A stretch of DNA of 64,000 nt from Bacteroidales bacterium. Its GTDB lineage: Bacteria > Bacteroidota > Bacteroidia > Bacteroidales > GCA-2711565. The DNA lies in assembly GCA_963678785.1 (NCBI GenBank), contig OY787449.1, positions 448,704 to 512,703 of the forward strand, in the 5' to 3' direction. A model generated the notes under the pieces. The model worked only from the letters and a program-made list of their open reading frames with translations. It was not told the origin of the DNA and ran no database searches. Both the position numbers and the translations under genes were made by a program. Of this stretch, positions 1 through 64,000 are shown piece after piece (positions within the stretch are counted from its first letter, which is position 1; each line of letters starts with the position of its first letter).

Positions 1-287
1 TATAATTAATTTAGAAAACCTGCTTTTCATAATCACTTTTGCTCGCTTCTGATTCGATCTCCCTTATACTTTTTTGGGACCTAGGTACTGTTCAAGTTCA
101 ATGAAAGCTATAGAAGGGTGGAATCTCTATGATACGGCATCAACTCAGTGTGCCTAGCCAAACCTCCCTATCCCTTCTATTTGGTTTGGTTCATATTGCT
201 TTATTGTATAAATTTATCAAACTTAAATATGTTTATAGCAAACATACGAGCCAAACCGTTACAGGGCATTTAAACAGACGAGTACAA

Positions 288-1034
288 ATGGCATATTTTG
301 AATTTGAAAATAGAAAAGTTTACTACAAAATAAAGGGACAAGGAAAGCCTTTGTTATTCTTGCATGGCAATTCGGTTTCATCGAAAATGTTTGCGTTTCT
401 GATATCAAAATATTCGAAAGAGTTTCAAACAATTATGATTGATTTTCCCGGACACGGTAAATCAGACAGGTTGGAGAAGTTTCCAACAGACTTTTGGTTT
501 TATAATTCTCAGGCGTGTTATGCTCTAATTGAAGTGCTAAATTTAAGTGATGTAAATGTAATTGGAACAAGCGGAGGAGCCTTGGTTGCTATAAATTTAG
601 GTTTGGAGCACCCTGAAAAAATAAAAACCATAATTGCTGACAGTTTTGAAGGAGAGTTTCCTTTACCATCATATATTGAGACAATTAGAGCTGACCGAGA
701 AAATGACAAAAATAAACTTCTTGCTAAACTATTTTGGTGGTTCAGTCACGGCAAAGACTGGCGAAAAGTAGTTGACTTAGATACAGATGTCAACATTGAA
801 TTCTTTGAAACAGGAAAATCTTTTTTCCATAAATCAATATCAGAATTAAAGCCCAATACCTTACTGACAGGAAGTATGAAAGATGAGTATTGTAATCATC
901 TTGATATTATTTTCGGAAAGCTCAAAGCGAAAAATACAAAATTAGACATTCATTTGTTTGAGAGGGGAAATCACCCTGCAATGCTCTCAAATAAAAAAGA
1001 GTTCTTTGACCTTGTAAAAGAGAGATTAAAATGA
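288..1034 (+). CDS. alpha/beta-fold hydrolase
   Basis: Part of ORF 129..1034. It has an HG motif (FLHGNS) and a GxSxG nucleophile elbow (GTSGG). I moved the start to ATG 288 (MAYFEFENRKVYY) because the upstream 53 codons look like read-through. It overlaps the next gene by the 4-nt ATGA. Confidence 0.8.
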   Translation: MAYFEFENRKVYYKIKGQGKPLLFLHGNSVSSKMFAFLISKYSKEFQTIMIDFPGHGKSDRLEKFPTDFWFYNSQACYALIEVLNLSDVNVIGTSGGALVAINLGLEHPEKIKTIIADSFEGEFPLPSYIETIRADRENDKNKLLAKLFWWFSHGKDWRKVVDLDTDVNIEFFETGKSFFHKSISELKPNTLLTGSMKDEYCNHLDIIFGKLKAKNTKLDIHLFERGNHPAMLSNKKEFFDLVKERLK

Positions 1035-1873
1035 AAATAAAAGAAATAGTAAATATAATAGAGAAACCAAACCTTTACGAAAAAGGCACTTCCTTTATGT
1101 GGACAGACCCACATATTTCAAAGCAATTATTACAGGTTCACCTAAATCCAAACATTGACCTTGGTAGTCGTAAGAAATTAACGATTGAAAAAACGGCAAG
1201 TTGGATTTTAAATACTCAAAACGAAAATCATAAATTAAACATTTTGGACTTAGGTTGTGGTCCTGGTTTATACACCGAAATTTTTGCTCAAAGAGGACAT
1301 AATGTAACAGGAATTGATATTTCTAAAAACTCAATTGATTATGCAATTAAATCTGCAAAAGAAAAAGAGTTAAGCATTGTCTATCAAAATGAAAGTTATT
1401 TGGACATTAATTTTGAGAAGGAAAAATATGATTTAATTGTACTTATCTATACAGATTTGGGTGCACTGCTTCCAAACGAGAGAGATAAGCTTTTAAAGAA
1501 TATCTTTAAGGCATTAAAAAAAGGTGGGATTTTTATTTTTGACGTTTTAAAAGACAAAGACCTAAATGACAAATTAACGCCTAAAACTTGGGAGGCAAGT
1601 AAAGTCGGATTCTGGAAAGAAACACCTTATTTAGCATTGTCGGAATCGTTTATTTATGAGCAGGAGAAAGTGATATTGTTTCAAAATACAATTATAGACG
1701 ATGGAGAAAATATTGAAACTTACCGATTTTGGACTCATTTCTTCTCACAAAAGGATGTAATGAAATTGTTAAAGCACAATAATTTTAAAAACATTGATTT
1801 TCGAGAAGATATTTTGCCTGAAAGTGATTTATGGAATGGCGATAATGTAATATTTACAAAATGCGAAAAGTAG
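1031..1873 (+). CDS. class I SAM-dependent methyltransferase
   Basis: 280-aa ORF with SAM-binding motif I (ILDLGCGPGLYT) and a downstream acidic loop (GIDIS). It is translationally coupled to the hydrolase. Confidence 0.8.
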   Translation: MKIKEIVNIIEKPNLYEKGTSFMWTDPHISKQLLQVHLNPNIDLGSRKKLTIEKTASWILNTQNENHKLNILDLGCGPGLYTEIFAQRGHNVTGIDISKNSIDYAIKSAKEKELSIVYQNESYLDINFEKEKYDLIVLIYTDLGALLPNERDKLLKNIFKALKKGGIFIFDVLKDKDLNDKLTPKTWEASKVGFWKETPYLALSESFIYEQEKVILFQNTIIDDGENIETYRFWTHFFSQKDVMKLLKHNNFKNIDFREDILPESDLWNGDNVIFTKCEK

Positions 1874-1893
1874 AAAAATAAGGAAAAACGCCC

Positions 1894-2023
1894 TGTAACA
1901 ATGTATAAAAATAATAGCCGATATAGTAGTAAATTCAAGGGTTGTAGCTCGCTTCAACTTTTATGCAACTTGACAGGAAAGTGCCACGCATTCGGCTACT
2001 ATTCTTATACTAACCGTTGGGGG
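1894..2023 (+). repeat. attC-like structured repeat, copy E1
   Basis: The layout is GTAAC-aat-GTATAAAAATAATAGC, a ~65-nt centre, GCTACTATTCTTATAC-taac-CGTTGGGG. The 16-nt arms are inverted repeats with 2 mismatches. The first 96 nt match copy E3 at 87 of 96 positions (hand count). Confidence 0.75.
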
Positions 2024-2036
2024 TAATTTTGAGAAT

Positions 2037-2058
2037 ATACCAATAATTGGTATATTTG
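2037..2058 (+). promoter_or_regulatory. parDE promoter/operator: perfect 8-1-8 palindrome overlapping a TAnnTTTG -7 box
   Basis: ATACCAAT-A-ATTGGTAT at 2037..2053 overlaps TATATTTG at 2051..2058, 18 nt upstream of the parD ATG. ParD-type antitoxins are known autorepressors. Confidence 0.5.
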
Positions 2059-2075
2059 TAAGAAACGATAAAGCT

Positions 2076-2318
2076 ATGGGAAAAAACACATCAATATTAT
2101 TGGGAAACCATTTTGAAAAATTCATAAACAATATTATTTCAACTGGCAGATATAGTTCTACAAGTGAGGTCATCAGAACTGCTTTAAGATTGCTTGAAAC
2201 CGAAGAACAGAAATCAATAGAACTACGAAAGGCACTTGATCTCGGTGAAAACAGTAATCTTGTTGATAACTTTGACCCAAATAAACATTTAAACGAACTG
2301 CGTAAGAAACATTTATGA
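2076..2318 (+). CDS. parD: type II antitoxin, ParD family (ribbon-helix-helix)
   Basis: The 80-aa N-terminus MGKNTSILLGNHFEKFINNIISTGRYSSTSEVIRTALRLLE is the typical ParD4-type signature. Its stop overlaps the toxin start (ATGA). Confidence 0.85.
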   Translation: MGKNTSILLGNHFEKFINNIISTGRYSSTSEVIRTALRLLETEEQKSIELRKALDLGENSNLVDNFDPNKHLNELRKKHL

Positions 2319-2620
2319 GAAAACAAAATTATTGCATTAGTGAGAAAGCAGTTGAGGATTTAGAAAATATTTGGGTTTACACTCTTGAAAAATGGTCTTC
2401 TGAACAAGCTGACAGATATTACAATTTAATAACTAATGAAATTGAATTCATAGCTAATAATTTTAATACTGGTAAAGCAATGGATCATATCAGGAAAGGA
2501 TACAGATCTTCAATTGTAAAATCTCATTTGATCTTTTATCGAATGGGACAGGACAATGTAGTGGAAATAATTAGGATTCTTCATCAAGAAATGGATGTAG
2601 AAAATAAGATTAACAAATAA
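2315..2620 (+). CDS. parE: type II toxin, RelE/ParE family
   Basis: 101 aa. It shows the ParE-like pattern (A..DL..IW.Y ... HLIFYR ... VEIIRILHQEMD) and sits immediately downstream of parD. Confidence 0.85.
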   Translation: MRKQNYCISEKAVEDLENIWVYTLEKWSSEQADRYYNLITNEIEFIANNFNTGKAMDHIRKGYRSSIVKSHLIFYRMGQDNVVEIIRILHQEMDVENKINK

Positions 2621-2922
2621 AAACTACACACAACGGTTTCGTCGGTAAAAATAATCGAAAACAGATATTTATCCTCTTTTAGGTCATTGTCTTTTGAGAA
2701 AGAAAGAGAATTGGAGTGTGTTTTTTCAGAATATCAGGTTCCTATAACATATATATGACAGAATTTTTAGTTCATTGATTTTTCACTCATCTATTCTATA
2801 AAATATCCTCTTCATGCTTTTAATACCATTTTAATCACAAAGTGAGCCTTATGATATTTGGTATAATGCCGATGTATATTTAGTAGTCTTAAAATGTGCA
2901 ACAATTTTAAGGCTCAGTCTAA

Positions 2923-2978
2923 ATAACAATCGGTATAAATAGCAAAAAGACAAACCGCTACTATTCAACTTTTTGTTT
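2923..2978 (+). repeat. miniature or degenerate attC-like repeat, copy E4
   Basis: ATAACAATcggTATAAATAGC, a 12-nt loop, then CCGCTACTATTC-aacttttt-GTT. The left end matches E1 (TAACAAT.TATAAA..TAGC). The right arm CCGCTACTATTC is identical to E2. It overlaps the last codons of the convergent AraC gene. Confidence 0.45.
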
Positions 2979-3866
2979 CTTACGAAATTGTGTGGCGGTT
3001 ATTCCGGTATTGCGTTTAAAGAACTGATTGAAATTGGCAACTTCATTAAAAGCTAAAATATCAGCTATTTCTGCTATTGATTTGTTTTTTTTGTGCAACA
3101 ATGCTTTGGCCGACAAGGTTTTGTAATCAATAATTACTTTTTGCGCACTCTTGCCCGACGCTTTTTTTACACATTCGCTCAAATAAACTGGACTAATATT
3201 CATTTGTGAGGCATATTCATTTACCTCCAGAAATGTGTTGCCATTAGTATGAATGAGTTGTTCGAATTTAGCCATAATTGCATCATAGCGGTTCATACTA
3301 ATGATGCCCTCATCGTTTTGAGTGATACGTTTTATTTTATACAATAGAATCAGCAGCTGAGATCGAATTATTTCAAGTTGATGCATTTTATCAACTCTTG
3401 ATTCGTGGTAAATCTCTTTGACAATGCTTACAATTTCAGCAAAATCATCATCTTCAATTTGGTATAAGGGCAGAGTATGAAGTTTGAAAAAAGGGAATTC
3501 GTTTTGCACATCGTACGAATTATTTAATGTTTCAAATAATGAAGCTTTAAAATAGATAATATATCCTTCGTTATCATCTTTTTGTGGTTTCTTTCCATAG
3601 TTAATCGTTTGATAAGGAGAAACAATAGCCAAACTATTGTCTTTTTTTTGTAAGGTTTGATCCCCGATTTTTATTTTTACCGTATTATGAAGTAAAATGC
3701 CTACTTCAAAAAAATCTCTTTTATGGGGTGCCAAGTATTCGGCATCGGGGGTCTTGTTTTCTGCACGGTCTATTTTTATCGACCTGATATAAAACTGATT
3801 CGAATAATCGTTTGTGTCCTTATCCTTGTTTAGAAAGTAGCCTTTTATGTCGGTGTATATCTTCAT
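2961..3866 (-). CDS. AraC family transcriptional regulator
   Basis: 301 aa with a C-terminal double HTH (ISPVYLSECVKKASGKSAQKVIIDYK ... IAEIADILAFNEVANFNQFFKRNTGITATQFR). It is divergent from the RND operon. Confidence 0.85.
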   Translation of the reverse strand: MKIYTDIKGYFLNKDKDTNDYSNQFYIRSIKIDRAENKTPDAEYLAPHKRDFFEVGILLHNTVKIKIGDQTLQKKDNSLAIVSPYQTINYGKKPQKDDNEGYIIYFKASLFETLNNSYDVQNEFPFFKLHTLPLYQIEDDDFAEIVSIVKEIYHESRVDKMHQLEIIRSQLLILLYKIKRITQNDEGIISMNRYDAIMAKFEQLIHTNGNTFLEVNEYASQMNISPVYLSECVKKASGKSAQKVIIDYKTLSAKALLHKKNKSIAEIADILAFNEVANFNQFFKRNTGITATQFRKKQKVE

Positions 3867-4035
3867 AGTGTTATACCTTTTCTTTTATGGTGTCCTAGAA
3901 TCGCATCAAAAATACTAAAAAACCTAAATAGCAATCTGTTTTGCCTAAATAACAATTCATAATTAACTATTAAAACAGACTACTTTTGTCTCTAAGAAAT
4001 AAATAGGTCAGGCTATCTCAGGCTTGGTAATATGG

Positions 4036-5184
4036 ATGAGTAAAATAATAGATATGAAGATTCAAATTAGAAGTTTAATAGGTATCATCTCGCTGTGTTT
4101 AGGCATAATTGTACTTGTTTCGTGCAACCAAAAGCAAGATGATAGAAAGACGCAGACTCCTGAACTATCGGTAATGGAAGTTAAACCGAGTACACAAGAG
4201 TTTTACGAATCCTATTCGGCTACCATAAAAGGGAAGCAAGATATTGATATTCGCCCGCAAATAACGGGGTTTATCACTAAAGTAAATGTTGATGAAGGAT
4301 CAGTTGTAAAAAAAGGTCAGGTGTTGTTTCAAATCGATCAAGTGCAATACCAAGAGGCTGTAAATGTAGCGAAAGCCAATGTTGCTGTTGCGGAAGCTGA
4401 TGTTGCAACAGTTAAGCTAACCGCTAAAAACAAAAAATCGTTAGCAGATAGAAATATTATTAGCGCTTACGAACTTGAGCTTTCAGAAAACGAATTGGCT
4501 AGTTGTAATGCTCAACTTGCCGTGGTAAAGGCAGAATTAGTGAGTGCTCAAAAAGATTTATCCTACACCCGTATAACAAGCCCTACAGATGGTGTTATAG
4601 GTAAAATATCGTATCGTGTTGGAGCGTTGGTAAGTCCTACAATGTCTGATGCTATCACTACAGTTTCAGAATTCACAACCATGTACGCTAATTTTTCTCT
4701 TACAGAGAAGAAACTTCTTTCTTTGGCAAAAGACAATAACTTAACAGTAGACATCGTCAAAAATCTTCCTAAAGTACAATTGAAGATGAGCAATGGAGAT
4801 ATCTGCAGGTATTTAGGTACGATAGAAACCATTAGTGGAACCATTGATGAGACCACAGGTGCTGCCAGTATTAGAGCAGCCTTTCCCAACGAAGATGGAA
4901 TCTTACGTAGTGGTGGAACAGCTTCTGTTATTCTGCCTTATTCTCTCGAAAACTGTTTGTTAGTTCCACAAAATGCCACGTATGAGATTCAAGACAAAAA
5001 ATTCGTGTACACCGTAGATGAAAACTCGACAGTATCAAGTACCGAAATTGAAATTTATCCACTAAACAACGGCACTCAATATGCTGTAACAAAAGGATTA
5101 ACAGAAGGAGATAAAATCGTAACTGAGGGAATCAATTCCTTAAGCGATGGTTTAACGATTAAAGTAAAATCTAAAACATTATAA
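4036..5184 (+). CDS. efflux RND transporter periplasmic adaptor (membrane fusion protein)
   Basis: Lipoprotein-like N-terminus (LVSC), followed by a biotinyl-lipoyl-like hairpin and a coiled-coil region. It is the first gene of an adaptor-pump-OMF triad. The start is ambiguous: TTG 4024, ATG 4036 or ATG 4054. Confidence 0.85.
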   Translation: MSKIIDMKIQIRSLIGIISLCLGIIVLVSCNQKQDDRKTQTPELSVMEVKPSTQEFYESYSATIKGKQDIDIRPQITGFITKVNVDEGSVVKKGQVLFQIDQVQYQEAVNVAKANVAVAEADVATVKLTAKNKKSLADRNIISAYELELSENELASCNAQLAVVKAELVSAQKDLSYTRITSPTDGVIGKISYRVGALVSPTMSDAITTVSEFTTMYANFSLTEKKLLSLAKDNNLTVDIVKNLPKVQLKMSNGDICRYLGTIETISGTIDETTGAASIRAAFPNEDGILRSGGTASVILPYSLENCLLVPQNATYEIQDKKFVYTVDENSTVSSTEIEIYPLNNGTQYAVTKGLTEGDKIVTEGINSLSDGLTIKVKSKTL

Positions 5185-5187
5185 ATC

Positions 5188-8100
5188 ATGAAGTTTGATA
5201 AATTCATAACGCGGCCTGTTTTATCTTCAGCAATATCCATTTTCATTGTCATTTTAGGGTTGCTGGGTTTAGTTTCCCTACCCATCACGCAATATCCCAG
5301 TATTGCACCACCAACGATACAGGTATCAGCCACTTATACTGGAGCTAATGCCCAAACCGTTCTCAACAGTGTGGTTGCGCCATTAGAGGAGGAAATCAAT
5401 GGTGTCGAGAATATGTCTTATATGACCTCTACGGCAACCAATACTGGAACTGCCTCAATATTGGTCTATTTTGAGCTGGGCACCGATCCGGACATGGCCG
5501 CTATAAATGTGCAAAATAAGGTAAGCCAGGCAGAAGGATCATTACCTTCTGAAGTCACCAAAATTGGGGTGACTACCAGCAAACGTCAATCGAGTATGTT
5601 GATGGGGTTTGGTCTTTATAGCGAAAATGATCAATATGATTATTCGTTTTTGGAGAACTATGCCGATATCAATTTAATTCCACAAATCAAACGAATTAGT
5701 GGCGTTAGCGATGTTTTTATTACAGGATCAAACTACTCCATGCGTATCTGGTTGAAACCCGATGTAATGGCACAATATCACCTTATGCCCAGCGACATCA
5801 CAACAGCGCTCGACGAACAAAATATTGAAGCAGCTCCCGGACAATTGGGTGAGCAGGGCAATCAAACATTTCAGTATGTACTAAAGTACAAAGGTCGTTT
5901 GCAAAATGAAGTAGATTTCGAAAACATTGTTATTTCAGCCACCAGCAATGGCGAGGTTCTACACCTGAAAGATATTGCAGATATAGAACTGGGACGTTTA
6001 TCAAGTAGTGTTACGGCTAGTATAAACGGTCATCCTGGTGTCTCCGGTATGGTTTTCCAAACATCGGGTTCCAATGCGATGGATATTAACAATAGTATCG
6101 AAAGTTTCTTGGAAGAAGCAGAAGCAGATTTCCCCGATGGTGTAAAATCGGCTATCATGTTGAATACCAACGATTTTTTATACGCTTCGATTTGGGAAGT
6201 GGTAAAAACATTGCTCGAAGCTTTTCTATTGGTTATCCTGGTTACTTATATCTTTCTGCAAAATACCCGTTCCACACTTATTCCTACCATTGCTATTCCG
6301 GTTGCCTTAGTGGGGTCGTTTTTCCTGATGTGGATATTCGGCTTTAGTGTTAACCTGCTTACACTTTGCGCCATGGTACTTGCTATTGGTACGGTGGTTG
6401 ATGATGCCATTATTGTGGTTGAAGCTGTTCAGGCGAAAATAGATGCCGGTTACACCTCGGCGCGTCAGGCTTCTATAGATGCAATAGGTGAGATATCCGG
6501 TGCTGTTGTTACATCTACTTTAGTGATGATGGCTATTTTTATCCCTGTTAGCTTTACGGGCGGAACAACAGGTATATTCTTTAAACAAATGGGCTTAACC
6601 ATGGCTTTTGCTATTGGTATTTCGGGGATAAATGCACTAACCTTAAGTCCTGCATTGTGTGCATTATTGCTAAAACCTTCGATTAAAAATGGGGAAAAGA
6701 AAACTTCTTTTACACAACGCTTTCACACCGCTTTTAACGATAATTTTAAGCGCTTAACCAACAAATATAAAAAAGGAGTAAGCTTTTTTACGGCTCATAA
6801 ACTGATGAGTGGATCGCTTGTTGGCATCGTAATCATTGCTTTTGTGTTTTTATTACGCACCACTCCCACCGGCTTAATTCCTAATGAAGATCAGGGAACT
6901 ATTTTTGGTGCTCTTGCTATGCCTGTGGGAACTTCATTGGAAGAGACAACTAAAGAAATGGACAAGATATTGGAGATCGTACAAGGCATTCCTGCCATCG
7001 AAACCTATTCCCTAAGTAATGGTTATAGCCTTCTTGATGGTTCAGGTAATACCTATGGAAATCTAATGTGTAAACTAAAAGACTGGGACTTACGAGGCGA
7101 CGGAGAAAGTGTAGATGAAATTATTGCTCTGCTAAACAGAGAAACAGCCAAAGTGATTAAAAATGGGAATATGATATATTTATCACCTCCTATGGTAGCA
7201 GGATATAGTGTAACCAATGGCTTTGAATTGAAGTTGCAAGATAAAACAGGTGGTGATTTAACTGATTTCGAAACGGTTGCTAAGGATTTCATACAGAAGC
7301 TTAACCAACGTCCTGAAATAGAGAGTGCCCGTACTTCTTTTAGTGCATCGACACCTCAATACATGGTCGATGTGGATGTGGAAAAATGTAAAATCGCCGG
7401 AATTAGTCCCGATGTCATTCTATCTACATTGGAAGGTTATTATGGCGGTATTTACGCTTCTAATTTCAACCGCTTTGGTAAACTATACCGTGTGATGATA
7501 CAGGCAAGTCCGGATTATCGAACCAATACCGAAAGTTTGAATAAAATAATGGTGCGTAATGGAACAGAAATGGCGCCTATATCGCAATTTGTAACGCTTC
7601 GAAAAGCTTATGGTCCTGACAACATTAACCGCTTTAATATGTATACCTCAATAGGCATAACAGGTTCGCCTGACGGTGATTACAGCTCTGGTGAAGCCAT
7701 AAGTGCTATCAAGGAGCTTGCAAAAGAATTACCCACTGGTTACAGCTATGAATTTTCAGGGATGACACGTGAAGAAAGTAGTACAGGTGCCAATTCTACT
7801 GCTTACGTTTTGGGTCTGGTATTTCTGTTTATCTATCTATTATTGAGTATGCAATACGAAAGTTATATACTTCCCATCATCATTATACTTTCCATTCCAA
7901 TGGGATTGGCAGGAAGTTTATTGTTTGCCAATATAATGGGAGTCGATAATAACATTTATCTGCAAGTAGCACTCATTATGTTGATTGGATTAATTGCTAA
8001 AAACTCCATTCTAATTGTGGAATATGCCATTGAACGCCGTCAACAGGGATTATCGATTTTGGAAGCTGCTATTGAAGCTGCGGCAGCACGTCTTCGTCCT

Positions 8101-8346
8101 ATTATGATGACTTCGCTTACACTGATTGTTGGATTATTACCCATGATGTTTGCAAGTGGAGTTGGCGCCAACGGAAATAGCTCTTTAGGTACTGGAGTTA
8201 TTGGGGGTATGCTTGTGGGGATGATCAGTCAGATATTTATTACACCTGCTTTGTTTGTCATCTTCCAAAAAGTTCAGGAAAAATTTAAACCCATGACTGA
8301 GGATTTTAACCAAACAGCCAGCGAGAACGCAAGTATCACACAATAA
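5188..8346 (+). CDS. RND multidrug efflux permease (AcrB/HAE1-like)
   Basis: 1052 aa with a 12-TM AcrB-type layout. The N-terminus MKFDKFITRPVLSSAISIFIVILG and the VVDDAIIVVE motif are typical of the ACR_tran family. Confidence 0.92.
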   Translation: MKFDKFITRPVLSSAISIFIVILGLLGLVSLPITQYPSIAPPTIQVSATYTGANAQTVLNSVVAPLEEEINGVENMSYMTSTATNTGTASILVYFELGTDPDMAAINVQNKVSQAEGSLPSEVTKIGVTTSKRQSSMLMGFGLYSENDQYDYSFLENYADINLIPQIKRISGVSDVFITGSNYSMRIWLKPDVMAQYHLMPSDITTALDEQNIEAAPGQLGEQGNQTFQYVLKYKGRLQNEVDFENIVISATSNGEVLHLKDIADIELGRLSSSVTASINGHPGVSGMVFQTSGSNAMDINNSIESFLEEAEADFPDGVKSAIMLNTNDFLYASIWEVVKTLLEAFLLVILVTYIFLQNTRSTLIPTIAIPVALVGSFFLMWIFGFSVNLLTLCAMVLAIGTVVDDAIIVVEAVQAKIDAGYTSARQASIDAIGEISGAVVTSTLVMMAIFIPVSFTGGTTGIFFKQMGLTMAFAIGISGINALTLSPALCALLLKPSIKNGEKKTSFTQRFHTAFNDNFKRLTNKYKKGVSFFTAHKLMSGSLVGIVIIAFVFLLRTTPTGLIPNEDQGTIFGALAMPVGTSLEETTKEMDKILEIVQGIPAIETYSLSNGYSLLDGSGNTYGNLMCKLKDWDLRGDGESVDEIIALLNRETAKVIKNGNMIYLSPPMVAGYSVTNGFELKLQDKTGGDLTDFETVAKDFIQKLNQRPEIESARTSFSASTPQYMVDVDVEKCKIAGISPDVILSTLEGYYGGIYASNFNRFGKLYRVMIQASPDYRTNTESLNKIMVRNGTEMAPISQFVTLRKAYGPDNINRFNMYTSIGITGSPDGDYSSGEAISAIKELAKELPTGYSYEFSGMTREESSTGANSTAYVLGLVFLFIYLLLSMQYESYILPIIIILSIPMGLAGSLLFANIMGVDNNIYLQVALIMLIGLIAKNSILIVEYAIERRQQGLSILEAAIEAAAARLRPIMMTSLTLIVGLLPMMFASGVGANGNSSLGTGVIGGMLVGMISQIFITPALFVIFQKVQEKFKPMTEDFNQTASENASITQ

Positions 8347-8357
8347 AAAGACTCAAA

Positions 8358-9734
8358 ATGAAAAAGATAATTATATTTTTTATCGGCATAGTACTGCTCA
8401 GCAGTTGTTCGGTATATAAAACCTTCGAAACACCAGAAGTATCAACAGAGAATCTCTATCGCGACATAAGTTCCGTTGATGCTGTAATGCCTGAGGATAG
8501 TGTGAATTTAGGGAATCTACCCTGGCGCGAATTATTTACTGACCCTCAATTACAAGCGCTTATTGAACAGGGCCTGGAAGCAAATCTTGATTTACAAACC
8601 GCATTGCTTCGGATAGAACAGGCTGAGGCATCACTTTCATCGGCTCGTTTAGCTTATACACCCGACTTATCGTTTTCGTCAACTGGAACACTATCTAATC
8701 AGGGTGGGTCCACAACAAAATCCTATGAATCACCGCTTTCATCAAGTTGGCAAATTCCCTTATTTGGCGGTTTGCGCAATACCAAAAAAGGAGCTGAAAC
8801 TACTTTGGAACAAAGCCAGGCTTACAAACAAGCGATACAGACACAGTTGATTGCAAGCGTAGCTGAGAGTTACTATTATTTATTGATGCTCGACAGGCAG
8901 CTGGATATTACCGATAAAACAATCTTAAGCTGGGAAGACAGAATTGAAAGCATGCGCGCTTTAAAAGAAGTAGGCATGACCAATGAAGCTTCCATTACGC
9001 AGAGTGAAGCAAGTTATTATGCCTTAAAATCCTATTATTCCGACTTACAACAGTCGATACGTGAAACGGAGAATGCGCTTTCCATTACCTTAGGGCAAGC
9101 ACCTCAGGCAATAAAGCGGGGTGAGTGGCAAACCATTAAGCTTCCAGAACAGATATCGGTGGGTGTTCCTTTACAAATGTTAGCCAATCGCCCTGATATA
9201 AAACAGTACGAAATGGCCTTAGCCACAGCTTTCTATAATACCAACGTAGCGCGATCAGCTTTTTACCCCAATATTACGATAAGTGCTTCAGTGGGGTGGA
9301 CCAATAATAATGGCGGAATCATTACCAATCCCGGGGAACTTATATCCAGTGCTATCGGTTTGTTAACGGCTCCAATTCTCAATCGCGGGGTAAATAAGGC
9401 AAATTTAAAAATAGCAAAGTCTCTTCAGGAGGAAGCTTTACTTAATTTTAAACAGAGCCTATTGAATGCTGGCAGCGAAGTGAGTAATGCTCTGTTTCAA
9501 TATTCTACGGCGATACAGAAACAAAAAAATCGTAGCAAACAACTGGAGGCTCTCGAACGTTCGGTGCTCTATACACGTGAGTTATTTCAATTAGCATCAT
9601 CAACTTATTTGGAAGTATTAACAGCTCAAGAAACTTTGCTGGATGCACAATTATCTGAAACGAACGATTGGTATGATCAGATCCAGGCGATCATCAATTT
9701 GTATCAGGCTTTAGGTGGTGGGCGTGAAGAATAA
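8358..9734 (+). CDS. efflux outer-membrane factor lipoprotein (TolC/NodT family)
   Basis: 458 aa with a lipoprotein signal (LLSSC) and a duplicated OEP repeat. It is the third gene of the RND operon. Confidence 0.88.
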   Translation: MKKIIIFFIGIVLLSSCSVYKTFETPEVSTENLYRDISSVDAVMPEDSVNLGNLPWRELFTDPQLQALIEQGLEANLDLQTALLRIEQAEASLSSARLAYTPDLSFSSTGTLSNQGGSTTKSYESPLSSSWQIPLFGGLRNTKKGAETTLEQSQAYKQAIQTQLIASVAESYYYLLMLDRQLDITDKTILSWEDRIESMRALKEVGMTNEASITQSEASYYALKSYYSDLQQSIRETENALSITLGQAPQAIKRGEWQTIKLPEQISVGVPLQMLANRPDIKQYEMALATAFYNTNVARSAFYPNITISASVGWTNNNGGIITNPGELISSAIGLLTAPILNRGVNKANLKIAKSLQEEALLNFKQSLLNAGSEVSNALFQYSTAIQKQKNRSKQLEALERSVLYTRELFQLASSTYLEVLTAQETLLDAQLSETNDWYDQIQAIINLYQALGGGREE

Positions 9735-9782
9735 GCATTTGAATTAATCGATTTTGAACGCCACACAATATTCCTAAAAGAC

Positions 9783-10075
9783 AGACCGAAATTTAAATTA
9801 TTATTAGTTTATGCCTGCCCGGCAGTTTTGGGACTTTTAGTAAATGTGCTTTATAATATTGTTGACCGTATATTTATGGGACTCCTAGCCTTGTCCCCAA
9901 TTCGATGTCGCCCTTTATGCATCTATTATCACACTCTTTGTGCTCATGACGGTATTGATTAGAATGGAACGAAGGTAGAAAAGGTCACGCTGGCCATTTG
10001 CATGCAGCCTTGATGGCTTATTTCGTACTCATGTTACTAACAACAGACTTAATTGCACAAACGGAATGGTTTAAT
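9783..10075 (+). pseudogene. decayed fragment of a MATE-family efflux gene
   Basis: Translating 9819..9881 gives PAVLGLLVNVLYNIVDRIFMG, the conserved MATE N-terminal motif. The frame then breaks into short pieces separated by stops and frameshifts, with no intact ORF. Confidence 0.45.
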
Positions 10076-10512
10076 TCTTTTGCAATTTTTTATACCAACC
10101 TATAAGCTAGAGAAATAGTAGTTAAGCATTGGTGATATTCGGTTAGAAACCATTGTTTAGATTCCGTCAATTAAGTAAACCCAAAGATGGTTTGCAAGCA
10201 TCAAGAAAAAAACTATTGATGATTATTATAAGGGATTTATTGAATATATTGAAAGTTAAAAAAAAGAAAACTTTTCATCACAACTTATATACTCAATTTT
10301 TAAGGAATTGATCCTATTCAAATTGAGCTGCCCAAATTACATTGAAAGTCCATCAAATAATTTTCAATGCAATTAATGGACCGGAACCACAACCCCCTTT
10401 AGGCTTAATAGTCTAGAAAAACATATGGAATCCACTAGAATTTCTATCTAAGGATCCTTTTGATCTTTTCCATAAGATTAACTGTAAACTCAATTTTCCA
10501 GCACTTTACATA

Positions 10513-12450
10513 TTACAATGAGAGATTATGCCTTTTCATCTTTGAATACAAAGTCGTTCTGCTAATACCTAATTTATTACTTGCTTTTGTTATATTTCCA
10601 TCAAAATGCTTGAGACATGTTTTAATGGTTTGTTTTTCATTTTCCTCAAGTGTCATATAGAATATATCCTCATTGTCAATACAATTTGTTTGTTTTTCTT
10701 GCAGGCAAGAATCTTGATTCTGAAAATATTCAACATCTGTATTTGGGTTGGTAATATTAAAACTACTTTTACCATTAAAGTTAACTATATTTTCAACAAA
10801 ATTTTCAAGTTCACGTACATTTCCCGGCCAATTATAATCGTTTACGTTATTGATAATATCCTGTGAAATTGTGGGAATCGGTTTTTCTAATTTTTGGGCT
10901 TTTGTCTTCAAAAAATGGTTAAAAAGACTGATACGGTCATCTCCTCTTTCTCTTAATGGAGGAATAACTATGGGTATTACACTGAGTCTGTAAAAAAGAT
11001 CTTCACGAAAAGTGCCTTTTTTTACTTCTTCGAAAAGATTTTTTTTTGTAGCTGCAATTACTCTTATATCAACATGGATGTTCTTATTGCCGCCAATTCG
11101 TGTTACATAGCCTTCCTGAAGAACTCTTAATAAAGCAACTTGTAAATCTAGAGGCATTTCACCTATTTCGTCTAATAAAATTGTACCTCCGTTTGCAAGT
11201 TCAAATTTACCAACATGACCTCCTTTTTTGGAACCTGTAAAGGCTCCTTCTTCGTAACCAAAAAGTTCGCTTTCGATAAGATTTTTGGGCAATGCTCCGC
11301 AATTTACAGCTATAAAAACAGAGTTTCTTCTATAACTTGCATTGTGAATGCTCTGCGCAATAAGTTCTTTTCCAGTCCCACTTTCGCCTAAAAGTAGCAC
11401 CGTAGAAGGCGAATTTGATACATTCTCTGCATATTTAATTACTTGTATAAATTTCGTGCTATTGCCAATGATATCATCAAAAGAATATAGGGCATTCATT
11501 CCAGCATATTTGTTTACTAAATTAAATATCTTTTGTATTCCTTTTAAAGCCAAAACAATACCAATGATGGAATCACTATTATCCATTATTGGATAAACAT
11601 TTAGATTGTAGGACTTTTTGTTATCATTAAGCGATAGAGTCGTTTCCATATCTATATAGGTTTCGCCATTTTTAAAGCGTTCTATTATATCTCGCCATTC
11701 TATGATGTATTTATCAATAGAGATATCCATGCATTTTTCTTTTTCAAGATTAAGCATTGAACTAGCCAAATTGTTAAGAGTTTTAATCCTACCATCGATA
11801 TCAAGTGCCAAAATTCCAGAAGGTACTGCCTCAATAATTGATTTCATATGTAATAAGGCTTCATTTAGTTTGTGTTGTGTTTTCTCCTCTTTAATTTGGT
11901 TTTCGATGGCCTTTACAGCTGCTATTACCAACCCAAGCGTATGTGTATGTACCAAATGACTCTCACCTGTTAGATTAAGGGTTCCTATAATTTTACCTTC
12001 ATCATCATGAATTGGTGCTGCCGAGCAGGTCCAACGATGATATGCAGAAAGAAAGTGTTCTGATGCGGTTACCTGAATAGATTGATCTTCGCTAATGGCA
12101 GTTCCCATAGCATTGGTTCCAATAGACTTCTCTGCCATATATGCACCAACAACCATATTAAGCTTTTCAGATTCAGTAATGATTTCAGGGTCACCAACTG
12201 AATTTATGATACAACCTTCATCATCTGTTAAGAGAATAAAAAAGCCCGAATCAGCAACTATTTTATAAAGAATATCTATGAAAGGGTTTGCGATTCTCAG
12301 CAAATATTCATTGAGAAGCAGATTTGAAGATACTTCCTTACCTTTCAAAATCTTACCCGGAAAAACCTGATTTTTATTTATCCCATATTCTTCACTTCTC
12401 TGATGTGATTTTTTAATAATCTCTTGTTTAGTATTGCTTTTAGTGTTCAT
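10513..12450 (-). CDS. sigma-54-dependent transcriptional activator (GAF-PAS-AAA+-Fis HTH; AcoR-like)
   Basis: 645 aa. It carries Walker A GESGTGKE, the sigma-54 contact loop ELFGYEEGAFTGS, and a C-terminal HTH NITKASNKLGISRTTLYSKMKR. Confidence 0.9.
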   Translation of the reverse strand: MNTKSNTKQEIIKKSHQRSEEYGINKNQVFPGKILKGKEVSSNLLLNEYLLRIANPFIDILYKIVADSGFFILLTDDEGCIINSVGDPEIITESEKLNMVVGAYMAEKSIGTNAMGTAISEDQSIQVTASEHFLSAYHRWTCSAAPIHDDEGKIIGTLNLTGESHLVHTHTLGLVIAAVKAIENQIKEEKTQHKLNEALLHMKSIIEAVPSGILALDIDGRIKTLNNLASSMLNLEKEKCMDISIDKYIIEWRDIIERFKNGETYIDMETTLSLNDNKKSYNLNVYPIMDNSDSIIGIVLALKGIQKIFNLVNKYAGMNALYSFDDIIGNSTKFIQVIKYAENVSNSPSTVLLLGESGTGKELIAQSIHNASYRRNSVFIAVNCGALPKNLIESELFGYEEGAFTGSKKGGHVGKFELANGGTILLDEIGEMPLDLQVALLRVLQEGYVTRIGGNKNIHVDIRVIAATKKNLFEEVKKGTFREDLFYRLSVIPIVIPPLRERGDDRISLFNHFLKTKAQKLEKPIPTISQDIINNVNDYNWPGNVRELENFVENIVNFNGKSSFNITNPNTDVEYFQNQDSCLQEKQTNCIDNEDIFYMTLEENEKQTIKTCLKHFDGNITKASNKLGISRTTLYSKMKRHNLSL

Positions 12451-12546
12451 AGCTAATGAGGTATTGGTTTATTTTTTGTTTCCCAAGAAATTTATAAACA
12501 TTCCAAATAGTAACAACCATCGAAATAAATCAAATTTACGAAAAAT

Positions 12547-12584
12547 AGTGTTCAAATATTTAACAGTGTTCAGAAACAGAACAC
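12547..12584 (+). promoter_or_regulatory. candidate enhancer (UAS) for the sigma-54 activator
   Basis: AGTGTTCA at 12547 and 12565 forms a direct repeat. The second copy is part of a perfect inverted repeat GTGTTC-N7-GAACAC (12566..12584). The site lies ~110-145 bp upstream of the -24/-12 promoter. Confidence 0.4.
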
Positions 12585-12691
12585 AAAATTAACACAAATA
12601 TGTTCATAAACTTTACGATAAATTATCGCCTTAGCTCCAACACAACTTTAACACCACTCCAAAAGACTGACTGTCTGCGATTTATACTACC

Positions 12692-12707
12692 TGGCTTTAT
12701 TCTTGCT
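12692..12707 (+). promoter_or_regulatory. sigma-54 (-24/-12) promoter of the aor operon
   Basis: TGGCTTtattcTTGCT has the GG (12693-4) and GC (12705-6) dinucleotides exactly 12 nt apart. It matches TGGCAC-N5-TTGCW, lies ~60 nt upstream of the aor ATG, and sits next to a divergent EBP gene. Confidence 0.7.
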
Positions 12708-12765
12708 AAACAGATACTAGACTTATATTCTAATATAAACGAGTTTAAACCTAATTTAAAAGACT

Positions 12766-14565
12766 ATGTACGGATACAGAGGAAAAATCTTAAGAATTAA
12801 TCTATCTAAAAAAACATTTAATCTACAACAGTTAAACGAAGAGGAAGCCATGATGTACGTTGGTGGAAGAGGATTAGGCACTAAAATCATGTATGATGAA
12901 GTGGATCCACTCATCAGTCCATTCGACCCAGCCAACAAAGTTATTATTGCAACAGGTCCCATAACTGGCACCCCAACACCTGCTGGAGGCCGGTATATGG
13001 TAATTACCAAATCACCACTTACAGGAACAATTGCAAGTTCTAATTCCGGTGGTTTCTGGGGAGCTGAACTAAAATTTGCTGGTTATGATGTACTAATCCT
13101 CGAAGGAAAATCAGACAATCCGGTATATATCTGTATTGAAGATGATAAAATTGAGTTTAGAGATGCTACTCATGTTTGGGGTAAAACAACTATTGAAACT
13201 ACTAATTCATTATTAAAAGAGGTTCCGGAAAAATCAAAAGTACTTTGTATTGGCCCTGCTGGAGAAAATTTATCACGTATTGCAGGTGTAATGAACGATC
13301 TTGACAGAACTGCCGGCAGATCAGGTGTAGGTGCTGTTGTTGGCAGTAAGAACTTAAAAGCTATTGTAGTTAAAGGAAGTACTAAACCTGAAATTGCTAA
13401 AGCTGATGACTTGAAAAATGCAAGGAAAAAAGGTAGATCAAAATTAAAAGAAAATGGTGTTACTGGTGCTGGGCTACCAACATATGGTAGTAATGTTCTG
13501 GTAAATATTATTAATGAATCGGGTACTTTACCAACCAGAAATTTTCAGGAAGCTTATCATGCTGAAGCAGAAGAGTTTAGTGGTGAAGCCATGACTGAAA
13601 AATATCTACTTAGAAAAAAAGCTTGTTTTGCTTGCCCTATTGCATGTGGCCGTCAAATAAAAGTCGATGATCTAGAAACGGGAGGTCCTGAATTTGAAAC
13701 TGTATGGGCTTTTACCGCCGATTGCGGTGCATCAGATTTGGAGGTAGCTTTAAAAGCTAATTATTGGTGTAATGAACTGGGACTTGATACTATTTCTACC
13801 GGAGCTACCATAGCAACAGCAATGGAACTATATGAAAAAGGAATTATAAAAGATGAGGAACTAAATGGTCTAAGCTTAAAATTCGGTGATAGCAGCAGCA
13901 TTGTAGAATGGGTAAAAAAAATAGGCCGACGAGAAGGAATATTAGGCAAGAAAATGGCAGAAGGTTCATATCGCTTTGCCGAATCATACGGTCATCCCGA
14001 ACTATCAATGTCAATTAAAAAGCAGGAAATTCCTGCATATGATCCACGCGGGATTCAAGGACAAGGATTACAATACGCAACTTCAAATAGAGGCGGTTGT
14101 CATGTACGTGGTTACCTTATTTCACCTGAAATTCTCGGTCTTCCAGAAAAACTTGACCGTCTTGAAGTTGAAGGAAAACCAAAATGGGTGAAAATTTTTC
14201 AGAATCTTACTGCATTTATCGACTCCTGCGGAATGTGCCTGTTTACCTCTTTTGCTCTTAATCTAGATGATTATGCAGAGATGTATTCTGCAATAACGGG
14301 TAAATTATATACTGGAGAACAGATTCTTGAACTCGGCGATCGCATTTGGAATCTTGAGAGAGTCTGGAACCTGAAAGCAGGTATTGATCCTTCACAGGAT
14401 AAATTACCGAAACGATTGATGGAAGATGCTATTCCTTCTGGACCTTCAAAAGGCCATAAGAGCCGTCTTACAGAAATGCTTCCTCTTTATTATAAAGAAA
14501 GAGGTTGGGATGAAAAAGGATTTCCTACTCCAGAAAAGCTAAAATCATTGGGTGTTACTGCCTAA
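12766..14565 (+). CDS. aor: aldehyde:ferredoxin oxidoreductase (tungsten/molybdopterin AOR family)
   Basis: 599 aa. It has the AFOR_N signature (MYGYRGKILRINLS ... GGRGLGTKIMYDEV) and the 4Fe-4S ligand cluster CFACPIACGR. Confidence 0.9.
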   Translation: MYGYRGKILRINLSKKTFNLQQLNEEEAMMYVGGRGLGTKIMYDEVDPLISPFDPANKVIIATGPITGTPTPAGGRYMVITKSPLTGTIASSNSGGFWGAELKFAGYDVLILEGKSDNPVYICIEDDKIEFRDATHVWGKTTIETTNSLLKEVPEKSKVLCIGPAGENLSRIAGVMNDLDRTAGRSGVGAVVGSKNLKAIVVKGSTKPEIAKADDLKNARKKGRSKLKENGVTGAGLPTYGSNVLVNIINESGTLPTRNFQEAYHAEAEEFSGEAMTEKYLLRKKACFACPIACGRQIKVDDLETGGPEFETVWAFTADCGASDLEVALKANYWCNELGLDTISTGATIATAMELYEKGIIKDEELNGLSLKFGDSSSIVEWVKKIGRREGILGKKMAEGSYRFAESYGHPELSMSIKKQEIPAYDPRGIQGQGLQYATSNRGGCHVRGYLISPEILGLPEKLDRLEVEGKPKWVKIFQNLTAFIDSCGMCLFTSFALNLDDYAEMYSAITGKLYTGEQILELGDRIWNLERVWNLKAGIDPSQDKLPKRLMEDAIPSGPSKGHKSRLTEMLPLYYKERGWDEKGFPTPEKLKSLGVTA

Positions 14566-14716
14566 ATATGCTGATAAAAAAATGCTGTCGCTTCCTTTTT
14601 TAAATTGGGAAGTGCCAGCTTTTTATAATATTTATTAGGCCTCTGATATAAAAATATCACATTTATCTCTTATGCAATAATTAAATATATAACCTAAAAT
14701 TAACAAATTGAAAACT

Positions 14717-14941
14717 ATGCAGATTAAGGTGAGACTATTCGCAACTTTACGTGAGGGAAGAGAAAAGGAATATTTGATGACATTAAATAAATCTGAAACT
14801 GTTTTGGATATTACTAATCGTTTGGACATTAATGCTCAAGATATAGCCATCTTACTTGTTAATGGCATGGATCGTCCATTAGAGATTGGAATACAAGATG
14901 GTGATGTGGTTTCCATATTTCCACCAGTGGGAGGAGGCTGA
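14717..14941 (+). CDS. MoaD/ThiS-family sulfur-carrier protein
   Basis: ~74 aa beta-grasp-like protein (MQIKVRLFATLRE...) ending in the VGGG C-terminus. I moved the start from TTG 14708 to ATG 14717. Confidence 0.75.
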   Translation: MQIKVRLFATLREGREKEYLMTLNKSETVLDITNRLDINAQDIAILLVNGMDRPLEIGIQDGDVVSIFPPVGGG

Positions 14942-15012
14942 GATACTCTAATTCCGATTGGATTTCTTCGTGCTAAAATCATCTTTTGACATTAGAACTT
15001 AATATTAATAAA

Positions 15013-15729
15013 ATGGAAAAGCGATATTTAAAAAATGAGAATACTCTTAGCCGAGAGGAGAATCTATCGTTGCGAGAAAAGCGTGTTGCAGTATTAGGCT
15101 GTGGAGGTTTGGGAGGATACATCATAGAGCAAATTGCCCGGCTTGGCATCGGCCACATAACAGTGATTGATGGAGACGTGTTTGACGAATCAAATCTAAA
15201 CAGACAATTGCTTTCAACAGTTGAAAATATTGGACGAGCAAAAGTTCTTGCAGCACAAGAGCGAATAGAAAAAGTAAATCCGGATATAAAAGTTGTTATC
15301 CACAATTTATTTCTGAATGAAGAAAACGCATTAGATTTTCTTCAGAATCATGATGTCATCTGCGATGCCCTAGATAACTTAAATACACGGATATTATTAC
15401 AAGAATCTGCTTCGCTGCTACAAATACCCCTTGTACATGGTGCAATTGCCGGCTGGTATGGACAAGTCACTACCCTATTTCCCGGATTTAATATTCCAGG
15501 AAGTCTTTTTAGGACAAATATCAATAATAGTGCTGAACAAAAATTGGGAAACCCTTCATTTATATCTGGCCTCATAGCCTCTATTCAAGTTTCAGAAATA
15601 GTTAAAATTCTTAGCGGCAAAGGGAGGTGTTTGCGCAATCGTTTAATGATTATCGATACTCTGGAGCATGACATTGAAGTCATTGATCTACATGATGCGA
15701 AACCCACTTTGCATTCAAATAAAGCATAA
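15013..15729 (+). CDS. ThiF/MoeB/HesA-family E1-like adenylyltransferase
   Basis: Rossmann motif VAVLGCGGLGGYIIEQIARLGIG followed by DGDVFDESNLNRQ. I moved the start from TTG 14986 to ATG 15013. Confidence 0.85.
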   Translation: MEKRYLKNENTLSREENLSLREKRVAVLGCGGLGGYIIEQIARLGIGHITVIDGDVFDESNLNRQLLSTVENIGRAKVLAAQERIEKVNPDIKVVIHNLFLNEENALDFLQNHDVICDALDNLNTRILLQESASLLQIPLVHGAIAGWYGQVTTLFPGFNIPGSLFRTNINNSAEQKLGNPSFISGLIASIQVSEIVKILSGKGRCLRNRLMIIDTLEHDIEVIDLHDAKPTLHSNKA

Positions 15730-16117
15730 AGGATGTCTTTAAATCCAAAATCATAAAAGGCTGAAATTTATAATAAATTGATAGCAACATTAGCTACATA
15801 ATTTAAATGAAATCCGTATTTATCTATCAGGAAATAAGAAGATAAACTACAAATACCTTTATTGAAGTTTACATCTGCTAAAGTTTCTATCAACCTGATT
15901 GTATTACCCAAAGTCAATACATAATTGTAAAAAAAATTGGCAAAAACCCAGATAAATTAAAAGAAAAATCAGTAAGGTTAGAAACTAATTTAGTGTAAAG
16001 TCTAATCTATAAATTTGTAAAGAATGTATCTTAATGAACATGCTCAAAAAAGAAAATCTGTTGGTAGATAAATTAAATCTATTAAATTTATATGAAATTA
16101 TTTTGAAGTGATAAGAG

Positions 16118-18499
16118 ATGAAAAGATATTTTTTATTTAATAGGCATATTATAATCGTAACTACTTTGTTAATTTCTTTTATAACCATTTATGGCGAGAA
16201 CATTGATAGCCTTTTAGTATTGACCCAATCTGACGATAAACAAGTTAGACTTAACACTTTTTCATCTCTTGCAGAAAATAGAAATTTACCATCTGATGAG
16301 AGAATAAACTATTCATTGAACAGTTTAGATTTGGCAAAAGAGTTACAAGATAAAAATGCAGAAGCTAATTCGTATTTTCTAGTCGGTGCAGCCTATACCG
16401 ACGCAGGCGAATACGATAAAGCGGTACATCATTTACAGACTTCAATACAGATTTATAATTTATTGGAAGATAAAAAACAGATGGCCAAACCTTTGGAAAC
16501 ACTTGGAAGAACTTATTTCTATTTAAAGCAGCCAAATAAAAGTCTGGAAATGATGGAAGAAGCACACGCCATTAAAACCGAATTAGGCAATAAATACGAA
16601 ATAGGATTGTCGAATATAGGCCTTGGAAACGTGCATGCAATGATGGGTAATTTAGACAAAGCGCTTGAATTGTTTTTAAAGGCAGAAGCTATTCTTGAAG
16701 ACCTGCAAAGAATGGAGAACATATCGAAAGTATACAATAATATTGCAAATATATATTTTGCCAAAGAAGAAATGAACAAAGTTCTTCCTTATCGCTTAAA
16801 GGCCTTAGAATTAGACCGTATGGCTAAAAATGAGCGACAAATATCGTTTAAAACATATAATCTGGCAGAATATTACCTTGCCGTAAATAAAACCGAAAGT
16901 GCTCTACCATATATTGAGGAATCGCTGGCACTTTCTGAAAAATTACAAGACAAAGAATTAAAGCTCGATAATTTAAAGTTTTTAACCGAATACTACGTTA
17001 AAAGCAACAGCCCGGAGAAGGCACAAGAATACCTAAAAAAATCATTTTTGTTAAGCGATGAATTATTTAGTAAGGAGTTAAGCAAACAGGTTGGAGAAAT
17101 GCAAACACTTTATGAAACAGAAAAAGCAATTAAAGAAAAACAACTTGCCAACTTAAACCTTTCAAAAGCAGAGCAAAAAAAGAATGTACTGTTATTTCTC
17201 TTTTTAATCGCACTAATACTTATTGTGGTACTTGTGTATAACTATATTCAAAAGAAAAAATTTAATGCATTGCTAAAATCCGAGGTTAGGCAAAAAACGT
17301 ACGAACTGAAAAAAACAAATGCACATCTTATTGATAACATTAATCTCTTAAAAAAAGAAAAAGAAAAAGCCGAAGAGAGCGACATGCTTAAATCTGCATT
17401 TTTAGCTAATATGAGCCACGAAATACGAACTCCAATGAATGGAATTTTGGGTTTTGCAGAACTGCTTAAAAATGCGGAATTATCAGGACAAGAACAACAA
17501 AAGTACATTCAAATCATTGAAAAAAGTGGCGCCCGAATGCTTAATATCATCAATAATATTGTGAGTATTTCGAAAATAGAATCTGGCACATCCGATATCA
17601 ATATATCTGAAACAAATATTAACAATCAACTTCAACTTGTTTACGACACGCTTAAACTGGATGCGGAAAATAAAAAACTCAATCTATCTTTTGATTGTTC
17701 CTTGCCGAAAGAAAAAGCAAACATTCATACAGATTGTGAAAAATTAAATGGAATACTTTTAAACCTGGTAAAAAATGCCATTAAATATACTAATAAAGGA
17801 AAAATCGAATTTGGATATATTAGAAAAGAAGAAGAACTTGAATTTTATGTCAGAGACAATGGAATAGGAATTCCAAAAGAAAGACTTGATGCCATATTTG
17901 AACGGTTTATTCAAGCAGATATAGTTGATAATATGGCTCGTCAAGGTGCAGGCTTGGGGTTGAGCATTTCGAGAGCTTATGTGGAAATGCTGGGAGGTAA
18001 AATCTGGGTAGAAAGCGAAGAAACTAAAGGTTCAACTTTCTATTTTACCCTCCCATCTAAAATTGATACTGAAAGAAAAATTACAATACCTGAAAAATCT
18101 AAAAACGAAGTCAAACAAATAATCCCGGAAGTTTCTGAGTTAAAAGTATTAATTGCTGAAGACGATGAAGTTTCTGAAACCTTAATTTCAATTGAGCTTG
18201 AAAAGTTCAGCAAGGAAATACTTTCTGTAAGCACGGGAATTGAAGCTGTTGAAACCTGCCAAAAGTTTCCAGACATTGATTTAGTGCTAATGGACATTCA
18301 AATGCCTAATTTAAACGGATATGAAGCAACTCGAAAAATCCGTGAATTTAATAAAGAAGTAATTATAATTGCTCAAACAGCTTTTGCTCTCGCAGGAGAT
18401 ATGGAAAAAGTAATAGAAGCAGGGTGTAATAACTATATAACTAAACCGATTAACAAAATGGAATTGCAGGCGATGATACAAAAGTATTTTGGAGCATAA
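16118..18499 (+). CDS. hybrid sensor histidine kinase / response regulator with N-terminal TPR sensor
   Basis: 793 aa: signal, TPR repeats, one TM, H-box SHEIRTPMNGILG, N-box LVKNAIKYT, G-boxes DNGIGIP and GAGLGLSIS, and a receiver domain (LMDIQMPNLNG ... ITKPI). Confidence 0.9.
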   Translation: MKRYFLFNRHIIIVTTLLISFITIYGENIDSLLVLTQSDDKQVRLNTFSSLAENRNLPSDERINYSLNSLDLAKELQDKNAEANSYFLVGAAYTDAGEYDKAVHHLQTSIQIYNLLEDKKQMAKPLETLGRTYFYLKQPNKSLEMMEEAHAIKTELGNKYEIGLSNIGLGNVHAMMGNLDKALELFLKAEAILEDLQRMENISKVYNNIANIYFAKEEMNKVLPYRLKALELDRMAKNERQISFKTYNLAEYYLAVNKTESALPYIEESLALSEKLQDKELKLDNLKFLTEYYVKSNSPEKAQEYLKKSFLLSDELFSKELSKQVGEMQTLYETEKAIKEKQLANLNLSKAEQKKNVLLFLFLIALILIVVLVYNYIQKKKFNALLKSEVRQKTYELKKTNAHLIDNINLLKKEKEKAEESDMLKSAFLANMSHEIRTPMNGILGFAELLKNAELSGQEQQKYIQIIEKSGARMLNIINNIVSISKIESGTSDINISETNINNQLQLVYDTLKLDAENKKLNLSFDCSLPKEKANIHTDCEKLNGILLNLVKNAIKYTNKGKIEFGYIRKEEELEFYVRDNGIGIPKERLDAIFERFIQADIVDNMARQGAGLGLSISRAYVEMLGGKIWVESEETKGSTFYFTLPSKIDTERKITIPEKSKNEVKQIIPEVSELKVLIAEDDEVSETLISIELEKFSKEILSVSTGIEAVETCQKFPDIDLVLMDIQMPNLNGYEATRKIREFNKEVIIIAQTAFALAGDMEKVIEAGCNNYITKPINKMELQAMIQKYFGA

Positions 18500-18551
18500 A
18501 GTACATGGCTATAACAAAATGTAAATATAATGCGGGTATCAAAACTTTGGT

Positions 18552-18950
18552 GTGGAACACAGGGTAGCCAGCTGGTTTTCTTTATCTGCCGAATTTCTAA
18601 TACAGCAATGGCAAGACAAAACACCAGGAATAGAAAATAAAAGTAAGTTTGGAATGGGAAGTGGTATCATGACTTACTACCGTTGGTATTTTTTTGGTAA
18701 AAAAAGGCTCAGTCCATATCTCGAGTATGGAACAGGTGTATTTTGGGGTTTCGAAAAATTCCCATACAATGGGACAAACTTTACATTCAGTCACTCCTCC
18801 CAGCTGGGATTAGAATATACCTTAAAATGTGATAATAAAATTAGATTTAGCTATGGTAACTTTCATCAATCTAACAATGGCTGGCTTGAATCAAACCCTG
18901 GTTATGATGGGAATGGCTTTAGTATTAGTTTTGCATGGCAATTGAAATAA
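18552..18950 (+). CDS. acyloxyacyl hydrolase (PagL-like lipid A deacylase family), probably an N-terminally truncated remnant
   Basis: The C-terminal beta-barrel-like sequence (SHSSQLGLEYT ... FHQSNNGWLESNPGYDGNGFSISFAWQLK) resembles this family. It has a GTG start and no signal peptide. A short out-of-frame ATG ORF lies just upstream. Confidence 0.45.
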   Translation: MEHRVASWFSLSAEFLIQQWQDKTPGIENKSKFGMGSGIMTYYRWYFFGKKRLSPYLEYGTGVFWGFEKFPYNGTNFTFSHSSQLGLEYTLKCDNKIRFSYGNFHQSNNGWLESNPGYDGNGFSISFAWQLK

Positions 18951-19268
18951 AAACCAACGTCAACAAAAACTAAAAAACAAAGCGGCTTCGACCAAAAATA
19001 AAACCAACACAATATTGTAATCTTCCACATCTACAAACAGGAAAACGCCACAAAAACACGCTTCATTATTTATCCAAAACGATAGAAGCAAGCATTAAAG
19101 AATGCAAAGAATTCAATAACCTGGCGCAACCAATCCACTTCAAAAAGAATTAAATCTTTATAGATAGATTTATCTATTCTGATGATAGAATACTCAAACT
19201 TGTTGATTGCTTTCTTTTAAAATTTAATATAATCATAATATTGCTGCATATTTCAATGTAAGAAGTTT

Positions 19269-20708
19269 ATGAGAAAGAATGGATTATTAATTTCTTGTAT
19301 GCTCTCAATGCTTATGTTTTGGGCATGCAACAAGGATGAGAGCTTAACGGAATTTAAAGCGGAAACAGATGACGAACAGCAAGAATTAATTGATGACTCA
19401 GGTATTGATAACATTATCGACCATGATGATGCGACCGATTATATATGGAACAGTTCCGATGTAATTGAGGTAAATCTTAATGGTAGCTCTGCAAGTTCAA
19501 ATGGGTCGGGTTTAACAATAAACGGTAGTAAAATAACTATTACCACTGCAGGAAACTATAGCTTTAGTGGGACTTTAGACGATGGGCAAATTTATGTTGA
19601 TACGGAAGACGAAACAATTGTTCGGCTCATTTTAAACAATGCAGATTTAACGTGCTCTAACAATGCTGCAATTTATGTGAACAATGCTAAAAAGGTAATG
19701 CTGGTTTTAGCAGATGGAACCTCAAATAAAGTTAATGACGGTATTTCATACAGTAGTGAAGAAGAAGATGCAAATGCGGCTATCTTTAGCAAGGAAAACC
19801 TCACCATCTTTGGCAATGGTTCACTTACTGTTACAGGCAATTATAATGACGGACTTACAAGTAAAGATGGTTTGATAATAGCCAGTGGAAATATTACTGT
19901 TGATGCTTTAGATGATGGTATTCGCGGCAAGGACTACATGCTTATTAATAGTGGAGAAATAACTGTTAATTGCGGCGGTGATGGACTAAAATCAGACAAT
20001 ATCGAAGACGAAGGACGTGGTTACATTACGATTAACAACGGCAATATTGATATTACATCAGGTGGCGATGCCATTTATGGTGGGAAAGATATTTTAGTTC
20101 TTAATGGCGAAATTAGCTTAAAATCAGGTGGTGGAAACAATGCTAATTTAAGTAGTGATGTATCGGCCAAAGCATTCAAATCTGGAATTGTAATTCAGTT
20201 TTACGGAGGCACTATAAGCATTGATGCAGCAGATGATGGTATTCACTCCGATGGTGACATTGAACTTTATGGAGGAACTTTTTATATTGAGTCTGGCGAT
20301 GATGGTATACATGCTGAAAACAACATTGAAATTGAAAAATCAACAATTACTGTTAATAATTCATTGGAAGGAATTGAAGCTGGTTACATTACTGTAAACA
20401 GTGGTGTAATTATAGTGACAGCAACCGATGACGGATTTAATGCCACACAGGGTTTGGAAGTGCATAGTAATGATGGAAGCCAGTTGACAGTAAACGGTGG
20501 TGATATTACCGTAAACATGTCGGGTTATGATGTTGATGCAATGGATTCAAATGGTAACATTATCATAAATGGAGGTATAATTAACATGTACATCCCTACA
20601 ACAGGACCGTCTTCAGCTCTGGATGCTAATGGCACAATTACTATAGATAGTGATTCAGATGTTTACGTAAATAACGAGGTATATACAAGTTCTGGCGGTG
20701 GGCATTAA
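19269..20708 (+). CDS. secreted lipoprotein with parallel beta-helix-like repeats (carbohydrate-binding/DUF4353-like)
   Basis: It has a lipoprotein signal (MFWAC). ITITTAGNYSFSGTLDDGQIYVDT is followed by repeated DDGI/GGDA segments typical of that family. Confidence 0.6.
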   Translation: MRKNGLLISCMLSMLMFWACNKDESLTEFKAETDDEQQELIDDSGIDNIIDHDDATDYIWNSSDVIEVNLNGSSASSNGSGLTINGSKITITTAGNYSFSGTLDDGQIYVDTEDETIVRLILNNADLTCSNNAAIYVNNAKKVMLVLADGTSNKVNDGISYSSEEEDANAAIFSKENLTIFGNGSLTVTGNYNDGLTSKDGLIIASGNITVDALDDGIRGKDYMLINSGEITVNCGGDGLKSDNIEDEGRGYITINNGNIDITSGGDAIYGGKDILVLNGEISLKSGGGNNANLSSDVSAKAFKSGIVIQFYGGTISIDAADDGIHSDGDIELYGGTFYIESGDDGIHAENNIEIEKSTITVNNSLEGIEAGYITVNSGVIIVTATDDGFNATQGLEVHSNDGSQLTVNGGDITVNMSGYDVDAMDSNGNIIINGGIINMYIPTTGPSSALDANGTITIDSDSDVYVNNEVYTSSGGGH

Positions 20709-20933
20709 CTTATTCGATTTTATTTGAATTACATAAAATCTTTAAGGTTATTTTGTAAAAGCTAAAATGCAAATCCGGAATAATAGAAAATAAGAATCAA
20801 CCTTATTTTTGATGTAAGATAAAACAATGAAGCCATCACTAACAATAAAAATATGTAATAAGGAGTTATTTGATATGCTATATAAACCTCTTAATGAACA
20901 CTTTAATCTTCTTGTAATGCATGAGTAAATTAA

Positions 20934-20974
20934 CAGCCAACTGACTACTATACTCTTAAATAATCAGTTGGCTG
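20934..20974. terminator. bidirectional stem-loop terminator between convergent genes
   Basis: Perfect 11-bp stem CAGCCAACTGA / TCAGTTGGCTG with a 19-nt loop, located between the 3' ends of 19269..20708(+) and the S8 peptidase(-). Confidence 0.55.
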
Positions 20975-21034
20975 CAATAAAGGCCCGCCCTTGAATATTT
21001 CTAATCGAAACATCCTGTATATACCAGAATGATT

Positions 21035-22342
21035 TTACTTACATTCGATGGCCAATTTAACGGCATCATAAGCATTTACAAACCCATAACCCGACTGATA
21101 ATCAAATCCCTTATCAAAAATATCCTTTGCTGTTTTTTTCAAAATTTCTTTCACCTGCCAAACGGTTAATTCGGGATTGGCACTTAACATTAAGGCAAGA
21201 ACACCAACAAAATGCGGACCGGCATGTGAATTGCCATTTGCATCGTTCCCTATTGAATTATCAACCGCACTTACATAAGGGATTTTGGAATTATAGGTAC
21301 AAAAATCCGGTTTGTTTACTTTTCCTTCTTTGTAATATCCGGTACTCCAATCAACCGGTCCCTGGCTTGAAAACTTAGGCCGTATCATATGCTGATCAAC
21401 ACCCGACACGCCAAAAACTGCATCCGGAATATCTTCAGGGAACCTCATTTGAACAGGCACAGGTGCAAACTTCCCTTTATCTTTTGCTGCAAAATTACCG
21501 GCTCCTGAAACAAAGAACACTCCACAATATGCCCCTTGTTCTAATACTTTTCTTAAATGTGTTCGGTATTCCCCAAGATTGGGTATCGAAAAACTCATAT
21601 TATAAGTATCCGCTTGATGTTCGATGGCCCATTCTATGACGTCTTCAATTTGGTCAGGTGATGCAACCAATCCACACCACTGCGAATTGGGTGCAATTCC
21701 CAGAATATCATCCCCAATCGTTCTGCCACAAATTGCACCTCCAACGATGTTTCCATGAATTTTGGGTTTGGTATTTGGTTCTGTAATTGAAATATTTGAG
21801 CTTTGGGTTCTAAAGTTATAACCGTTGTAGTCATCAACACATCCATTCTGATCATCATCAAACCCGTTATCGGGTATCTCTTTTGTGTTTTGATAAATGT
21901 TGCTCATCAATGCCGGATCATCCATTCTAAATCCATTATCCTGAATAATATTCAGCACTCCTTCTCCACTAATATTAAACTTTTTCCAGACCTTAACAGC
22001 ACCGATTCCTTGCAAATTCCATCTGGCATAATAACCGGTTGGATCAATAGGTTTGAAATCATATACAATCGAACTTTTCGTTGATTCACTCTTACCTCTT
22101 GGTCTGTCATTATCTCTTTTTTGAAATATTCTTTCAACTCCCGGAAGTTTTGCTAGATTAGCCAGACTTTCCTCACGAAGTAAGCGGCATGAGAACCCAT
22201 TGATAATCCAATGTTTTTCAACATTGCCAATCATCAAATCTTTTTCGAGAGATTGCAGCTGTGATTGCACCGCCTGAAAACTCTTGTTACTAAGTTGTTT
22301 TAGTTCGTTTACTACCGATTTTCGGATGGCAGTTCTCCCCAT
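21035..22342 (-). CDS. S8 family (subtilisin-like) serine peptidase; 5' end disrupted by a homopolymer frameshift
   Basis: The Asp/His/Ser triad contexts are IIQDNG, HGNIVGG and GNSHAGPHFVG. The ORF as called lacks a signal peptide. The in-frame sequence continues upstream to 22497, and a signal-peptide ORF starts at 22538 in another frame. Confidence 0.8.
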   Translation of the reverse strand: MGRTAIRKSVVNELKQLSNKSFQAVQSQLQSLEKDLMIGNVEKHWIINGFSCRLLREESLANLAKLPGVERIFQKRDNDRPRGKSESTKSSIVYDFKPIDPTGYYARWNLQGIGAVKVWKKFNISGEGVLNIIQDNGFRMDDPALMSNIYQNTKEIPDNGFDDDQNGCVDDYNGYNFRTQSSNISITEPNTKPKIHGNIVGGAICGRTIGDDILGIAPNSQWCGLVASPDQIEDVIEWAIEHQADTYNMSFSIPNLGEYRTHLRKVLEQGAYCGVFFVSGAGNFAAKDKGKFAPVPVQMRFPEDIPDAVFGVSGVDQHMIRPKFSSQGPVDWSTGYYKEGKVNKPDFCTYNSKIPYVSAVDNSIGNDANGNSHAGPHFVGVLALMLSANPELTVWQVKEILKKTAKDIFDKGFDYQSGYGFVNAYDAVKLAIECK

Positions 22343-23025
22343 CCCCTCATAATTTTTCTGAAACTTTATATAACTGTCGGCTGCAGGCAGAAACTGCGGT
22401 TTAAACCAAACAACAACGGTTTTATTTTTAACTTCACCTTTTAAGGAAGGTGAGATCCATACTCCCTCAGCAAAAAGAGTGGTTACAGAAAAAAAAACTG
22501 ATCATAAAAAAGCAAATTCTACTCATAATCGTATTCATAATAATTGTGTTTTAAGGGTTCATTTACAAACCCTTGTAAATTGTTGGTATAGTGAGGTAAA
22601 ATTACAAAAACAAAAGTGAGCTGAAGCTCCTTTATTTAACATTTTCTCAATTTTTACTAACCATTCTGATGACCAGAAAGAGGTCATAATTAATGATATA
22701 AATCACACTTATCTAATTAAAGTAGCTGCTTTCATTAATGCTTATCTCACAAAAAAACATTCAGGCATTCGAAGTAAATTAAAGCAAACATTTTTGATTC
22801 ATCCCTGAAAAAAATCAAGCATCAAAAAAAACTGATCAGATTGATTCATATAAGTAAATGTATAACAGCCCAACATTCCAAAAAATGTGGATCATTTATC
22901 AAATCGTTTTATATTTGATTTTTGGTAGAAATAAATAATAATTTTATAGGTTTGATAAGCTTGTATTTTAAGGCAGTCTGTTAAATTTACATTTAAACTA
23001 ATTTAGACCATTAAACATAAATTAT

Positions 23026-23730
23026 ATGAGAACTCTCGGACTGATAGGAGGAACATCATGGCATTCAACCATAGATTATTACAGATATATTAACCAAAAA
23101 GTAAACGATCATTTTGGAGATAACACCAATCCTCCATTAATGGTATATACTTTAAATCAATCATTAATTCATAGGTTTCAAAAAGAGTCCGACTGGGGAG
23201 AAATTGCTGAATTACTGATAGAGGCCGCAAGAAAACTGGAGAAAGCAGGAGCTGACATGGTCATGTTCTGTGCCAATACACCTCACAAGGTATACGACAT
23301 TGTGGAATCGAAAATTGATATCCCAATTCTACATATTGCAGATGCAACGGCAAAAGCAATCAAATTAGCGAAACTTAAAAAGGTTTGTTTTTTGGGCACA
23401 AAGTATTCAATGACTGAAAACTTCGTAACCAAAAGAATATCAAATAATGACATTGAAGTATTAAAACCCAAAGAGGAAAATATAATTGATGAATTACATC
23501 GAATTATACAAGAAGAGTTAACATACGGAAAGATAATTCCTCAATCTAAAGATTATGTAATTAGCATCATACATTCATTTGTTGACGACGGTGCAGAGGC
23601 TGTCATTCTGGGGTGTACGGAATTTCCATTGATGATAAAAGAGAATGACCTGCAAATTCCTATTTTTAATACAACCGAAATTCATGCAGAAGCAGGAGTA
23701 GATTTTATTCTGAGTGATTTAAAAAAATAA
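23026..23730 (+). CDS. aspartate/glutamate racemase family protein
   Basis: 234 aa with LGLIGGTSWHST and the two catalytic Cys contexts FCANTPH and LGCTEFP. Confidence 0.85.
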   Translation: MRTLGLIGGTSWHSTIDYYRYINQKVNDHFGDNTNPPLMVYTLNQSLIHRFQKESDWGEIAELLIEAARKLEKAGADMVMFCANTPHKVYDIVESKIDIPILHIADATAKAIKLAKLKKVCFLGTKYSMTENFVTKRISNNDIEVLKPKEENIIDELHRIIQEELTYGKIIPQSKDYVISIIHSFVDDGAEAVILGCTEFPLMIKENDLQIPIFNTTEIHAEAGVDFILSDLKK

Positions 23731-23940
23731 AACTGAAATCAAAACTACAATATCTCTCAATTATCTAACACTTTTATCCTTTTATTTAATTGGCATAATG
23801 AAAAGCAAGATGGAAAATGTGAAAGCTGCAGTACTCAAAAACCATTGTTCATCAAATCAGATTGAAGTTAATGAGAATATTAAGCCCTTACCAAAAAATG
23901 ACAAGTAACTAACTGAGGTTCATGAACAAAAATTTGCAGA

Positions 23941-24855
23941 ATGATTTATAAAGAAGTAATTGAAGAAGTATTTCAGAAGGTGAATAAGGCCGAAAGCAAA
24001 GGCAAATTAGCATCTTATATTCCGGAACTGGCAAAGGTTGACCCAATGAAATTTGGAGTTCATCTTTCAACAAGCTCTCAAATGAATTATGGTTTGGGGG
24101 ATTTTCAAGAAAACTTTTCTATTCAAAGTATTGCAAAGGTATTTTCACTGTGCTTTGCCTATAAAATGCTTGGAGAAAACATTTGGAACCGACTGGGTGT
24201 AGAACCTTCAGGAAGTGGATTTAATTCACTTGTACAACTTGAGAGTGATCATGGAATTCCCAGAAACCCATTTATAAATGCAGGTGCAATCGTAATTTCC
24301 GACATTCTTTTAAGTCAATTAGATCATCCTAAGGAAGATTTATTGTCTTTTATCAGAAGCCTCTCTGACAACCAAAACATCACTTATTCGAAAAAAATAT
24401 CAAGCTCTGAAAAATCGGTTGGATTTCGCAATATTGCTTTATGCAATTTTATTAAATCCTTTGGTAATATTGAAAACCATCCTGAAGAAGTACTTGATTT
24501 TTATTTTGATTTATGTTCTTTGGAAACCAATTGCCAGGATCTCTCAGAAATGTTTTTATTTCTTGCAAACAATGGAAAAGCAACTCATTCGGGTAATCAA
24601 ATACTGACACTGAGCCAATCGAAAAGGATAAATGCACTCATGCAAACCTGTGGTTTTTATGATGAATCGGGAGAATTTGCTTTTAAGGTTGGTCTACCCG
24701 GAAAAAGTGGAGTTGGCGGAGGTATCATCGCAATATACCCCAATCAGTACAGCATCGCAATTTGGAGTCCTAAATTAAATGCAAAAGGAAACTCATATAA
24801 AGGGATGAAATTTTTAGAAGAATTCACCACTTTATCTCAACAATCAATTTTTTAA
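23941..24855 (+). CDS. glsA: glutaminase A
   Basis: 304 aa with serine-beta-lactamase-like glutaminase motifs: FSIQSIAKVF, NPFINAGAI and LPGKSGVGGGI. Confidence 0.88.
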   Translation: MIYKEVIEEVFQKVNKAESKGKLASYIPELAKVDPMKFGVHLSTSSQMNYGLGDFQENFSIQSIAKVFSLCFAYKMLGENIWNRLGVEPSGSGFNSLVQLESDHGIPRNPFINAGAIVISDILLSQLDHPKEDLLSFIRSLSDNQNITYSKKISSSEKSVGFRNIALCNFIKSFGNIENHPEEVLDFYFDLCSLETNCQDLSEMFLFLANNGKATHSGNQILTLSQSKRINALMQTCGFYDESGEFAFKVGLPGKSGVGGGIIAIYPNQYSIAIWSPKLNAKGNSYKGMKFLEEFTTLSQQSIF

Positions 24856-24872
24856 ACAAAATCAAACTGATT

Positions 24873-25610
24873 ATGACAACATTAGTAGTAGGTGCCAGTG
24901 GTGCAACCGGAAAACATTTGGTTAACCAACTTTTAATTTCGGAGCAAAAGGTGAAAATTATTGTTCGATCGGTGGAAGCCTTACCGGATAACTGGAAAAC
25001 AAACAATCAACTATCGATCATTCAAGCCAGTATCCTGGATATTGATGAAGATGAAATGGCATACCACCTTAAAGATTGTGATGCAGTTGCTTCATGTTTA
25101 GGCCACAATTTGAATTTTAAAGGTTTATATGGAAAACCCAGAAGGCTGGTGACTGATGCTGTTCAACTCCTCTGTAATGCCATTAAGAAAAATGAACCTG
25201 AAAAAGCCGTCAAATTTGTATTAATGAATACTTCGGCCAATCGAAACCGAGACTTAAATGAAGCTTTTACCATGGCTGAAAAAATGGTGATCGGAATCGT
25301 TAGGTTACTGATCCCTCCACATTCTGATAATGAGCAGGCTGCAGAATATCTGCGAAGCAAAATTGGTCAGAACGATCCTTTGGTTCAATGGGTAGCTGTG
25401 CGACCTGATGCTTTGGTAAACGATGATTGTGTTAGCGAATACACTTCTCATCCATCACCTGTTAGAAGTGCTGTATTTAATGCAGGTAAAATCAGCCGAA
25501 TCAATGTTGGTCATTTCATGGCTAAACTCATAACTGACTCAAAGATATGGAATCAATGGATTGGTCAAATGCCTATACTTTATAATAAAGCCGGAACCAA
25601 GATAAGCTAA
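24873..25610 (+). CDS. NAD(P)H-binding (atypical SDR/NmrA-like) oxidoreductase
   Basis: N-terminal Rossmann motif VVGASGATGKHLV; 245 aa. Confidence 0.7.
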   Translation: MTTLVVGASGATGKHLVNQLLISEQKVKIIVRSVEALPDNWKTNNQLSIIQASILDIDEDEMAYHLKDCDAVASCLGHNLNFKGLYGKPRRLVTDAVQLLCNAIKKNEPEKAVKFVLMNTSANRNRDLNEAFTMAEKMVIGIVRLLIPPHSDNEQAAEYLRSKIGQNDPLVQWVAVRPDALVNDDCVSEYTSHPSPVRSAVFNAGKISRINVGHFMAKLITDSKIWNQWIGQMPILYNKAGTKIS

Positions 25611-25639
25611 AGAATTGAGATACAAACCTGAACCTTGGG

Positions 25640-26878
25640 TTAATCTCTTACACAGCGGATCGAGAAGCCATAGTTTTTACTCAGATTATTGATATCAAGT
25701 ACGCCTCCATCCAGCACTAAAAATCTGGCCCATTTGCTGCCTTCATGATATTCGGTTGAACTCCAGAAATATGGATTTACACCTTTTTCCTGAAAAAGGC
25801 CGTCTCTGTTTCGTTTACCTCCCTTTAGTGCATTGAATGAACCATTCTTCATATTTTCATCGGCTTTCCAGGGACCACCCAAATAATCAACTAAAATTTG
25901 GTAATCTTCATAGGTGGCAACACGCCATCCATCCGGAGCAATGTTCCTGATGTCACTGGCTGCAAACCAATTATACAATCGTCCATAAGAATCTGAATTT
26001 TCGGGTTCATTGTCATAATCACAATAAGCGCCTGATTCTGTATGATTCCATAAGGCATTGTCTTTAATATTTTCAATGGGTTCCCCATTTTGATATCTGG
26101 TCACTTTCAAATTCTCAAGCGTCCAAACCTGTGTTCCAATCGATACCGTATTGTAAATATTTCCATCAATATCACTCACGGTATTTTGAAATGCTTTTAA
26201 ATACAATAAATTTCCGTAGGCAGTACCTTTACTGTTGGTGGCATAGGCCCTAATATAGTAGGAATCAGTTGGATTTAAGCCTGAAATTTCACTCACAAAG
26301 TCTCCTACTCCATTCCCATCAATGGTCTTAAAATCAGAAATTGTGGGTGGATTATTCACACTCCAACAAACACCTCTTGAGCTAACCTTATCAAATCCTT
26401 CAAAACTGATGTTACCTCCACTGATGCACTGTGTAGCTGATCTATTTGAGATGGCAGAAGTTTCAAGGATGGGAATCTTTGAACCATTGGTTTTAAAAAC
26501 CACTTCATTACCATAAGATACTCCGTGTGAATTACCTGCATAAGCCCGAACATAATAAGTGGTATTCGGAATTAAATCGGTAATCACACTGATAAAATTT
26601 CCATCACCTACGCCATCTAAGGTTTTGTTATTTTCGATGGTTGGCATGGGCTGGATATCCCAACAAATTCCCCGAGAGCTTACAGAAGTTTTCCCTCCAT
26701 TAACAATACTTCCACCACCATATGCCTTGGTTTCACTTATATAGCTCATTTTTGATGTGGTGACTTTATTGGCAGATGCCAGATCAAGCGACTCACAAGC
26801 AAGCAATAATATCATAAAAACAGCCAAACCCTTCAGCATCATTTTAAACAAACTTCCAAATCTTTTAATTATTATCAT
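25640..26878 (-). CDS. lipoprotein with two Ig-like repeats and a Fibrobacter succinogenes major paralogous (FISH) domain
   Basis: A tandem repeat (SSRGICWD/SSRGVCWS ... YYVRAYA/YYIRAYA) is followed by WTLENLKVTRYQNG ... YNWFA ... APDGWRVATYEDY ... GFSIRCVRD. Confidence 0.7.
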   Translation of the reverse strand: MIIIKRFGSLFKMMLKGLAVFMILLLACESLDLASANKVTTSKMSYISETKAYGGGSIVNGGKTSVSSRGICWDIQPMPTIENNKTLDGVGDGNFISVITDLIPNTTYYVRAYAGNSHGVSYGNEVVFKTNGSKIPILETSAISNRSATQCISGGNISFEGFDKVSSRGVCWSVNNPPTISDFKTIDGNGVGDFVSEISGLNPTDSYYIRAYATNSKGTAYGNLLYLKAFQNTVSDIDGNIYNTVSIGTQVWTLENLKVTRYQNGEPIENIKDNALWNHTESGAYCDYDNEPENSDSYGRLYNWFAASDIRNIAPDGWRVATYEDYQILVDYLGGPWKADENMKNGSFNALKGGKRNRDGLFQEKGVNPYFWSSTEYHEGSKWARFLVLDGGVLDINNLSKNYGFSIRCVRD

Positions 26879-26999
26879 GATAATAATTATATCTTTAACA
26901 ATATTCTCGAATTTCAGCAGACTAAGATAAAACTATTTTATTTGATCTCATTTCTAAGAGATTTATTACTCAACAAACTGATTAAAGTACAATTACAGC

Positions 27000-27461
27000 A
27001 TGAAAACCTTTTATACATTAATCACAATCATTTTAATTTCATTCAATGCTATGGGACAAAATAAACATCCAATGAAAATTGCTATGGTGAGCGTTTTTGT
27101 TGAAGATCCGGTTAAAGCCTTTAAATTTTATACCGAAATATTGGGATTTGAAGAAGTCATGTATTCTCCTGAAAATTATATTGCCATCGTAAAATCTACG
27201 CTCTCTGGTGAAGGCACCTATTTACTTTTAGAACCCACAGAACCCGACGGTATTGAAATTGCGAAAGAATACAAAAAACAGCTTTATTCAATGGGGTTTC
27301 CTGTGATTTCATTTAGTTCAGATGACATTCATAAAACAGCAGCTGAGTTAAAAAGTAAAGGGGTTAAATTTAAGAAGGAGGTTGAGAAAACCGATTATGG
27401 TTTTGAAGCCATTTTTGATGATGATAACGGCAATTACATTCAGCTACTTCAATTAAATTAA
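27000..27461 (+). CDS. VOC (glyoxalase/bleomycin-resistance) family protein
   Basis: The VOC fold begins at MKIAMVSVFVEDPVKAFKFYTEILGFEE. The ORF as called carries a 24-aa hydrophobic leader. The alternative start is ATG 27072. Confidence 0.7.
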   Translation: MKTFYTLITIILISFNAMGQNKHPMKIAMVSVFVEDPVKAFKFYTEILGFEEVMYSPENYIAIVKSTLSGEGTYLLLEPTEPDGIEIAKEYKKQLYSMGFPVISFSSDDIHKTAAELKSKGVKFKKEVEKTDYGFEAIFDDDNGNYIQLLQLN

Positions 27462-27597
27462 GTAGATCTAAAAAAGATGCGCAGCTGTTGATTAAAAATT
27501 TCATCCCCCAATTTAAAAATATAGATACGGAATATGTTCCATTCAGCCCAACATTTCATACACGTTCCGTTACCTGCAAGCAAACAAAATAAATACG

Positions 27598-28173
27598 ATG
27601 AATAAGAAAGTAAGAAATATTATAGACGAAGTTTTTCCAGTATCTGAAAAATCATTTCAGGAAATAGACAGTTTGCTGGAATATGAAACTTTCGAAAACG
27701 GAGAAACATTTATAGAAAGAAACAAACGAAACGAAAAGGAATATTTTATCCTAAGTGGGGTTTGTAAAAGCTATTTAGTAAATCCAGATGGAGATGAAAT
27801 TACTATATCACTATTCACAGAAAACAGCATCTTATCACCTCATCAAACAAGAACCCCTAACAATATTTCAAATCTAAATTTCAAGGCATTAACCAATTTA
27901 GAATTAGCTTCAATGAATGCCAAAGAATTTGAAAATTTAATGATTGAGAATATCGAAATAAGAAATTTTGCAAATACAGTTCTACAAAATGAACTTATGT
28001 TAAAAGTTGAAAAAGAAATAGGATTAGCATCTCTTACGGCAAAGGAAAGATTGATTGAATTTCGAAATAAATATAAAATTTTAGAAAACCTTATCCCACA
28101 CACAGATATTGCTTCATATTTAGGTATTACAAATATTTCATTAAGTAGATTACGAAAAGATTTGATGAGTTAA
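27598..28173 (+). CDS. Crp/Fnr family transcriptional regulator
   Basis: 191 aa with a cNMP-binding-like N-terminal barrel and a C-terminal HTH (HTDIASYLGITNISLSRLRKDL). Confidence 0.75.
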   Translation: MNKKVRNIIDEVFPVSEKSFQEIDSLLEYETFENGETFIERNKRNEKEYFILSGVCKSYLVNPDGDEITISLFTENSILSPHQTRTPNNISNLNFKALTNLELASMNAKEFENLMIENIEIRNFANTVLQNELMLKVEKEIGLASLTAKERLIEFRNKYKILENLIPHTDIASYLGITNISLSRLRKDLMS

Positions 28174-28246
28174 TTGCTTTTTATCAAATGTTAATGGAGA
28201 ACATTTTTAATCGCTCTAATTTTGTAAAGAATTTAAACGATTAAAA

Positions 28247-29686
28247 ATGAAAGAAATGAATATATCTATTAATAATTTGAAACCATTTTGGTTTTTACTG
28301 ATTGGAATAGCAACTACTTCTATGACCCATATGTCATTCGGTGTTGACTTCTTTGCGTGGTTTTCTATCGTTCCATTTTTGTTATATCTAAATAATACAA
28401 AAGGTTGGAAATCAAGATTACTTTTTACTATTGCTTTAATTATTGCGTGGTCAATTGTCGTTCTGAAAATTGTTACACCACCAATACCATATTTAATGAT
28501 TTTCCTTTTTTCTATTCCAATAAGTCTGTTCCATTTACCAGCTTATTTGATTTGGGATAAATTTAAAAACCATAAATGGTCAATACTCCTATTTCCGACA
28601 ATCCTGATAATAATGGAATGGGTACAATATACCTTTACACCTTTTGCAAGTTGGGGAGTTATGGCCTATTCACAATTGAATAGTATAAATATTATGCAAT
28701 TTGTTTCTGTATTTGGAATGGCAGGATTAAGTTTCCTAATCTATTGGGTAAATGTTTCAATTGCTCAATTAATTACAAGGAAAAAAGCAAATTTGTTATC
28801 ATTGTATATACCCCTTTCAATTCTAATTATTGTAATTATTTTTGGCTCACTGCGTATTAACATAGAAAAATCAAAAGGAGTTAAAACAATGACTGTTGCA
28901 ACAGTAGGAACAAATTCAACAGTTGGCGGTTTGCCTTTACCAACAAAAGAAAGTAACGATAAAGTAATATCTAAATTACTCAAAAAAACTGAAAAAGCTG
29001 GTGATTTTGGTGCTAAAATAATCGTTTGGAATGAAGCTTCATTTTATACACTTCCAAGTAATGAAAAAGATATCCAAGACTCAATAAAGACAATTGCAAA
29101 AAAGAAAAACACTTCAATCGTTGCATCTTATGTAGTACCTATCTCTGAAAATCCTTTTAAATATGAAAATAAGTATGTATTTATCAACGGAAAAGGAGAA
29201 ATCGTATATTCGTATCTAAAACATCAACCTGTTCCTGGAGAACCTGCCATTCAAGGAACAGAACCTTTTCAGACAGTTCAGATATCTGAAAGTAGAATTG
29301 GCGGAGCAATTTGCTACGATTATGATTTTCCGTATATCGCACAAGAATTTGGAAAATTAAAAGCAGATATTGTTGCCGTTCCATCATCAGATTGGCGTGG
29401 AATAGACCCATTACATACAAGAATGTCAGCTTTTAGAGCCATAGAGCAAGGACACTCAATAATCCGCTCAACCCGATTTGGACTTTCTGCAATCATTTCG
29501 CCATATGGAGAAATGATCAGTCAATCGAGCAGTTTTGACGACAACAATAAAGTAATGATAGCCAATATACAAGCAAAAGGAATTAATACGATATATTCAA
29601 TAATTGGAGATTTGTTTATTTATCTTTGTTTAGGATTTTTAATACTGTTTATTATAGACGTAATGATAAGAAAAACCAGTAGGTAA
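28247..29686 (+). CDS. apolipoprotein N-acyltransferase-like protein (multi-TM N-terminus plus carbon-nitrogen hydrolase domain)
   Basis: 479 aa: several TM helices, then CN-hydrolase motifs (IIVWNEASF; GGAICYDYDFP with the catalytic Cys). This is the Lnt-type architecture. The stop codon TAA lies inside the GTAAC box of repeat E2. Confidence 0.65.
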   Translation: MKEMNISINNLKPFWFLLIGIATTSMTHMSFGVDFFAWFSIVPFLLYLNNTKGWKSRLLFTIALIIAWSIVVLKIVTPPIPYLMIFLFSIPISLFHLPAYLIWDKFKNHKWSILLFPTILIIMEWVQYTFTPFASWGVMAYSQLNSINIMQFVSVFGMAGLSFLIYWVNVSIAQLITRKKANLLSLYIPLSILIIVIIFGSLRINIEKSKGVKTMTVATVGTNSTVGGLPLPTKESNDKVISKLLKKTEKAGDFGAKIIVWNEASFYTLPSNEKDIQDSIKTIAKKKNTSIVASYVVPISENPFKYENKYVFINGKGEIVYSYLKHQPVPGEPAIQGTEPFQTVQISESRIGGAICYDYDFPYIAQEFGKLKADIVAVPSSDWRGIDPLHTRMSAFRAIEQGHSIIRSTRFGLSAIISPYGEMISQSSSFDDNNKVMIANIQAKGINTIYSIIGDLFIYLCLGFLILFIIDVMIRKTSR

Positions 29687-29776
29687 CACTGTATAAAAAT
29701 AATAGCGGGTTTAGTGATAAATTAAAAGGGAAACACATCAAATCCGCTACTATTCTTATACGTGGCCGTTATGTGC
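29682..29776 (+). repeat. attC-like structured repeat, copy E2 (short centre)
   Basis: GGTAAC-act-GTATAAAAATAATAGC, a 38-nt centre, GCTACTATTCTTATAC-gtggc-CGTTATGTG. Both 16-nt arms are identical to E1, but the central part differs in length and sequence. Confidence 0.7.
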
Positions 29777-29795
29777 AACTTGGTACGTTATATAA

Positions 29796-29830
29796 ACATC
29801 GTTTACAAAGTTATAGATACATCGTTTACA
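29796..29830 (+). promoter_or_regulatory. tandem direct repeat ACATCGTTTACA x2 upstream of the GNAT gene
   Basis: Exact 12-mers at 29796..29807 and 29819..29830 have starts 23 nt apart. The second ends 10 nt before the GNAT ATG. This is a possible operator or promoter element. Confidence 0.3.
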
Positions 29831-29840
29831 CTTTTTAGAA

Positions 29841-30284
29841 ATGAGAATTGAAAAAATCTCACATAACAAGAAACAATATCTTGATTTATTGCTATTAGCA
29901 GACGAGCAAGAGGATATGATTGACAAATATTTGGAAGGTGGCGATATGTTTGCACTATTCGATGATGACTTAAAGACTGTTTGTGTTGTTTTAGCGATAG
30001 ATAAGGAAAGCTGCGAAATAAAAAACATAGCAACCTATAAAAAATATCAAGACAAAGGATATGCTAAGGCATTAATAAAGTTTGTCTCAGATTATTACAA
30101 AAAGAGCTATGAAACAATGTTTGTCGGAACTGGCGAGACTCCAACAATATTATCATTTTATGAAAATTGCGGATTTAAAAAATCTCATTATATCAAAAAT
30201 TTCTTTACCGATCATTATAAGCACCCAATGTTTGAAGACGGAATACAACTTGTAGATATGGTTTATTTAAAGAAAAAATTATAA
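29841..30284 (+). CDS. GNAT family N-acetyltransferase
   Basis: 147 aa with an acetyl-CoA-binding motif-A region ([17 protein letters not shown]) and a C-terminal FYENCGFKK. Confidence 0.8.
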
Positions 30285-30359
30285 ATACTTGATGCTAATA
30301 ACAGCTATCGTTCATGGCTCCAGGATAGGTTACCAAAATCTTAAGCTAAATATTAACCT

Positions 30360-30968
30360 ATGAAAAAGTTCATCATCTGTATCATGCTGCTAGGAATTTT
30401 TAGTTCATGTGATAAAAGTGAGGATCCACAATTAATGTATCCAGATTATATTTTGGCCGGGGAAATTTACATCCATCATTATGAAGGGATTTTTTATCGA
30501 GAAACGGCCCCGGGATGGATTTTACTTGAAAATCAAGCCTACATACCTCCTTATAAAGATGAATATCTGCTGGATATTAACAATGACAAGATTAAAGATT
30601 ATAAGTTCGAGCTAAAACATGATATAACCACTAGCTCAGAAAACATTACAATAACTTTAGAACCACTGAACAACAATGGCTTGGTATCTGAAAGCACTAA
30701 TCCAAGTCTGCTCATGCCGCTCACGAAACGAGTCACCATCAATGCGAGTAATCATTGGACTACTCAGAAATGCATGATTCATAAAATCCATTATTCTCAA
30801 ACCGATACCATCAAAGAAGGATTATTTTTAATGCCAGATCAAAGAAATGAATATGTGGGTGTAAAGACGGTTGTTAATGACATCAATCTTTATGGATGGA
30901 TCAGAATTTCAAAAACATGGGGTGATGGCATTTGGATTTTTGACCATGCCTCTACTGTAGGATACTAA
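30360..30968 (+). CDS. hypothetical lipoprotein
   Basis: 202-aa ORF with a lipobox (IFSSC). No recognisable domain. Confidence 0.5.
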   Translation: MKKFIICIMLLGIFSSCDKSEDPQLMYPDYILAGEIYIHHYEGIFYRETAPGWILLENQAYIPPYKDEYLLDINNDKIKDYKFELKHDITTSSENITITLEPLNNNGLVSESTNPSLLMPLTKRVTINASNHWTTQKCMIHKIHYSQTDTIKEGLFLMPDQRNEYVGVKTVVNDINLYGWIRISKTWGDGIWIFDHASTVGY

Positions 30969-31191
30969 ATACCATTTGCCCTATAAAGATCAAGACGATG
31001 GACGAAAGACCTTAGAAGATTTTTTCCTAAAACCTAAATACCAATCATCTTATGGCCTCAAAATGAAAAAACAGATAAAGTTTTGGCATGAAGTAAATTA
31101 GAACCAAACTATTTTTTTACTACCTTAGATACCAACTAACAAATTCACCTTTTTCCGCTTTTCTTATTTATAGACTTTTAAAACCTATAAG

Positions 31192-31926
31192 ATGAAAAAC
31201 AACAGCTCAAATTCCCTAAAAGTTCTCTTTCTGATTTCATTTATCGCTGCCGCTAACATTGCTTTCAGCCAACAAGATGCACATCATACAGGCTTCTCAT
31301 CCTTTGAAGCCACTTATGATAAGTTTGCCAGCGATTTCGCTAATTACATCAACAATAAACCTACCATGGGAAGGTTGAATGAGACAGACATCATTGGATC
31401 TCCCTATTTAAACAATACATTTATTGAAGGTACGGTTTATACAAAAAAGAACATCCATTATACCGGTATTCCACTTAGATATAATATCTTCAATGATGTG
31501 ATTGAGTATAGATTACCCGACCAATCAATCTATGCCATTTCTAACCCGGAAATTATTCGTAAAATCGAATTATGCGGTGAAACCTTCATCTATTATCTGA
31601 CCAATAAAGGAAAGCCTGGCTATTTCATACAAAAGCTTTCCGGAGATGTAGAACTACTCTCCAAATACAATGTTGTGTTTGAAGATGAAGTTCCTGAAGC
31701 TCCTTTTGAGGAAGCGAAACCACCAAGCTTTCAAGAGCAGGCCAATACTTATTTTATCAAAACCCAGGATCAACTTCCAACAATGATTTCAAAAAAAAGA
31801 GACTTAAAAAATATTTTCGGCAAAAGATGTGATTCAATCCTTTCTTATTTAAAAAAAGAGAAATTGTCTTTGCGAAAAGAAGCTGATCTGATTAAAATGG
31901 TAGACTTTATCAATAATTTGGATTAG
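31192..31926 (+). CDS. hypothetical secreted protein
   Basis: 244-aa ORF with a signal peptide (AANIAFSQ). No recognisable domain. Confidence 0.5.
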   Translation: MKNNSSNSLKVLFLISFIAAANIAFSQQDAHHTGFSSFEATYDKFASDFANYINNKPTMGRLNETDIIGSPYLNNTFIEGTVYTKKNIHYTGIPLRYNIFNDVIEYRLPDQSIYAISNPEIIRKIELCGETFIYYLTNKGKPGYFIQKLSGDVELLSKYNVVFEDEVPEAPFEEAKPPSFQEQANTYFIKTQDQLPTMISKKRDLKNIFGKRCDSILSYLKKEKLSLRKEADLIKMVDFINNLD

Positions 31927-33227
31927 TCAACATTATAGAAAGTACATAAAGCCTTCGTCATATAAGTATGATCATCAACACCTCCGGTTTCACGAACTGA
32001 GTGCATGGCCCACATGGGGTTTCCTATATCTACTGAGCGAATGGCCAATTGACCTGAAGACACATTTCCTAAAGTTCCACCACTAGCCATATCAGAACGA
32101 TTCACATATTTTTGGTAAGGAATCTGTGCTTCATGGCAAACCATCTCAAACACGGCTGATGAATCACTATCGGTCGTATATTTTTGGTTGGATTCTATTT
32201 TAATAACCGGCCCGCCATTGATCGTAGGTCGGGTAGTTGGATCTTGTTTTTCAGGATGATTGGGATGCAAGGCATGAGCCATATCAGCACTCACCATAAA
32301 GGAATGATGAAGTGCCCGTTGAAAATCTTCTTCATTCTTCCCCAAAACATGCATAATTCTTTTCAAAATATCTTTAAAAATTGGTGAGCCTGCTCCTTGT
32401 TTGGTTCTGCTTCCAACCTCTTCATTATCAAAAATCGCAAGTACGTTGGTTGATTTTGTATCAGTAGCATCGATCAATGCAGAAAGTCCGGCATGAACCA
32501 TGGCCAAATCATCTAATTTCCCACTTGACACAAACTCATCATTTGCTCCGATAATACTTCCTTTATCAAATTCATATAAGTTGAGATCCACATCCAGAAT
32601 ATCCTCAACTTCAACCTTTAATTCTTTTGCAATTTTTTTGGCTAAAAACTGATCCTTATTCACTTCTTCATTCAACACAGATAAAACCGGTAACAAATCT
32701 ACTTGTTTGTTTAAAGCGACACCTTCATTAACTGCTCTGTTAAAGTGATATGGCAAATTGGGGATAATGAGCATTGGCTGTTTAAAATTCAGCAATCGGG
32801 TTTTGGGATTGAGGATGTTTTTACTTTTTAAACTTACCCTTCCGGCCATGGATAATGGTCGATCCATCCAGGTACTTAAAATGGCTCCACCATAAGTTTC
32901 GGTATTCAGCTTTAGGTATTTGTTTTCCACAGAAATTTCGGGGGAAGGTTTAATTTTAAAAGTTGGAGCATCAGAATGAGCGGCTACAATTTTAAATCCT
33001 GAATCCTCTATTTCATCTGAACCAATGGCAAAAGCAAAAAGAGAAGTATTATTCTGGCAAACAAAATATTTACCTCCTTTTTCCAGACTCCATTTATCGC
33101 TAAGTGATAATTCAACATATCCCTCTTTATTCAATTTATTTCTCACATTATCAACTGCGTGATAAGGGCTTGGGCTTTCGTAAATAAAGTCAATTAAATC
33201 TTGTGCATGCTTATGATTTGGATTCAT
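31923..33227 (-). CDS. M18 family aminopeptidase (aspartyl aminopeptidase-like)
   Basis: 434 aa with DFIYESPSPYHAV, VAAHSDAPTFKIKP, FDNEEVGS and the SADMAHALHPN metal-ligand contexts. Confidence 0.88.
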   Translation of the reverse strand: MNPNHKHAQDLIDFIYESPSPYHAVDNVRNKLNKEGYVELSLSDKWSLEKGGKYFVCQNNTSLFAFAIGSDEIEDSGFKIVAAHSDAPTFKIKPSPEISVENKYLKLNTETYGGAILSTWMDRPLSMAGRVSLKSKNILNPKTRLLNFKQPMLIIPNLPYHFNRAVNEGVALNKQVDLLPVLSVLNEEVNKDQFLAKKIAKELKVEVEDILDVDLNLYEFDKGSIIGANDEFVSSGKLDDLAMVHAGLSALIDATDTKSTNVLAIFDNEEVGSRTKQGAGSPIFKDILKRIMHVLGKNEEDFQRALHHSFMVSADMAHALHPNHPEKQDPTTRPTINGGPVIKIESNQKYTTDSDSSAVFEMVCHEAQIPYQKYVNRSDMASGGTLGNVSSGQLAIRSVDIGNPMWAMHSVRETGGVDDHTYMTKALCTFYNVD

Positions 33228-33551
33228 TCTAAGAAATTTTAAGGATTACTAATTCGCAATAAATATACGATTTTAGAAGCTTTTATCTTATACATTTTCA
33301 GAGAATTTCTCACATTAATTATAATGACTTGACCACTCCAAGTTAGTGACTCATATTAGATCCTAATTTAAAAAAATCTTAAACATCAATTCTTTTAGTG
33401 AGTAATCAACAAGTATAAAATAAAAGAGCCTGCTAATCTTTTTGTGGATGATTAAGTATAATTCAGGAAATCTTGTTCATTGAAAAAAAGCTACCTGAAA
33501 AAGCAGCTCGCATTGTGTTTTGAATTCTTAATTTTTTAGCAAGTGAATTAC

Positions 33552-33929
33552 CTATCTATCTTGGGTTCCAACCCATTTACGGGCCTCTTCTAAGCTATCA
33601 CTTATAAAAAATTTCCAGCCGGAGGATTCCATTCGTTTTTCATATTTTTTGATTACCTTAACTAATACAGGGTTTTTGGTTAAATGAACCACCTTTAGGT
33701 TCTTATTCCAATTACTGGCTTGCAGTTCAAGCTCTGAAATGATTCTGATTTCCTTATCTGTATAATGGGTAAATTCAGCGTCTAAGAAATCACATATTTG
33801 ATAAGTTAAGGTATCAAATCTTTTGTCACCATACATTTCTCCATTTGAACGGATATTATCGCTGGCTGTAACTTTCCCGTTCCACTTGATCATCAAACCA
33901 GAATCTTCCCACTCTATCTTGTATGGCAT
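33552..33929 (-). CDS. hypothetical cytoplasmic protein
   Basis: 125-aa ORF with no signal peptide and no domain I recognise. Confidence 0.45.
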   Translation of the reverse strand: MPYKIEWEDSGLMIKWNGKVTASDNIRSNGEMYGDKRFDTLTYQICDFLDAEFTHYTDKEIRIISELELQASNWNKNLKVVHLTKNPVLVKVIKKYEKRMESSGWKFFISDSLEEARKWVGTQDR

Positions 33930-34045
33930 GTATTAATTTTTTGCAAATATATTAAAATAATTAAGCCAAAACTTTATGATATAAATCATATTACAAAAAC
34001 CAGCGAGCGCCATTTTAAAAACATAAAGCCCATAACATCAAAACT

Positions 34046-34071
34046 AAAGCCCAACAAGCATGATGGGCTTT
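34046..34071 (-). terminator. stem-loop terminator after the thioredoxin-like gene pair
   Basis: 8-bp stem AAAGCCCA / TGGGCTTT with a 10-nt loop, located 16 nt past the stop of 34087..34683(-). Confidence 0.5.
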
Positions 34072-34086
34072 AGTATAATAAGTTTT

Positions 34087-34683
34087 TTACTTGGTTTTTA
34101 TGCTACAACCAATGGCTTTTGTCTCGGCTGTTTCAACCATTTTACCAGCCAATAGAGCATCAACAGCATCTTCTAAATAAGATTCAGTAACTGCACTTGC
34201 ATCAGCATAATTATCATCGATGGCACCAATATATCTAACTACAAATTCACCTTTCATATTCTCCAAAACATAAATATGCGGAGTTCGTGTAGCTCCATAT
34301 TTAGGATAAACCTTCTGTCCGTCGTCAAATAAATAGGGAAAGGTAAATCCTTTTTCATGAGCACGTTCATGCATGGCTTCATAGGAATCTCCAGGTTTCA
34401 CCTCCGGATCATTTGGGTTTATGGCAATTACTGGGTATCCAAGCTCTTTATACTTTTTATCGATCTCAATAAGACGATCTTGGTAAGCAATTGCATACGG
34501 ACAAGTATTGCATGTAAAAGTTAGAATAACTCCTTTGGCATCCTTATAGTCACTTAAGGAGATCATTTTACCTTCTACATCCTTAAGTATAAAATTTGTG
34601 GCTTTATCGCCAATTTTTAGTCCATCTGCCAGCACTACGGTACTAAGCATGAGTGTAAAAATAAATATTATCGTTTTTTTCAT
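34087..34683 (-). CDS. thioredoxin-fold redoxin (AhpC/TSA-like) with signal peptide
   Basis: 198 aa with a CxxC motif (FTCNTCPYA) in a thioredoxin-like fold. Confidence 0.75.
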   Translation of the reverse strand: MKKTIIFIFTLMLSTVVLADGLKIGDKATNFILKDVEGKMISLSDYKDAKGVILTFTCNTCPYAIAYQDRLIEIDKKYKELGYPVIAINPNDPEVKPGDSYEAMHERAHEKGFTFPYLFDDGQKVYPKYGATRTPHIYVLENMKGEFVVRYIGAIDDNYADASAVTESYLEDAVDALLAGKMVETAETKAIGCSIKTK

Positions 34684-34686
34684 AAT

Positions 34687-35184
34687 TTACATTTTATGTG
34701 ATTCAATTACTGCTTTCAACTCTTCATAAGTATAACTTCCCTCATGAAAATTTCTTGATTTTTTATTGTAGACTACGGTAGCAGGGATCGATCCCGTCCA
34801 ATCGCTGGAAACCTTATTAATCCACACATTGGCATTGGGATCAAAAAGCAAAACGACTTCAGATTTTAGCTGATGTTCTGCAATAAAAGGAATTACCTGA
34901 GTTTCCAGATGCTGCGGAAAATCCATGCTTACCAATAAAAACTTGATTTTGTCATTCTTATATTCTTCAGCTAATTTTTCAAAATCCGGCAGCTCATGCA
35001 CACAAGGCTTACACCAGGTTGCCCAAAAATTAACAATGTAAGTAGTATCGTTTTCTTTCAGGAGCCGGGGCTCTAACTGATCAAAATTTAAAACAGCCAC
35101 CTCAGCTTTTTTAGTTTCCCCTTGCCCGGGAGCACATGAATGTAAAACAAAGGCACTGATTAAAATAATAAATAGGTATTTCAT
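34687..35184 (-). CDS. TlpA-family thiol:disulfide oxidoreductase lipoprotein
   Basis: 165 aa with a lipobox (LHSC) and the WATWCKPC active site. Confidence 0.8.
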   Translation of the reverse strand: MKYLFIILISAFVLHSCAPGQGETKKAEVAVLNFDQLEPRLLKENDTTYIVNFWATWCKPCVHELPDFEKLAEEYKNDKIKFLLVSMDFPQHLETQVIPFIAEHQLKSEVVLLFDPNANVWINKVSSDWTGSIPATVVYNKKSRNFHEGSYTYEELKAVIESHKM

Positions 35185-35278
35185 TGCGTAAATATAATTA
35201 ATGAATACAAAAATAATAATACGAATATGGTTGTCAAACAGATAGCATTATTTAACGAATATTTAACAGTGGTATTTA

Positions 35279-36832
35279 TCAGCTACTTTTTAACCGACTC
35301 TCAATATTTTTTGAAGATTTGGTTGTAGAAAGACCACCTTTGGCAGTGCATCTCAATTCGTGAGGCAAACTCATCCCAACTTCCAACATTGTTTTAACAA
35401 CTTCATCGAAAGAAATGAGTGGATCATAATTTGCTAAGGCCATATTTGCACAACTTAATGCATTAGATGCTGCCATTATATTTTTCCCTAAACATGGGGC
35501 CTCTACCCTATTGGCGATGGGATCACAAATCATACCCAATGAGTTTTGCATGGCCAGAGAAGCAGCACCAATGGATTGGTCTAAACTACCATTCATTAAG
35601 GAAACCAAGCCTGCTGCTGACATTGCAGATGCAGCACCACATTCAGCCTGACAACCAGCAATTTCAGCTGAAAATGTTGCTTGTTGACTGATAAAAACAC
35701 CGATGATTCCGGCAACAAATAATGCATTGATCAACTCTTCTTCACTTGAATTTAAATTTTCTGCTGCTGCAATTAAACTTCCGGGAATGGTTCCACAAGA
35801 TCCTGCTGTAGGCGCAGCAACAATAATCCCCATCGAGCTTTTGCATTCCATTACAGCACTTGTGTACATTATCATTCGATTTAGTACTCCCCCATCTAAA
35901 AGGGCCGATTCATTTAGCTTTCTTCTAAATTCCAATGATTGTGCCCCCAAAATTCTATCCTCGTAATTTGTTCCGGCTAATCCAGTATGAATAGATGCTT
36001 TCATAAATGAGATGATTTCCTTCATCATCTTCACCAATTCATCATTCTCTAAATAAGCTCTTCGTGATTCATAAATTAAGGCAAGTTCCGATAAATTTTC
36101 AATTCTCTCTTTCTTTGCAAAATTTAACATTTCTGCACAATTCGTAAAAGGAACCGATATACTTTTAGTTGAAATAATTGGCAATACGGGTTTCAGTTCA
36201 ATGATTTCTTCAATCCCGCATACTGCTTCAATTTCCTTGATCAAACTCGGAGTAAATTCAGTTGAACTTTTCAATTGAACAAAATGGTTATTGATAAAAA
36301 AAGTATCGCCTTTGAACTCTTCTATCAGTTGCTTAAAATCACAATTTTCAGTTTTCTTAACCATGATAAGCAATTCATAAAAATCACCCTTTATGGAAAT
36401 AGGGTATCCATCCATTTCAATGATTTCTATAGCACCACCGCCTGTCGAAATGGATTTAATGGTCTTTAAACCGTTTTCATTATTCAATACCAGTTCGTAA
36501 GTATTTGGATGCGCTGCCTGGGTTTCTTCAATTTTCAGTTCTAAATCAATCCCTGCTGATTTCAATGCACTTTCTGAATTAGCCAATCGATCATCCGTAA
36601 TATCCCAACCCAAAAGTCCGGCAAACAATCCCATATTTGAGCCTTGGTTTTTATGGGTCGTTGCCAACGATCCATTTTTATCGTAAGTAATCTCAACATC
36701 GCTAATCTCACCTTTCATCAGATCGTAGCACAATCTACCAATTCGATGTGCCGCTGCACAATGAGAACTTGATGGCCCCCTCATCACGGGTCCTAAAACA
36801 TGATTAAAAATACTTGCAAACTGATTATCCAT
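35279..36832 (-). CDS. sdaA: L-serine ammonia-lyase (iron-sulfur dependent, fused beta/alpha)
   Basis: 517 aa. The N-terminus FNHVLGPVMRGPSSSHCAAAHRIG (beta domain) and the C-terminal alpha domain carry Cys ligands (AGSCGT, GCQAECG). Confidence 0.85.
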   Translation of the reverse strand: MDNQFASIFNHVLGPVMRGPSSSHCAAAHRIGRLCYDLMKGEISDVEITYDKNGSLATTHKNQGSNMGLFAGLLGWDITDDRLANSESALKSAGIDLELKIEETQAAHPNTYELVLNNENGLKTIKSISTGGGAIEIIEMDGYPISIKGDFYELLIMVKKTENCDFKQLIEEFKGDTFFINNHFVQLKSSTEFTPSLIKEIEAVCGIEEIIELKPVLPIISTKSISVPFTNCAEMLNFAKKERIENLSELALIYESRRAYLENDELVKMMKEIISFMKASIHTGLAGTNYEDRILGAQSLEFRRKLNESALLDGGVLNRMIMYTSAVMECKSSMGIIVAAPTAGSCGTIPGSLIAAAENLNSSEEELINALFVAGIIGVFISQQATFSAEIAGCQAECGAASAMSAAGLVSLMNGSLDQSIGAASLAMQNSLGMICDPIANRVEAPCLGKNIMAASNALSCANMALANYDPLISFDEVVKTMLEVGMSLPHELRCTAKGGLSTTKSSKNIESRLKSS

Positions 36833-36961
36833 CTTACTTCAGATCATTAAATATAAAGTGGTAAATTTTAACTGAATAAAGATACGAACTTGTTAACCAC
36901 ATCGAAATCAATTTAAAAAGAGTTTTTTTTATCTTTATCCTCCCATCAAGTCCAAAATCAA

Positions 36962-38206
36962 ATGATCACCAAAGATAAGATTAGCCCAACCATTCTATCA
37001 GAGCGCATCCATTCAATCGATCTATTGCGAGGAATTGCCGTTTTAGGAATTCTCATTATGAACATTCAAAACTTTTCGATGCCTGGTTCAGCCTACATTA
37101 ATCCAACGGCCTATGGAGACCTTTCAGGTATCAATAAATGGGTTTGGATACTGAGTCATGTTTTAGCCAGTGGAAAATTCATGAGTATTTTTTCCATTCT
37201 ATTCGGAGCAGGAATGCTTCTCTTTACTGAAAGGGCCAAAGCAAAAGATAATAAAGCCGGAAATTTACATTTTCGTAGAATGTTTTGGCTTTTAATTTTT
37301 GGATTAATGCATGCACACTTAATTTGGTCGGGCGACATATTGGTTGCTTATGCCCTGTGTGGAATGTTCATTTATTTTTTCAGAAATATGAAAGCCAAAA
37401 CACTGATCATTTTAAGTGCTGCCTTTTTTATGATCCCGATATTATTGAATTTATTTTCTGGTTCCAGTATTGAGTATTGGCCTGAAGAATCCTATGAGCA
37501 AAATATGCAAAGCTGGTTACCCTCAGTTGATTTGATTAACACGGAAGTTTCTAATATGAGTGGAAGTTATTCTCAACAAATGGAATCGAGGATACCTTCG
37601 GCCATTTTTATGCAAACGTTCTATTTCGTTTGGTTAACTTTTTGGCGGGTAACTTCCATGATGCTACTAGGAATGGCCCTGATGAAACTAAAGATTCTTT
37701 CTTCTGAAAAATCAAATAAGTTTTACCTTAGAATGCTCACCATAGGTTTCATCTTTGGTTTTGCAATCATAGCATTGGGTGTTTATCAGAACTTTGACCA
37801 TCAATGGTCGATGGAGTATTCCATGTTTTTTGGAAATCAATTTAATTATATCGGAAGTTTGGGTATTGCATTGGCCTACATTGCTTTGGTCATGTTAATA
37901 TCCAAATCCAATCGCTTTCTAAACTTCAAAAAAACATTTTCCTCAGTAGGAAAGATGGCTTTTACAAATTACATTTTGATGTCGGTTTTAGGGATATTTA
38001 TATTTTACGGTAATGGATTGGGCTTTTATGGTCAGGTAGATCGTCAACATCAAATTTTGATCGTCTTTGGAATCTGGATGGTCCTCCTCATTCTGTCACC
38101 AGCCTGGCTAAGGAAATTTCGCTATGGCCCCCTTGAATGGATGTGGAGAAATCTAACTTATTGGAAAATTCAAAACATCAAAAAGGAAAGCAAAAGCTAT
38201 TTTTAG
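36962..38206 (+). CDS. DUF418-family (YeiB-like) membrane protein
   Basis: 414 aa, polytopic. It has SIDLLRGIAVLGILIMN at the N-terminus and FRYGPLEWMWR at the C-terminus. Confidence 0.75.
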   Translation: MITKDKISPTILSERIHSIDLLRGIAVLGILIMNIQNFSMPGSAYINPTAYGDLSGINKWVWILSHVLASGKFMSIFSILFGAGMLLFTERAKAKDNKAGNLHFRRMFWLLIFGLMHAHLIWSGDILVAYALCGMFIYFFRNMKAKTLIILSAAFFMIPILLNLFSGSSIEYWPEESYEQNMQSWLPSVDLINTEVSNMSGSYSQQMESRIPSAIFMQTFYFVWLTFWRVTSMMLLGMALMKLKILSSEKSNKFYLRMLTIGFIFGFAIIALGVYQNFDHQWSMEYSMFFGNQFNYIGSLGIALAYIALVMLISKSNRFLNFKKTFSSVGKMAFTNYILMSVLGIFIFYGNGLGFYGQVDRQHQILIVFGIWMVLLILSPAWLRKFRYGPLEWMWRNLTYWKIQNIKKESKSYF

Positions 38207-40146
38207 AAATTTAGAATCTTAAATTCTGTCCGTCGGTTTTTGGCCCGATTTGCTGCGCTACTATTTTCGGCGATTGGTTTTGTAAAACCATAACCTTTAA
38301 ACCTTAAACGATTTCTGGAGATGTTGTTTTCTATCAGGAAATCTACTACGGATTTCGCCCTTTTTTCGGACAATTGCTGATTGTATTCTTTACTGCCAAT
38401 ATCATCGGTATGACCAGAAATCTCAACAATAATGCCTGGATTATCATTCATTAATTCAACTATTTTTTTCAATTCAGGAAAAGAAGCTTCCATCAATTTA
38501 TATTCATTTGTTTCAAAAAAGATATTGCTTAAAACCTGAGTGGCACCTAAACTGATTTTTTGTAAAGGAATATCCATTTTAACAGGCGACATCTTACTTC
38601 CCTGAACATCGGTATTAAAATGCGCTGTGTACATCAAATAACCGGCTTTTTCGACACTCAATGCAACAGAACGATTCAAAGGCAAGGCGAGTAAGAATGA
38701 TCCATTTTCAACATCAGACTCTGAGCGTGTAAACAACCTTCCTTCGGGCAAAAGCCCCAGTTCTACTTTTGCCACCAAACTTCCCCCCGTTTCGGAATCT
38801 GAAACGAGTCCTTTTATATAAGTAACAGGATCTGGTCGAAGCCCTTCATCCAATTCAAATTTATAAATATCATAACCGCCAAAACCACCTTTCATATCAG
38901 ATGAAAGATAGGCCGTCGTTCCATTTGGGGCAATAATTAAATTGATCTCATCATTTTCAGTATTAATCGGATAACCCAAATTCTTAGGAACAGACCAATG
39001 ATTATTTTCCAACCAAGTACTCTGAAATAAATCAAAGCCGCCCATTCCCATCAACCCATTTGAAGAGAAATACAAAGATTTTGCATCATAATGAATGAGT
39101 GGCGCCATTTCATCTCCAACGGTATTAATTTTTTCTCCTGCATTAAAAGGTTTTTCAAAACGTCCATTTTCATTTAATTCCGAAATCCAAATATCTGAGC
39201 CTCCGTATCCACCTGAACGTTTACTCGCGAAAAACAATTTTTTCCCGTCGGATGAAAAACTGGGTTGCGAATCCCAACTACTAGAATTAACAATCGGTCC
39301 CAGATTTTGGGGACTACTTAATTTCCCACTATCGATCGCAGCATAATATAAATCACAACTCCCCTGACCTTCATTCTGATTACAACTGGTAAAAAACAGA
39401 TAACGGTTGTTTGGTGAAATCGAGGCTCCACCAATGGCATGAACCAATTCATTGTTAAATTCCAATATGTCTGGAACTGACCAAGTTGAATCATTAAAAT
39501 CAATTTGATAAATATTTTCGGCAAAATTAATTCTACCATATATATCGGCTCCCATGTTTTTCTTCACGGTAATGTACATTGAATTTTCATCTGTACTCAA
39601 TGAGTTCACATATTCATCATGAACAGAGTTAACCTCATTTCCTAAATTCTCCGGTCTAAATCCCACGGGACTGTTATACGCCAAAATTCGGAAATTAATT
39701 TTCTGTAATAGATCCAATGCCAGCTCTTTCTTTTTGCCTTTTGCCCGATCCAGAGACAAATACTTTTTTACATGATCCCTGGCAATATTAAAATCTTTTT
39801 GCTTCATTTCCAGCTTCGCTACAACAAAAAACAAATCAGGGAATTCATCCGGATTAAGATGTAAAGCTTGAGAATATGCGCTGATGGCTTGACCAATTTT
39901 TGCTCTTGCTTCGTAAATATTTCCCAGCATCACCCAGGGTGTAGCATACAAACTATCTTTTTTGATGGCTTCACATGCAAATTCAAATGCATTGGTTGTA
40001 TCACCCTGGCGAAAATGAACCACTGACAACTCCTGAAACCTGATTGCTTTTTTATGAATTTGATGTTGACTAAAAAGGGAATTTGAAAAAACAGTAAAGA
40101 TGAAGGTTAGGAACAAAAATTGATATTTCATCTTTTTAAAAAGCAT
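38203..40146 (-). CDS. OmpA-family protein with TPR and TolB-like beta-propeller repeats
   Basis: 647 aa: signal peptide, TPR, WD40-like repeats (SPNNRYLFFTS, SSDGKKLFFAS), and a C-terminal OmpA peptidoglycan-binding motif (GHTDDIGS ... NRRTEFKI). Confidence 0.85.
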   Translation of the reverse strand: MLFKKMKYQFLFLTFIFTVFSNSLFSQHQIHKKAIRFQELSVVHFRQGDTTNAFEFACEAIKKDSLYATPWVMLGNIYEARAKIGQAISAYSQALHLNPDEFPDLFFVVAKLEMKQKDFNIARDHVKKYLSLDRAKGKKKELALDLLQKINFRILAYNSPVGFRPENLGNEVNSVHDEYVNSLSTDENSMYITVKKNMGADIYGRINFAENIYQIDFNDSTWSVPDILEFNNELVHAIGGASISPNNRYLFFTSCNQNEGQGSCDLYYAAIDSGKLSSPQNLGPIVNSSSWDSQPSFSSDGKKLFFASKRSGGYGGSDIWISELNENGRFEKPFNAGEKINTVGDEMAPLIHYDAKSLYFSSNGLMGMGGFDLFQSTWLENNHWSVPKNLGYPINTENDEINLIIAPNGTTAYLSSDMKGGFGGYDIYKFELDEGLRPDPVTYIKGLVSDSETGGSLVAKVELGLLPEGRLFTRSESDVENGSFLLALPLNRSVALSVEKAGYLMYTAHFNTDVQGSKMSPVKMDIPLQKISLGATQVLSNIFFETNEYKLMEASFPELKKIVELMNDNPGIIVEISGHTDDIGSKEYNQQLSEKRAKSVVDFLIENNISRNRLRFKGYGFTKPIAENSSAANRAKNRRTEFKILNF

Positions 40147-40154
40147 AGCCTAAT

Positions 40155-40787
40155 TTATGGAATTTTCATGTACTTATGACTTTGTAACGAAATTTTCCAT
40201 TTGGGATTGTGCTTGGCGTATTCAATAATGACGGGTAAAATCTTTGGAGCTACACTCCATTCTGGCTGTAAATAAAGTTCACATTGATTACCAACTTTTT
40301 CGGCATTCAATTCTGCCCACTCCAAATCTTTTTCTTCCTGAACAATCATTTTAAGTTCATGAGCCTTTGGAAAGATTTCCTCTTTTGGAGGAATTTGTCG
40401 TTTTGGAGACAAACAAATCCAATCCCACTCCCCTGTCAAAGTATGAGCACCTGAGGTTTCAATAAATGTTTGGATCTTGTATTTGTGTAATTCCTTGGTA
40501 AAATATCCCAACTGATACATGGATGGTTCACCTCCGGTAACCACAACAGCTTGTCCTTCTGTGGCTTTGGCCCGTTCCACAATTTCGTCGGTGGCAACGG
40601 CCGGATGAATTTCAGCATTCCACGAACGCTTGGTATCGCACCAGCTACATCCAACATCACAACCTCCAATACGCACAAAATAAGCAGGTTTGCCCGTATG
40701 AAACCCTTCTCCCTGAATGGTATAAAACTCTTCCATTAATGGAAGCAATTTTCCATTCTTCAATCCTTCATCCACTGAATTACTCAT
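40155..40787 (-). CDS. queE: 7-carboxy-7-deazaguanine synthase (radical SAM)
   Basis: 210 aa with FYTIQGEG and the cluster motif GGCDVGCSWCDT. Confidence 0.85.
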   Translation of the reverse strand: MSNSVDEGLKNGKLLPLMEEFYTIQGEGFHTGKPAYFVRIGGCDVGCSWCDTKRSWNAEIHPAVATDEIVERAKATEGQAVVVTGGEPSMYQLGYFTKELHKYKIQTFIETSGAHTLTGEWDWICLSPKRQIPPKEEIFPKAHELKMIVQEEKDLEWAELNAEKVGNQCELYLQPEWSVAPKILPVIIEYAKHNPKWKISLQSHKYMKIP

Positions 40788-40813
40788 ACAATTAGATTTT
40801 TACTTTGAAGCAC

Positions 40814-41689
40814 TTATTTGGCTTTTTTATGGGCATTTAAGGTATTCTGTAGCAAAGAAACGATGGTCATGGGTCCTACTCCGCCGGGCACGGGAGTAAT
40901 ATAGCTACATTTTTTTGCAACTTCATCAAAGGCCACATCTCCTTTAAGCTTAAAGCCCGATTTTGTTTTATCAGATTTAACACGATGTACTCCAACATCA
41001 ATAACAACAGCACCTTCTTTCACCATATCTGCTTTAATGAATTCACAAACACCAATGGCGGCAACGATAATATCTGCTTTACTGCAAATCTCTTTTAGAT
41101 TACTGGTACGACTATGACAGAGGGTAACCGTTGCATTCGCATTTTTAGCTTTACGAGATAAGAGGATGCTAATTGGAGTGCCAACGATATTGCTTCTACC
41201 CACAACAACCACATTTTTTCCACTGGTTTCAATTTTTGAGTGCTCCAACAAAGTCATGATTCCTTTGGGTGTTGCAGAAACATGTGAAGGAATTCCCAAG
41301 GCCATTTTACCCACATTCACCGGATGAAATCCATCCACATCTTTTCGTGGATCGATGCGTTCGATTACTTTATTCTCATCGATATGATCAGGCAGAGGCA
41401 GCTGAACAATAAATCCATCAATTTCATCATCCTGATTTAAAAAATCAACGATTTCCAAAATTTCTTTTTCTGTAACATTTGCCGGATATTTATAGAGCGA
41501 TGAAATCATCCCGACTGATGCGCATGCTTTCTCCTTGGAAGCAACATAAGTTTGGCTTGCAGGATCATCCCCAACCAAAACCGCTGCTAGATGGGGACTG
41601 CGATCATCCTTGTCGATCATGGCTGCAACTTCTTTGGCAATGTCTGCTTTTATTTTTTCGGCAATCTTTTTTCCGTCAATTAATTTCAT
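40814..41689 (-). CDS. folD: bifunctional methylene-THF dehydrogenase / methenyl-THF cyclohydrolase
   Basis: 291 aa. It has the typical FolD sequence throughout ([41 protein letters not shown]). Confidence 0.93.
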
Positions 41690-41712
41690 AATTAGCTATT
41701 TGCTTTTTGCTA

Positions 41713-42072
41713 TTAGCTCTTAACTTTGAGCTTTTGCATTAAACTATTTATTTGTTTTTGAAGCTTGTTCAAACTGTTCAATAAAATCTTATGTTCATCA
41801 TCTTTACTGATCCCAATTTCTACCAAAATTAAGATTTGTGTTTCAACTTCAAATGCAGATCCTAAAGCAATTTCAAGGAATCAATAAAAATCCTTTTGAC
41901 TATTTCTACTGCATCCCTCAGCAATATTTGAAGGAATTGAAACTACTGCTCTTGAAACCTGACTTCTAAGGCCATATCTCTCATGTTCAGGTATTCTTTC
42001 GAGGATCTCATAAACTTTCTTTACGATGCCCATACTCTCCTGCCATATTAATAAGGTTTTAAAATCCCTCAT
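41713..42072 (-). pseudogene. four-helix-bundle protein (23S rRNA intervening-sequence protein family) with an in-frame TGA
   Basis: ORF 41881..42072 ends ...AEGCSRNSQKDFY-TGA. The same frame continues FLEIALGSAFEVETQILILVEIGIS...KLKVKS, giving the full ~119-codon family length. Confidence 0.6.
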
Positions 42073-42189
42073 AATAAATTTCTATTAGACCATTCTATTA
42101 GTAAATAATCGACTTTCTAATTTCAAATTAGGTTTAACACCAATATATTCTAATTAGATAATATCCAATAGCGAAGAGCTTACAGCCAG

Positions 42190-43524
42190 TTATCTTCTCC
42201 CTACATTGCGCATCATATTCATCATATTCTTGCCTTTTCCACCCGTCATCATTTTCATCATTTTACTGGTTTCCCCAAATTGTTTAATCAATCTGTTGAC
42301 CTCCTGAATATTTGATCCACTTCCCTGGGCAATTCTTTTTCGCCGACTTCCATTCAATAATTTTGGGTTTTCACGTTCGTCGGGGGTCATCGAATGTATA
42401 ATGGCTTCAATACCCTTAAAAGCATCATCATCAATTTCGGTATCTTTTATTGCTTTGCTCATTCCAGGAATCATTCCCATGAGGTCTTTCACATTACCCA
42501 TCTTTTTAATCTGTTTGATTTGTGAAAGAAAATCGTTGAAATTAAACTGATTTTTGGCAATTTTTCTTTGAAGCTTTTTGGCTTCTTCAACATCGTATTG
42601 TTCCTGTGCTTTCTCTACCAGGGAAACAATATCACCCATCCCCAAAATACGATCAGCCATTCGGCTTGGATGAAATACATCCAGGGCATCCATTTTCTCA
42701 CCAATACCAACAAACTTAATTGGCTTATTAACTACAGAACGCACTGTCAAGGCAGCTCCACCACGTGTATCACCATCCAGCTTTGTTAAAACAACACCGT
42801 CATAATCCAAACGCTCATTAAAGGCTTTCGCAGTATTTACAGCATCCTGACCCGTCATTGAGTCAACCACAAATAAAGTTTCCTGAGGATTGATGGTTTT
42901 TTTGATGGATGATATCTCATTCATCATCTCATCATCAATGGCCAATCGTCCGGCCGTATCCACAATAACCATATTCAGGCCTTTGTCTTTGGCATGACTG
43001 ATGGCATGTTTGGCAATTTTAACCGGATTTTTACTTTCTTCTTCAGTATAAACCTCAACGCCTATTTGTTCACCCAATACCTGCAACTGTTTGATTGCCG
43101 CAGGACGGTAAACGTCACCTGCAACCAATAAAGGTTTCTTTCCTTTTTTGGTTTTCAGGTAATTGGCCAGCTTGGCCGAAAAAGTTGTTTTACCAGAACC
43201 TTGCAAACCTGCAACCAAAACGATGGCAGGACTTCCTTTTTCATTGATGTCAACTTTTTCAGATCCCATCAATCGGGCAAGTTCATCATGAACCACCTTC
43301 ACCATTAATTGACCTGGTGAAACCGCTGTCAACACATCCTGACCTAAAGCTTTAGCTTTTACCTCCTCGGTAAATTTTTTGGCAATTTTATAGCTAACAT
43401 CCGCATCTAATAGTGCTTTACGCACATCTTTCAATGTTTCAGCAACATTAATTTCTGTAATATAACCCTGCCCTTTTAATAACTTAAACGAGCGATCCAG
43501 TCTTTCCGATAAACCTTCAAACAT
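42190..43524 (-). CDS. ffh: signal recognition particle protein
   Basis: 444 aa with the NG domain (GLQGSGKTT, DTAGR, TKLDG) and a Met-rich M domain. Confidence 0.95.
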   Translation of the reverse strand: MFEGLSERLDRSFKLLKGQGYITEINVAETLKDVRKALLDADVSYKIAKKFTEEVKAKALGQDVLTAVSPGQLMVKVVHDELARLMGSEKVDINEKGSPAIVLVAGLQGSGKTTFSAKLANYLKTKKGKKPLLVAGDVYRPAAIKQLQVLGEQIGVEVYTEEESKNPVKIAKHAISHAKDKGLNMVIVDTAGRLAIDDEMMNEISSIKKTINPQETLFVVDSMTGQDAVNTAKAFNERLDYDGVVLTKLDGDTRGGAALTVRSVVNKPIKFVGIGEKMDALDVFHPSRMADRILGMGDIVSLVEKAQEQYDVEEAKKLQRKIAKNQFNFNDFLSQIKQIKKMGNVKDLMGMIPGMSKAIKDTEIDDDAFKGIEAIIHSMTPDERENPKLLNGSRRKRIAQGSGSNIQEVNRLIKQFGETSKMMKMMTGGKGKNMMNMMRNVGRR

Positions 43525-43877
43525 ATTCTCTATTTTTTTTAAGGCTACAAAATTAACAATTTGTAATGAATAATTGTTGATTTATAATAGGGTGTATTAA
43601 AATACCTCAAAGAGAACAGAAATTTTTAGGTTCCAATAGTCTGTCAAACAAAAAACCTATTAAAAAAATCTGACCTGATTTGATAAAAAAGCAATTTCTT
43701 ATAAATTTACATCGCAAAAGAATGGCATCTTTGAGATGATTTCCATCAGGTTAACAATCATAACCTTTATAAAAACAACCATGAGCTGTGATTCCTTAAG
43801 ATAAGGGGGGGTACTCAAAACAAATTAAGAACGCGAAAGCCGAAAAGCGCACAGAGTAGGCCCTAAAAAAACCAACT

Positions 43878-44396
43878 ATGAAAAAAATTTTATTGATGAT
43901 GGCTATAAGTATCATGGCCGTAAGTACTGCATTCTCTCAAATTGAATTTGGGATTGGTACCACTGCAGGAACAAAATTAAAGCTAAACGACAAGGGTGAA
44001 ACCCAAATGAATATCGGAATCAATGGCAGGGGGCTTTTTGAACTCAGCGACCAGTTCTTTTTAAGCGGAGGATATACCTTCTTCCTTACCTATAGCTTTG
44101 ATAACAATATAGGCAATTATACCATCGAGCATAATTACAACTATGCCTTAATCAATGCCGATTTAAACTATTATTTTCTGGATGAAATTGATTTTCTGAT
44201 TTATGGGATGGGAGGTTTAAATTACGGAATGACCCGCATAAAAATAAAGCAAAGCGGATTACCCGACATTAAAGATACCGAAGGACATTTTGATTTTGAG
44301 TTGGGAGCCGGCATCCGGATAGAAAGTTTATTCGGAGAAATTAAATATAATAATGCTCATGAAAATCTTCTTTTCACCATTGGTGTCTATTTATAA
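43878..44396 (+). CDS. small outer-membrane beta-barrel protein (paralog 1)
   Basis: 172 aa with a signal peptide, alternating beta-strand pattern and an aromatic C-terminus (IGVYL). It is a paralog of 44829..45335. Confidence 0.6.
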   Translation: MKKILLMMAISIMAVSTAFSQIEFGIGTTAGTKLKLNDKGETQMNIGINGRGLFELSDQFFLSGGYTFFLTYSFDNNIGNYTIEHNYNYALINADLNYYFLDEIDFLIYGMGGLNYGMTRIKIKQSGLPDIKDTEGHFDFELGAGIRIESLFGEIKYNNAHENLLFTIGVYL

Positions 44397-44412
44397 TTAA
44401 TTAAGGTTTGTG

Positions 44413-44452
44413 AGAGGGGAAGGCTTCCCAGTAAAGGGAAGCCTTCCCCTCT
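44413..44452 (+). terminator. stem-loop terminator
   Basis: Perfect 17-bp GC-rich stem AGAGGGGAAGGCTTCCC / GGGAAGCCTTCCCCTCT with the 6-nt loop AGTAAA, starting 17 nt after the stop codon. Confidence 0.75.
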
Positions 44453-44828
44453 TAGTATGTAAAATTGATCACTTATTCTCTTTTTAAACATTCCTTTTTA
44501 TACAATCACTTTTTTTTGATCCATATTTATAAGGATTTTTAACAAAATTTCAATCTAAATTTTGTTAAAAAAAAATATTAACATATTTTTACTTACAATT
44601 GTTATCGTTGTTATAGTTATATAAAATACTATTTCCCAGAGCAATCCGCACCAAAAATTCTCACTAACACTTTAAACATAGGCTATGTCTACGCATACTT
44701 TTTGGCTTTTATAGCCAACAAATATTACTTAAGAATAAGAATCAAAAATAAATCGACAATTAAAAGAGAACCTAACTAATCGCAAAAATTGAAAAACGAA
44801 AAGAGCAAACCTAATTAAGAAATTAAGC

Positions 44829-45335
44829 ATGAAGAAATCATTATTTTTATTTGTGGTATTAATGTTTATAGCTAATACCGCATTTTCTAAAGTTCAACTA
44901 GGTTTGGGAATCATGGCAGGAACCAAATCAAAAGTGGACTATAAACAAGCCAGAAGTGTAAATGGTGGATTTCATTCCAGAGTCTTGCTTGATCTGACTG
45001 ATCAAATATTTATAAGCAGCGGATTTTCATATTACCTACCCTATAAATACAATTATCAAAGACGAAATAACACTTTTAATAATGTGGGTTTCAATGCCGA
45101 CCTCAATTATAATCTTTTAGATAATGGAGAAATAATTCTCTATGGTTTAGGAGGAGCTAACCTGGATTTAAAAAGCTCAAAATACACAGAAAATGGGGAA
45201 GTTATAAAAAACCCAAGCGAATCAAAATATGGTTTTGAATTTGGTGCCGGAATCAGAATTGAGTGCTGTTTTGCTGAAGTTAAATTCGATCAGAATAAAA
45301 AGCAAATCCAAATTTTTATTGGGCTTTACCTATAA
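44829..45335 (+). CDS. small outer-membrane beta-barrel protein (paralog 2)
   Basis: 168 aa, collinear with paralog 1 (GLGIMAGTKSK.., FNADLNYN.., YGLGGANL.., FEFGAGIRIE.., IGLYL). Confidence 0.6.
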   Translation: MKKSLFLFVVLMFIANTAFSKVQLGLGIMAGTKSKVDYKQARSVNGGFHSRVLLDLTDQIFISSGFSYYLPYKYNYQRRNNTFNNVGFNADLNYNLLDNGEIILYGLGGANLDLKSSKYTENGEVIKNPSESKYGFEFGAGIRIECCFAEVKFDQNKKQIQIFIGLYL

Positions 45336-45454
45336 ACCAAAACCTTAAATTGATATAAAATTTACTCAAAAACTGCAACTGTTTTTTAGCTTCGGTTTTT
45401 TTATGTAAGAATCCTTACTTTTACCAATGATTGAATTTGCATCTATGATTAAAA

Positions 45455-45787
45455 ATGGCATCAATGGATAAAAAAGAGATAGAACAAAAGATTGTAAGCG
45501 AGATTTTAAAAACCGAAAAAATCATTGAAGAGTATAAAGAGCTGAGCAAACCTGTTGCTCCCGACGATTCTATCGGTCGTATTTCGCGCATGAATGCCAT
45601 CAACAATAAGAGTGTAACTGAGGCTTCGCTGCGAAAGGCTGAAGACAAATTAAGGGGATTAAAGCATGTATATTCTCAGCTCGACACCAAAGAATTTGGT
45701 AAATGTATCAGGTGCGGAAAACCCATTCCATTGGGTCGCATCTTATTCAGACCAGAAAGTGTTTACTGTGTAAATTGCGCCAGATAA
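45455..45787 (+). CDS. TraR/DksA-family C4 zinc-finger protein
   Basis: 110 aa with a coiled-coil N-terminus and CIRCGKPIPLGRILFRPESVYCVNC. Confidence 0.8.
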   Translation: MASMDKKEIEQKIVSEILKTEKIIEEYKELSKPVAPDDSIGRISRMNAINNKSVTEASLRKAEDKLRGLKHVYSQLDTKEFGKCIRCGKPIPLGRILFRPESVYCVNCAR

Positions 45788-45789
45788 AG

Positions 45790-47007
45790 ATGAATATAGC
45801 CATTATTGGAGGAGGCGCAGCCGGCTTTTTTGCAGCCATCAGTGCCAAAGAAAACCACCCAAAGGCCCAGCTCGTTATTTTCGAGAAATCCAAAAACTTA
45901 CTTTCAAAGGTTAAGATTTCAGGTGGTGGTAGATGCAACCTCACCAATGGATGCACCTCAATTAGTGAATTGAGCAAAGCTTACCCCCGTGGCGGTAAAA
46001 AGCTTAAAAAAGCCTTTCAAACCTTTAATACAAAGCATGCTTTTGAATGGTTCGAATCAAGAGGAGTTCCGCTGGTCATTCAGGATGATAATTGCGTATT
46101 TCCTCAATCTCAGGATTCACAGAGTATCATCGACTGTTTTTTAAGGGAAGCCAAAAGATTATCGGTAAAAATTAAAACAGCTTCGGAAATCAAGCAAATT
46201 GAACCTTTGCACAACCAACTTCAATTGCATTTTAAAGATGAGAATCAAAGCTCACAAATTTTTGATAAAGTAATTGTTACCACCGGTGGTTCTCCCCAAA
46301 GAAGCGGTCTGATTTGGCTGGAAGAATTGGGTCATAAAATTGTAGATCCGGTCCCTTCTTTATTCACTTTTAATATGCCCAATGAAGATATAACAAAATT
46401 AATGGGAATTGTTGTTGAAAATGCAATGGTGAGTATACAGGGAAGTAAACTAAAAAGTGAGGGGCCTTTGCTCATCACCCATTGGGGAATGAGCGGACCA
46501 GCCATTTTAAAACTTTCATCCTTCGGAGCAAGGACCTTGAGTGAAATGAATTACGATTTTAAAATTCAGGTTAATTGGGCCAATGAAGCCAATAATATGG
46601 AAGTTTATGACGCCCTTCAAAACATTTCACAAAAGCATCCACATAAATTATTATCAAACTTCCGCCCTTATAGTTTATCAGAACGCTTGTGGCTATTTTT
46701 ATTGAAAAAGTGTGATTTATCTCCTCATAAAAAGTGGGGAGAACTAGGAAAAAAAGGATGGAATAAATTAAGTAATATTCTCACAAACGACATTTATTCA
46801 GCACAAGGAAAAACAACTTTCAGAGAAGAGTTTGTGACTTGCGGCGGAGTGAGCCTGCAAGACATTGACTTTTCAAGTATGCAAAGTAAAATTTGTAAAA
46901 ACTTATATTTTGCAGGTGAAGTTTTAGACATAGACGCCATCACAGGAGGTTATAATTTGCAAGCCGCCTGGACCACAGGATTTATTGCCGGAAAGCTAGA
47001 TGAATAA
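45790..47007 (+). CDS. BaiN/HI0933-family NAD(P)/FAD-dependent oxidoreductase
   Basis: It has MNIAIIGGGAAGFFAAISA, SGGGRCNLTN and a C-terminal ITGGYNLQAAWTTG. I moved the start from 45703 to ATG 45790, 3 nt after the upstream stop. Confidence 0.85.
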   Translation: MNIAIIGGGAAGFFAAISAKENHPKAQLVIFEKSKNLLSKVKISGGGRCNLTNGCTSISELSKAYPRGGKKLKKAFQTFNTKHAFEWFESRGVPLVIQDDNCVFPQSQDSQSIIDCFLREAKRLSVKIKTASEIKQIEPLHNQLQLHFKDENQSSQIFDKVIVTTGGSPQRSGLIWLEELGHKIVDPVPSLFTFNMPNEDITKLMGIVVENAMVSIQGSKLKSEGPLLITHWGMSGPAILKLSSFGARTLSEMNYDFKIQVNWANEANNMEVYDALQNISQKHPHKLLSNFRPYSLSERLWLFLLKKCDLSPHKKWGELGKKGWNKLSNILTNDIYSAQGKTTFREEFVTCGGVSLQDIDFSSMQSKICKNLYFAGEVLDIDAITGGYNLQAAWTTGFIAGKLDE

Positions 47008-47032
47008 AAGTTTTCAAAAGATACTGAAAAGT

Positions 47033-47055
47033 CTTCAGAGACTTCATCTCTGAAG
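47033..47055 (+). terminator. short stem-loop after the BaiN-like gene
   Basis: 9-bp stem CTTCAGAGA / TCTCTGAAG with a 5-nt loop. Confidence 0.4.
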
Positions 47056-47057
47056 GA

Positions 47058-47708
47058 TTGGTAGAATCAATAAAAGGAATTTTAACCGGTGGAAGCGTAG
47101 GTGCCATTTTAAACAGTTGGCAAGGTTTTTTAATCGGGGTGGTAACCGGAAGTATTTTAGGGGCTTTCATTGGCAGTTCATTGGCGAAAGTTTTCGAATG
47201 GGTTTTAGAGCAAATTCATTTAATGCTTAATCTACGTATAATTAAATTCGACCTGACACTTGAAGATGTTTCGCCGCAAATGGCTAATACTTTAACACCC
47301 AACTTTTTACTGATACGCTATGGACGTGATGAGGTTATTCAGCTAAGCGTAAGAAGCAAACAGGATATTTTAGCTAGCCGCTTAAGAAATAAGATTTATA
47401 AAGTTGAAACAATTTATGATAAATCTGGCAGAAGACTTATCATGAGATTTAAAATGAAACGACATATTACTTATGGCGTCCAGTTTAAATTATTTTTTAC
47501 TGATTCATCTATTGATCAATTAAAACCCATACTCGAAAAATCATCATTTATCAAAGAATTTAATCCCGGAGGTGGAGATGATTGTAAAATATGGACACTC
47601 ATCAGTAACAAGACCAAAGCTACCGAGCTGAAGAAAAGCAATGGTTTTACCATTGCAGAAGTTAAATCCATCGAAGGAATTCCAAACAACTTTATTTATC
47701 CAAAATAA
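47058..47708 (+). CDS. hypothetical protein with N-terminal glycine-zipper membrane segment
   Basis: 216-aa ORF with only a TTG start available. It has a Gly-rich hydrophobic N-terminus (GGSVGAILNSWQGFLIGVVTGSILGAFIGSS) and an unrecognised C-terminal domain. Confidence 0.4.
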   Translation: MVESIKGILTGGSVGAILNSWQGFLIGVVTGSILGAFIGSSLAKVFEWVLEQIHLMLNLRIIKFDLTLEDVSPQMANTLTPNFLLIRYGRDEVIQLSVRSKQDILASRLRNKIYKVETIYDKSGRRLIMRFKMKRHITYGVQFKLFFTDSSIDQLKPILEKSSFIKEFNPGGGDDCKIWTLISNKTKATELKKSNGFTIAEVKSIEGIPNNFIYPK

Positions 47709-47853
47709 ACTGAAGTTCATCAATTTATACTTTTATTTTATAACTTAGCAAGGCGTGAAGAACAATTCTCAAGCCTCGCCTCATACTACCTGAGAATTTA
47801 GGAGCGGATTCATAACTCATATGCTATGATTAAAAATCCAAATTCTAAATATC

Positions 47854-48579
47854 ATGAAGGAACTTTCAAAACTAGCCTTTGCATTTCTGATGCTTGTAAC
47901 ATTTCATTCCTATGGTCAGGATTTTTCGGAACTCTTTGATGATAGAGATGGTAAAACCTACAAAACCATTCAACTCGGAAATCAGATTTGGATGGCAGAA
48001 AACCTAAAATTCTGGGTCGAAAAAGACTCTCCCTATTATGTGGGTGTATCACATTTTTACGATGGTTCAAATCAAAACTACACTCTACACGGGCGACTTT
48101 ACCCCTGGGAGGTTGCGATAAAAGCCTGCCCTGAGGGCTGGCATTTGCCAAGCATCGAAGAATGGATTGGCATGATCAATAGTTTTGGTAATTTATTCGA
48201 TGAAAATCATCGCATCCCAACAAAAAAGCAGTCATCAAAAGCAGAAGTTAAAAGAAGAAAAGCCCTCTATAAAGAAATTTTTCAGGCACTTCAAATCGAT
48301 GGAAGTTCCGGCTTTAATGTTTCCTATGGAGGTTCACGTGACCCGAATACTTTTCAGGGCGTGAGTTTGTCAACCATGAGGAGTTATTACTCGGGGCTTG
48401 GCACCATCGGCCGGTATTGGTCGGCAGATGATGACATACAAAAAGGAATGTTTAAAAAACTAAAAGCGAAAGTATTTATATTCACTAAATGGGGAAAATC
48501 ATTTGGTTATCAACCCATCCGAAAAAGCATCGGGTGTTCTGTAAGATGTGTTAAGAATGATGAGAACCCGAAAAAGTAA
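47854..48579 (+). CDS. secreted Fibrobacter succinogenes major paralogous (FISH) domain protein
   Basis: 241 aa with a signal peptide, QIWMAENLKF, GRLYPWEVA, CPEGWHLPSIEEW and GCSVRCVKN. Confidence 0.7.
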   Translation: MKELSKLAFAFLMLVTFHSYGQDFSELFDDRDGKTYKTIQLGNQIWMAENLKFWVEKDSPYYVGVSHFYDGSNQNYTLHGRLYPWEVAIKACPEGWHLPSIEEWIGMINSFGNLFDENHRIPTKKQSSKAEVKRRKALYKEIFQALQIDGSSGFNVSYGGSRDPNTFQGVSLSTMRSYYSGLGTIGRYWSADDDIQKGMFKKLKAKVFIFTKWGKSFGYQPIRKSIGCSVRCVKNDENPKK

Positions 48580-48606
48580 AATAGTTAAAATAAAACCAGA
48601 TAAGCC

Positions 48607-49749
48607 ATGTGTAAACTCAGAGCCACTACCGCCTTAAAATGGATTTTACCCATCATTTTATTCGTCTTTAATTTACAGGCCACTCATGCCCAGGAAAGTA
48701 TGAAATCTTATCAATCCGAAACTTCAAAATACACCACAGAAATTGTAGTACCCGGCCTTCAAATTCCATGGGGAATGGCTTTTTTACCTGATGGAAGCAT
48801 GCTTATAACTGAAAAATCAGGTACACTCATCCATTTTAAAAACAATCAAAAAATAAATATTGAAGGATTGCCTGAAATCTATGTACGTGGTCAGGGTGGA
48901 TTATTGGATGTCGAACTTCATCCTGATTATGAAAACAACGGATGGATTTATTTCTCATACGGGTCGGCCGAAGGTGAGGGTGATGGAGGAAATACCGCCA
49001 TCATGCGTGCGAAGCTAAAAAGCAATGAACTAACTGAAAAACAATTGCTTTACAAAGCAGTTCCCAACACCAAAAGAGGCGCACATTGGGGTTCGCGCCT
49101 GGAATTCGACAATGAAGGATATCTTTATTTTTCGATTGGGGATCGCTACAATCGGGATGTAAATCCACAAAACATCAAACTGGATGGAGGTAAAATTTAC
49201 CGCATTCATGACGATGGCCGCATCCCTACCGACAATCCATTCATCCATACAGAAGGAGCAAAAAAAGCCATCTTTAGTTATGGTCATCGAAATCCACAAA
49301 GCATGGTTAGGCATCCCGAAACAGGCAAAATATGGATCACTGAGCACGGTCCAAAAGGAGGTGACGAAATCAACATCATCGAAAAAGGAGAAAATTATGG
49401 ATGGCCAATTGCCACTTACGGAATTAACTATAATGGAAGCATCATCACCGAAACCAAAAAAATGAAAGGCGTGACAAATCCTCTCTTCTATTGGATTCCA
49501 TCCATTGCCCCCAGTGGAATGTGTTTCATTACTTCAGATAATTATCCTGAGTGGAAAGGAAATTTATTGGTTGGTTCACTTGTATTTCAGTACCTTGAAC
49601 GCCTTGAAATTAAAAAGAATAAAGTGGTCAAACGCGAACGTTTATTTCAGGACATCGGGCGCATGCGCAATGTCCGTCAGGGACCTGATGGTTACCTTTA
49701 TATGGGCGTTGAAGGCATCGGCATTGTTAAAATCATTCCTAAAAAATAA
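48607..49749 (+). CDS. PQQ-dependent (soluble) sugar dehydrogenase, YliI/sorbosone dehydrogenase-like
   Basis: 380 aa, a beta-propeller with PWGMAFLPDGSMLITEK, GGLLDV, HWGSRLEFD, HRNPQ and EHGPKGGDEIN. Confidence 0.85.
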   Translation: MCKLRATTALKWILPIILFVFNLQATHAQESMKSYQSETSKYTTEIVVPGLQIPWGMAFLPDGSMLITEKSGTLIHFKNNQKINIEGLPEIYVRGQGGLLDVELHPDYENNGWIYFSYGSAEGEGDGGNTAIMRAKLKSNELTEKQLLYKAVPNTKRGAHWGSRLEFDNEGYLYFSIGDRYNRDVNPQNIKLDGGKIYRIHDDGRIPTDNPFIHTEGAKKAIFSYGHRNPQSMVRHPETGKIWITEHGPKGGDEINIIEKGENYGWPIATYGINYNGSIITETKKMKGVTNPLFYWIPSIAPSGMCFITSDNYPEWKGNLLVGSLVFQYLERLEIKKNKVVKRERLFQDIGRMRNVRQGPDGYLYMGVEGIGIVKIIPKK

Positions 49750-49752
49750 CAC

Positions 49753-50232
49753 ATGAAAAAGCACACCATGGTCATCGTAATCGTCCTGCCTGCCATCCTT
49801 AGTATTTATGGATTTTCAGCAACAACAAATAGCAAGCAGGATAAAGAACAACAGCAAGCACAGCTGGCCAAAAGCATGGAAGAGGGCGAAATGATTTATA
49901 TGGATTTCTGCATTACCTGCCACCGGGCAGATGGCAGGGGCATCAAAGGAGTTAACCCTCCCCTGGCGCAATCCGATTTTTTACTGAATAAAAGAGCAGC
50001 CAGTATCCGGGCCGTTAAATACGGACAAAAAGGCGAAGTCATCGTAAATGGGGTAACTTACAATGGATTGATGGCTCCGCAAGGGTTGGATGACCAGGAA
50101 GTGGCAGATGTGATGAATTACATCCTGAACAGCTGGGGCAATCAATCTGAAAAAATGGTTAGCATTAAAGAAGTTGCAGCCATTAAAGAAACCACCATCG
50201 ATGAAGGATTAATTTTAAAACCTGTTCAATAG
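49753..50232 (+). CDS. c-type cytochrome
   Basis: 159 aa with a signal peptide, the haem motif CITCH and a distal Met region. It starts 4 nt after the dehydrogenase stop. Confidence 0.8.
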   Translation: MKKHTMVIVIVLPAILSIYGFSATTNSKQDKEQQQAQLAKSMEEGEMIYMDFCITCHRADGRGIKGVNPPLAQSDFLLNKRAASIRAVKYGQKGEVIVNGVTYNGLMAPQGLDDQEVADVMNYILNSWGNQSEKMVSIKEVAAIKETTIDEGLILKPVQ

Positions 50233-50439
50233 AAGCAGGCTTATTGGCCTGATTTAAATTTTATGTCACCTCAAAAGGTAACCCTATTAAGTTATGAGCG
50301 TATAAAAGTTTATCAATCAGCTTTTAAGTTTTTATTTCTATCTCTTTTTCATTCCCATTCAACCAACCAATTCTATTCTAATAAGTTTATAGCAAGGATT
50401 ACATTCTATATCAAAACAATTGGTTTTTAATATTGAAAT

Positions 50440-51882
50440 ATGTTGAATGACAAAAATTTCCTGAAGAAACTTCGCATCCGTAAATTCGATGCGCAAACCG
50501 AAAAAGAATTCAATAGCGATTACAATAAAAAATCTGTGACTGCAGTCCAGTTAACGCTCGGGCTGATCCTTTTCATTGGGATCATCCCTTATGCGGCACT
50601 CGATAAAATTATCATCCCCGAAACTTTCAGAATTGCATGGTTCATCCGTTTCGGTATTTGGACTCCTGTTATTTTAATTTCACTTTATTTATCATTTAAG
50701 CCTTTAATGATTAAGCACCTTCAACGGATAGCAATCATTGCAAATCTTACTTTATGTTATGGCGTACTGATCATGATTTTAATGACCGAAAAATCAGAAA
50801 TTGGCTTCACCAAATATTATGCGGGATTAACTGTGACTCTATCAACCATGATCATGCTAAGAATCAGATACAAAGCCGGAATATGGATTCTTTTTTCAGT
50901 CATCTTTTCCTATTTAATCATTGCTGTTTTTAAGCAAAAAATGCACCTTCCACATGAAAACCCAAATTTCCAGGCCATTCTGATTAATAACATCTATTTT
51001 TTATTCTCAGTAGCCCTGGCCATCGGAATTGCAGTATACATGTTAGAAATATATACCCGTTTCAATTTCTGGCACCGCAAGCAACTCATTAAAGAAAAAT
51101 ACCTGATTCAGGAAAAAACCGAACAAATAAAAAAACAGAACGAGCAGATTAGAATTCAGAGTCAGGAAGTGGCCGAGATATATCAAACCAAAAACAAATT
51201 ATTTTCGATAATTGCGCACGACTTAAAAAACCCCTTCAATTCAATCATCGGGTTTTCTGACCTTTTGTTGGAAAGTTGTGAGAACAATGATCAAAAAGCC
51301 GTAAAAAGATTCAGCCGAATCATCCGCGACACCTCCACCAATACCTTCGATCTTTTAAACAACCTCCTGGACTGGTCAAAAATACAAACCAACAAAATCA
51401 CCCTCAATCCACAGGAAATAAACATCAAGGATTTGGTAGATGAGATGGTGGAATACATGTATGATTTTGCAAAACAAAAAGGAATACTACTGCAAGCCGA
51501 AACTTTTGTAACGATAAACATTTGGGCCGATCTGACTATGATTCAAACTGTTTTGAGAAACCTGATCTCCAATGCAATAAAATATTCGAGCAAGGGAGAT
51601 GTCATAGAAATTAAGATAGCCAACTACAACCGTGAACTAAAAATAAGTGTGAGCGATACCGGATTAGGCATTCCGGACGAAGACAAAAAAAAACTTTTTA
51701 AAATCAGCGATAGCATTTCCAAACTGGGCACCAATAACGAAAAAGGCACGGGTTTAGGGCTGCTGCTTTGTCAAAATTTTATCAAACTTCATGAGGGTAA
51801 AATCTGGGTCGACAGTATCGAAGGCAAAGGATCCACTTTTAGCTTCACCCTCCCAAAAATTAAAAACCCAGATTCAAACTAA
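50440..51882 (+). CDS. membrane sensor histidine kinase
   Basis: 480 aa with a multi-TM N-terminus, a coiled coil, H-box AHDLKNPFNSIIGF, N-box LISNAIKYS, and G-boxes DTGLGIP and GTGLGL. Confidence 0.88.
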   Translation: MLNDKNFLKKLRIRKFDAQTEKEFNSDYNKKSVTAVQLTLGLILFIGIIPYAALDKIIIPETFRIAWFIRFGIWTPVILISLYLSFKPLMIKHLQRIAIIANLTLCYGVLIMILMTEKSEIGFTKYYAGLTVTLSTMIMLRIRYKAGIWILFSVIFSYLIIAVFKQKMHLPHENPNFQAILINNIYFLFSVALAIGIAVYMLEIYTRFNFWHRKQLIKEKYLIQEKTEQIKKQNEQIRIQSQEVAEIYQTKNKLFSIIAHDLKNPFNSIIGFSDLLLESCENNDQKAVKRFSRIIRDTSTNTFDLLNNLLDWSKIQTNKITLNPQEINIKDLVDEMVEYMYDFAKQKGILLQAETFVTINIWADLTMIQTVLRNLISNAIKYSSKGDVIEIKIANYNRELKISVSDTGLGIPDEDKKKLFKISDSISKLGTNNEKGTGLGLLLCQNFIKLHEGKIWVDSIEGKGSTFSFTLPKIKNPDSN

Positions 51883-52919
51883 CCCGCTACGGTTTGTTGT
51901 TCTGACAATTTCATGACCAGACTTTTGCGATATTTTTTAGCTCGTCTTAGATGGGTTTTGGCTTTAGCCGAAGGATTTTCCTTAAACATTTTCAGCTCAG
52001 TTTTACAATCAACCGAGCAGCAATCCTCATATTTCTTGGCACATTCGGGGCATTGCAAAAAGAGTAGATGGCAACTGTCGTTGGCACAATTTTTATGGGT
52101 ATCGAAAGGCGTTCCACATTGATGACAGCTCGAAATAATTTGTCCATCGATGCTTTCGCCCATTCGGGCATCAAACACAAAATTTTTACCGATAAATTTA
52201 GAATCCAAACCTGCTACTTTTATTTGACGGGCATATTCGAGTACGCCGCCATGCAATTGATTCACATCCTCAAAACCATGATGCTTTAAATAAGCGCTGG
52301 CTTTTTCGCAACGAATACCGCCCGTGCAATAAAGCAAAACCTTTTCATCTTTTTTGTCTTTCAACAAATCAACCACCATCTCCAGCTCATCCCTGAAGGT
52401 ATCGGCCTGTGGACAAATGGCGCCCTCAAAACGGCCAATTTCACTTTCGTATAAATTGCGCATATCTACCACTACCGTATCGTCTTTTTGCATCTGACGG
52501 TGAAACTCCAGTCCGCTCAGGTGATTGCCTACATTGGTCACATCAAAAGCTCCTTCGTCCAAACCATCGGCTACCAATTTGGGGCGGACTTTAATGGTGA
52601 GTTTATAAAATGATTTTCCATCATCTTCCACGGCAAACTTAATCGGGATGTCTTTTAAAATTTCAAATTGTTGGAGGCTGTCAAGAAACTTATCGAACTC
52701 GTGCTCAGGCACACTCATTTGGGCATTGATGCCTTCGCGGGCCACATATATGCGCCCAAAACAATTTAATTTAAACCATGCTTTGTAAATTTCATCCCGA
52801 AAAACCTGAGGTTCGTTTAAATAGAAGTAGCGGTAAAACGAAATCGTTTTTCGTTTAAAATCTTCTTTCATCAACTTCTTTTTCAGCTCCTCCCGATTTA
52901 CCTTATTGTATAATTGCAT
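51879..52919 (-). CDS. trhO: rhodanese-domain tRNA uridine(34) hydroxylase (UPF0176/YceA family)
   Basis: It has ISFYRYF, the rhodanese active-site loop YCTGGIRCEKA, and a C-terminal Cys-rich tail. I moved the start from 53039 to ATG 52919 (MQLYNKVNREELKK). Confidence 0.85.
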   Translation of the reverse strand: MQLYNKVNREELKKKLMKEDFKRKTISFYRYFYLNEPQVFRDEIYKAWFKLNCFGRIYVAREGINAQMSVPEHEFDKFLDSLQQFEILKDIPIKFAVEDDGKSFYKLTIKVRPKLVADGLDEGAFDVTNVGNHLSGLEFHRQMQKDDTVVVDMRNLYESEIGRFEGAICPQADTFRDELEMVVDLLKDKKDEKVLLYCTGGIRCEKASAYLKHHGFEDVNQLHGGVLEYARQIKVAGLDSKFIGKNFVFDARMGESIDGQIISSCHQCGTPFDTHKNCANDSCHLLFLQCPECAKKYEDCCSVDCKTELKMFKENPSAKAKTHLRRAKKYRKSLVMKLSEQQTVAG

Positions 52920-52950
52920 CTTATTTAAATTAATTCTTAATAGCGAGTGC

Positions 52951-53085
52951 AAATATAAATGTTTATTACAAACCTGCAAGTGTGCTTTATCTAAGGCCAT
53001 AAAGCAAACAACACATCTAATTTTCTTGTATATTAGCAATTGAAATTTGTGCCGCCTGCCCGCAGTTGTTGATTAAAGAATTTTA
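52951..53085 (+). repeat. 135-bp direct repeat, copy A (left boundary of islet; trhO upstream region)
   Basis: It aligns collinearly with 55746..55880, with about four-fifths of positions identical and two 1-nt indels (hand alignment). Long exact blocks include GGCCATAAAGCAAA and TTGTATATTAGCA. Confidence 0.75.
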
Positions 53086-53097
53086 GTTCCCCCTTTT

Positions 53098-53188
53098 GTT
53101 AAGAATCAATTCAATTTTAAAAGATTGATAAAAGATAGAATCCATAAAAACCTGCGCCCTATTCCTGATATGGAGGTTATGGTGCAAG
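53098..53188 (+). repeat. degenerate attC-like repeat, copy E5
   Basis: The right end CTATTCctgataTGGAGGTTATGGTGCAAG closely parallels the E2 right end CTATTCttatacGTGGCCGTTATGTGCAAC. The left arm (GATAAAAGATAGAATCC) is weak. Confidence 0.4.
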
Positions 53189-53331
53189 AATGGTGTACAT
53201 ATAAACGAGTTACCCACAAGCAAAAAAATGAGACAGAATGAAAAAGTTGGTACAAGAAAATAAGGAGACATTATTTAAGTGAGATTATTTTAATTAACAG
53301 AAAGTGTGAATTAAATTTGGTGATTTAACAA

Positions 53332-53664
53332 ATGGATATTACTTTTGCAAATAGAAAGTTAGAAAAGTACGGTAATAATTTTACCCTTGCACAAAGGAAA
53401 CTTGGCAATGATAGAGCAACAAAGTATCATCAAAGATTGGGCGATATGAGAGACATTGACAGTTTTGCCGAATTAGAAGCCTTACCTGGTAACTTTCATC
53501 CTTTGACTGCCAACAGAAATGGTCAATGGGCTTGTGACTTAGACCAGCCTTACAGACTTGTTTTTGAACCTGCTATTAAACCAGTTCCTTGCAATGAGCA
53601 TGGAACACCTATTTTGTCTGAAATGAAAGTAGTTGATATAATTGAAATAGTTGACTACCATTAA
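53332..53664 (+). CDS. higB: HigB-type (RelE/ParE superfamily, plasmid-maintenance killer) toxin
   Basis: 110 aa with LPGNFHPLTANRNGQWACDLDQPYRLVFE and the C-terminal VDYH typical of HigB_toxin. The toxin lies upstream of the antitoxin, as in higBA. Confidence 0.7.
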   Translation: MDITFANRKLEKYGNNFTLAQRKLGNDRATKYHQRLGDMRDIDSFAELEALPGNFHPLTANRNGQWACDLDQPYRLVFEPAIKPVPCNEHGTPILSEMKVVDIIEIVDYH

Positions 53665-53676
53665 AACACTTTTATT

Positions 53677-54771
53677 ATGCTTGCAAATCAATATAAACCA
53701 GACGTTGTTTTCCACCCTGCTACTACCTTAAACGAGAAGCTAGGCGAGATGGGAATGAGCATAAAAGAGTTTGCTCTTAGAACTGGAAAACCGGAACAAA
53801 CCATTATTGCTGTACTAAAAGAGGAAAGGTCGTTAACACCTGAAATGGCTATTCTATTTGAAAACGTTACTCAAATTCCTGCAAAATTCTGGATTAACAA
53901 ACAAGCAAGGTATAACGAATACGTAGCACGAAAAAAGCAGGGAGAAGCAATTAATGAAGCCATTGAATGGGCAAAGGAGTTTCCTTATCCACAAATGGCA
54001 AAATACAATTGGGTGCCGCCTACCCGAAGAATTGAAGAGAAAACCATAAATATGCTTAACTATTTTGGTGTTGCTTCGCATCATTCTTGGGAAGGTCTTT
54101 ATGTAGAAACCGATTTAAAAGTGGCGGCTTATACTTCTCTTAAACAAACGCATGAGCCACATGCCATTTCTGCATGGCTACGACAAGGCGAATTGCAAGC
54201 CAAACAAATTGATGCCCCCGAATATGATGCTAAAAAACTAAAACGTAATATTCCGAATATGCGAAAATTAATGGTTGAGCAACCTGTTGATTTTTTCGAG
54301 CAACTTCAAAACTTGTGTCTTGAGACAGGAATAGTTCTGTTATTCACCCCCAAATTACCTAAGGTGCCATTAAGTGGTTCAACCCGTTGGTTAAACAACA
54401 AACCATTAATTCAACTTACTGCACGCTATAAAAAGAATGATAGTTTTTGGTTTACTTTTTTTCATGAACTCGGACATATATTATTACACGGTAAAAAATA
54501 TATTTCTCTTGAAAATGTTGACTTTGAGGCTGCAGATCCTGTAAAAGAAGAAGAAGCCCACCAATTTGCCATTAAGCATACATTTACACAAGAACAAGAG
54601 AAAGAAGTACTGGAAAACGAAATTATAACCGAACAGGATATTATTGAATATGCTGAAAAATTCAATACACACCCTGCTATGATAATAGGACGATTGCAAT
54701 ATGATGGTCATATTCCCTACAATATAGGAAGACAATTTATGGAACCTATCGACTTAAACCCTGAGAACTAA
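53677..54771 (+). CDS. HigA-like XRE HTH fused to an ImmA/IrrE (M78, COG2856) zinc metallopeptidase domain
   Basis: 364 aa with an N-terminal HTH (MSIKEFALRTGKPEQTIIAVLKEERSLTPEMAILFENV) and a C-terminal HExxH (FFHELGHILLH). Confidence 0.75.
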   Translation: MLANQYKPDVVFHPATTLNEKLGEMGMSIKEFALRTGKPEQTIIAVLKEERSLTPEMAILFENVTQIPAKFWINKQARYNEYVARKKQGEAINEAIEWAKEFPYPQMAKYNWVPPTRRIEEKTINMLNYFGVASHHSWEGLYVETDLKVAAYTSLKQTHEPHAISAWLRQGELQAKQIDAPEYDAKKLKRNIPNMRKLMVEQPVDFFEQLQNLCLETGIVLLFTPKLPKVPLSGSTRWLNNKPLIQLTARYKKNDSFWFTFFHELGHILLHGKKYISLENVDFEAADPVKEEEAHQFAIKHTFTQEQEKEVLENEIITEQDIIEYAEKFNTHPAMIIGRLQYDGHIPYNIGRQFMEPIDLNPEN

Positions 54772-54876
54772 TTTGAGGATGACTTAATTGTAAGCATACC
54801 CGAATGACAAAAAAGAAGCAATGAAAGTCGAAGTGAATTTGAAACATAAAATGACTGAAAACAGAGAATGCCAGTG

Positions 54877-55010
54877 GGTAACAAAGTATAAAAATAATAG
54901 CCGAGATAGTAGTAAGTTCAAGTGTTGTAGCCCGCTTCAACTTTCTTGTAATTTGACAGGAAAGTGCCACGCAAATGCGCTACGCCACTTACAATTTATC
55001 GTTGTGCGGC
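54877..55010 (+). repeat. attC-like structured repeat, copy E3
   Basis: GGTAAC-aaa-GTATAAAAATAATAGC and the centre are 87/96 identical to E1. The right arm has diverged (GCGCTACGCCACTTACA...) and ends in CGTTGTGCGG. Confidence 0.7.
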
Positions 55011-55083
55011 AGCTTAATAAAGCCAGCAAAACAATTAAAATGAGCCTGGAAAGCTTAAAACCTCATTAAACCCCTTAAAGCAC

Positions 55084-55656
55084 ATGAAGGTGATTCAAAA
55101 ATTACTCCATATTGTTTTTTCATCTTTCTTAGTCTGGCAAACAATTATGTTGATTGAAAGACTGATAAATAACCCACCAACGGAATTTTTAAGCAGCTTA
55201 CAAGAAGCTGTGTTCGTGAATTTATTCGTAACAGGTATTTTTACCATTGTTTATTCCTTTCCGGTATATAAAATATTACCAACAGCTTACTATCAAATTA
55301 AAAAATCAGAAAGACTAAAATCCATTTTAAAAACCATTCGTATTGATTTATTCAAAAAACTATTAACCGCTACCATTTGGAAGAAGAATCAAAATAAAAA
55401 GTATTTCTTCACGGGCTCCAGAAACGGATTTGATCATCTTGAAATTGCGACGATGAAAAGTGAATTTGGTCATTTTGCCGGGTTCTGCATCGTGATGACT
55501 TTAACAATATTTATCGGAATAAGGACCAATTACATCATCGCTATCATGATTTTAATCGTCAATATAATTTTTAATTTTTATCCATTGATGTTACAAAGAT
55601 CTCACAGACTAAGATTGAATGAAATAAAGCATCGACCGGGCAAAAAATTGGGTTGA
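55084..55656 (+). CDS. small polytopic membrane protein, weakly CrtO-like (glycosyl-diaponeurosporenoate acyltransferase family)
   Basis: 190 aa with 4 predicted TM segments. The C-terminal NFYPLMLQRSHRLRL resembles the N.PII.QRYNRPRL motif of that family, recalled from memory only. Confidence 0.35.
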   Translation: MKVIQKLLHIVFSSFLVWQTIMLIERLINNPPTEFLSSLQEAVFVNLFVTGIFTIVYSFPVYKILPTAYYQIKKSERLKSILKTIRIDLFKKLLTATIWKKNQNKKYFFTGSRNGFDHLEIATMKSEFGHFAGFCIVMTLTIFIGIRTNYIIAIMILIVNIIFNFYPLMLQRSHRLRLNEIKHRPGKKLG

Positions 55657-55745
55657 TTACAAACATTGAAAAAAGGATAAAAGCCGATTGCACAACCAAA
55701 ACCTGTAACAGAGCTTGTGATTCGATTCATCATGGCATTGGGATG

Positions 55746-55880
55746 AAATATAAATAATTGTTGTGAACCTGCTAGCAAAGTTATTTACGGCCATAAAGCA
55801 AATAACATATCTGATTTTATTGTATATTAGCATATGAAATTCATGCCGTCTGCCTGAAGTTGTTATTGAAGAATTTCATA
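55746..55880 (+). repeat. 135-bp direct repeat, copy B (right boundary of islet)
   Basis: See copy A. This is an orphan duplicate of the trhO upstream sequence, and no gene reads out of it on the minus strand. Confidence 0.75.
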
Positions 55881-56056
55881 CTCCCAACCACATTTAAGAT
55901 AGATTCGATTTATACAATCGACTTGACATTTAAACAATTAAGAGTCGTTAAATGCACTATCATTTATGTGTTTTTGTGTGAGAATATAGTTAGAAGCTTT
56001 CACCTGATTGTAAAAGCTTGAAACATCATTTTAAGCTAATAAATCGTTATAGAAAT

Positions 56057-57058
56057 ATGGAAATTAAGAGAGGAAAATTATTGAATTCTTTAATAGGGTC
56101 AATTGTGTTCATGGCTATGCTTTTTTTGACTGCATGTAGTAAAGAAAAGAATGAAAACCCTTCAAAAACAATTGATTATAGTCTAGCTTCGAATTGGGCA
56201 TCGCTGCCAACTTCCATTGATAAAACGGTGGATGTTTTTTATGCTTATCCTACTATTTACTTTGATTCAGACCCACAAAACATGGATATCAATGAAGAGC
56301 AAAACCGTCAAGCTGTGATTGACAAGATGAATTCTCAAATGGGATTATATGCTCCTTATGCAAATATTTACACGCCATTTTACCGACAAATGTATCGCGA
56401 TGGTTTTAATGATTTGCCCGTTGACGAGGCCATTCTTTTATTAAATACAGCTTATGAAGATATAGCCAATGCTTTCAAATATTATATGGACAATCTGAAT
56501 AATGGACGACCGTTTATACTTATGGGACACAGTCAGGGTGCAGGAATAATGATCGATCTTCTTCGTAAAGAATTTGACAATGATTCCTATAAAAATAAAA
56601 TGATTGCGGCCTATACAACCGGAGTTTCTATTATGCCCCAAGATACCATTGATTATCCCTGGATAAAAATCGCAAAATCGTCAACAGACCTTGGGGTTGT
56701 TATTACATATAATACTTTAGATTCTGAACACGATCAATCATCTTCTTTCCAAGCCGGCACCTTATGTGTCAATCCCATTTTGTGGACAACAGATACGACC
56801 TATGCCCCAAAATCGAAAAATCTTGGTGCTGTTTGGACAGATAATGAAGGCAACATCAGTAAAGAAATACTGAATTTTACAGATTGTTATATCCGAGCTG
56901 ATGGTGCACTGGCTGTGACCATTCCAAATCCGGATGAATATTACGACGAAGACAGGCAACCTTATGGTGGCTATCACGACTATGATCAAATTTTCTTTTA
57001 TAGAAATTTACAGCAAAATATTGCGGATCGAATAGATGCCTATTTTAATAAAAATTAA
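56057..57058 (+). CDS. DUF3089-like alpha/beta hydrolase lipoprotein
   Basis: It has a lipobox (LTAC) and the nucleophile elbow GHSQGA. I moved the start from TTG 56018 to ATG 56057. Confidence 0.6.
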   Translation: MEIKRGKLLNSLIGSIVFMAMLFLTACSKEKNENPSKTIDYSLASNWASLPTSIDKTVDVFYAYPTIYFDSDPQNMDINEEQNRQAVIDKMNSQMGLYAPYANIYTPFYRQMYRDGFNDLPVDEAILLLNTAYEDIANAFKYYMDNLNNGRPFILMGHSQGAGIMIDLLRKEFDNDSYKNKMIAAYTTGVSIMPQDTIDYPWIKIAKSSTDLGVVITYNTLDSEHDQSSSFQAGTLCVNPILWTTDTTYAPKSKNLGAVWTDNEGNISKEILNFTDCYIRADGALAVTIPNPDEYYDEDRQPYGGYHDYDQIFFYRNLQQNIADRIDAYFNKN

Positions 57059-57213
57059 ATTATAAAAGCTAAAGTGACTATGCATGCGAAAAAGAACTTC
57101 AGCTTTTTTTAAGGGCTATTTCTTAAAGTGTGCAGCAAAATGATAAAAAGTATTTTAAATACCCAAAGTTTTATTCACCAACCATTAATCTTAACTTCAA
57201 GCCTTACTAGCAT

Positions 57214-59481
57214 ATGAAAAAAACAATATTGACCGTATTAATTTTGGCCTTCTCTGTGGTGGTCATAGCACACGATTATAAATTAGATCAACTCAAAATC
57301 ATTTCAAAAATATGGGGAGAGACCTATTTATTTCATCCCTCCATCATTCGATCTGATAAAAACATTGAATGGGAAAAGCAATTGGTTGATTTCCTGCCCA
57401 AGATGAAGGGTAACTTAAATCATGGTGACTTTGTTGAACTTATCAATTCTGATTTATTATCAACATTGGAAGATCCCTTTACTTTGGTGCAGAGTTGCGA
57501 AGAAAGGCAAACAAAATCAGTCGATTTGAAGTCTTCAGATGCTTTTGATTATATAAGAATCACCGAAGAACAACTCTCAGATATTGGAAGCTTAAATGAT
57601 CTGAGTTCAATCATTACTGATAGAAACCCGAATAAAGCACTGCTGGTAGATCTCAGAATAAACAAAGAACTTGAAATCGACCGGCATTCAAACACCTTAT
57701 TTGAATATTTTGCTTCCATGCTCATTCATGATGAAATCCCCGTGAGTACATCAATAATGAGAGAACATTATGGTTGGGATGAATACAATGATTGGTGGTT
57801 TTATGAGCAAAGATGGAAGCTGGCGACCCCTGACAAACAAATGAAGAACAGTGGAAAATTGATGCCACTAAAATCCTATTCACAGGAACTGTCTTCTTAT
57901 TTACCCCAAAATAATTTCAACAATTTTAAAGCCATTGAGCGCCCCATCTTTTTCATAACAAATAACAGCTTTCGTTCGTATTATAATTCAGAACTCCTTT
58001 CTTTGCAAACGAATCGAGCAAATACCTTTCTGATCAATGAGGATTCCGGGAAAATTTATTCCAACCAATCAAATCTAAAAAAATATCATTTTAAGGATTT
58101 CGAATTTGTTTTAAACACCGCTTTTAATCTCAATCATGGGCACAGTGATTTAAAATTTGCAGTCAATACAACTTCCTTAAATTTAAATAAAGTCGTTGAA
58201 TTGATCAATTCAAATCAATCCAATCAAATTACACCAAAAGACTTTTCATTCAATATTTCTCCTAAAAAATATCAATCTCAAAATAAATCATTGTCAGAGG
58301 AAGAAAAGATACTTGGCGTGATTAAAATCTGGACCATTGTTAAATATTTTTATCCACATCCCGAACTCATCTCAATGGATTGGGAAAATTCTTTAGGCAA
58401 ATTCCTGCAACTTGCACAAAACTCCTCTTCTGATAAAGAATACTACACCAACATTCAGGAAATAATGGCAAAGCTGAATGATTCACACGTATCGACTTTC
58501 CACTCCTCAATTCTCGATTTTTCCAAGATATTTGTTGCACCTGTTCAATTTGACTGGATTGAAAACAAAGTTATTATTACCGCAATTGACAGCTCGGTAA
58601 CTGCAAATATTAAAGTTGGTGATGAAATCACAGCAATCGATGATTTAATGATTGATGAGCTATTGGATAAAAATGCTAAAAAGATTTCTTCGAGTAATCG
58701 TCAGGGGCTTTTATCAACCGTAATTAATCCGGGATATTTCATCGGAGCATCCGGCAGCAATATTAAGTTTGATGTTAAAAGCAGGGGCCAACAGAAAATA
58801 GTTGAAATACCAAGATCGATGTACGTTTTTCAATTTATGGGATTTGGTGATAAGCGATCATCGAGCACAATTCTTGAAAACAAAATTGGCTACCTCAATT
58901 TGTCAACCCTGACCCAGACCAAGGATTTAGAAAACGAATTGCTTAAAATGGAAAACACCCGCGCCTTGATCATTGATTTACGCAGTTCTTATCCAACTGC
59001 CGATTATCAAAAGTTTTTGCAAATGCTTTGCCAAACAGAAGTTACAACAAGAAAAAGTGAAGTTCCCATCATTTCTGCATCAAAAGCTAAGGTTTGGCAG
59101 TATGAAGAAAACAGCATAAGTCCTGACCCTTCATTTTCATACAACAAACCCATTGCAGTCTTAATTGACAAAACCATGATTAGTCGTCCGGAAGATATTG
59201 CCATCGCTTTAAAATCTTTTCCTAATGTTCGTTTTGTAGGAGAACAAACCCAGGGAACAGATGGAGAAATGACGAAGATACACCTACCGGGAGGAGGAGA
59301 AACATCATTTACAGGACAGATTGTAAAATTTGGAAATGGCAATAAATTCCAAGGTATTGGAATCGTTCCGGACATTAAGGTAGAACGAACGATAGAAGGA
59401 CTAAAGAAAAATAAAGACGAGATCCTTGAAAAAGCCCTGGAAGAATTGAAAAAAACCAATCAAAATGTATGGGAAAAATAA
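57214..59481 (+). CDS. S41-family (tail-specific/C-terminal processing-like) peptidase with PDZ domain
   Basis: 755 aa with a signal peptide, a PDZ-like segment (IKVGDEITAIDD) and the S41 core (ALIIDLRSSYP ... ISRPEDIAIALK ... GIGIVPD). Confidence 0.7.
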   Translation: MKKTILTVLILAFSVVVIAHDYKLDQLKIISKIWGETYLFHPSIIRSDKNIEWEKQLVDFLPKMKGNLNHGDFVELINSDLLSTLEDPFTLVQSCEERQTKSVDLKSSDAFDYIRITEEQLSDIGSLNDLSSIITDRNPNKALLVDLRINKELEIDRHSNTLFEYFASMLIHDEIPVSTSIMREHYGWDEYNDWWFYEQRWKLATPDKQMKNSGKLMPLKSYSQELSSYLPQNNFNNFKAIERPIFFITNNSFRSYYNSELLSLQTNRANTFLINEDSGKIYSNQSNLKKYHFKDFEFVLNTAFNLNHGHSDLKFAVNTTSLNLNKVVELINSNQSNQITPKDFSFNISPKKYQSQNKSLSEEEKILGVIKIWTIVKYFYPHPELISMDWENSLGKFLQLAQNSSSDKEYYTNIQEIMAKLNDSHVSTFHSSILDFSKIFVAPVQFDWIENKVIITAIDSSVTANIKVGDEITAIDDLMIDELLDKNAKKISSSNRQGLLSTVINPGYFIGASGSNIKFDVKSRGQQKIVEIPRSMYVFQFMGFGDKRSSSTILENKIGYLNLSTLTQTKDLENELLKMENTRALIIDLRSSYPTADYQKFLQMLCQTEVTTRKSEVPIISASKAKVWQYEENSISPDPSFSYNKPIAVLIDKTMISRPEDIAIALKSFPNVRFVGEQTQGTDGEMTKIHLPGGGETSFTGQIVKFGNGNKFQGIGIVPDIKVERTIEGLKKNKDEILEKALEELKKTNQNVWEK

Positions 59482-59606
59482 AGGAAGAAAAAAATAAATA
59501 AAAAATTACAATCATCTAATTTAGGCAGATGCTTCATTCAGTTTTGCTTAATAACATTGAATGATTAATTTAGTAAAATCAATGAATAAAGAAACAAAAA
59601 AATAAG

Positions 59607-60200
59607 ATGAAAAAACTTTTGAAAACAATATTTGCTTGTATTCTGATTTCGGGCAGCATCAATGCGCAGAGCAATCTATTCAACGGAAAAAATTTAGATG
59701 GCTGGAAAATATATGGGACTGAAAAGTGGTATGTGGAAGATGGTTTGCTTGTTTGTGAAAGCGGTGATGATAAAGAATATGGATATCTGGGCACCGAAAA
59801 AAACTACAAAGATTTTATACTCACCCTAGAATTTAAACAAGATAAAAATGGCAACAGCGGGGTATTTATTCGTTCAACCGTTAATGGCACAAGGGTTAGT
59901 GGCTGGCAGGTGGAAGTTGCGCCCATGGGCCTGCATACAGGCGGAGTTTATGAATCATACGGACGCGGCTGGTTGATTAAACCGGATCCTGAAAAAGAAA
60001 AGGTTTTAAAAGAGGGTGAATGGAATAAAATGAAAATAAAGGTTAAAGGTAAAAAATTGACTTCATGGTTAAATGACACCCAAATGATATATATCGAAGA
60101 TGAAAAAATTGGTGAAGGCGTTGGTGGAATTGTTTTGCAAATTCACAGCGGTGGAGATGTGAGGGTAAGCTGGAGAAACATTAAAGTTGAGGAACTTTAA
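59607..60200 (+). CDS. DUF1080 (3-keto-disaccharide hydrolase-like) secreted protein
   Basis: 197 aa with LFNGKNLDGWK, NSGVFIR and a C-terminal FRNI-like WRNIKV. Confidence 0.75.
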   Translation: MKKLLKTIFACILISGSINAQSNLFNGKNLDGWKIYGTEKWYVEDGLLVCESGDDKEYGYLGTEKNYKDFILTLEFKQDKNGNSGVFIRSTVNGTRVSGWQVEVAPMGLHTGGVYESYGRGWLIKPDPEKEKVLKEGEWNKMKIKVKGKKLTSWLNDTQMIYIEDEKIGEGVGGIVLQIHSGGDVRVSWRNIKVEEL

Positions 60201-60210
60201 AAACATCCAG

Positions 60211-60567
60211 GTGATAAAAAAAACAGGCCAATTAATCGCGGATTATCCGGAATATATTTTAATAGCACTGGTGAGTTTTTATTGGGCTTCAACACTTTTA
60301 ATAAATCCCATCGCCATCGGCTTATTTTTCATCTTAATTCTTCAGATTATCTTTAAAAACAGAATCTCCGGTCTTATGATTGGAAGCTTATTTGTCTTTA
60401 TTAATCTATTTTTGGTCTTAGCCATTGGGTCTGAATTGTTTGAATTTCCGGAGTTTAATATGAATGCCAAGAAACTGCTGATTTATGGATTTTTAATATT
60501 GGTAATATGCTCGATGGCCACAGGATTAATGCTTTACAAACATCTTCTGAATGAAAGAAAAGACTGA
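60211..60567 (+). CDS. hypothetical small membrane protein
   Basis: It has three hydrophobic segments. Only TTG 60187 or GTG 60211 starts are available, so the start is uncertain. Confidence 0.35.
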   Translation: MIKKTGQLIADYPEYILIALVSFYWASTLLINPIAIGLFFILILQIIFKNRISGLMIGSLFVFINLFLVLAIGSELFEFPEFNMNAKKLLIYGFLILVICSMATGLMLYKHLLNERKD

Positions 60568-60620
60568 TAAAGTTGGACAATAATTGAATCAAAAACCCAT
60601 AAACCTTAAAATTTCAAAAA

Positions 60621-61133
60621 ATGAAAAACGCCTTTCTTCTCCTTGGTTTTATAATAGTTTTTTCAAGTTGTTCATCTAACAAAAATCCTGAATCGGGTTC
60701 AGGCATTTATACTTTGGACAAAGAGGCGCCCATCCAATCAATTGACGAATTAATAAAACAAATGCCGGGCAAAGCCATTTATATCGACAGATGGGCAAGT
60801 TGGTGTAATCCTTGCATTGAAGAATTTAAACACAGTGAGGATTTACACGATTTTTTGAAGGATCATGAAATTGAGATGGTTTACCTAAATTCGGATACCG
60901 AACTTGAGGAAGAGAAATGGCTTGATTTCATCAACGAAAATCAACTGGAGGGCAAGCATTTAAGACTGAATAGTGTTTTAAAAGCAGATTTGATCGATAA
61001 GGGTATCTTCATCCCAATGATCCCTCAATATATGATTGTAGGAAAAGATGGTAAAATAATTAACAATAAAGCTCTAAGGCCAAGTAGTGGTAATGATCTC
61101 TATAGGCAGCTTCAAGAAGCCCTAGACTTGTAA
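60621..61133 (+). CDS. thioredoxin-fold (TlpA-like) lipoprotein
   Basis: 170 aa with a lipobox (FSSC) and the active site WASWCNPC. Confidence 0.75.
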   Translation: MKNAFLLLGFIIVFSSCSSNKNPESGSGIYTLDKEAPIQSIDELIKQMPGKAIYIDRWASWCNPCIEEFKHSEDLHDFLKDHEIEMVYLNSDTELEEEKWLDFINENQLEGKHLRLNSVLKADLIDKGIFIPMIPQYMIVGKDGKIINNKALRPSSGNDLYRQLQEALDL

Positions 61134-61296
61134 GGCAGATGAATAGATCCATGAGAATAGAAAGGCAGATCAACCCCTTGGCACTCCTCACCCGGAGGTG
61201 TCAACCCTGTTAAAGTCATCGTTTCAAATATAGATTTTAAAAAAGCTCATAGAATTGTTAAAGTTTTTGAATCTAAATTCTAGGAATAAACAAAAA

Positions 61297-61321
61297 AACC
61301 GCCCTCAAAAAAAGGACGGTT
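61297..61321. terminator. bidirectional stem-loop terminator
   Basis: AACCGCCC / GGACGGTT (7 of 8 bp) with an A-rich loop. On the minus strand it is followed by a T-run, just past the stop of the 677-aa gene. Confidence 0.5.
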
Positions 61322-61345
61322 CTTACTTTTATGATTAAATGATCA

Positions 61346-63379
61346 TTATTTAATTAAACGGGTAACTTTGAAGTCCTTAAAACTAACTTCAGTCCAATCG
61401 CCATTATCATTGACCTCCCAATTTAACTCATATGATTTAGAAATTCCATAAGTATAAATACCTTTTTTAGCATTCCATTTTGAACCTTTAATGCTTTTTA
61501 GAAATTGGTTTCCTGACTGATTTTTACCTTTTCCCCAGCCCCAAAAAGACCAAGCGATCTTAATTGTATTAGGAAAGTTATCTTTATCTGAATCAGTGCT
61601 TGTCATATTCACTTTTGCACCACAAGCATCCCAACTATCATACTGAACATGGTACAAGCCCGATAAAGAGTAATTTTTAAAAACATCAGAATTAGGTAGG
61701 AAAGTAACATCCACATCCCCATCTAAATACCAATATTCTAGTCCTTTGCGTTCGATAGGCATATCAGTAACAGCATTTTTGAATTTACCCAAAATATAAT
61801 ATCCTTTAGGCGTAACTCCCATGGCTTTGTTAAAGCGAAGTTCTCTTAGGGCAAATGTAGAATTTCCAAGATGTCGGGTATAAGATCGGTCCCTGATGAC
61901 ATTTCCAAAATTGAAAGTACTTTTATATTTTCCTTTTCCTTTGGGTGTGGTAATGGTAACCGACTCAATTTTACCTTTTTTCATTTTGTAGGTATACTCC
62001 ATCATTAACTCATCCTTTTTATAAACACTTCCACTCACACTTTTAGCTTTGGTTTCCAGCTGGAAGGAAGGAATGATTGGAATCGGGAATGGAAGTTTGG
62101 CAGTACCGGAAACCAGGTTATTTGCCATAAAAGCATACAGAATTTCACCGTAAGTCTGGTCCAGAATTGCAGGCCAGTTTGGATTTTTATTAACCCCTTT
62201 GGCATAAAACTCCATAAAAGGATAACAGGCATTGTAAGCCTCTAATCTGTTCAAGTCTTTATTTCCGATGAAAGTTCCTTTTTCCATCACACCCGAAAAG
62301 AATTTTTGCATTTTATCAAGGGTGGGGTTGTGCAGTTTTTTAAGAGCAGTAACATGCTCCTTCGCTTTTTCGGCATTTAATAACCAGGCATAACCCATGG
62401 CTAAATTGTGATGAACTGCCCATTGCTGATCAGCAGGAACACTGGTTTTTAAACCATTCCAATACGAAACCAGCTCTTTCATTTCCTTGATTTCGCTTTT
62501 GTTCAATAAGGCTTCTTTTTTACCTTCAATCAGCTTTTCATATTTTTTGGCATAATCTTTTGAATCTTTGATTTCCTTAAAAGAATATACGCCCAGGGTT
62601 TCTTCAATTTTTTTAATACCATACATACCGTAAACAACGCGTTGAGCTTGTTCTAAAGCACCATCACGGCAAACATCATCATAAGGATGTGCATTTTCGC
62701 CTTCTTCGGTAACCTTAACCTCAAACATTTTACCTCCGCCTTCGGGCCATTCATTGCTGTGTCCAACACCTGAGATGATACCAAAATTGCGATCGGTAAT
62801 GAGTTTATTGCTGGCATTAAACACTTTTACATGTGCAAATACTTTATAAGGAACAGTATAAACGCCTTTGCTACTTTTATGTGGACTCATAGGGCGGGCA
62901 TTCTGGTAGGGGCAATAGGTAACAACCACTTTTAGGGCTCCTTTACCATTACTAAAATGAGGAGGGAATAAATCCCAGGTATCGTGAGGTACCGCTTTTG
63001 GTTTCATGGCTTCAGTTACTGCCTTTTTCATGGCCTCGCCCAATTTCATCCGGGCAATGGCCTTTCCCGTTTTAGTCTTTCTCTCTGATTCAGGCTTTTT
63101 ACCTCCAATTTTATCGCCTAACTTACCAGCCAGTTTGCCAAGGTTTACACCAAGTCCTTTCTTTTGAGCTTCTCCACCACCAATGGCACCTCCATGGCTA
63201 AGCGCATCATCATACATTACAAAAATTTTGGCCGTTTTATAATTGCTACTAAAGGCCGGAAGCTGGAAATATTCTACTTGTTTCGCCTTCTCGTATTTCT
63301 GGGCAGAAACTTCATTCCCAAAGCCTGCCAATAAGCATAAACTTACAAAAACAAATAGGCTGTTTTTAAAATTCATCAT
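61346..63379 (-). CDS. large secreted hypothetical protein
   Basis: 677-aa uninterrupted ORF with a signal peptide (GNEVSAQ) and a Lys/Gly-rich low-complexity segment near residues 70-130. No domain I recognise. Confidence 0.6.
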   Translation of the reverse strand: MMNFKNSLFVFVSLCLLAGFGNEVSAQKYEKAKQVEYFQLPAFSSNYKTAKIFVMYDDALSHGGAIGGGEAQKKGLGVNLGKLAGKLGDKIGGKKPESERKTKTGKAIARMKLGEAMKKAVTEAMKPKAVPHDTWDLFPPHFSNGKGALKVVVTYCPYQNARPMSPHKSSKGVYTVPYKVFAHVKVFNASNKLITDRNFGIISGVGHSNEWPEGGGKMFEVKVTEEGENAHPYDDVCRDGALEQAQRVVYGMYGIKKIEETLGVYSFKEIKDSKDYAKKYEKLIEGKKEALLNKSEIKEMKELVSYWNGLKTSVPADQQWAVHHNLAMGYAWLLNAEKAKEHVTALKKLHNPTLDKMQKFFSGVMEKGTFIGNKDLNRLEAYNACYPFMEFYAKGVNKNPNWPAILDQTYGEILYAFMANNLVSGTAKLPFPIPIIPSFQLETKAKSVSGSVYKKDELMMEYTYKMKKGKIESVTITTPKGKGKYKSTFNFGNVIRDRSYTRHLGNSTFALRELRFNKAMGVTPKGYYILGKFKNAVTDMPIERKGLEYWYLDGDVDVTFLPNSDVFKNYSLSGLYHVQYDSWDACGAKVNMTSTDSDKDNFPNTIKIAWSFWGWGKGKNQSGNQFLKSIKGSKWNAKKGIYTYGISKSYELNWEVNDNGDWTEVSFKDFKVTRLIK

Positions 63380-63859
63380 GGTTTAATTTTAATTGATATT
63401 AATTATTAATATTGATTTGGATGATTGACTCAGTTTGATTTTAGTATCGATAGCAAATACAGCAATTATCGTAAAGACTTATTAGCTTTTGGTTAACAAA
63501 ACTTTTAATCAACTTAGATTTATTTAACATGTAAATATATCCAGAATCCACATTATTATTGGCTTTCAGTGGGTGTGTTTTATAAACATTGCGAGTGGAA
63601 TTAACTTACAACTCCCTGTTTTCTATAAGCATTCATTGTTAATAAAATAACAGTACCGAATCGGAAGATTGATCAAATAAAATTTTAATCATTGGATGGA
63701 AGCAACGGTATTTTCAACCAATTTTCCAGGAAAACTGGATTTATTTAAAACATTTCTTTTTTAGAAAATCTATCTAAAAAGAGTCGAAAATTAAATAATC
63801 AGGCTGATAAAACATTGTAAATTGCACCTATACAATTTCATATTTTTTAAAACAAAAAA

Positions 63860-64000
63860 ATGATTTATAAAATAGCGCATATAACTTACAATATAGATGA
63901 TCAAGAATCAAAGAATCAATCCATTTCAATATTGAATGATTTCTTTAAAAATGCGGAATACGAATTTCAAAATGAGTTCGATGGGATTATTTATGTTGCA
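63860..64000 (+). CDS. 5' end of an ORF running off the window
   Basis: ATG at 63860 is open for 47 codons to the window edge (MIYKIAHITYNIDDQ...). There is no other support. Confidence 0.25.
   Translation, partial: MIYKIAHITYNIDDQESKNQSISILNDFFKNAEYEFQNEFDGIIYVA

Follow-up and report, generated by a model that had tools for sequence, protein, structure and literature searches.

A Bacteroidota-wide family of putative attC-like recombination sites, linked to an Xer-like tyrosine recombinase, delimits candidate mobile gene cassettes

The window analysed here, a stretch of 64,000 nucleotides, carries three clear elements (E1, E2 and E3) which, as judged from sequence, probably belong to a Bacteroidota-wide family of attC-like recombination sites delimiting mobile gene cassettes; we give this reading a probability of about 0.8. 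The original prediction had proposed attC-like sites of the CALIN or SALIN type, or another family with the same logic, and this is supported by the cassette logic, the co-orientation of the sites, their strand-asymmetric fold, and the IntI-related recombinase that heads the arrays together with an attI-like site. We found no prior description of such a system in the literature, where almost no integrons or CALINs are reported in Bacteroidota. The three elements are:

1885-2031, + strand: E1, an intact type-A attC-like element (AAC at 1897-1899, GTT at 2016-2018)
29673-29782, + strand: E2, a short type-C attC-like element (AAC at 29685-29687, GTT at 29768-29770)
54868-55015, + strand: E3, of type A, whose right arm is decayed (AAC at 54880-54882, GTT at 55001-55003)

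As originally described, the three copies share the left end GTAAC-A-NN-GTATAAAAATAATAGC on the + strand, and the right end GCTACTATTCTTATAC-(4-5 nt)-CGTT is common to two of them, namely E1 and E2. A pattern search with the right arm GCTACTATTCTTATAC gave five matches at up to three mismatches, compared to 0.57 expected. The arms were confirmed to be inverted repeats with two fixed mismatches, both of which are A.C on the + strand and G.T on the - strand; over 96 nt, E1 and E3 share 91% identity, and the length of the centre does vary (76 nt in E1, 39 nt in E2). With a covariance model built from 91 relatives (R1), E1, E2 and E3 score 152.6, 92.1 and 78.8 bits, respectively. The fold z-score of E1, calculated as RNA, is -2.7 on the + strand and -4.35 on the - strand, and that of E2 is -5.2 on the - strand. 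E3 forms no stable hairpin and folds no better than its shuffles, and it is probably inactive. The left flank of E2 overlaps the stop codon of an Lnt-like gene (28247-29686).

The family was collected with the exact left end as the search pattern, the right arm lying outside it, and this left end occurs in more than 115 genomes of Bacteroidota and Ignavibacteriota. The element is an imperfect hairpin of about 150 nt, in which an outer R-type stem (a variable hexamer and YAAC, facing GTTR and a variable hexamer) is followed by an asymmetric internal loop, with the unpaired spacer AAT opposite TAACC, then by a main L-type stem of 16-19 bp with the two fixed A.C mismatches (G.T on the bottom strand), and finally by a terminal region of several conserved types. 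This R''-L''...L'-R' layout of outer stem, spacer and main stem recurs throughout 91 aligned copies, of which 86-88 retain the AAC/GTT pairs, 89-91 each right-arm base pair and 88-89 the A.C positions. The proposed strand asymmetry was borne out on folding, with the bottom strand folding better in 177/220 elements (p = 9e-23, mean -1.7 kcal/mol). The elements are nevertheless not classical attC sites: the RYYYAAC/GTTRRRY consensus shows no enrichment (15/188 for each box, compared to 11.8 expected by chance), the conservation of the R boxes being limited to YAAC and GTTR, and extrahelical bases are absent from the canonical copies E1 and E2, whose bottom-strand stems are continuous. The centre also varies far less between taxa than that of attC sites usually does. 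On the + strand, the central hairpin contains G.U pairs.

In 99 of 105 cases, the nearest upstream ORF runs in the same direction as the element, and its stop codon mostly precedes the site by 5-25 nt; the downstream ORF shares this direction in 85 of 102 cases. Two or more elements are present in 55 of the 109 loci, never on both strands, and the median cassette is 1217 nt. Comparing the 10 nt after GTT with the 10 nt before AAC, the right flank of one element matches the reverse complement of the left flank of the next at 7.18/10, and 59 of the 90 neighbouring pairs score at least 8. The two flanks of the same element match at 3.43/10 and random pairs at 3.29/10, for which a score of 8 or more has a probability of about 1%. 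This complementarity between neighbours is the integron cassette signature. A cassette extends from the invariant GTT of one site to the AAC of the next, so that its two ends are complementary, as would be expected if a circle with one complete site exists. The R' remainder belongs to the next cassette, with the boundary at G|TT, a position that falls short of single-bond precision.

These flanks also bear on two other explanations. MITEs or self-inserting, palindrome-associated elements of the IS200/IS605 type would equally give a family with many copies, nearly identical even between distant taxa, and IS91-plus-recombinase pairs adjoin elements in two loci (L007 and L052). However, the original prediction had named target-site duplications at random intergenic positions as evidence against it, and neither such duplications nor a random orientation was seen: the direct-repeat score is 2.80, compared to 2.85 for random pairs, the orientation of the elements relative to genes is extremely biased, no locus contains a mixture of strands, and the flanks co-vary with the neighbouring element instead of their own. 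We consider self-insertion to be extremely improbable. The position just 3′ of stop codons, the co-orientation with genes, the stable hairpin and its G.U pairs would fit a structured RNA, REP/BIME-like or terminator-like, acting in 3′ untranslated or intercistronic regions on mRNA stability or termination. Yet an RNA role does not explain why flanks of neighbouring elements, roughly 1 kb from each other, are complementary, the antisense strand gives the better pairing of the main stem, and the family is strictly linked to a recombinase gene (see below). As to the discrete sRNA that had been raised as a refutation, Rfam, which contains no attC family, gave no match at the gathering score and chance-level matches alone at E<=10. 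We consider such an RNA role to be highly improbable.

Applied to the window, the recombination-site reading places the following cassettes and weaker site ends around E1, E2 and E3, listed here together with one flanking direct repeat (D3a):

228-260, + strand: decayed site end before cassette 1, consisting of a short hairpin (TATGTTT/AAACATA), then CGAGCCAAACC, then GTT at 258-260
258-1899, + strand: cassette 1, alpha/beta hydrolase and class I methyltransferase (Pfam)
2016-2634, + strand: cassette 2, parD (2076-2318) and parE (2315-2620) (Pfam ParD_antitoxin, ParE_toxin)
2620-2657, + strand: left-end remnant of the site of the parDE cassette, AAAACTACACACAAC-GGT-TTCGTCGGTAAAAATAATCG, read directly from the sequence
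29768-30302, + strand: GNAT cassette, ORF 29841-30284 (Pfam)
30290-30340, + strand: weak, tentative mini site after the GNAT gene, TGATGCTAATAAC-AG-CTATC...GATAG-GTTACC
52987-53070, no strand assigned: D3a, the promoter and 5′ end of TrhO, a direct repeat of D3b (55781-55864), 85% identical (repeat search)
53190-53221, + strand: right-end remnant and start of the next cassette, ...TACATATAAACGA-GTTACCCACAAGC, GTT at 53209-53211
53209-54882, + strand: cassette with a 110-aa ORF (53332-53664) and an HTH_3+Peptidase_M78 (ImmA/IrrE-like) protein (53677-54771) (Pfam)
55001-55696, + strand: cassette with a CrtO-type acyltransferase, 55084-55656 (Pfam PF18927)
55680-55775, + strand: weak, tentative candidate site, CACAAC ... 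ATTGTTGTG, read directly from the sequence

In cassette 1, the hydrolase gene (likely start 288, end 1034) precedes the methyltransferase gene (1031-1873), and the complementary ends read GTTACAGGGC (start) and GCCCTGTAAC (end). GTTACAGGGCATT, at 258, agrees with the reverse complement of the E1 left flank at 12/13 positions. Cassette 2 starts with GTTGGGGGTAATT and ends with AACTACACACAAC, complementary at 10/13, and AAAACTACACACAAC (2620-2634), directly 3′ of the parE stop, is the complement of the E1 right flank at 9/13. The mini site after the GNAT gene is likewise complementary to the E2 right flank at 9/13 positions. The ends of the cassette at 53209-54882 are complementary, GTTACCCACAAGC at 53209 being the complement of the E3 left flank save for two positions that are mismatched family-wide, and the cassette at 55001-55696 ends with ...GCCGATTGCACAAC, which is partly complementary to the E3 right flank and no more. 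The site end at 228-260 folds no better than shuffles, the remnant at 2620-2657 has no R1 match and no structure above shuffles, the mini site has no structure above shuffles, and the candidate at 55680-55775 is unstructured and has no R1 match. The start of E2's own cassette was searched for upstream and not found.

Most of the cargo that had been assigned to these sites stands, with Pfam matches for ParD, ParE, GNAT, HTH_3+Peptidase_M78, the CrtO-type acyltransferase, and the hydrolase and methyltransferase pair; the label higB, given to the ORF at 53332-53664, has no Pfam support. Two degenerate copies in the original prediction did not hold up. With filters off, neither 2923-2978 (+ strand) nor 53098-53188 gave an R1 match at E<=10, and the former has a fold z-score of -0.4, while the latter folds no better than shuffles. 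By eye, 2923-2978 can be read as AATAAC-AAT-C-GGTATAAATAGC ... GCTACTATTC, a reading without support. Cassette-boundary logic places decayed site ends near both, at other coordinates. The window lacks intI, as had been stated, and has no recombinase homolog at all. Its sites are solitary or decayed, with decayed neighbouring sites, and may be docking sites of a CALIN/SALIN-like kind, CALIN and SALIN being operational classes set by the IntegronFinder attC model. E2 is a solitary site, fixed behind the Lnt-like gene, that has probably captured the GNAT cassette, and E1 and E3 lie in clusters of two to three sites with decayed neighbours.

The cassette content of these regions differs between the window and relatives. 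The GNAT cassette is missing at the same place after Lnt in two relatives (L116 and L117), and the orthologous E2 site holds other element types, or the outer stem alone. D3a and D3b bracket a cassette block; a close relative (L205) has one D3 copy and no block, and the whole block at 53-61 kb is missing in a relative with a 90% identical TrhO.

As an independent test, 80 metagenome loci were fetched via homology to the tyrosine recombinase. Elements were found in only 22 of them, and many of the contigs stop immediately behind the recombinase gene. All 37 elements in these recombinase-seeded loci lie downstream of, and on the same strand as, the recombinase, and its upstream flanks (up to 10 kb) contain none. 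The first cassette starts at a palindrome+GTT site 3′ of the recombinase stop codon: a complement of the first element's left flank (at least 7/10 positions) was found in 19 of the 22 loci, and 17 of these 19 attI-like sites lie 38-211 nt after the stop codon, most behind a short palindrome. In every locus, recombinase and array point the same way, and the divergent layout of intI was not seen. This arrangement argues against a classical, insertion-bearing IntI elsewhere in the genomes as the true partner, with the linked gene as a frequent passenger or first cassette. Such a distant partner would agree with the report of IntI genes without attC sites (In0) in Bacteroidetes (bioRxiv 10.1101/2022.02.28.482270), and the region inspected covers about 8 kb around each element; however, no IntI-type protein was found within 8 kb of any of 115 fetched elements, and the recombinase, with all its elements downstream and co-oriented, stands upstream of the palindrome+GTT site corresponding to the first cassette, a place that a cassette gene does not occupy. 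We regard a distant IntI as very unlikely.

Judged by sequence similarity, the recombinase appears closest to integron integrases and archaeal XerA. Its best PDB match is VchIntIA (2a3v, 152 bits, 31-34% identity), followed by XerA (142 bits), with XerD at 81 bits, and at E<=1e-40 at least 7,900 relatives of the recombinase were found. It lacks the IntI-specific insertion, as the alignment to IntI4 breaks where IntI4 has 58 residues and the recombinase has 15, and the NCBIfam integron-integrase model TIGR02249 gives 216 bits, in two stretches, against a cut-off of 265. The N-terminus has an extra 100-270 residues with weak HARP-like repeats, and carries a tandem beta-beta-alpha-beta-beta-alpha domain.

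An Xer-like enzyme without the insertion that reads extrahelical bases, together with canonical stems that lack bulges and a window whose sites have no linked recombinase, would also be compatible with the same cassette logic operating on double-stranded DNA or a cruciform, or through host Xer enzymes, in place of a folded single strand and the linked recombinase. However, across the crossover the conserved L arm faces a variable hexamer, which makes a poor double-stranded binding site and is duplex only by pairing with the other flank; moreover, the bottom strand is systematically more stable, with G.T replacing A.C, and the position of the recombinase at the array head is strict. The attP of phage CTX, a folded single strand, is a substrate for recombination by XerCD, and hence an Xer-type core is compatible with single-stranded substrates. 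We consider the double-stranded or host Xer variant to be unlikely. In the preferred reading, the linked recombinase would excise and insert cassettes by recombining folded sites, probably with the better-folding bottom strand as single-stranded DNA as its preferred substrate, and with a crossover within or beside GTT.

More tentatively, at somewhat less than even odds, these sites may represent a separate Bacteroidota-wide integron lineage that is missed by current finders, whose integrase would lack the IntI-specific domain and use its N-terminal tandem HARP-like module to read long, bulge-free attC hairpins on the bottom strand, seeding solitary docking sites behind core genes chromosome-wide. 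The IntI-specific insertion is said to be essential for integron function (PMC8138268) and is currently treated as diagnostic for integrons. A cassette system of this logic, with an integrase that lacks the domain and is oriented differently, would imply that the capture of cassettes is more ancient, or has a wider distribution, than one would conclude from the IntI domain, and that existing surveys count too few cassette platforms in a phylum that is dominant in marine, soil and gut settings; it would also offer a natural experiment on folded-DNA recognition by an Xer-type enzyme. For annotation, the system would account for recurrent repeats of about 150 nt after genes, for spurious small ORFs across them (MYKNNSR...), and for assembly breaks beside recombinase genes.

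Among known systems, the elements resemble the attC sites of integrons (class 1 attC, Vibrio VCR) in their imperfect palindrome with paired R and L boxes, unpaired spacer, invariant AAC...GTT and terminal region of variable type, and in the better folding of the bottom strand. They differ in that the L stem is far longer (16-19 bp), two fixed A.C/G.T positions replace the extrahelical bases, and a few types of centre are conserved between orders, with the same arm in more than 115 species. As in integron cassettes, the site lies directly 3′ of a co-oriented and mostly single ORF, the arrays are co-oriented, the R' box remainder travels with the next cassette, and the cargo is of the accessory, toxin-antitoxin and defence type. 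The recombinase is IntI-like in its best PDB match (VchIntIA, 2a3v) and in its gene lying beside an attI-like site at the array head, and unlike IntI in lacking the insertion, falling below the TIGR02249 cut-off, being extended N-terminally, and being co-oriented with the cassettes instead of divergent. The integron-like tyrosine recombinase subgroup (Smyshlyaev et al. 2021) is a close system alongside IntI. In layout, the window recalls CALIN and SALIN loci, with sites but no recombinase in 64 kb, and with E2 single behind a housekeeping-type gene. REP/BIME sequences are also multi-copy, extragenic imperfect palindromes after genes; unlike these, the present family is strictly co-oriented, its flanks are complementary in the manner of cassettes and its arrays are headed by a recombinase, and no RAYT gene was seen. 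Xer systems acting on folded single-stranded DNA (CTX attP with XerCD; archaeal XerA) share the Xer-type catalytic core without the IntI insertion, but they integrate whole elements at dif and have no cassette arrays, dedicated array-linked recombinase or attC-like family.

Direct reading of the sequence bore out that the three + strand copies of the attC-like element in the window (E1, E2 and E3) have a common left end, GTAAC-A-NN-GTATAAAAATAATAGC. The right end GCTACTATTCTTATAC-(4-5 nt)-CGTT, which the original prediction had given for two of the copies, was also supported, in E1 and E2 (5 matches at ≤3 mismatches, versus 0.57 expected), as was the pairing of the 16-nt arms with two fixed mismatches, each of them A.C when read from the + strand and hence G.T from the - strand. 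As would be expected from these mismatches, the - strand folds better in both E1 (RNA fold z-score of -4.35, versus -2.7 for the + strand) and E2 (-5.2 versus -3.2). E1 and E3 are 91% identical across 96 nt; E3 has lost its right arm and also its folding. Directly 5′ of each copy lies a + strand ORF, encoding a methyltransferase (E1), an Lnt-like N-acyltransferase whose stop codon falls within the GGTAAC of the element (E2) and an HTH_3+Peptidase_M78 protein (E3). A covariance model of the element (R1, with 8 outer pairs and 19 main-stem pairs) scored E1 at 152.6 bits, E2 at 92.1 and E3 at 78.8, with no further matches in the window; the two additional degenerate copies predicted at 2923-2978 and 53098-53188 were thus not recovered by this search.

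An exact scan for GTAACNNNGTATAAAAATAATAGC in one genome per species matched more than 115 stretches, the hosts among the matches listed being Flavobacteriales, Bacteroidales/Marinilabiliales, Cytophagales, Chitinophagales-type MAGs and Ignavibacteriota. Although the right arm lies outside the search pattern, its base pairs are conserved as well (each in 89-91 of 91 sequences), as are the two A.C mismatches (in 88-89). In 84 of 110 copies, the centre measures 76-78 nt. Centres fall into a few conserved types (type A in E1 and E3, a shortened type C in E2), and RNAalifold of the centre yielded no convincing consensus substructure, whichever strand was folded. No Rfam family was found for the element, either with the gathering score or in permissive mode. 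Since just 3 of 2.9 million viral contigs carry the element, we rejected the idea that it is a phage feature. A reading as a small peptide (MYKNNSR..., window 1901-2026) was also rejected, because the ATG is missing in about one quarter of the copies (AAA for AAT) and centres of 76, 77 and 78 nt shift the reading frame. ORF finders call such "proteins" of 40-70 aa across type-A elements (window 1901-2026, 3509-3700 in locus L063, and locus L007), and the conserved repeat is almost certainly what gives rise to these spurious calls.

We then considered the gene context of the family. The nearest upstream ORF is co-oriented with the element in 99 of 105 cases, with its stop codon mostly 5-25 nt ahead of the site and, in eight cases, within GGTAAC; for the downstream ORF, the orientations agree in 85 of 102 cases, and the start frequently lies 7-60 nt past the site. 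Searching the fetched loci with R1 revealed many additional, more divergent copies, so that 55 of 109 loci contain at least two elements and 18 contain at least four. Elements of one locus always lie on the same strand, at a median spacing of 1217 nt and typically with one ORF per interval. In these arrays, the 10 variable nt after the GTT of one element are the reverse complement of the 10 nt before the AAC of the next.

Complementarity between element flanks (matches out of 10)
Right flank of element n versus left flank of n+1: mean 7.18; 59 of 90 pairs score ≥8
The two flanks of the same element: mean 3.43
Random flank pairs: mean 3.29; P(≥8) about 1%
Example pair from locus L049: GTTGCCCACAATT / AACTGTGGGCAAC
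Example pair from locus L078: GTTAACGGCAAGG / CCCAGCCGTTAAC

This complementarity between neighbours is the signature of integron cassettes: the mobile unit spans one GTT to the next AAC, and its ends together carry one complete palindromic site, half on each. The result speaks strongly against an RNA-only, REP-like or MITE explanation, and the target-site duplications that the original prediction had named as the sign of a MITE were absent when looked for as direct repeats (2.80, versus 2.85 for random pairs).

Several arrays have further peculiarities. Whole cassettes are duplicated in tandem in L102 (flipped coordinates 3355-5161 and 5429-7235), where an AAA_21+RloB defence-type pair occurs twice; units of about 490 nt occur three times in L111 (1202-2327), and L108 carries lipoprotein cassettes that are paralogous and share the same R boxes. 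The cassette region of L063 contains, downstream of a recombinase, an ORF for a group II intron-type reverse transcriptase (5541-6815), as judged by eye from its translation; attC sites are targets of some group IIC introns. In L118 (3140-3495), a GC-rich insertion of about 340 nt splits an element directly after the left flank (AAAGCAGCAGGTAAT/CGAG...). It had no Rfam match at E≤0.1 and could be a site-specific parasite of attC-like sites.

The cassettes and sites of the window are as follows:
228-260, decayed site end, with GTTACAGGGCATT at 258 complementing the E1 left flank at 12 of 13 positions
258-1899, hydrolase and methyltransferase cassette
1885-2031 (+), E1
2016-2634, parDE cassette
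2620-2634, left-end remnant
28247-29686, Lnt-like gene
29673-29782 (+), E2
29768-30302, GNAT cassette
30290-30340, weak mini site
to 53211, remnant, with GTT at 53209, complement of the E3 left flank
53209-54882, cassette with a 110-aa ORF and the HTH-ImmA gene
54868-55015 (+), E3
55001-55696, CrtO-type acyltransferase cassette
55680-55775, weak site

The putative remnants fold no better than shuffled sequences, and so only E1 and E2 look functional among the window sites. A recombinase homolog search of the window found none, in agreement with the predicted lack of intI. Behind the Lnt ortholog, relatives with 86% identity have a different, degenerate element and, directly after it, the ortholog of the 30360 gene, the GNAT gene being absent; a relative at 81% has the left flank, an insertion of about 340 nt, another element type and other genes; and a Lutibacter relative has the outer stem alone (GCCAGCATGTAAC-AATGATAAT-CGTTACACTAGC) and then unrelated genes. 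In a relative with a 90% identical TrhO, the whole 53-61 kb block is missing and there is no element at that position.

The two-cassette block holding E3 is flanked by an 84-nt direct repeat (52987-53070 and 55781-55864, 85% identical), which covers the TrhO promoter and 5′ end and ends in AGTTGTT(G/A) in each copy; a close relative (L205) has one copy of the repeat and no block. One possibility is a Campbell-type insertion of a circle with a diverged copy. Elsewhere in the window, an Rfam DUF805b RNA motif (RF02914) lies at 43830-43862 (+), just upstream of the ORF at 43878-44396 (36.8 bits, versus a gathering score of 35.6), and an AT-rich intergenic stretch (44523-44584) contains an inverted repeat of 28 nt, with 79% complementarity and 6 nt between its arms, that is unrelated to the element family.

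A phmmer search of 882 ORFs with an IntI1 sequence, used as a probe only, gave five tyrosine recombinases near elements. As these were all Xer-like, two of them IS91-associated, a classical IntI next to the elements was rejected. In the IS91-associated cases, L007 (808-2881, on the - strand with respect to the elements) and L052 (3283-5312), an IS91-family transposase and a Xer/IntI-like recombinase of 293-305 aa form operon-like pairs, which adjoin elements in the opposite orientation; the L007 recombinase starts about 80 nt from an element. Three recombinases (L063, L102 and L108; 45-54% mutual identity) lie immediately upstream of an array and are co-oriented with it. As an independent test, 80 metagenome loci fetched by homology to these three were searched with R1: all 37 distinct element hits, in 22 of the loci, were on the recombinase strand and downstream of its gene, and none was found in the upstream flanks (up to 10 kb). 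Downstream of the recombinase stop codon, most loci contain a short perfect palindrome with [ACT]GTT[AG] after it. A GTT site complementary to the left flank of the first element at ≥7/10 positions was present in 19 of the 22 loci, in 17 of them 38-211 nt past that stop codon. Hence, the platform begins with the recombinase, an attI-like site and cassette 1, and continues with a site, cassette 2 and so forth. Many of the metagenome contigs (L125-L204, e.g., L128, L130, L143, L153 and L202) end within about 150 nt past the recombinase stop codon, which is consistent with assembly breaks at repeated sites, and so arrays are probably under-represented in assemblies.

The recombinase contains the Pfam domains Phage_int_SAM_4 and Phage_integrase, and scores just below NF040815 (XerA/integron integrase; 219.3 bits versus a cut-off of 220) and, in two stretches, below TIGR02249 (integron integrase; 216 versus 265). 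Among solved structures, the closest to it in sequence is VchIntIA (2a3v, 152 bits), followed by archaeal XerA (142) and XerD (81). The alignment with IntI4 is interrupted at a stretch of 58 IntI4 residues, for which the recombinase has 15, showing that the IntI-specific insertion is absent. The family comprises at least 7,905 proteins at E≤1e-40, named XerD, site-specific integrase or, rarely, "tyrosine recombinase/integron integrase" in their sources. Its N-terminal extension gave weak HARP hits and is modelled by AlphaFold (pLDDT 78) as two beta-beta-alpha-beta-beta-alpha modules, a weak hint that this domain might be HARP-like. In a fold search, which resolved the catalytic core alone, XerA and VchIntIA ranked first.

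The predicted strand asymmetry of the fold was seen across the family: with DNA parameters, the bottom strand was more stable in 177 of 220 elements (p = 9e-23, mean difference of -1.7 kcal/mol) and in 95 of 113 divergent copies. GC skew was uninformative as a guide to site orientation relative to replication. Across the crossover, the conserved L arm faces a variable hexamer, which becomes double-stranded only on pairing to the opposite flank. From this arrangement, we infer that recombination would act on the folded strand, as in integrons, rather than on a conventional double-stranded core site. A Xer-type core can use such substrates, as seen with XerCD, which acts on the attP of phage CTX in its folded, single-stranded form.

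IntegronFinder surveys reported only In0 in Bacteroidetes (bioRxiv 10.1101/2022.02.28.482270), plus one complete integron in Salinibacter; a 2024 preprint places Bacteroidota among clades "previously found without any integrons", and one review places them among phyla with integrons detected. In the openly searchable literature, we found no paper with the element arm sequences and no account of this family of sites or of an array-linked integrase that lacks the IntI-specific domain. Compared with classical attC sites, the RYYYAAC/GTTRRRY consensus is not enriched in the family (15 of 188, versus 11.8 expected), and the extrahelical bases are missing from its canonical stems. Whereas the integrase of integrons is divergent from the cassettes, the recombinase here is co-oriented with the array. 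In summary, the system works like an integron, but departs from the known ones in its integrase domain and its R-box consensus.

Follow-up and report, generated by a model that had tools for sequence, protein, structure and literature searches.

The DNA upstream of trhO, a gene for a tRNA U34 hydroxylase, carries a 2.7-kb insert bracketed by two diverged copies of a 135-bp direct repeat in the 64-kb stretch of DNA analysed here, referred to as the window. The explanation that we favour, and to which we give about an even chance, is that this position is a lineage-specific variable spot at which foreign DNA has accumulated stepwise, the repeat being a by-product of this accretion and not a working pair of attachment (att) sites. 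A sequence-only reading of the same DNA had proposed instead a single element bounded by attL and attR.

The repeat pair and the trhO promoter

The features of the repeat and its two neighbouring genes are as follows.

51879–52919, minus strand: trhO (tRNA U34 hydroxylase, UPF0176/rhodanese), ATG at 52919; Pfam UPF0176_N, Rhodanese and Rhodanese_C
52950–52980, minus strand: predicted trhO promoter read from the sequence, with -7 box TATATTTG (52950–52957), -33 box CTTG (52977–52980) and a 19-nt spacer
52951–53085 (weak extension to 53117), no strand: repeat copy A, the native trhO upstream module (BLASTN, MAFFT, local alignment)
55746–55880 (weak extension to 55911), no strand: repeat copy B, an orphan decayed copy (BLASTN, MAFFT, three-way comparison)
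56057–57058, plus strand: DUF3089 gene, the first to the right of copy B (Pfam PF11288, 4.6e-48)

When the region was compared with the window by BLASTN, positions 52951–53083 matched 55746–55876 at 78.9% identity over 133 columns (E 8.3e-25), and MAFFT alignment of the two copies returned 104 invariant columns and two 1-nt gaps, in agreement with the end-to-end repeats of about four-fifths identity and two 1-nt indels described from the sequence alone. The MAFFT alignment contains identical blocks of 14 and 13 nt, and the two blocks conserved best (24 and 22 nt) are each present exactly twice in the window where 0.00 and 0.03 occurrences are expected; the 64 kb hold two copies of the repeat and no third. 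Local alignment extends the match weakly to the positions given above, past which the flanks of A and B score at chance level, as do the right flanks of A, B and their counterpart in the relative L003 when compared with each other. No step in G+C content was seen at the repeat edges, and the window contains no tRNA gene and so no tRNA target. Rfam searches of the repeat at gathering or permissive thresholds gave nothing relevant and the predicted RNA folds of both copies on both strands gave z-scores of -1.15 to +0.35, and a structured RNA or riboswitch was rejected.

The Bacteroidota promoter consensus is TTTG / TAnnTTTG. The -7 box of the predicted trhO promoter is present on the minus strand as claimed in the sequence-only reading, and the aligned position in L003 reads TTTG-N19-TATATTTG, so that the -33/-7 promoter is kept there; the more distant locus L001 retains the -7 box and the 5' UTR of trhO. 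Copy A, which contains an 8-bp palindrome (TGCTTTAT, 52983–52990; ATAAAGCA, 52999–53006), is orthologous to positions 10002–9894 of L003 at 71% identity. The BLASTN match to L003 spans 50452–53034, covering copy A, and nucleotide homology is continuous from trhO through 53034–53056. Orthology and promoter conservation both indicate that copy A is the genuine, working promoter and upstream region of trhO, as had been proposed.

Copy B differs from A in the elements that define the promoter. Its -7 box reads TATATTTC (55745–55752) and its -33 box CTAG (55772–55775), the key G of both boxes being missing in B only, and the left arm of the palindrome, which A and L003 keep, is gone. No gene reads out of copy B, consistent with its earlier description as an orphan, and copy B alone has no detectable match in L003. 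Three-way comparison over 52951–53085 found 18 sites at which A agrees with L003 and not with B, 7 at which B agrees with L003 and not with A, and 32 at which A and B agree against L003; private changes thus number 18 in B and 7 in A (binomial p 0.043). Copy B therefore has the appearance of a paralogue that is decaying and whose gene has been lost.

TrhO is 90% identical to protein P0001 and 78% to P0002. L003, whose TrhO is 90% identical, was the one close relative available for comparison (n = 1). A scan of genome contigs with TrhO returned two distant relatives; in L001 and L002 (TrhO 78% and 73% identical) just the promoter and 5' UTR are conserved, which makes them too distant for an empty-site comparison. 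The gene order in L003 is trhO, one repeat copy and an unrelated 132-aa gene, and the entire 8.3 kb that follow copy A in the window (53035–61340) are absent. The insert is thus missing from the relative as anticipated, with a single repeat copy in its place. The predicted empty site, in which trhO, one repeat copy and DUF3089 would follow each other, was not found, the right flank in L003 being the unrelated gene; nor was any donor arrangement found in which trhO lies next to DUF3089. We also considered that copy B was brought in together with DUF3089. Homologues of DUF3089 in six loci lie in unrelated contexts, with nucleotide homology confined to the coding sequence, and this possibility was rejected.

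Composition of the 2.7-kb interior

Between the two repeat copies lie the following features; the last of them runs into copy B.

53086–53208, no strand: spacer X1 (E5 in the earlier reading), unique sequence that is not an attC site
53209–55009, plus strand: integron-type gene cassette 1 (cassette proper 53210–55001), with G/TT boundary core GTTACCCAC at 53209–53217
53332–53664, plus strand: HigB-like gene of 110 aa, always paired with the HTH-ImmA gene
53677–54771, plus strand: HTH-ImmA gene, with a HigA-like N-terminus and an M78 peptidase (Pfam HTH_3, Peptidase_M78)
54872–55009, plus strand: attC site E3, with R'' box GTGGGTAAC (54874–54882) and R' box GTTGTGCGG (55001–55009), the 3' arm partly decayed
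55084–55656, plus strand: CrtO-family small membrane acyltransferase-like gene (Pfam PF18927, 1.5e-20)
55690–55766, plus strand: tentative degenerate attC of a second cassette, GCACAAC (55690–55696) and GTTGTGA (55760–55766)

The stretch 53209–55009 is, from its boundaries and its occurrence elsewhere, clearly identifiable as a self-contained, independently mobile cassette of the integron type. The boundary core GTTACCCAC at 53209 is the exact reverse complement (9/9) of the R'' box of E3, GTGGGTAAC, and these are the only two places in the window at which the 9-mer is found. Homology to three other loci (L010, L015 and L016) begins exactly at 53209, giving the same left boundary in three other contexts, and L015 is 92% identical to the window over 53209–54856. 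In L010 the homologous boundary sites read GTTAGGCAC and GTGCCTAAC, a compensatory change, and six consecutive cassettes of that locus match 9/9 between boundary and R'' box. L010 and L016 carry the homologous gene pair within a type I restriction-modification cassette. The repeat, spacer X1 and the CrtO-like gene are absent from all three loci. We note that GTT.../...AAC 9-mer pairs number 162 across the window against a shuffle mean of 132; since chance pairs are about as common as those observed, the boundary rule is informative only when anchored on an attC site recognized by the covariance model. E3 is such a site, scoring 109.2 bits (E 7e-24), in line with its previous recognition as attC-like. 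Across 14 distinct members of the attC family to which the model applies, 88.5% of cells are paired and 17 of 23 pairs are compensated, a result that none of 500 shuffles matched. No intI, attI or Pc promoter was found within the 64-kb window.

All three genes listed between the repeat copies by the sequence-only reading were found: the 110-aa HigB-like ORF, the HTH_3 and Peptidase_M78 protein, and the CrtO-family membrane protein. The HigB-like protein has no match in Pfam, NCBIfam, PADLOC or PDB sequences, and for its cluster members the sources give the name 'toxin HigB-1' or 'proteic killer suppression protein'. The HTH-ImmA protein matches HigA (TIGR02607) below the cut-off and PADLOC PD-Lambda-2_B at 2.2e-31; it has more than 100 homologues at 72–95% identity, most of them on short contigs. 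The pair, predicted to encode a toxin (HigB-like) and its antitoxin (HTH-ImmA), often sits inside type I restriction-modification operons.

Spacer X1 had been taken for an attC-like copy, a view that the data contradict: the covariance model scores less than 5 bits over 53060–53225, the fold z-scores of -0.29 and +0.38 give no signal, and X1 matches neither the E family nor any of the fetched loci. An inverted resemblance to the 5' end of E near X1 is limited to the cassette 1 boundary core at 53209. Aligned to the trhO 5' region or to the DNA left of copy B, X1 gave chance-level scores, and the proposal that X1 is a common attI-like platform was rejected as it does not resemble the DNA to the left of cassette 1 in L015 and L016. 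To the right, the CrtO-like protein is a singleton at 90% clustering with no relatives in JGI metagenomes. The motif GCACAAC, located 34 nt past the stop codon of its gene, is complementary to GTTGTGC at 55001 in the R' box of E3, and a second cassette (55002–55766) may tentatively be drawn around the gene from this 7-mer match. Its complementarity is 7/9, and the probability of the 7-mer match by chance is roughly put at about 0.01; the putative attC scores less than 5 bits in the covariance model and its hairpin, equalled in 709 of 2000 shuffles, does not rise above them (fold z-score +1.2). Because E5 is no attC, the two-cassette mini-array suggested earlier shrinks to one solid cassette and one tentative cassette.

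The interior appears to have been built up in two or more steps, a clear integron-type cassette accounting for one of them, and is therefore not a single mobile element. The proposal of a single element is also at odds with the independence of cassette 1, which is found elsewhere alone and has exact boundaries of its own at 53209 and 55001–55009.

Explanations for the duplicated module

In the order of events that we infer, an old join that was not site-specific would have placed a second copy of the upstream module to the right of the segment carrying the CrtO-like gene. This copy would have arisen by duplication in situ or come with DNA from a related donor that had its own copy of the module; in the latter version, homology would have provided an anchor on one side and an illegitimate join would have been made on the other. 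Cassette 1 would have inserted later, off-target, at G/TT between X1 and the CrtO-like gene, a step that would require an integron integrase supplied from another part of the genome. Counting against this sequence of events is the uneven conservation of the repeat, an 84-nt core (52987–53070) being 85% identical between A and B and the promoter part only about 67%, which is at odds with uniform neutral decay. This unevenness would speak for a functional duplication, in which the core is a regulatory module (operator or divergent promoter) copied so that DUF3089 would come under its control together with trhO; A, B and L003 all keep TTGTATATT, and DUF3089 starts 176 nt downstream of copy B. The palindrome that A and L003 share is no longer intact in B, however, and the core itself is poorly kept between A and L003, with 20 of about 72 sites shared by A and B against L003. 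As no consensus rightward promoter can be read and the repeat has neither RNA structure nor Rfam match, we regard such a regulatory role as very unlikely. The repeat could also belong to a dispersed family of the MITE or REP type, two members of which came to surround these genes by chance. We consider this idea highly improbable: the 64 kb hold two copies, apart from the ortholog in L003 the 135-mer was found in none of the other fetched loci, its 24-mer core has no match in JGI metagenomes or IMG/VR, it lacks terminal inverted repeats, and the positional ortholog of copy A in L003 is present there once.

That the 2.7 kb are a site-specific integrative islet carrying its own version of the attachment region, with a recombinase lost or acting in trans, would account for direct repeats around DNA that is missing from L003 and for the single copy there. 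The identical 14- and 13-nt blocks could be a crossover core, and A and B resemble each other more than either resembles L003, as might be expected if the element had come from a close donor. We nevertheless judge this account unlikely. None of the ORFs of at least 100 aa in the 64-kb window has a Pfam domain of a recombinase, integrase or transposase, in keeping with the absence of a recombinase already noted from the sequence; the interior is composite, and cassette 1 is mobile by itself with other boundaries, the left one (53209) lying 124 nt inside the left repeat. With L003 as outgroup, A-type and B-type sites are intermixed over the whole 135 nt, albeit in small numbers and with low power, so that no attL/attR chimera is apparent, contrary to what had been proposed; given that there is no switch in affinity, a crossover could only have been at the extreme end of the repeat. 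The predicted empty site was not seen, and neither the islet nor the CrtO-like gene turned up a second time in JGI metagenomes or by 90% clustering. Alternatively, an integron integrase may itself have made the duplication, a multi-cassette circle having taken up the trhO-upstream module through excision at a secondary G/TT and re-inserted it beside the resident module; the islet would then be a two-cassette array, with copy B beginning at the R' of the second cassette. Cassette 1 is indeed a true cassette, GTTGTGC in the R' box of E3 finds its complement after the CrtO-like stop codon, and a distant IntI that inserts cassettes off-target has been published as a source of attC clusters devoid of integrase (PMC8618304). 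A third GTTGTG lies at 55760, at most 14 nt from the left edge of copy B; the GTTGTGA found there, 14 nt inside the copy, and its complement 64 nt upstream are hints that an integrase-type crossover may have occurred at this edge, and count against the favoured explanation. The putative second attC, however, has neither a covariance score of 5 bits nor a significant hairpin, and it matches at 7/9 bases where true cassettes of the attC family match at 9/9. Homology between A and B reaches 14 nt beyond the proposed G/TT on its left side, the right end of copy A is 124 nt away from the start of cassette 1, and there is no downstream R'' box complementary to GTTGTGAAC. We consider it rather improbable that the duplication arose in this way, and we would give a very low probability to the related view that the trhO-upstream module is a landing pad for a trans-acting integron integrase in a Bacteroidales genome, a cassette circle having captured the module at a secondary G/TT and re-inserted it. 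If true, the landing-pad view would mean that integron recombination can capture and duplicate chromosomal promoter fragments, a visible step in the acquisition of a promoter by a cassette or in the birth of a cassette.

Relation to known systems

Genomic islands bounded by attL and attR are known from tyrosine-recombinase islands at tRNA genes and from the NBU-type elements of Bacteroides. The present locus resembles them in having direct repeats around DNA that a relative lacks, one of the repeats being native to the locus. It differs in that the repeat is 135 nt long and 79% identical instead of a short exact core, that there is no recombinase gene in the window, that the interior is composite and neither repeat chimeric, and that the target is a promoter and not the 3' end of a gene. 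Homology-facilitated illegitimate recombination and segmental duplication at transfer hot spots leave a resident and an incoming or duplicated copy of the flank, with arbitrary edges and no recombinase. The pattern in the window, a resident and a second copy with no recombinase, matches this description; it is seen in one genome only, and the trhO–DUF3089 arrangement expected of a donor was not found. The repeat by itself is a modest genomic scar, whose value is that of a dated marker of stepwise accretion beside a housekeeping promoter, and it shows that direct repeats around foreign genes, when long and diverged, are not necessarily an att pair.

The cargo of cassette 1 is reminiscent of HigBA and PD-Lambda-2 systems in its match to PD-Lambda-2_B (2e-31), in its weak match to HigA and in the HigB name given by sources to the small upstream gene. 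What sets it apart is the 110-aa partner, which matches neither a known family nor a structure, and toxicity or a role in defence is predicted from the genes alone.

Cassettes found away from an integron platform (CALIN or single attC sites) share with this DNA the imperfect palindrome of about 137 nt at E3 with its invariant AAC...GTT ends and covarying arms, the complementarity between the first bases of cassette 1 and the R'' box of E3, and the presence of cassette 1 at unrelated sites elsewhere; the toxin-antitoxin or defence-type cargo is likewise common in chromosomal integrons. The window departs from integrons in having no intI, attI or Pc, and from their usual hosts in being of a Bacteroidales-type genome. 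The likeness accounts for 53209–55009 only and not for the 135-bp repeat. The E elements of the window are attC sites of the integron type in a Bacteroidales-like genome, where solitary cassettes lie dispersed among housekeeping genes. A survey with IntegronFinder 2.0 reported very few integrons in the Bacteroidota phylum (PMC9024848), and with so few catalogued the E family offers a concrete covariance model, and with it a boundary rule, by which others may be found; it also lets one ask which integrase serves these attC sites. In related metagenomic contigs the cassettes form arrays of seven or more, and a complete type I restriction-modification operon is contained in one of these cassettes.

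Copies of the trhO upstream region

The two 135-bp direct repeats, copy A upstream of trhO (52951-53085) and copy B (55746-55880), align as the sequence-only reading had described. In a BLASTN search of the window with this region, 52951-53083 and 55746-55876 are 78.9% identical over 133 columns (E 8.3e-25), and in the MAFFT alignment 104 columns are invariant and two gaps, each of one base, occur. Local alignment weakly prolongs the similarity to 53117/55911, past which the flanks are at chance level in all pairwise comparisons. An Rfam search of the element returned no match, and the folds of both copies, on both strands, do not rise above shuffled sequence (z -1.15 to +0.35); the window contains no tRNA genes, and there is no step in G+C at the repeat edges.

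Copy A had been taken for the real trhO upstream region, and comparison with L003, the closest relative found (a 3.97-Mb ENA contig; TrhO 90% identical), bears this out. L003 shares with the window the GSDH - cytochrome c - histidine kinase - trhO synteny, unbroken nucleotide homology over 50452-53034 and, at sensitive settings, a match to the first 106 nt of copy A (71% identity). TTTG and TAnnTTTG are the Bacteroidota promoter consensus; TTTG-N19-TATATTTG lies directly upstream of L003 trhO, and copy A was read as CTTG-N19-TATATTTG:

52977-52980, minus strand: -33 box of the putative trhO promoter
52950-52957, minus strand: -7 box of the same promoter

L001, which is more distant (78%), keeps the -7 box and 5' UTR and nothing more. 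The L003 homology and the -33/-7 boxes identify copy A as the region natively upstream of trhO. Just upstream of the -33 box, an 8-bp palindrome, TGCTTTAT-N8-ATAAAGCA (52983-53006), is a candidate trhO operator; it reads GCTTTT-N6-AAAAGC in L003, and its left arm is gone in copy B.

At the aligned promoter positions copy B reads CTAG-N19-TATATTTC, G missing from both boxes. Site patterns were scored three ways (A, B, L003) over 52951-53085. Copy A agrees with L003 and B differs at 18 sites, B agrees with L003 and A differs at 7 (binomial p 0.043 for this split), and the two copies agree against L003 at 32. These patterns indicate that A and B are sister copies, separated after the L003 lineage split, with a longer branch leading to B; on this evidence copy B is a decaying paralogue.

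attC sites and the toxin-antitoxin cassette

Seven aligned sequences yielded a consensus hairpin with 23 pairs, of which 16 are compensated, and the covariance model built on that alignment was run on the window and the comparison loci.

attC sites found with the covariance model
1889-2024: E1, 135 bits
29677-29776: E2, 83 bits
54872-55009: E3, 109 bits
L010 1753-16783: seven sites, one strand throughout
L012: five sites
L014: two sites

Across 14 distinct copies, 88.5% of cells are paired and 17 of the 23 pairs covary, which none of 500 shuffles equals; structures slid by a few columns are only 27-37% paired. The sites are ~137 nt long; their ends are invariant (AAC...GTT) and their arms covary. 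In six consecutive units of L010, the G|TT of the attC before is followed by a 9-nt exact reverse complement of the unit's own R'' box (9/9 matches, five different 9-mers). Because this cassette boundary rule, the decisive test, holds, the E elements are, on sequence grounds, integron-type attC sites. The three in the window are solitary and stand among housekeeping genes.

The R'' box of E1 (1891-1899) has its exact complement in GTTACAGGG at 258-266, and a ~1.76-kb cassette with alpha/beta-hydrolase and methyltransferase genes is suggested at 258-2024; E1 is closely followed by a ParE toxin gene (2315-2620). An Lnt-like (CN_hydrolase + LNT_N) gene runs into E2 with its 3' end, and a cNMP-binding regulator gene has an 8/9 boundary match, GTTACCTGC, upstream of it at 27569. 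Were 27569-29776 a real cassette, its cargo would be a gene usually regarded as housekeeping.

Cassette 1 comprises the HigB-like and HTH-ImmA genes and E3. The HTH-ImmA protein has more than 100 homologues at 72-95% identity, mostly on short contigs; its conservation across genomes is far above that of TrhO, and the same 110-aa gene always precedes its own. It matches PADLOC PD-Lambda-2_B (2e-31), and the 110-aa partner, named HigB by the sources, has no family match and no PDB sequence match. This cargo fits that usual for integrons. Nucleotide comparison with L010 returns three pieces:

53209-53262, matching L010 5240-5294: upstream of hsdM
53284-54798, matching L010 7607-9119: the gene pair
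54817-54886, matching L010 13552-13621: after hsdR

L010 accordingly has a homologous cassette enclosing a full type I restriction-modification operon; this ~8.5 kb cassette (L010 5241-13745; also in L011, L012 and L016) holds hsdM, HigB-like, HTH-ImmA, hsdS and hsdR. The version in the window and L015 is without the restriction-modification genes (junctions 53262/53284 and 54798/54817), and L015, which comes from a different metagenome, matches the window at 92% identity over exactly 53209-54856, with both flanks unrelated. In the window, GTTACCCAC (53209-53217) pairs with GTGGGTAAC (54874-54882), the only two occurrences of this boundary 9-mer; the homologous L010 boundaries, GTTAGGCAC and GTGCCTAAC, represent a compensatory change relative to the window, and in L016 an unrelated flank gives way to the same cassette at GTTAGGCACAAGC. 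Left of the cassette, the window, L015 and L016 have nothing in common. From the boundary rule and these unrelated left flanks, we infer that cassette 1 is 53210-55001, inserted at G|TT in otherwise unique sequence. Such an insertion is of the same kind as the off-target insertion proposed for attC sites without integrase (PMC8618304). Going by these boundaries, the interior between the repeats is not one element, and the single 2.7-kb islet first proposed gives way to a HigB-like/HTH-ImmA/E3 part that has its own boundaries and occurs elsewhere (L010, L015, L016).

The spacer at 53086-53208 (X1) had been listed as an attC-like copy, 'E5'. It has no attC-family similarity, no fold and a covariance score below 5 bits, and is dropped from the family; what was seen there is probably the cassette 1 boundary core, the inverse of the E3 5' end. 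The first cassette of the suggested two-cassette array stands. For the second, three motifs lie in R' - R'' - R' order around the CrtO-like (membrane acyltransferase-like) gene at 55084-55656 (plus strand):

55001-55007: GTTGTGC
55690-55696: GCACAAC, the complement, 34 nt past the CrtO-like stop codon
55760-55766: GTTGTGA

Only 7 of 9 bases match, versus 9/9 in the true cassettes of the family; the putative second attC scores below 5 bits with a hairpin not above shuffles, and no attC structure lies between GCACAAC (55690) and GTTGTGA (55760). A second cassette here is possible, and we lean against it.

The interval right of trhO and the origin of the repeat

In L003, only ~630 bp, holding an unrelated 132-aa gene, separate trhO from a conserved 677-aa gene. 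The same interval of the window spans 8.3 kb (53035-61340), running from X1, the HigB-like/HTH-ImmA pair, E3, the CrtO-like gene and copy B to DUF3089, S41 peptidase and DUF1080-type genes, a 126-aa ORF and a thioredoxin-like gene. The predicted empty site, trhO followed by one copy and DUF3089, is thus not seen: L003 has the single copy with different neighbours. Homologues of the DUF3089 gene (56057-57058) in L004-L009 are 62-82% identical single genes in unrelated neighbourhoods, one of them (71%) from a record under the name Desulfocicer vacuolatum. The gene appears to move horizontally, and no attC adjoins it. Since nucleotide homology is confined to its coding sequence, ending at the stop codon, none of the loci compared shows copy B moving together with DUF3089.

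With about even confidence, we favour stepwise accretion at a variable trhO-upstream spot, the repeat being a scar. An old duplication, or an imported donor copy of the promoter module, would have stranded copy B, since decaying, beyond the right end of the CrtO-like segment; the widely travelling toxin-antitoxin cassette would have inserted later between X1 and the CrtO-like gene. Provided that the repeats diverged in place, this order is suggested because the cassette is 92% identical to L015 and the repeats only 79% to each other.

The sequence-only reading saw the copies as attL/attR of a site-specific islet, remnant or trans-mobilised. It was right that no recombinase is present (no recombinase, integrase or transposase domain in any window ORF of at least 100 aa), but A-type and B-type sites are intermingled along the repeat without the switch in affinity expected of a crossover, as judged against one close relative, L003, which also lacks the expected site; we consider this origin unlikely. 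Integrase-mediated capture of the trhO-upstream module is less likely again, no matching R'' box having been found downstream of copy B; GTTGTGA (55760) sits 14 nt inside that copy. Functional reuse of the module appears quite improbable. In its favour stands an odd contrast: the copies share 85% identity in the 84-nt core (52987-53070) and ~67% in the promoter part. We give least credence to membership in a dispersed repeat family, the two best-conserved blocks occurring exactly twice each in 64 kb (expected 0.00 and 0.03).

Further right, the DUF1080-type (3-keto-disaccharide hydrolase) and 677-aa genes are swapped in order relative to L003 with orientation kept (window 59597-63670; L003 6118-9290), and the window is without the L003 genes between these and the next shared gene. 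The window's only Rfam match above gathering score is a DUF805b RNA (43830-43862, 36.8 bits), which closely precedes an outer-membrane beta-barrel gene.
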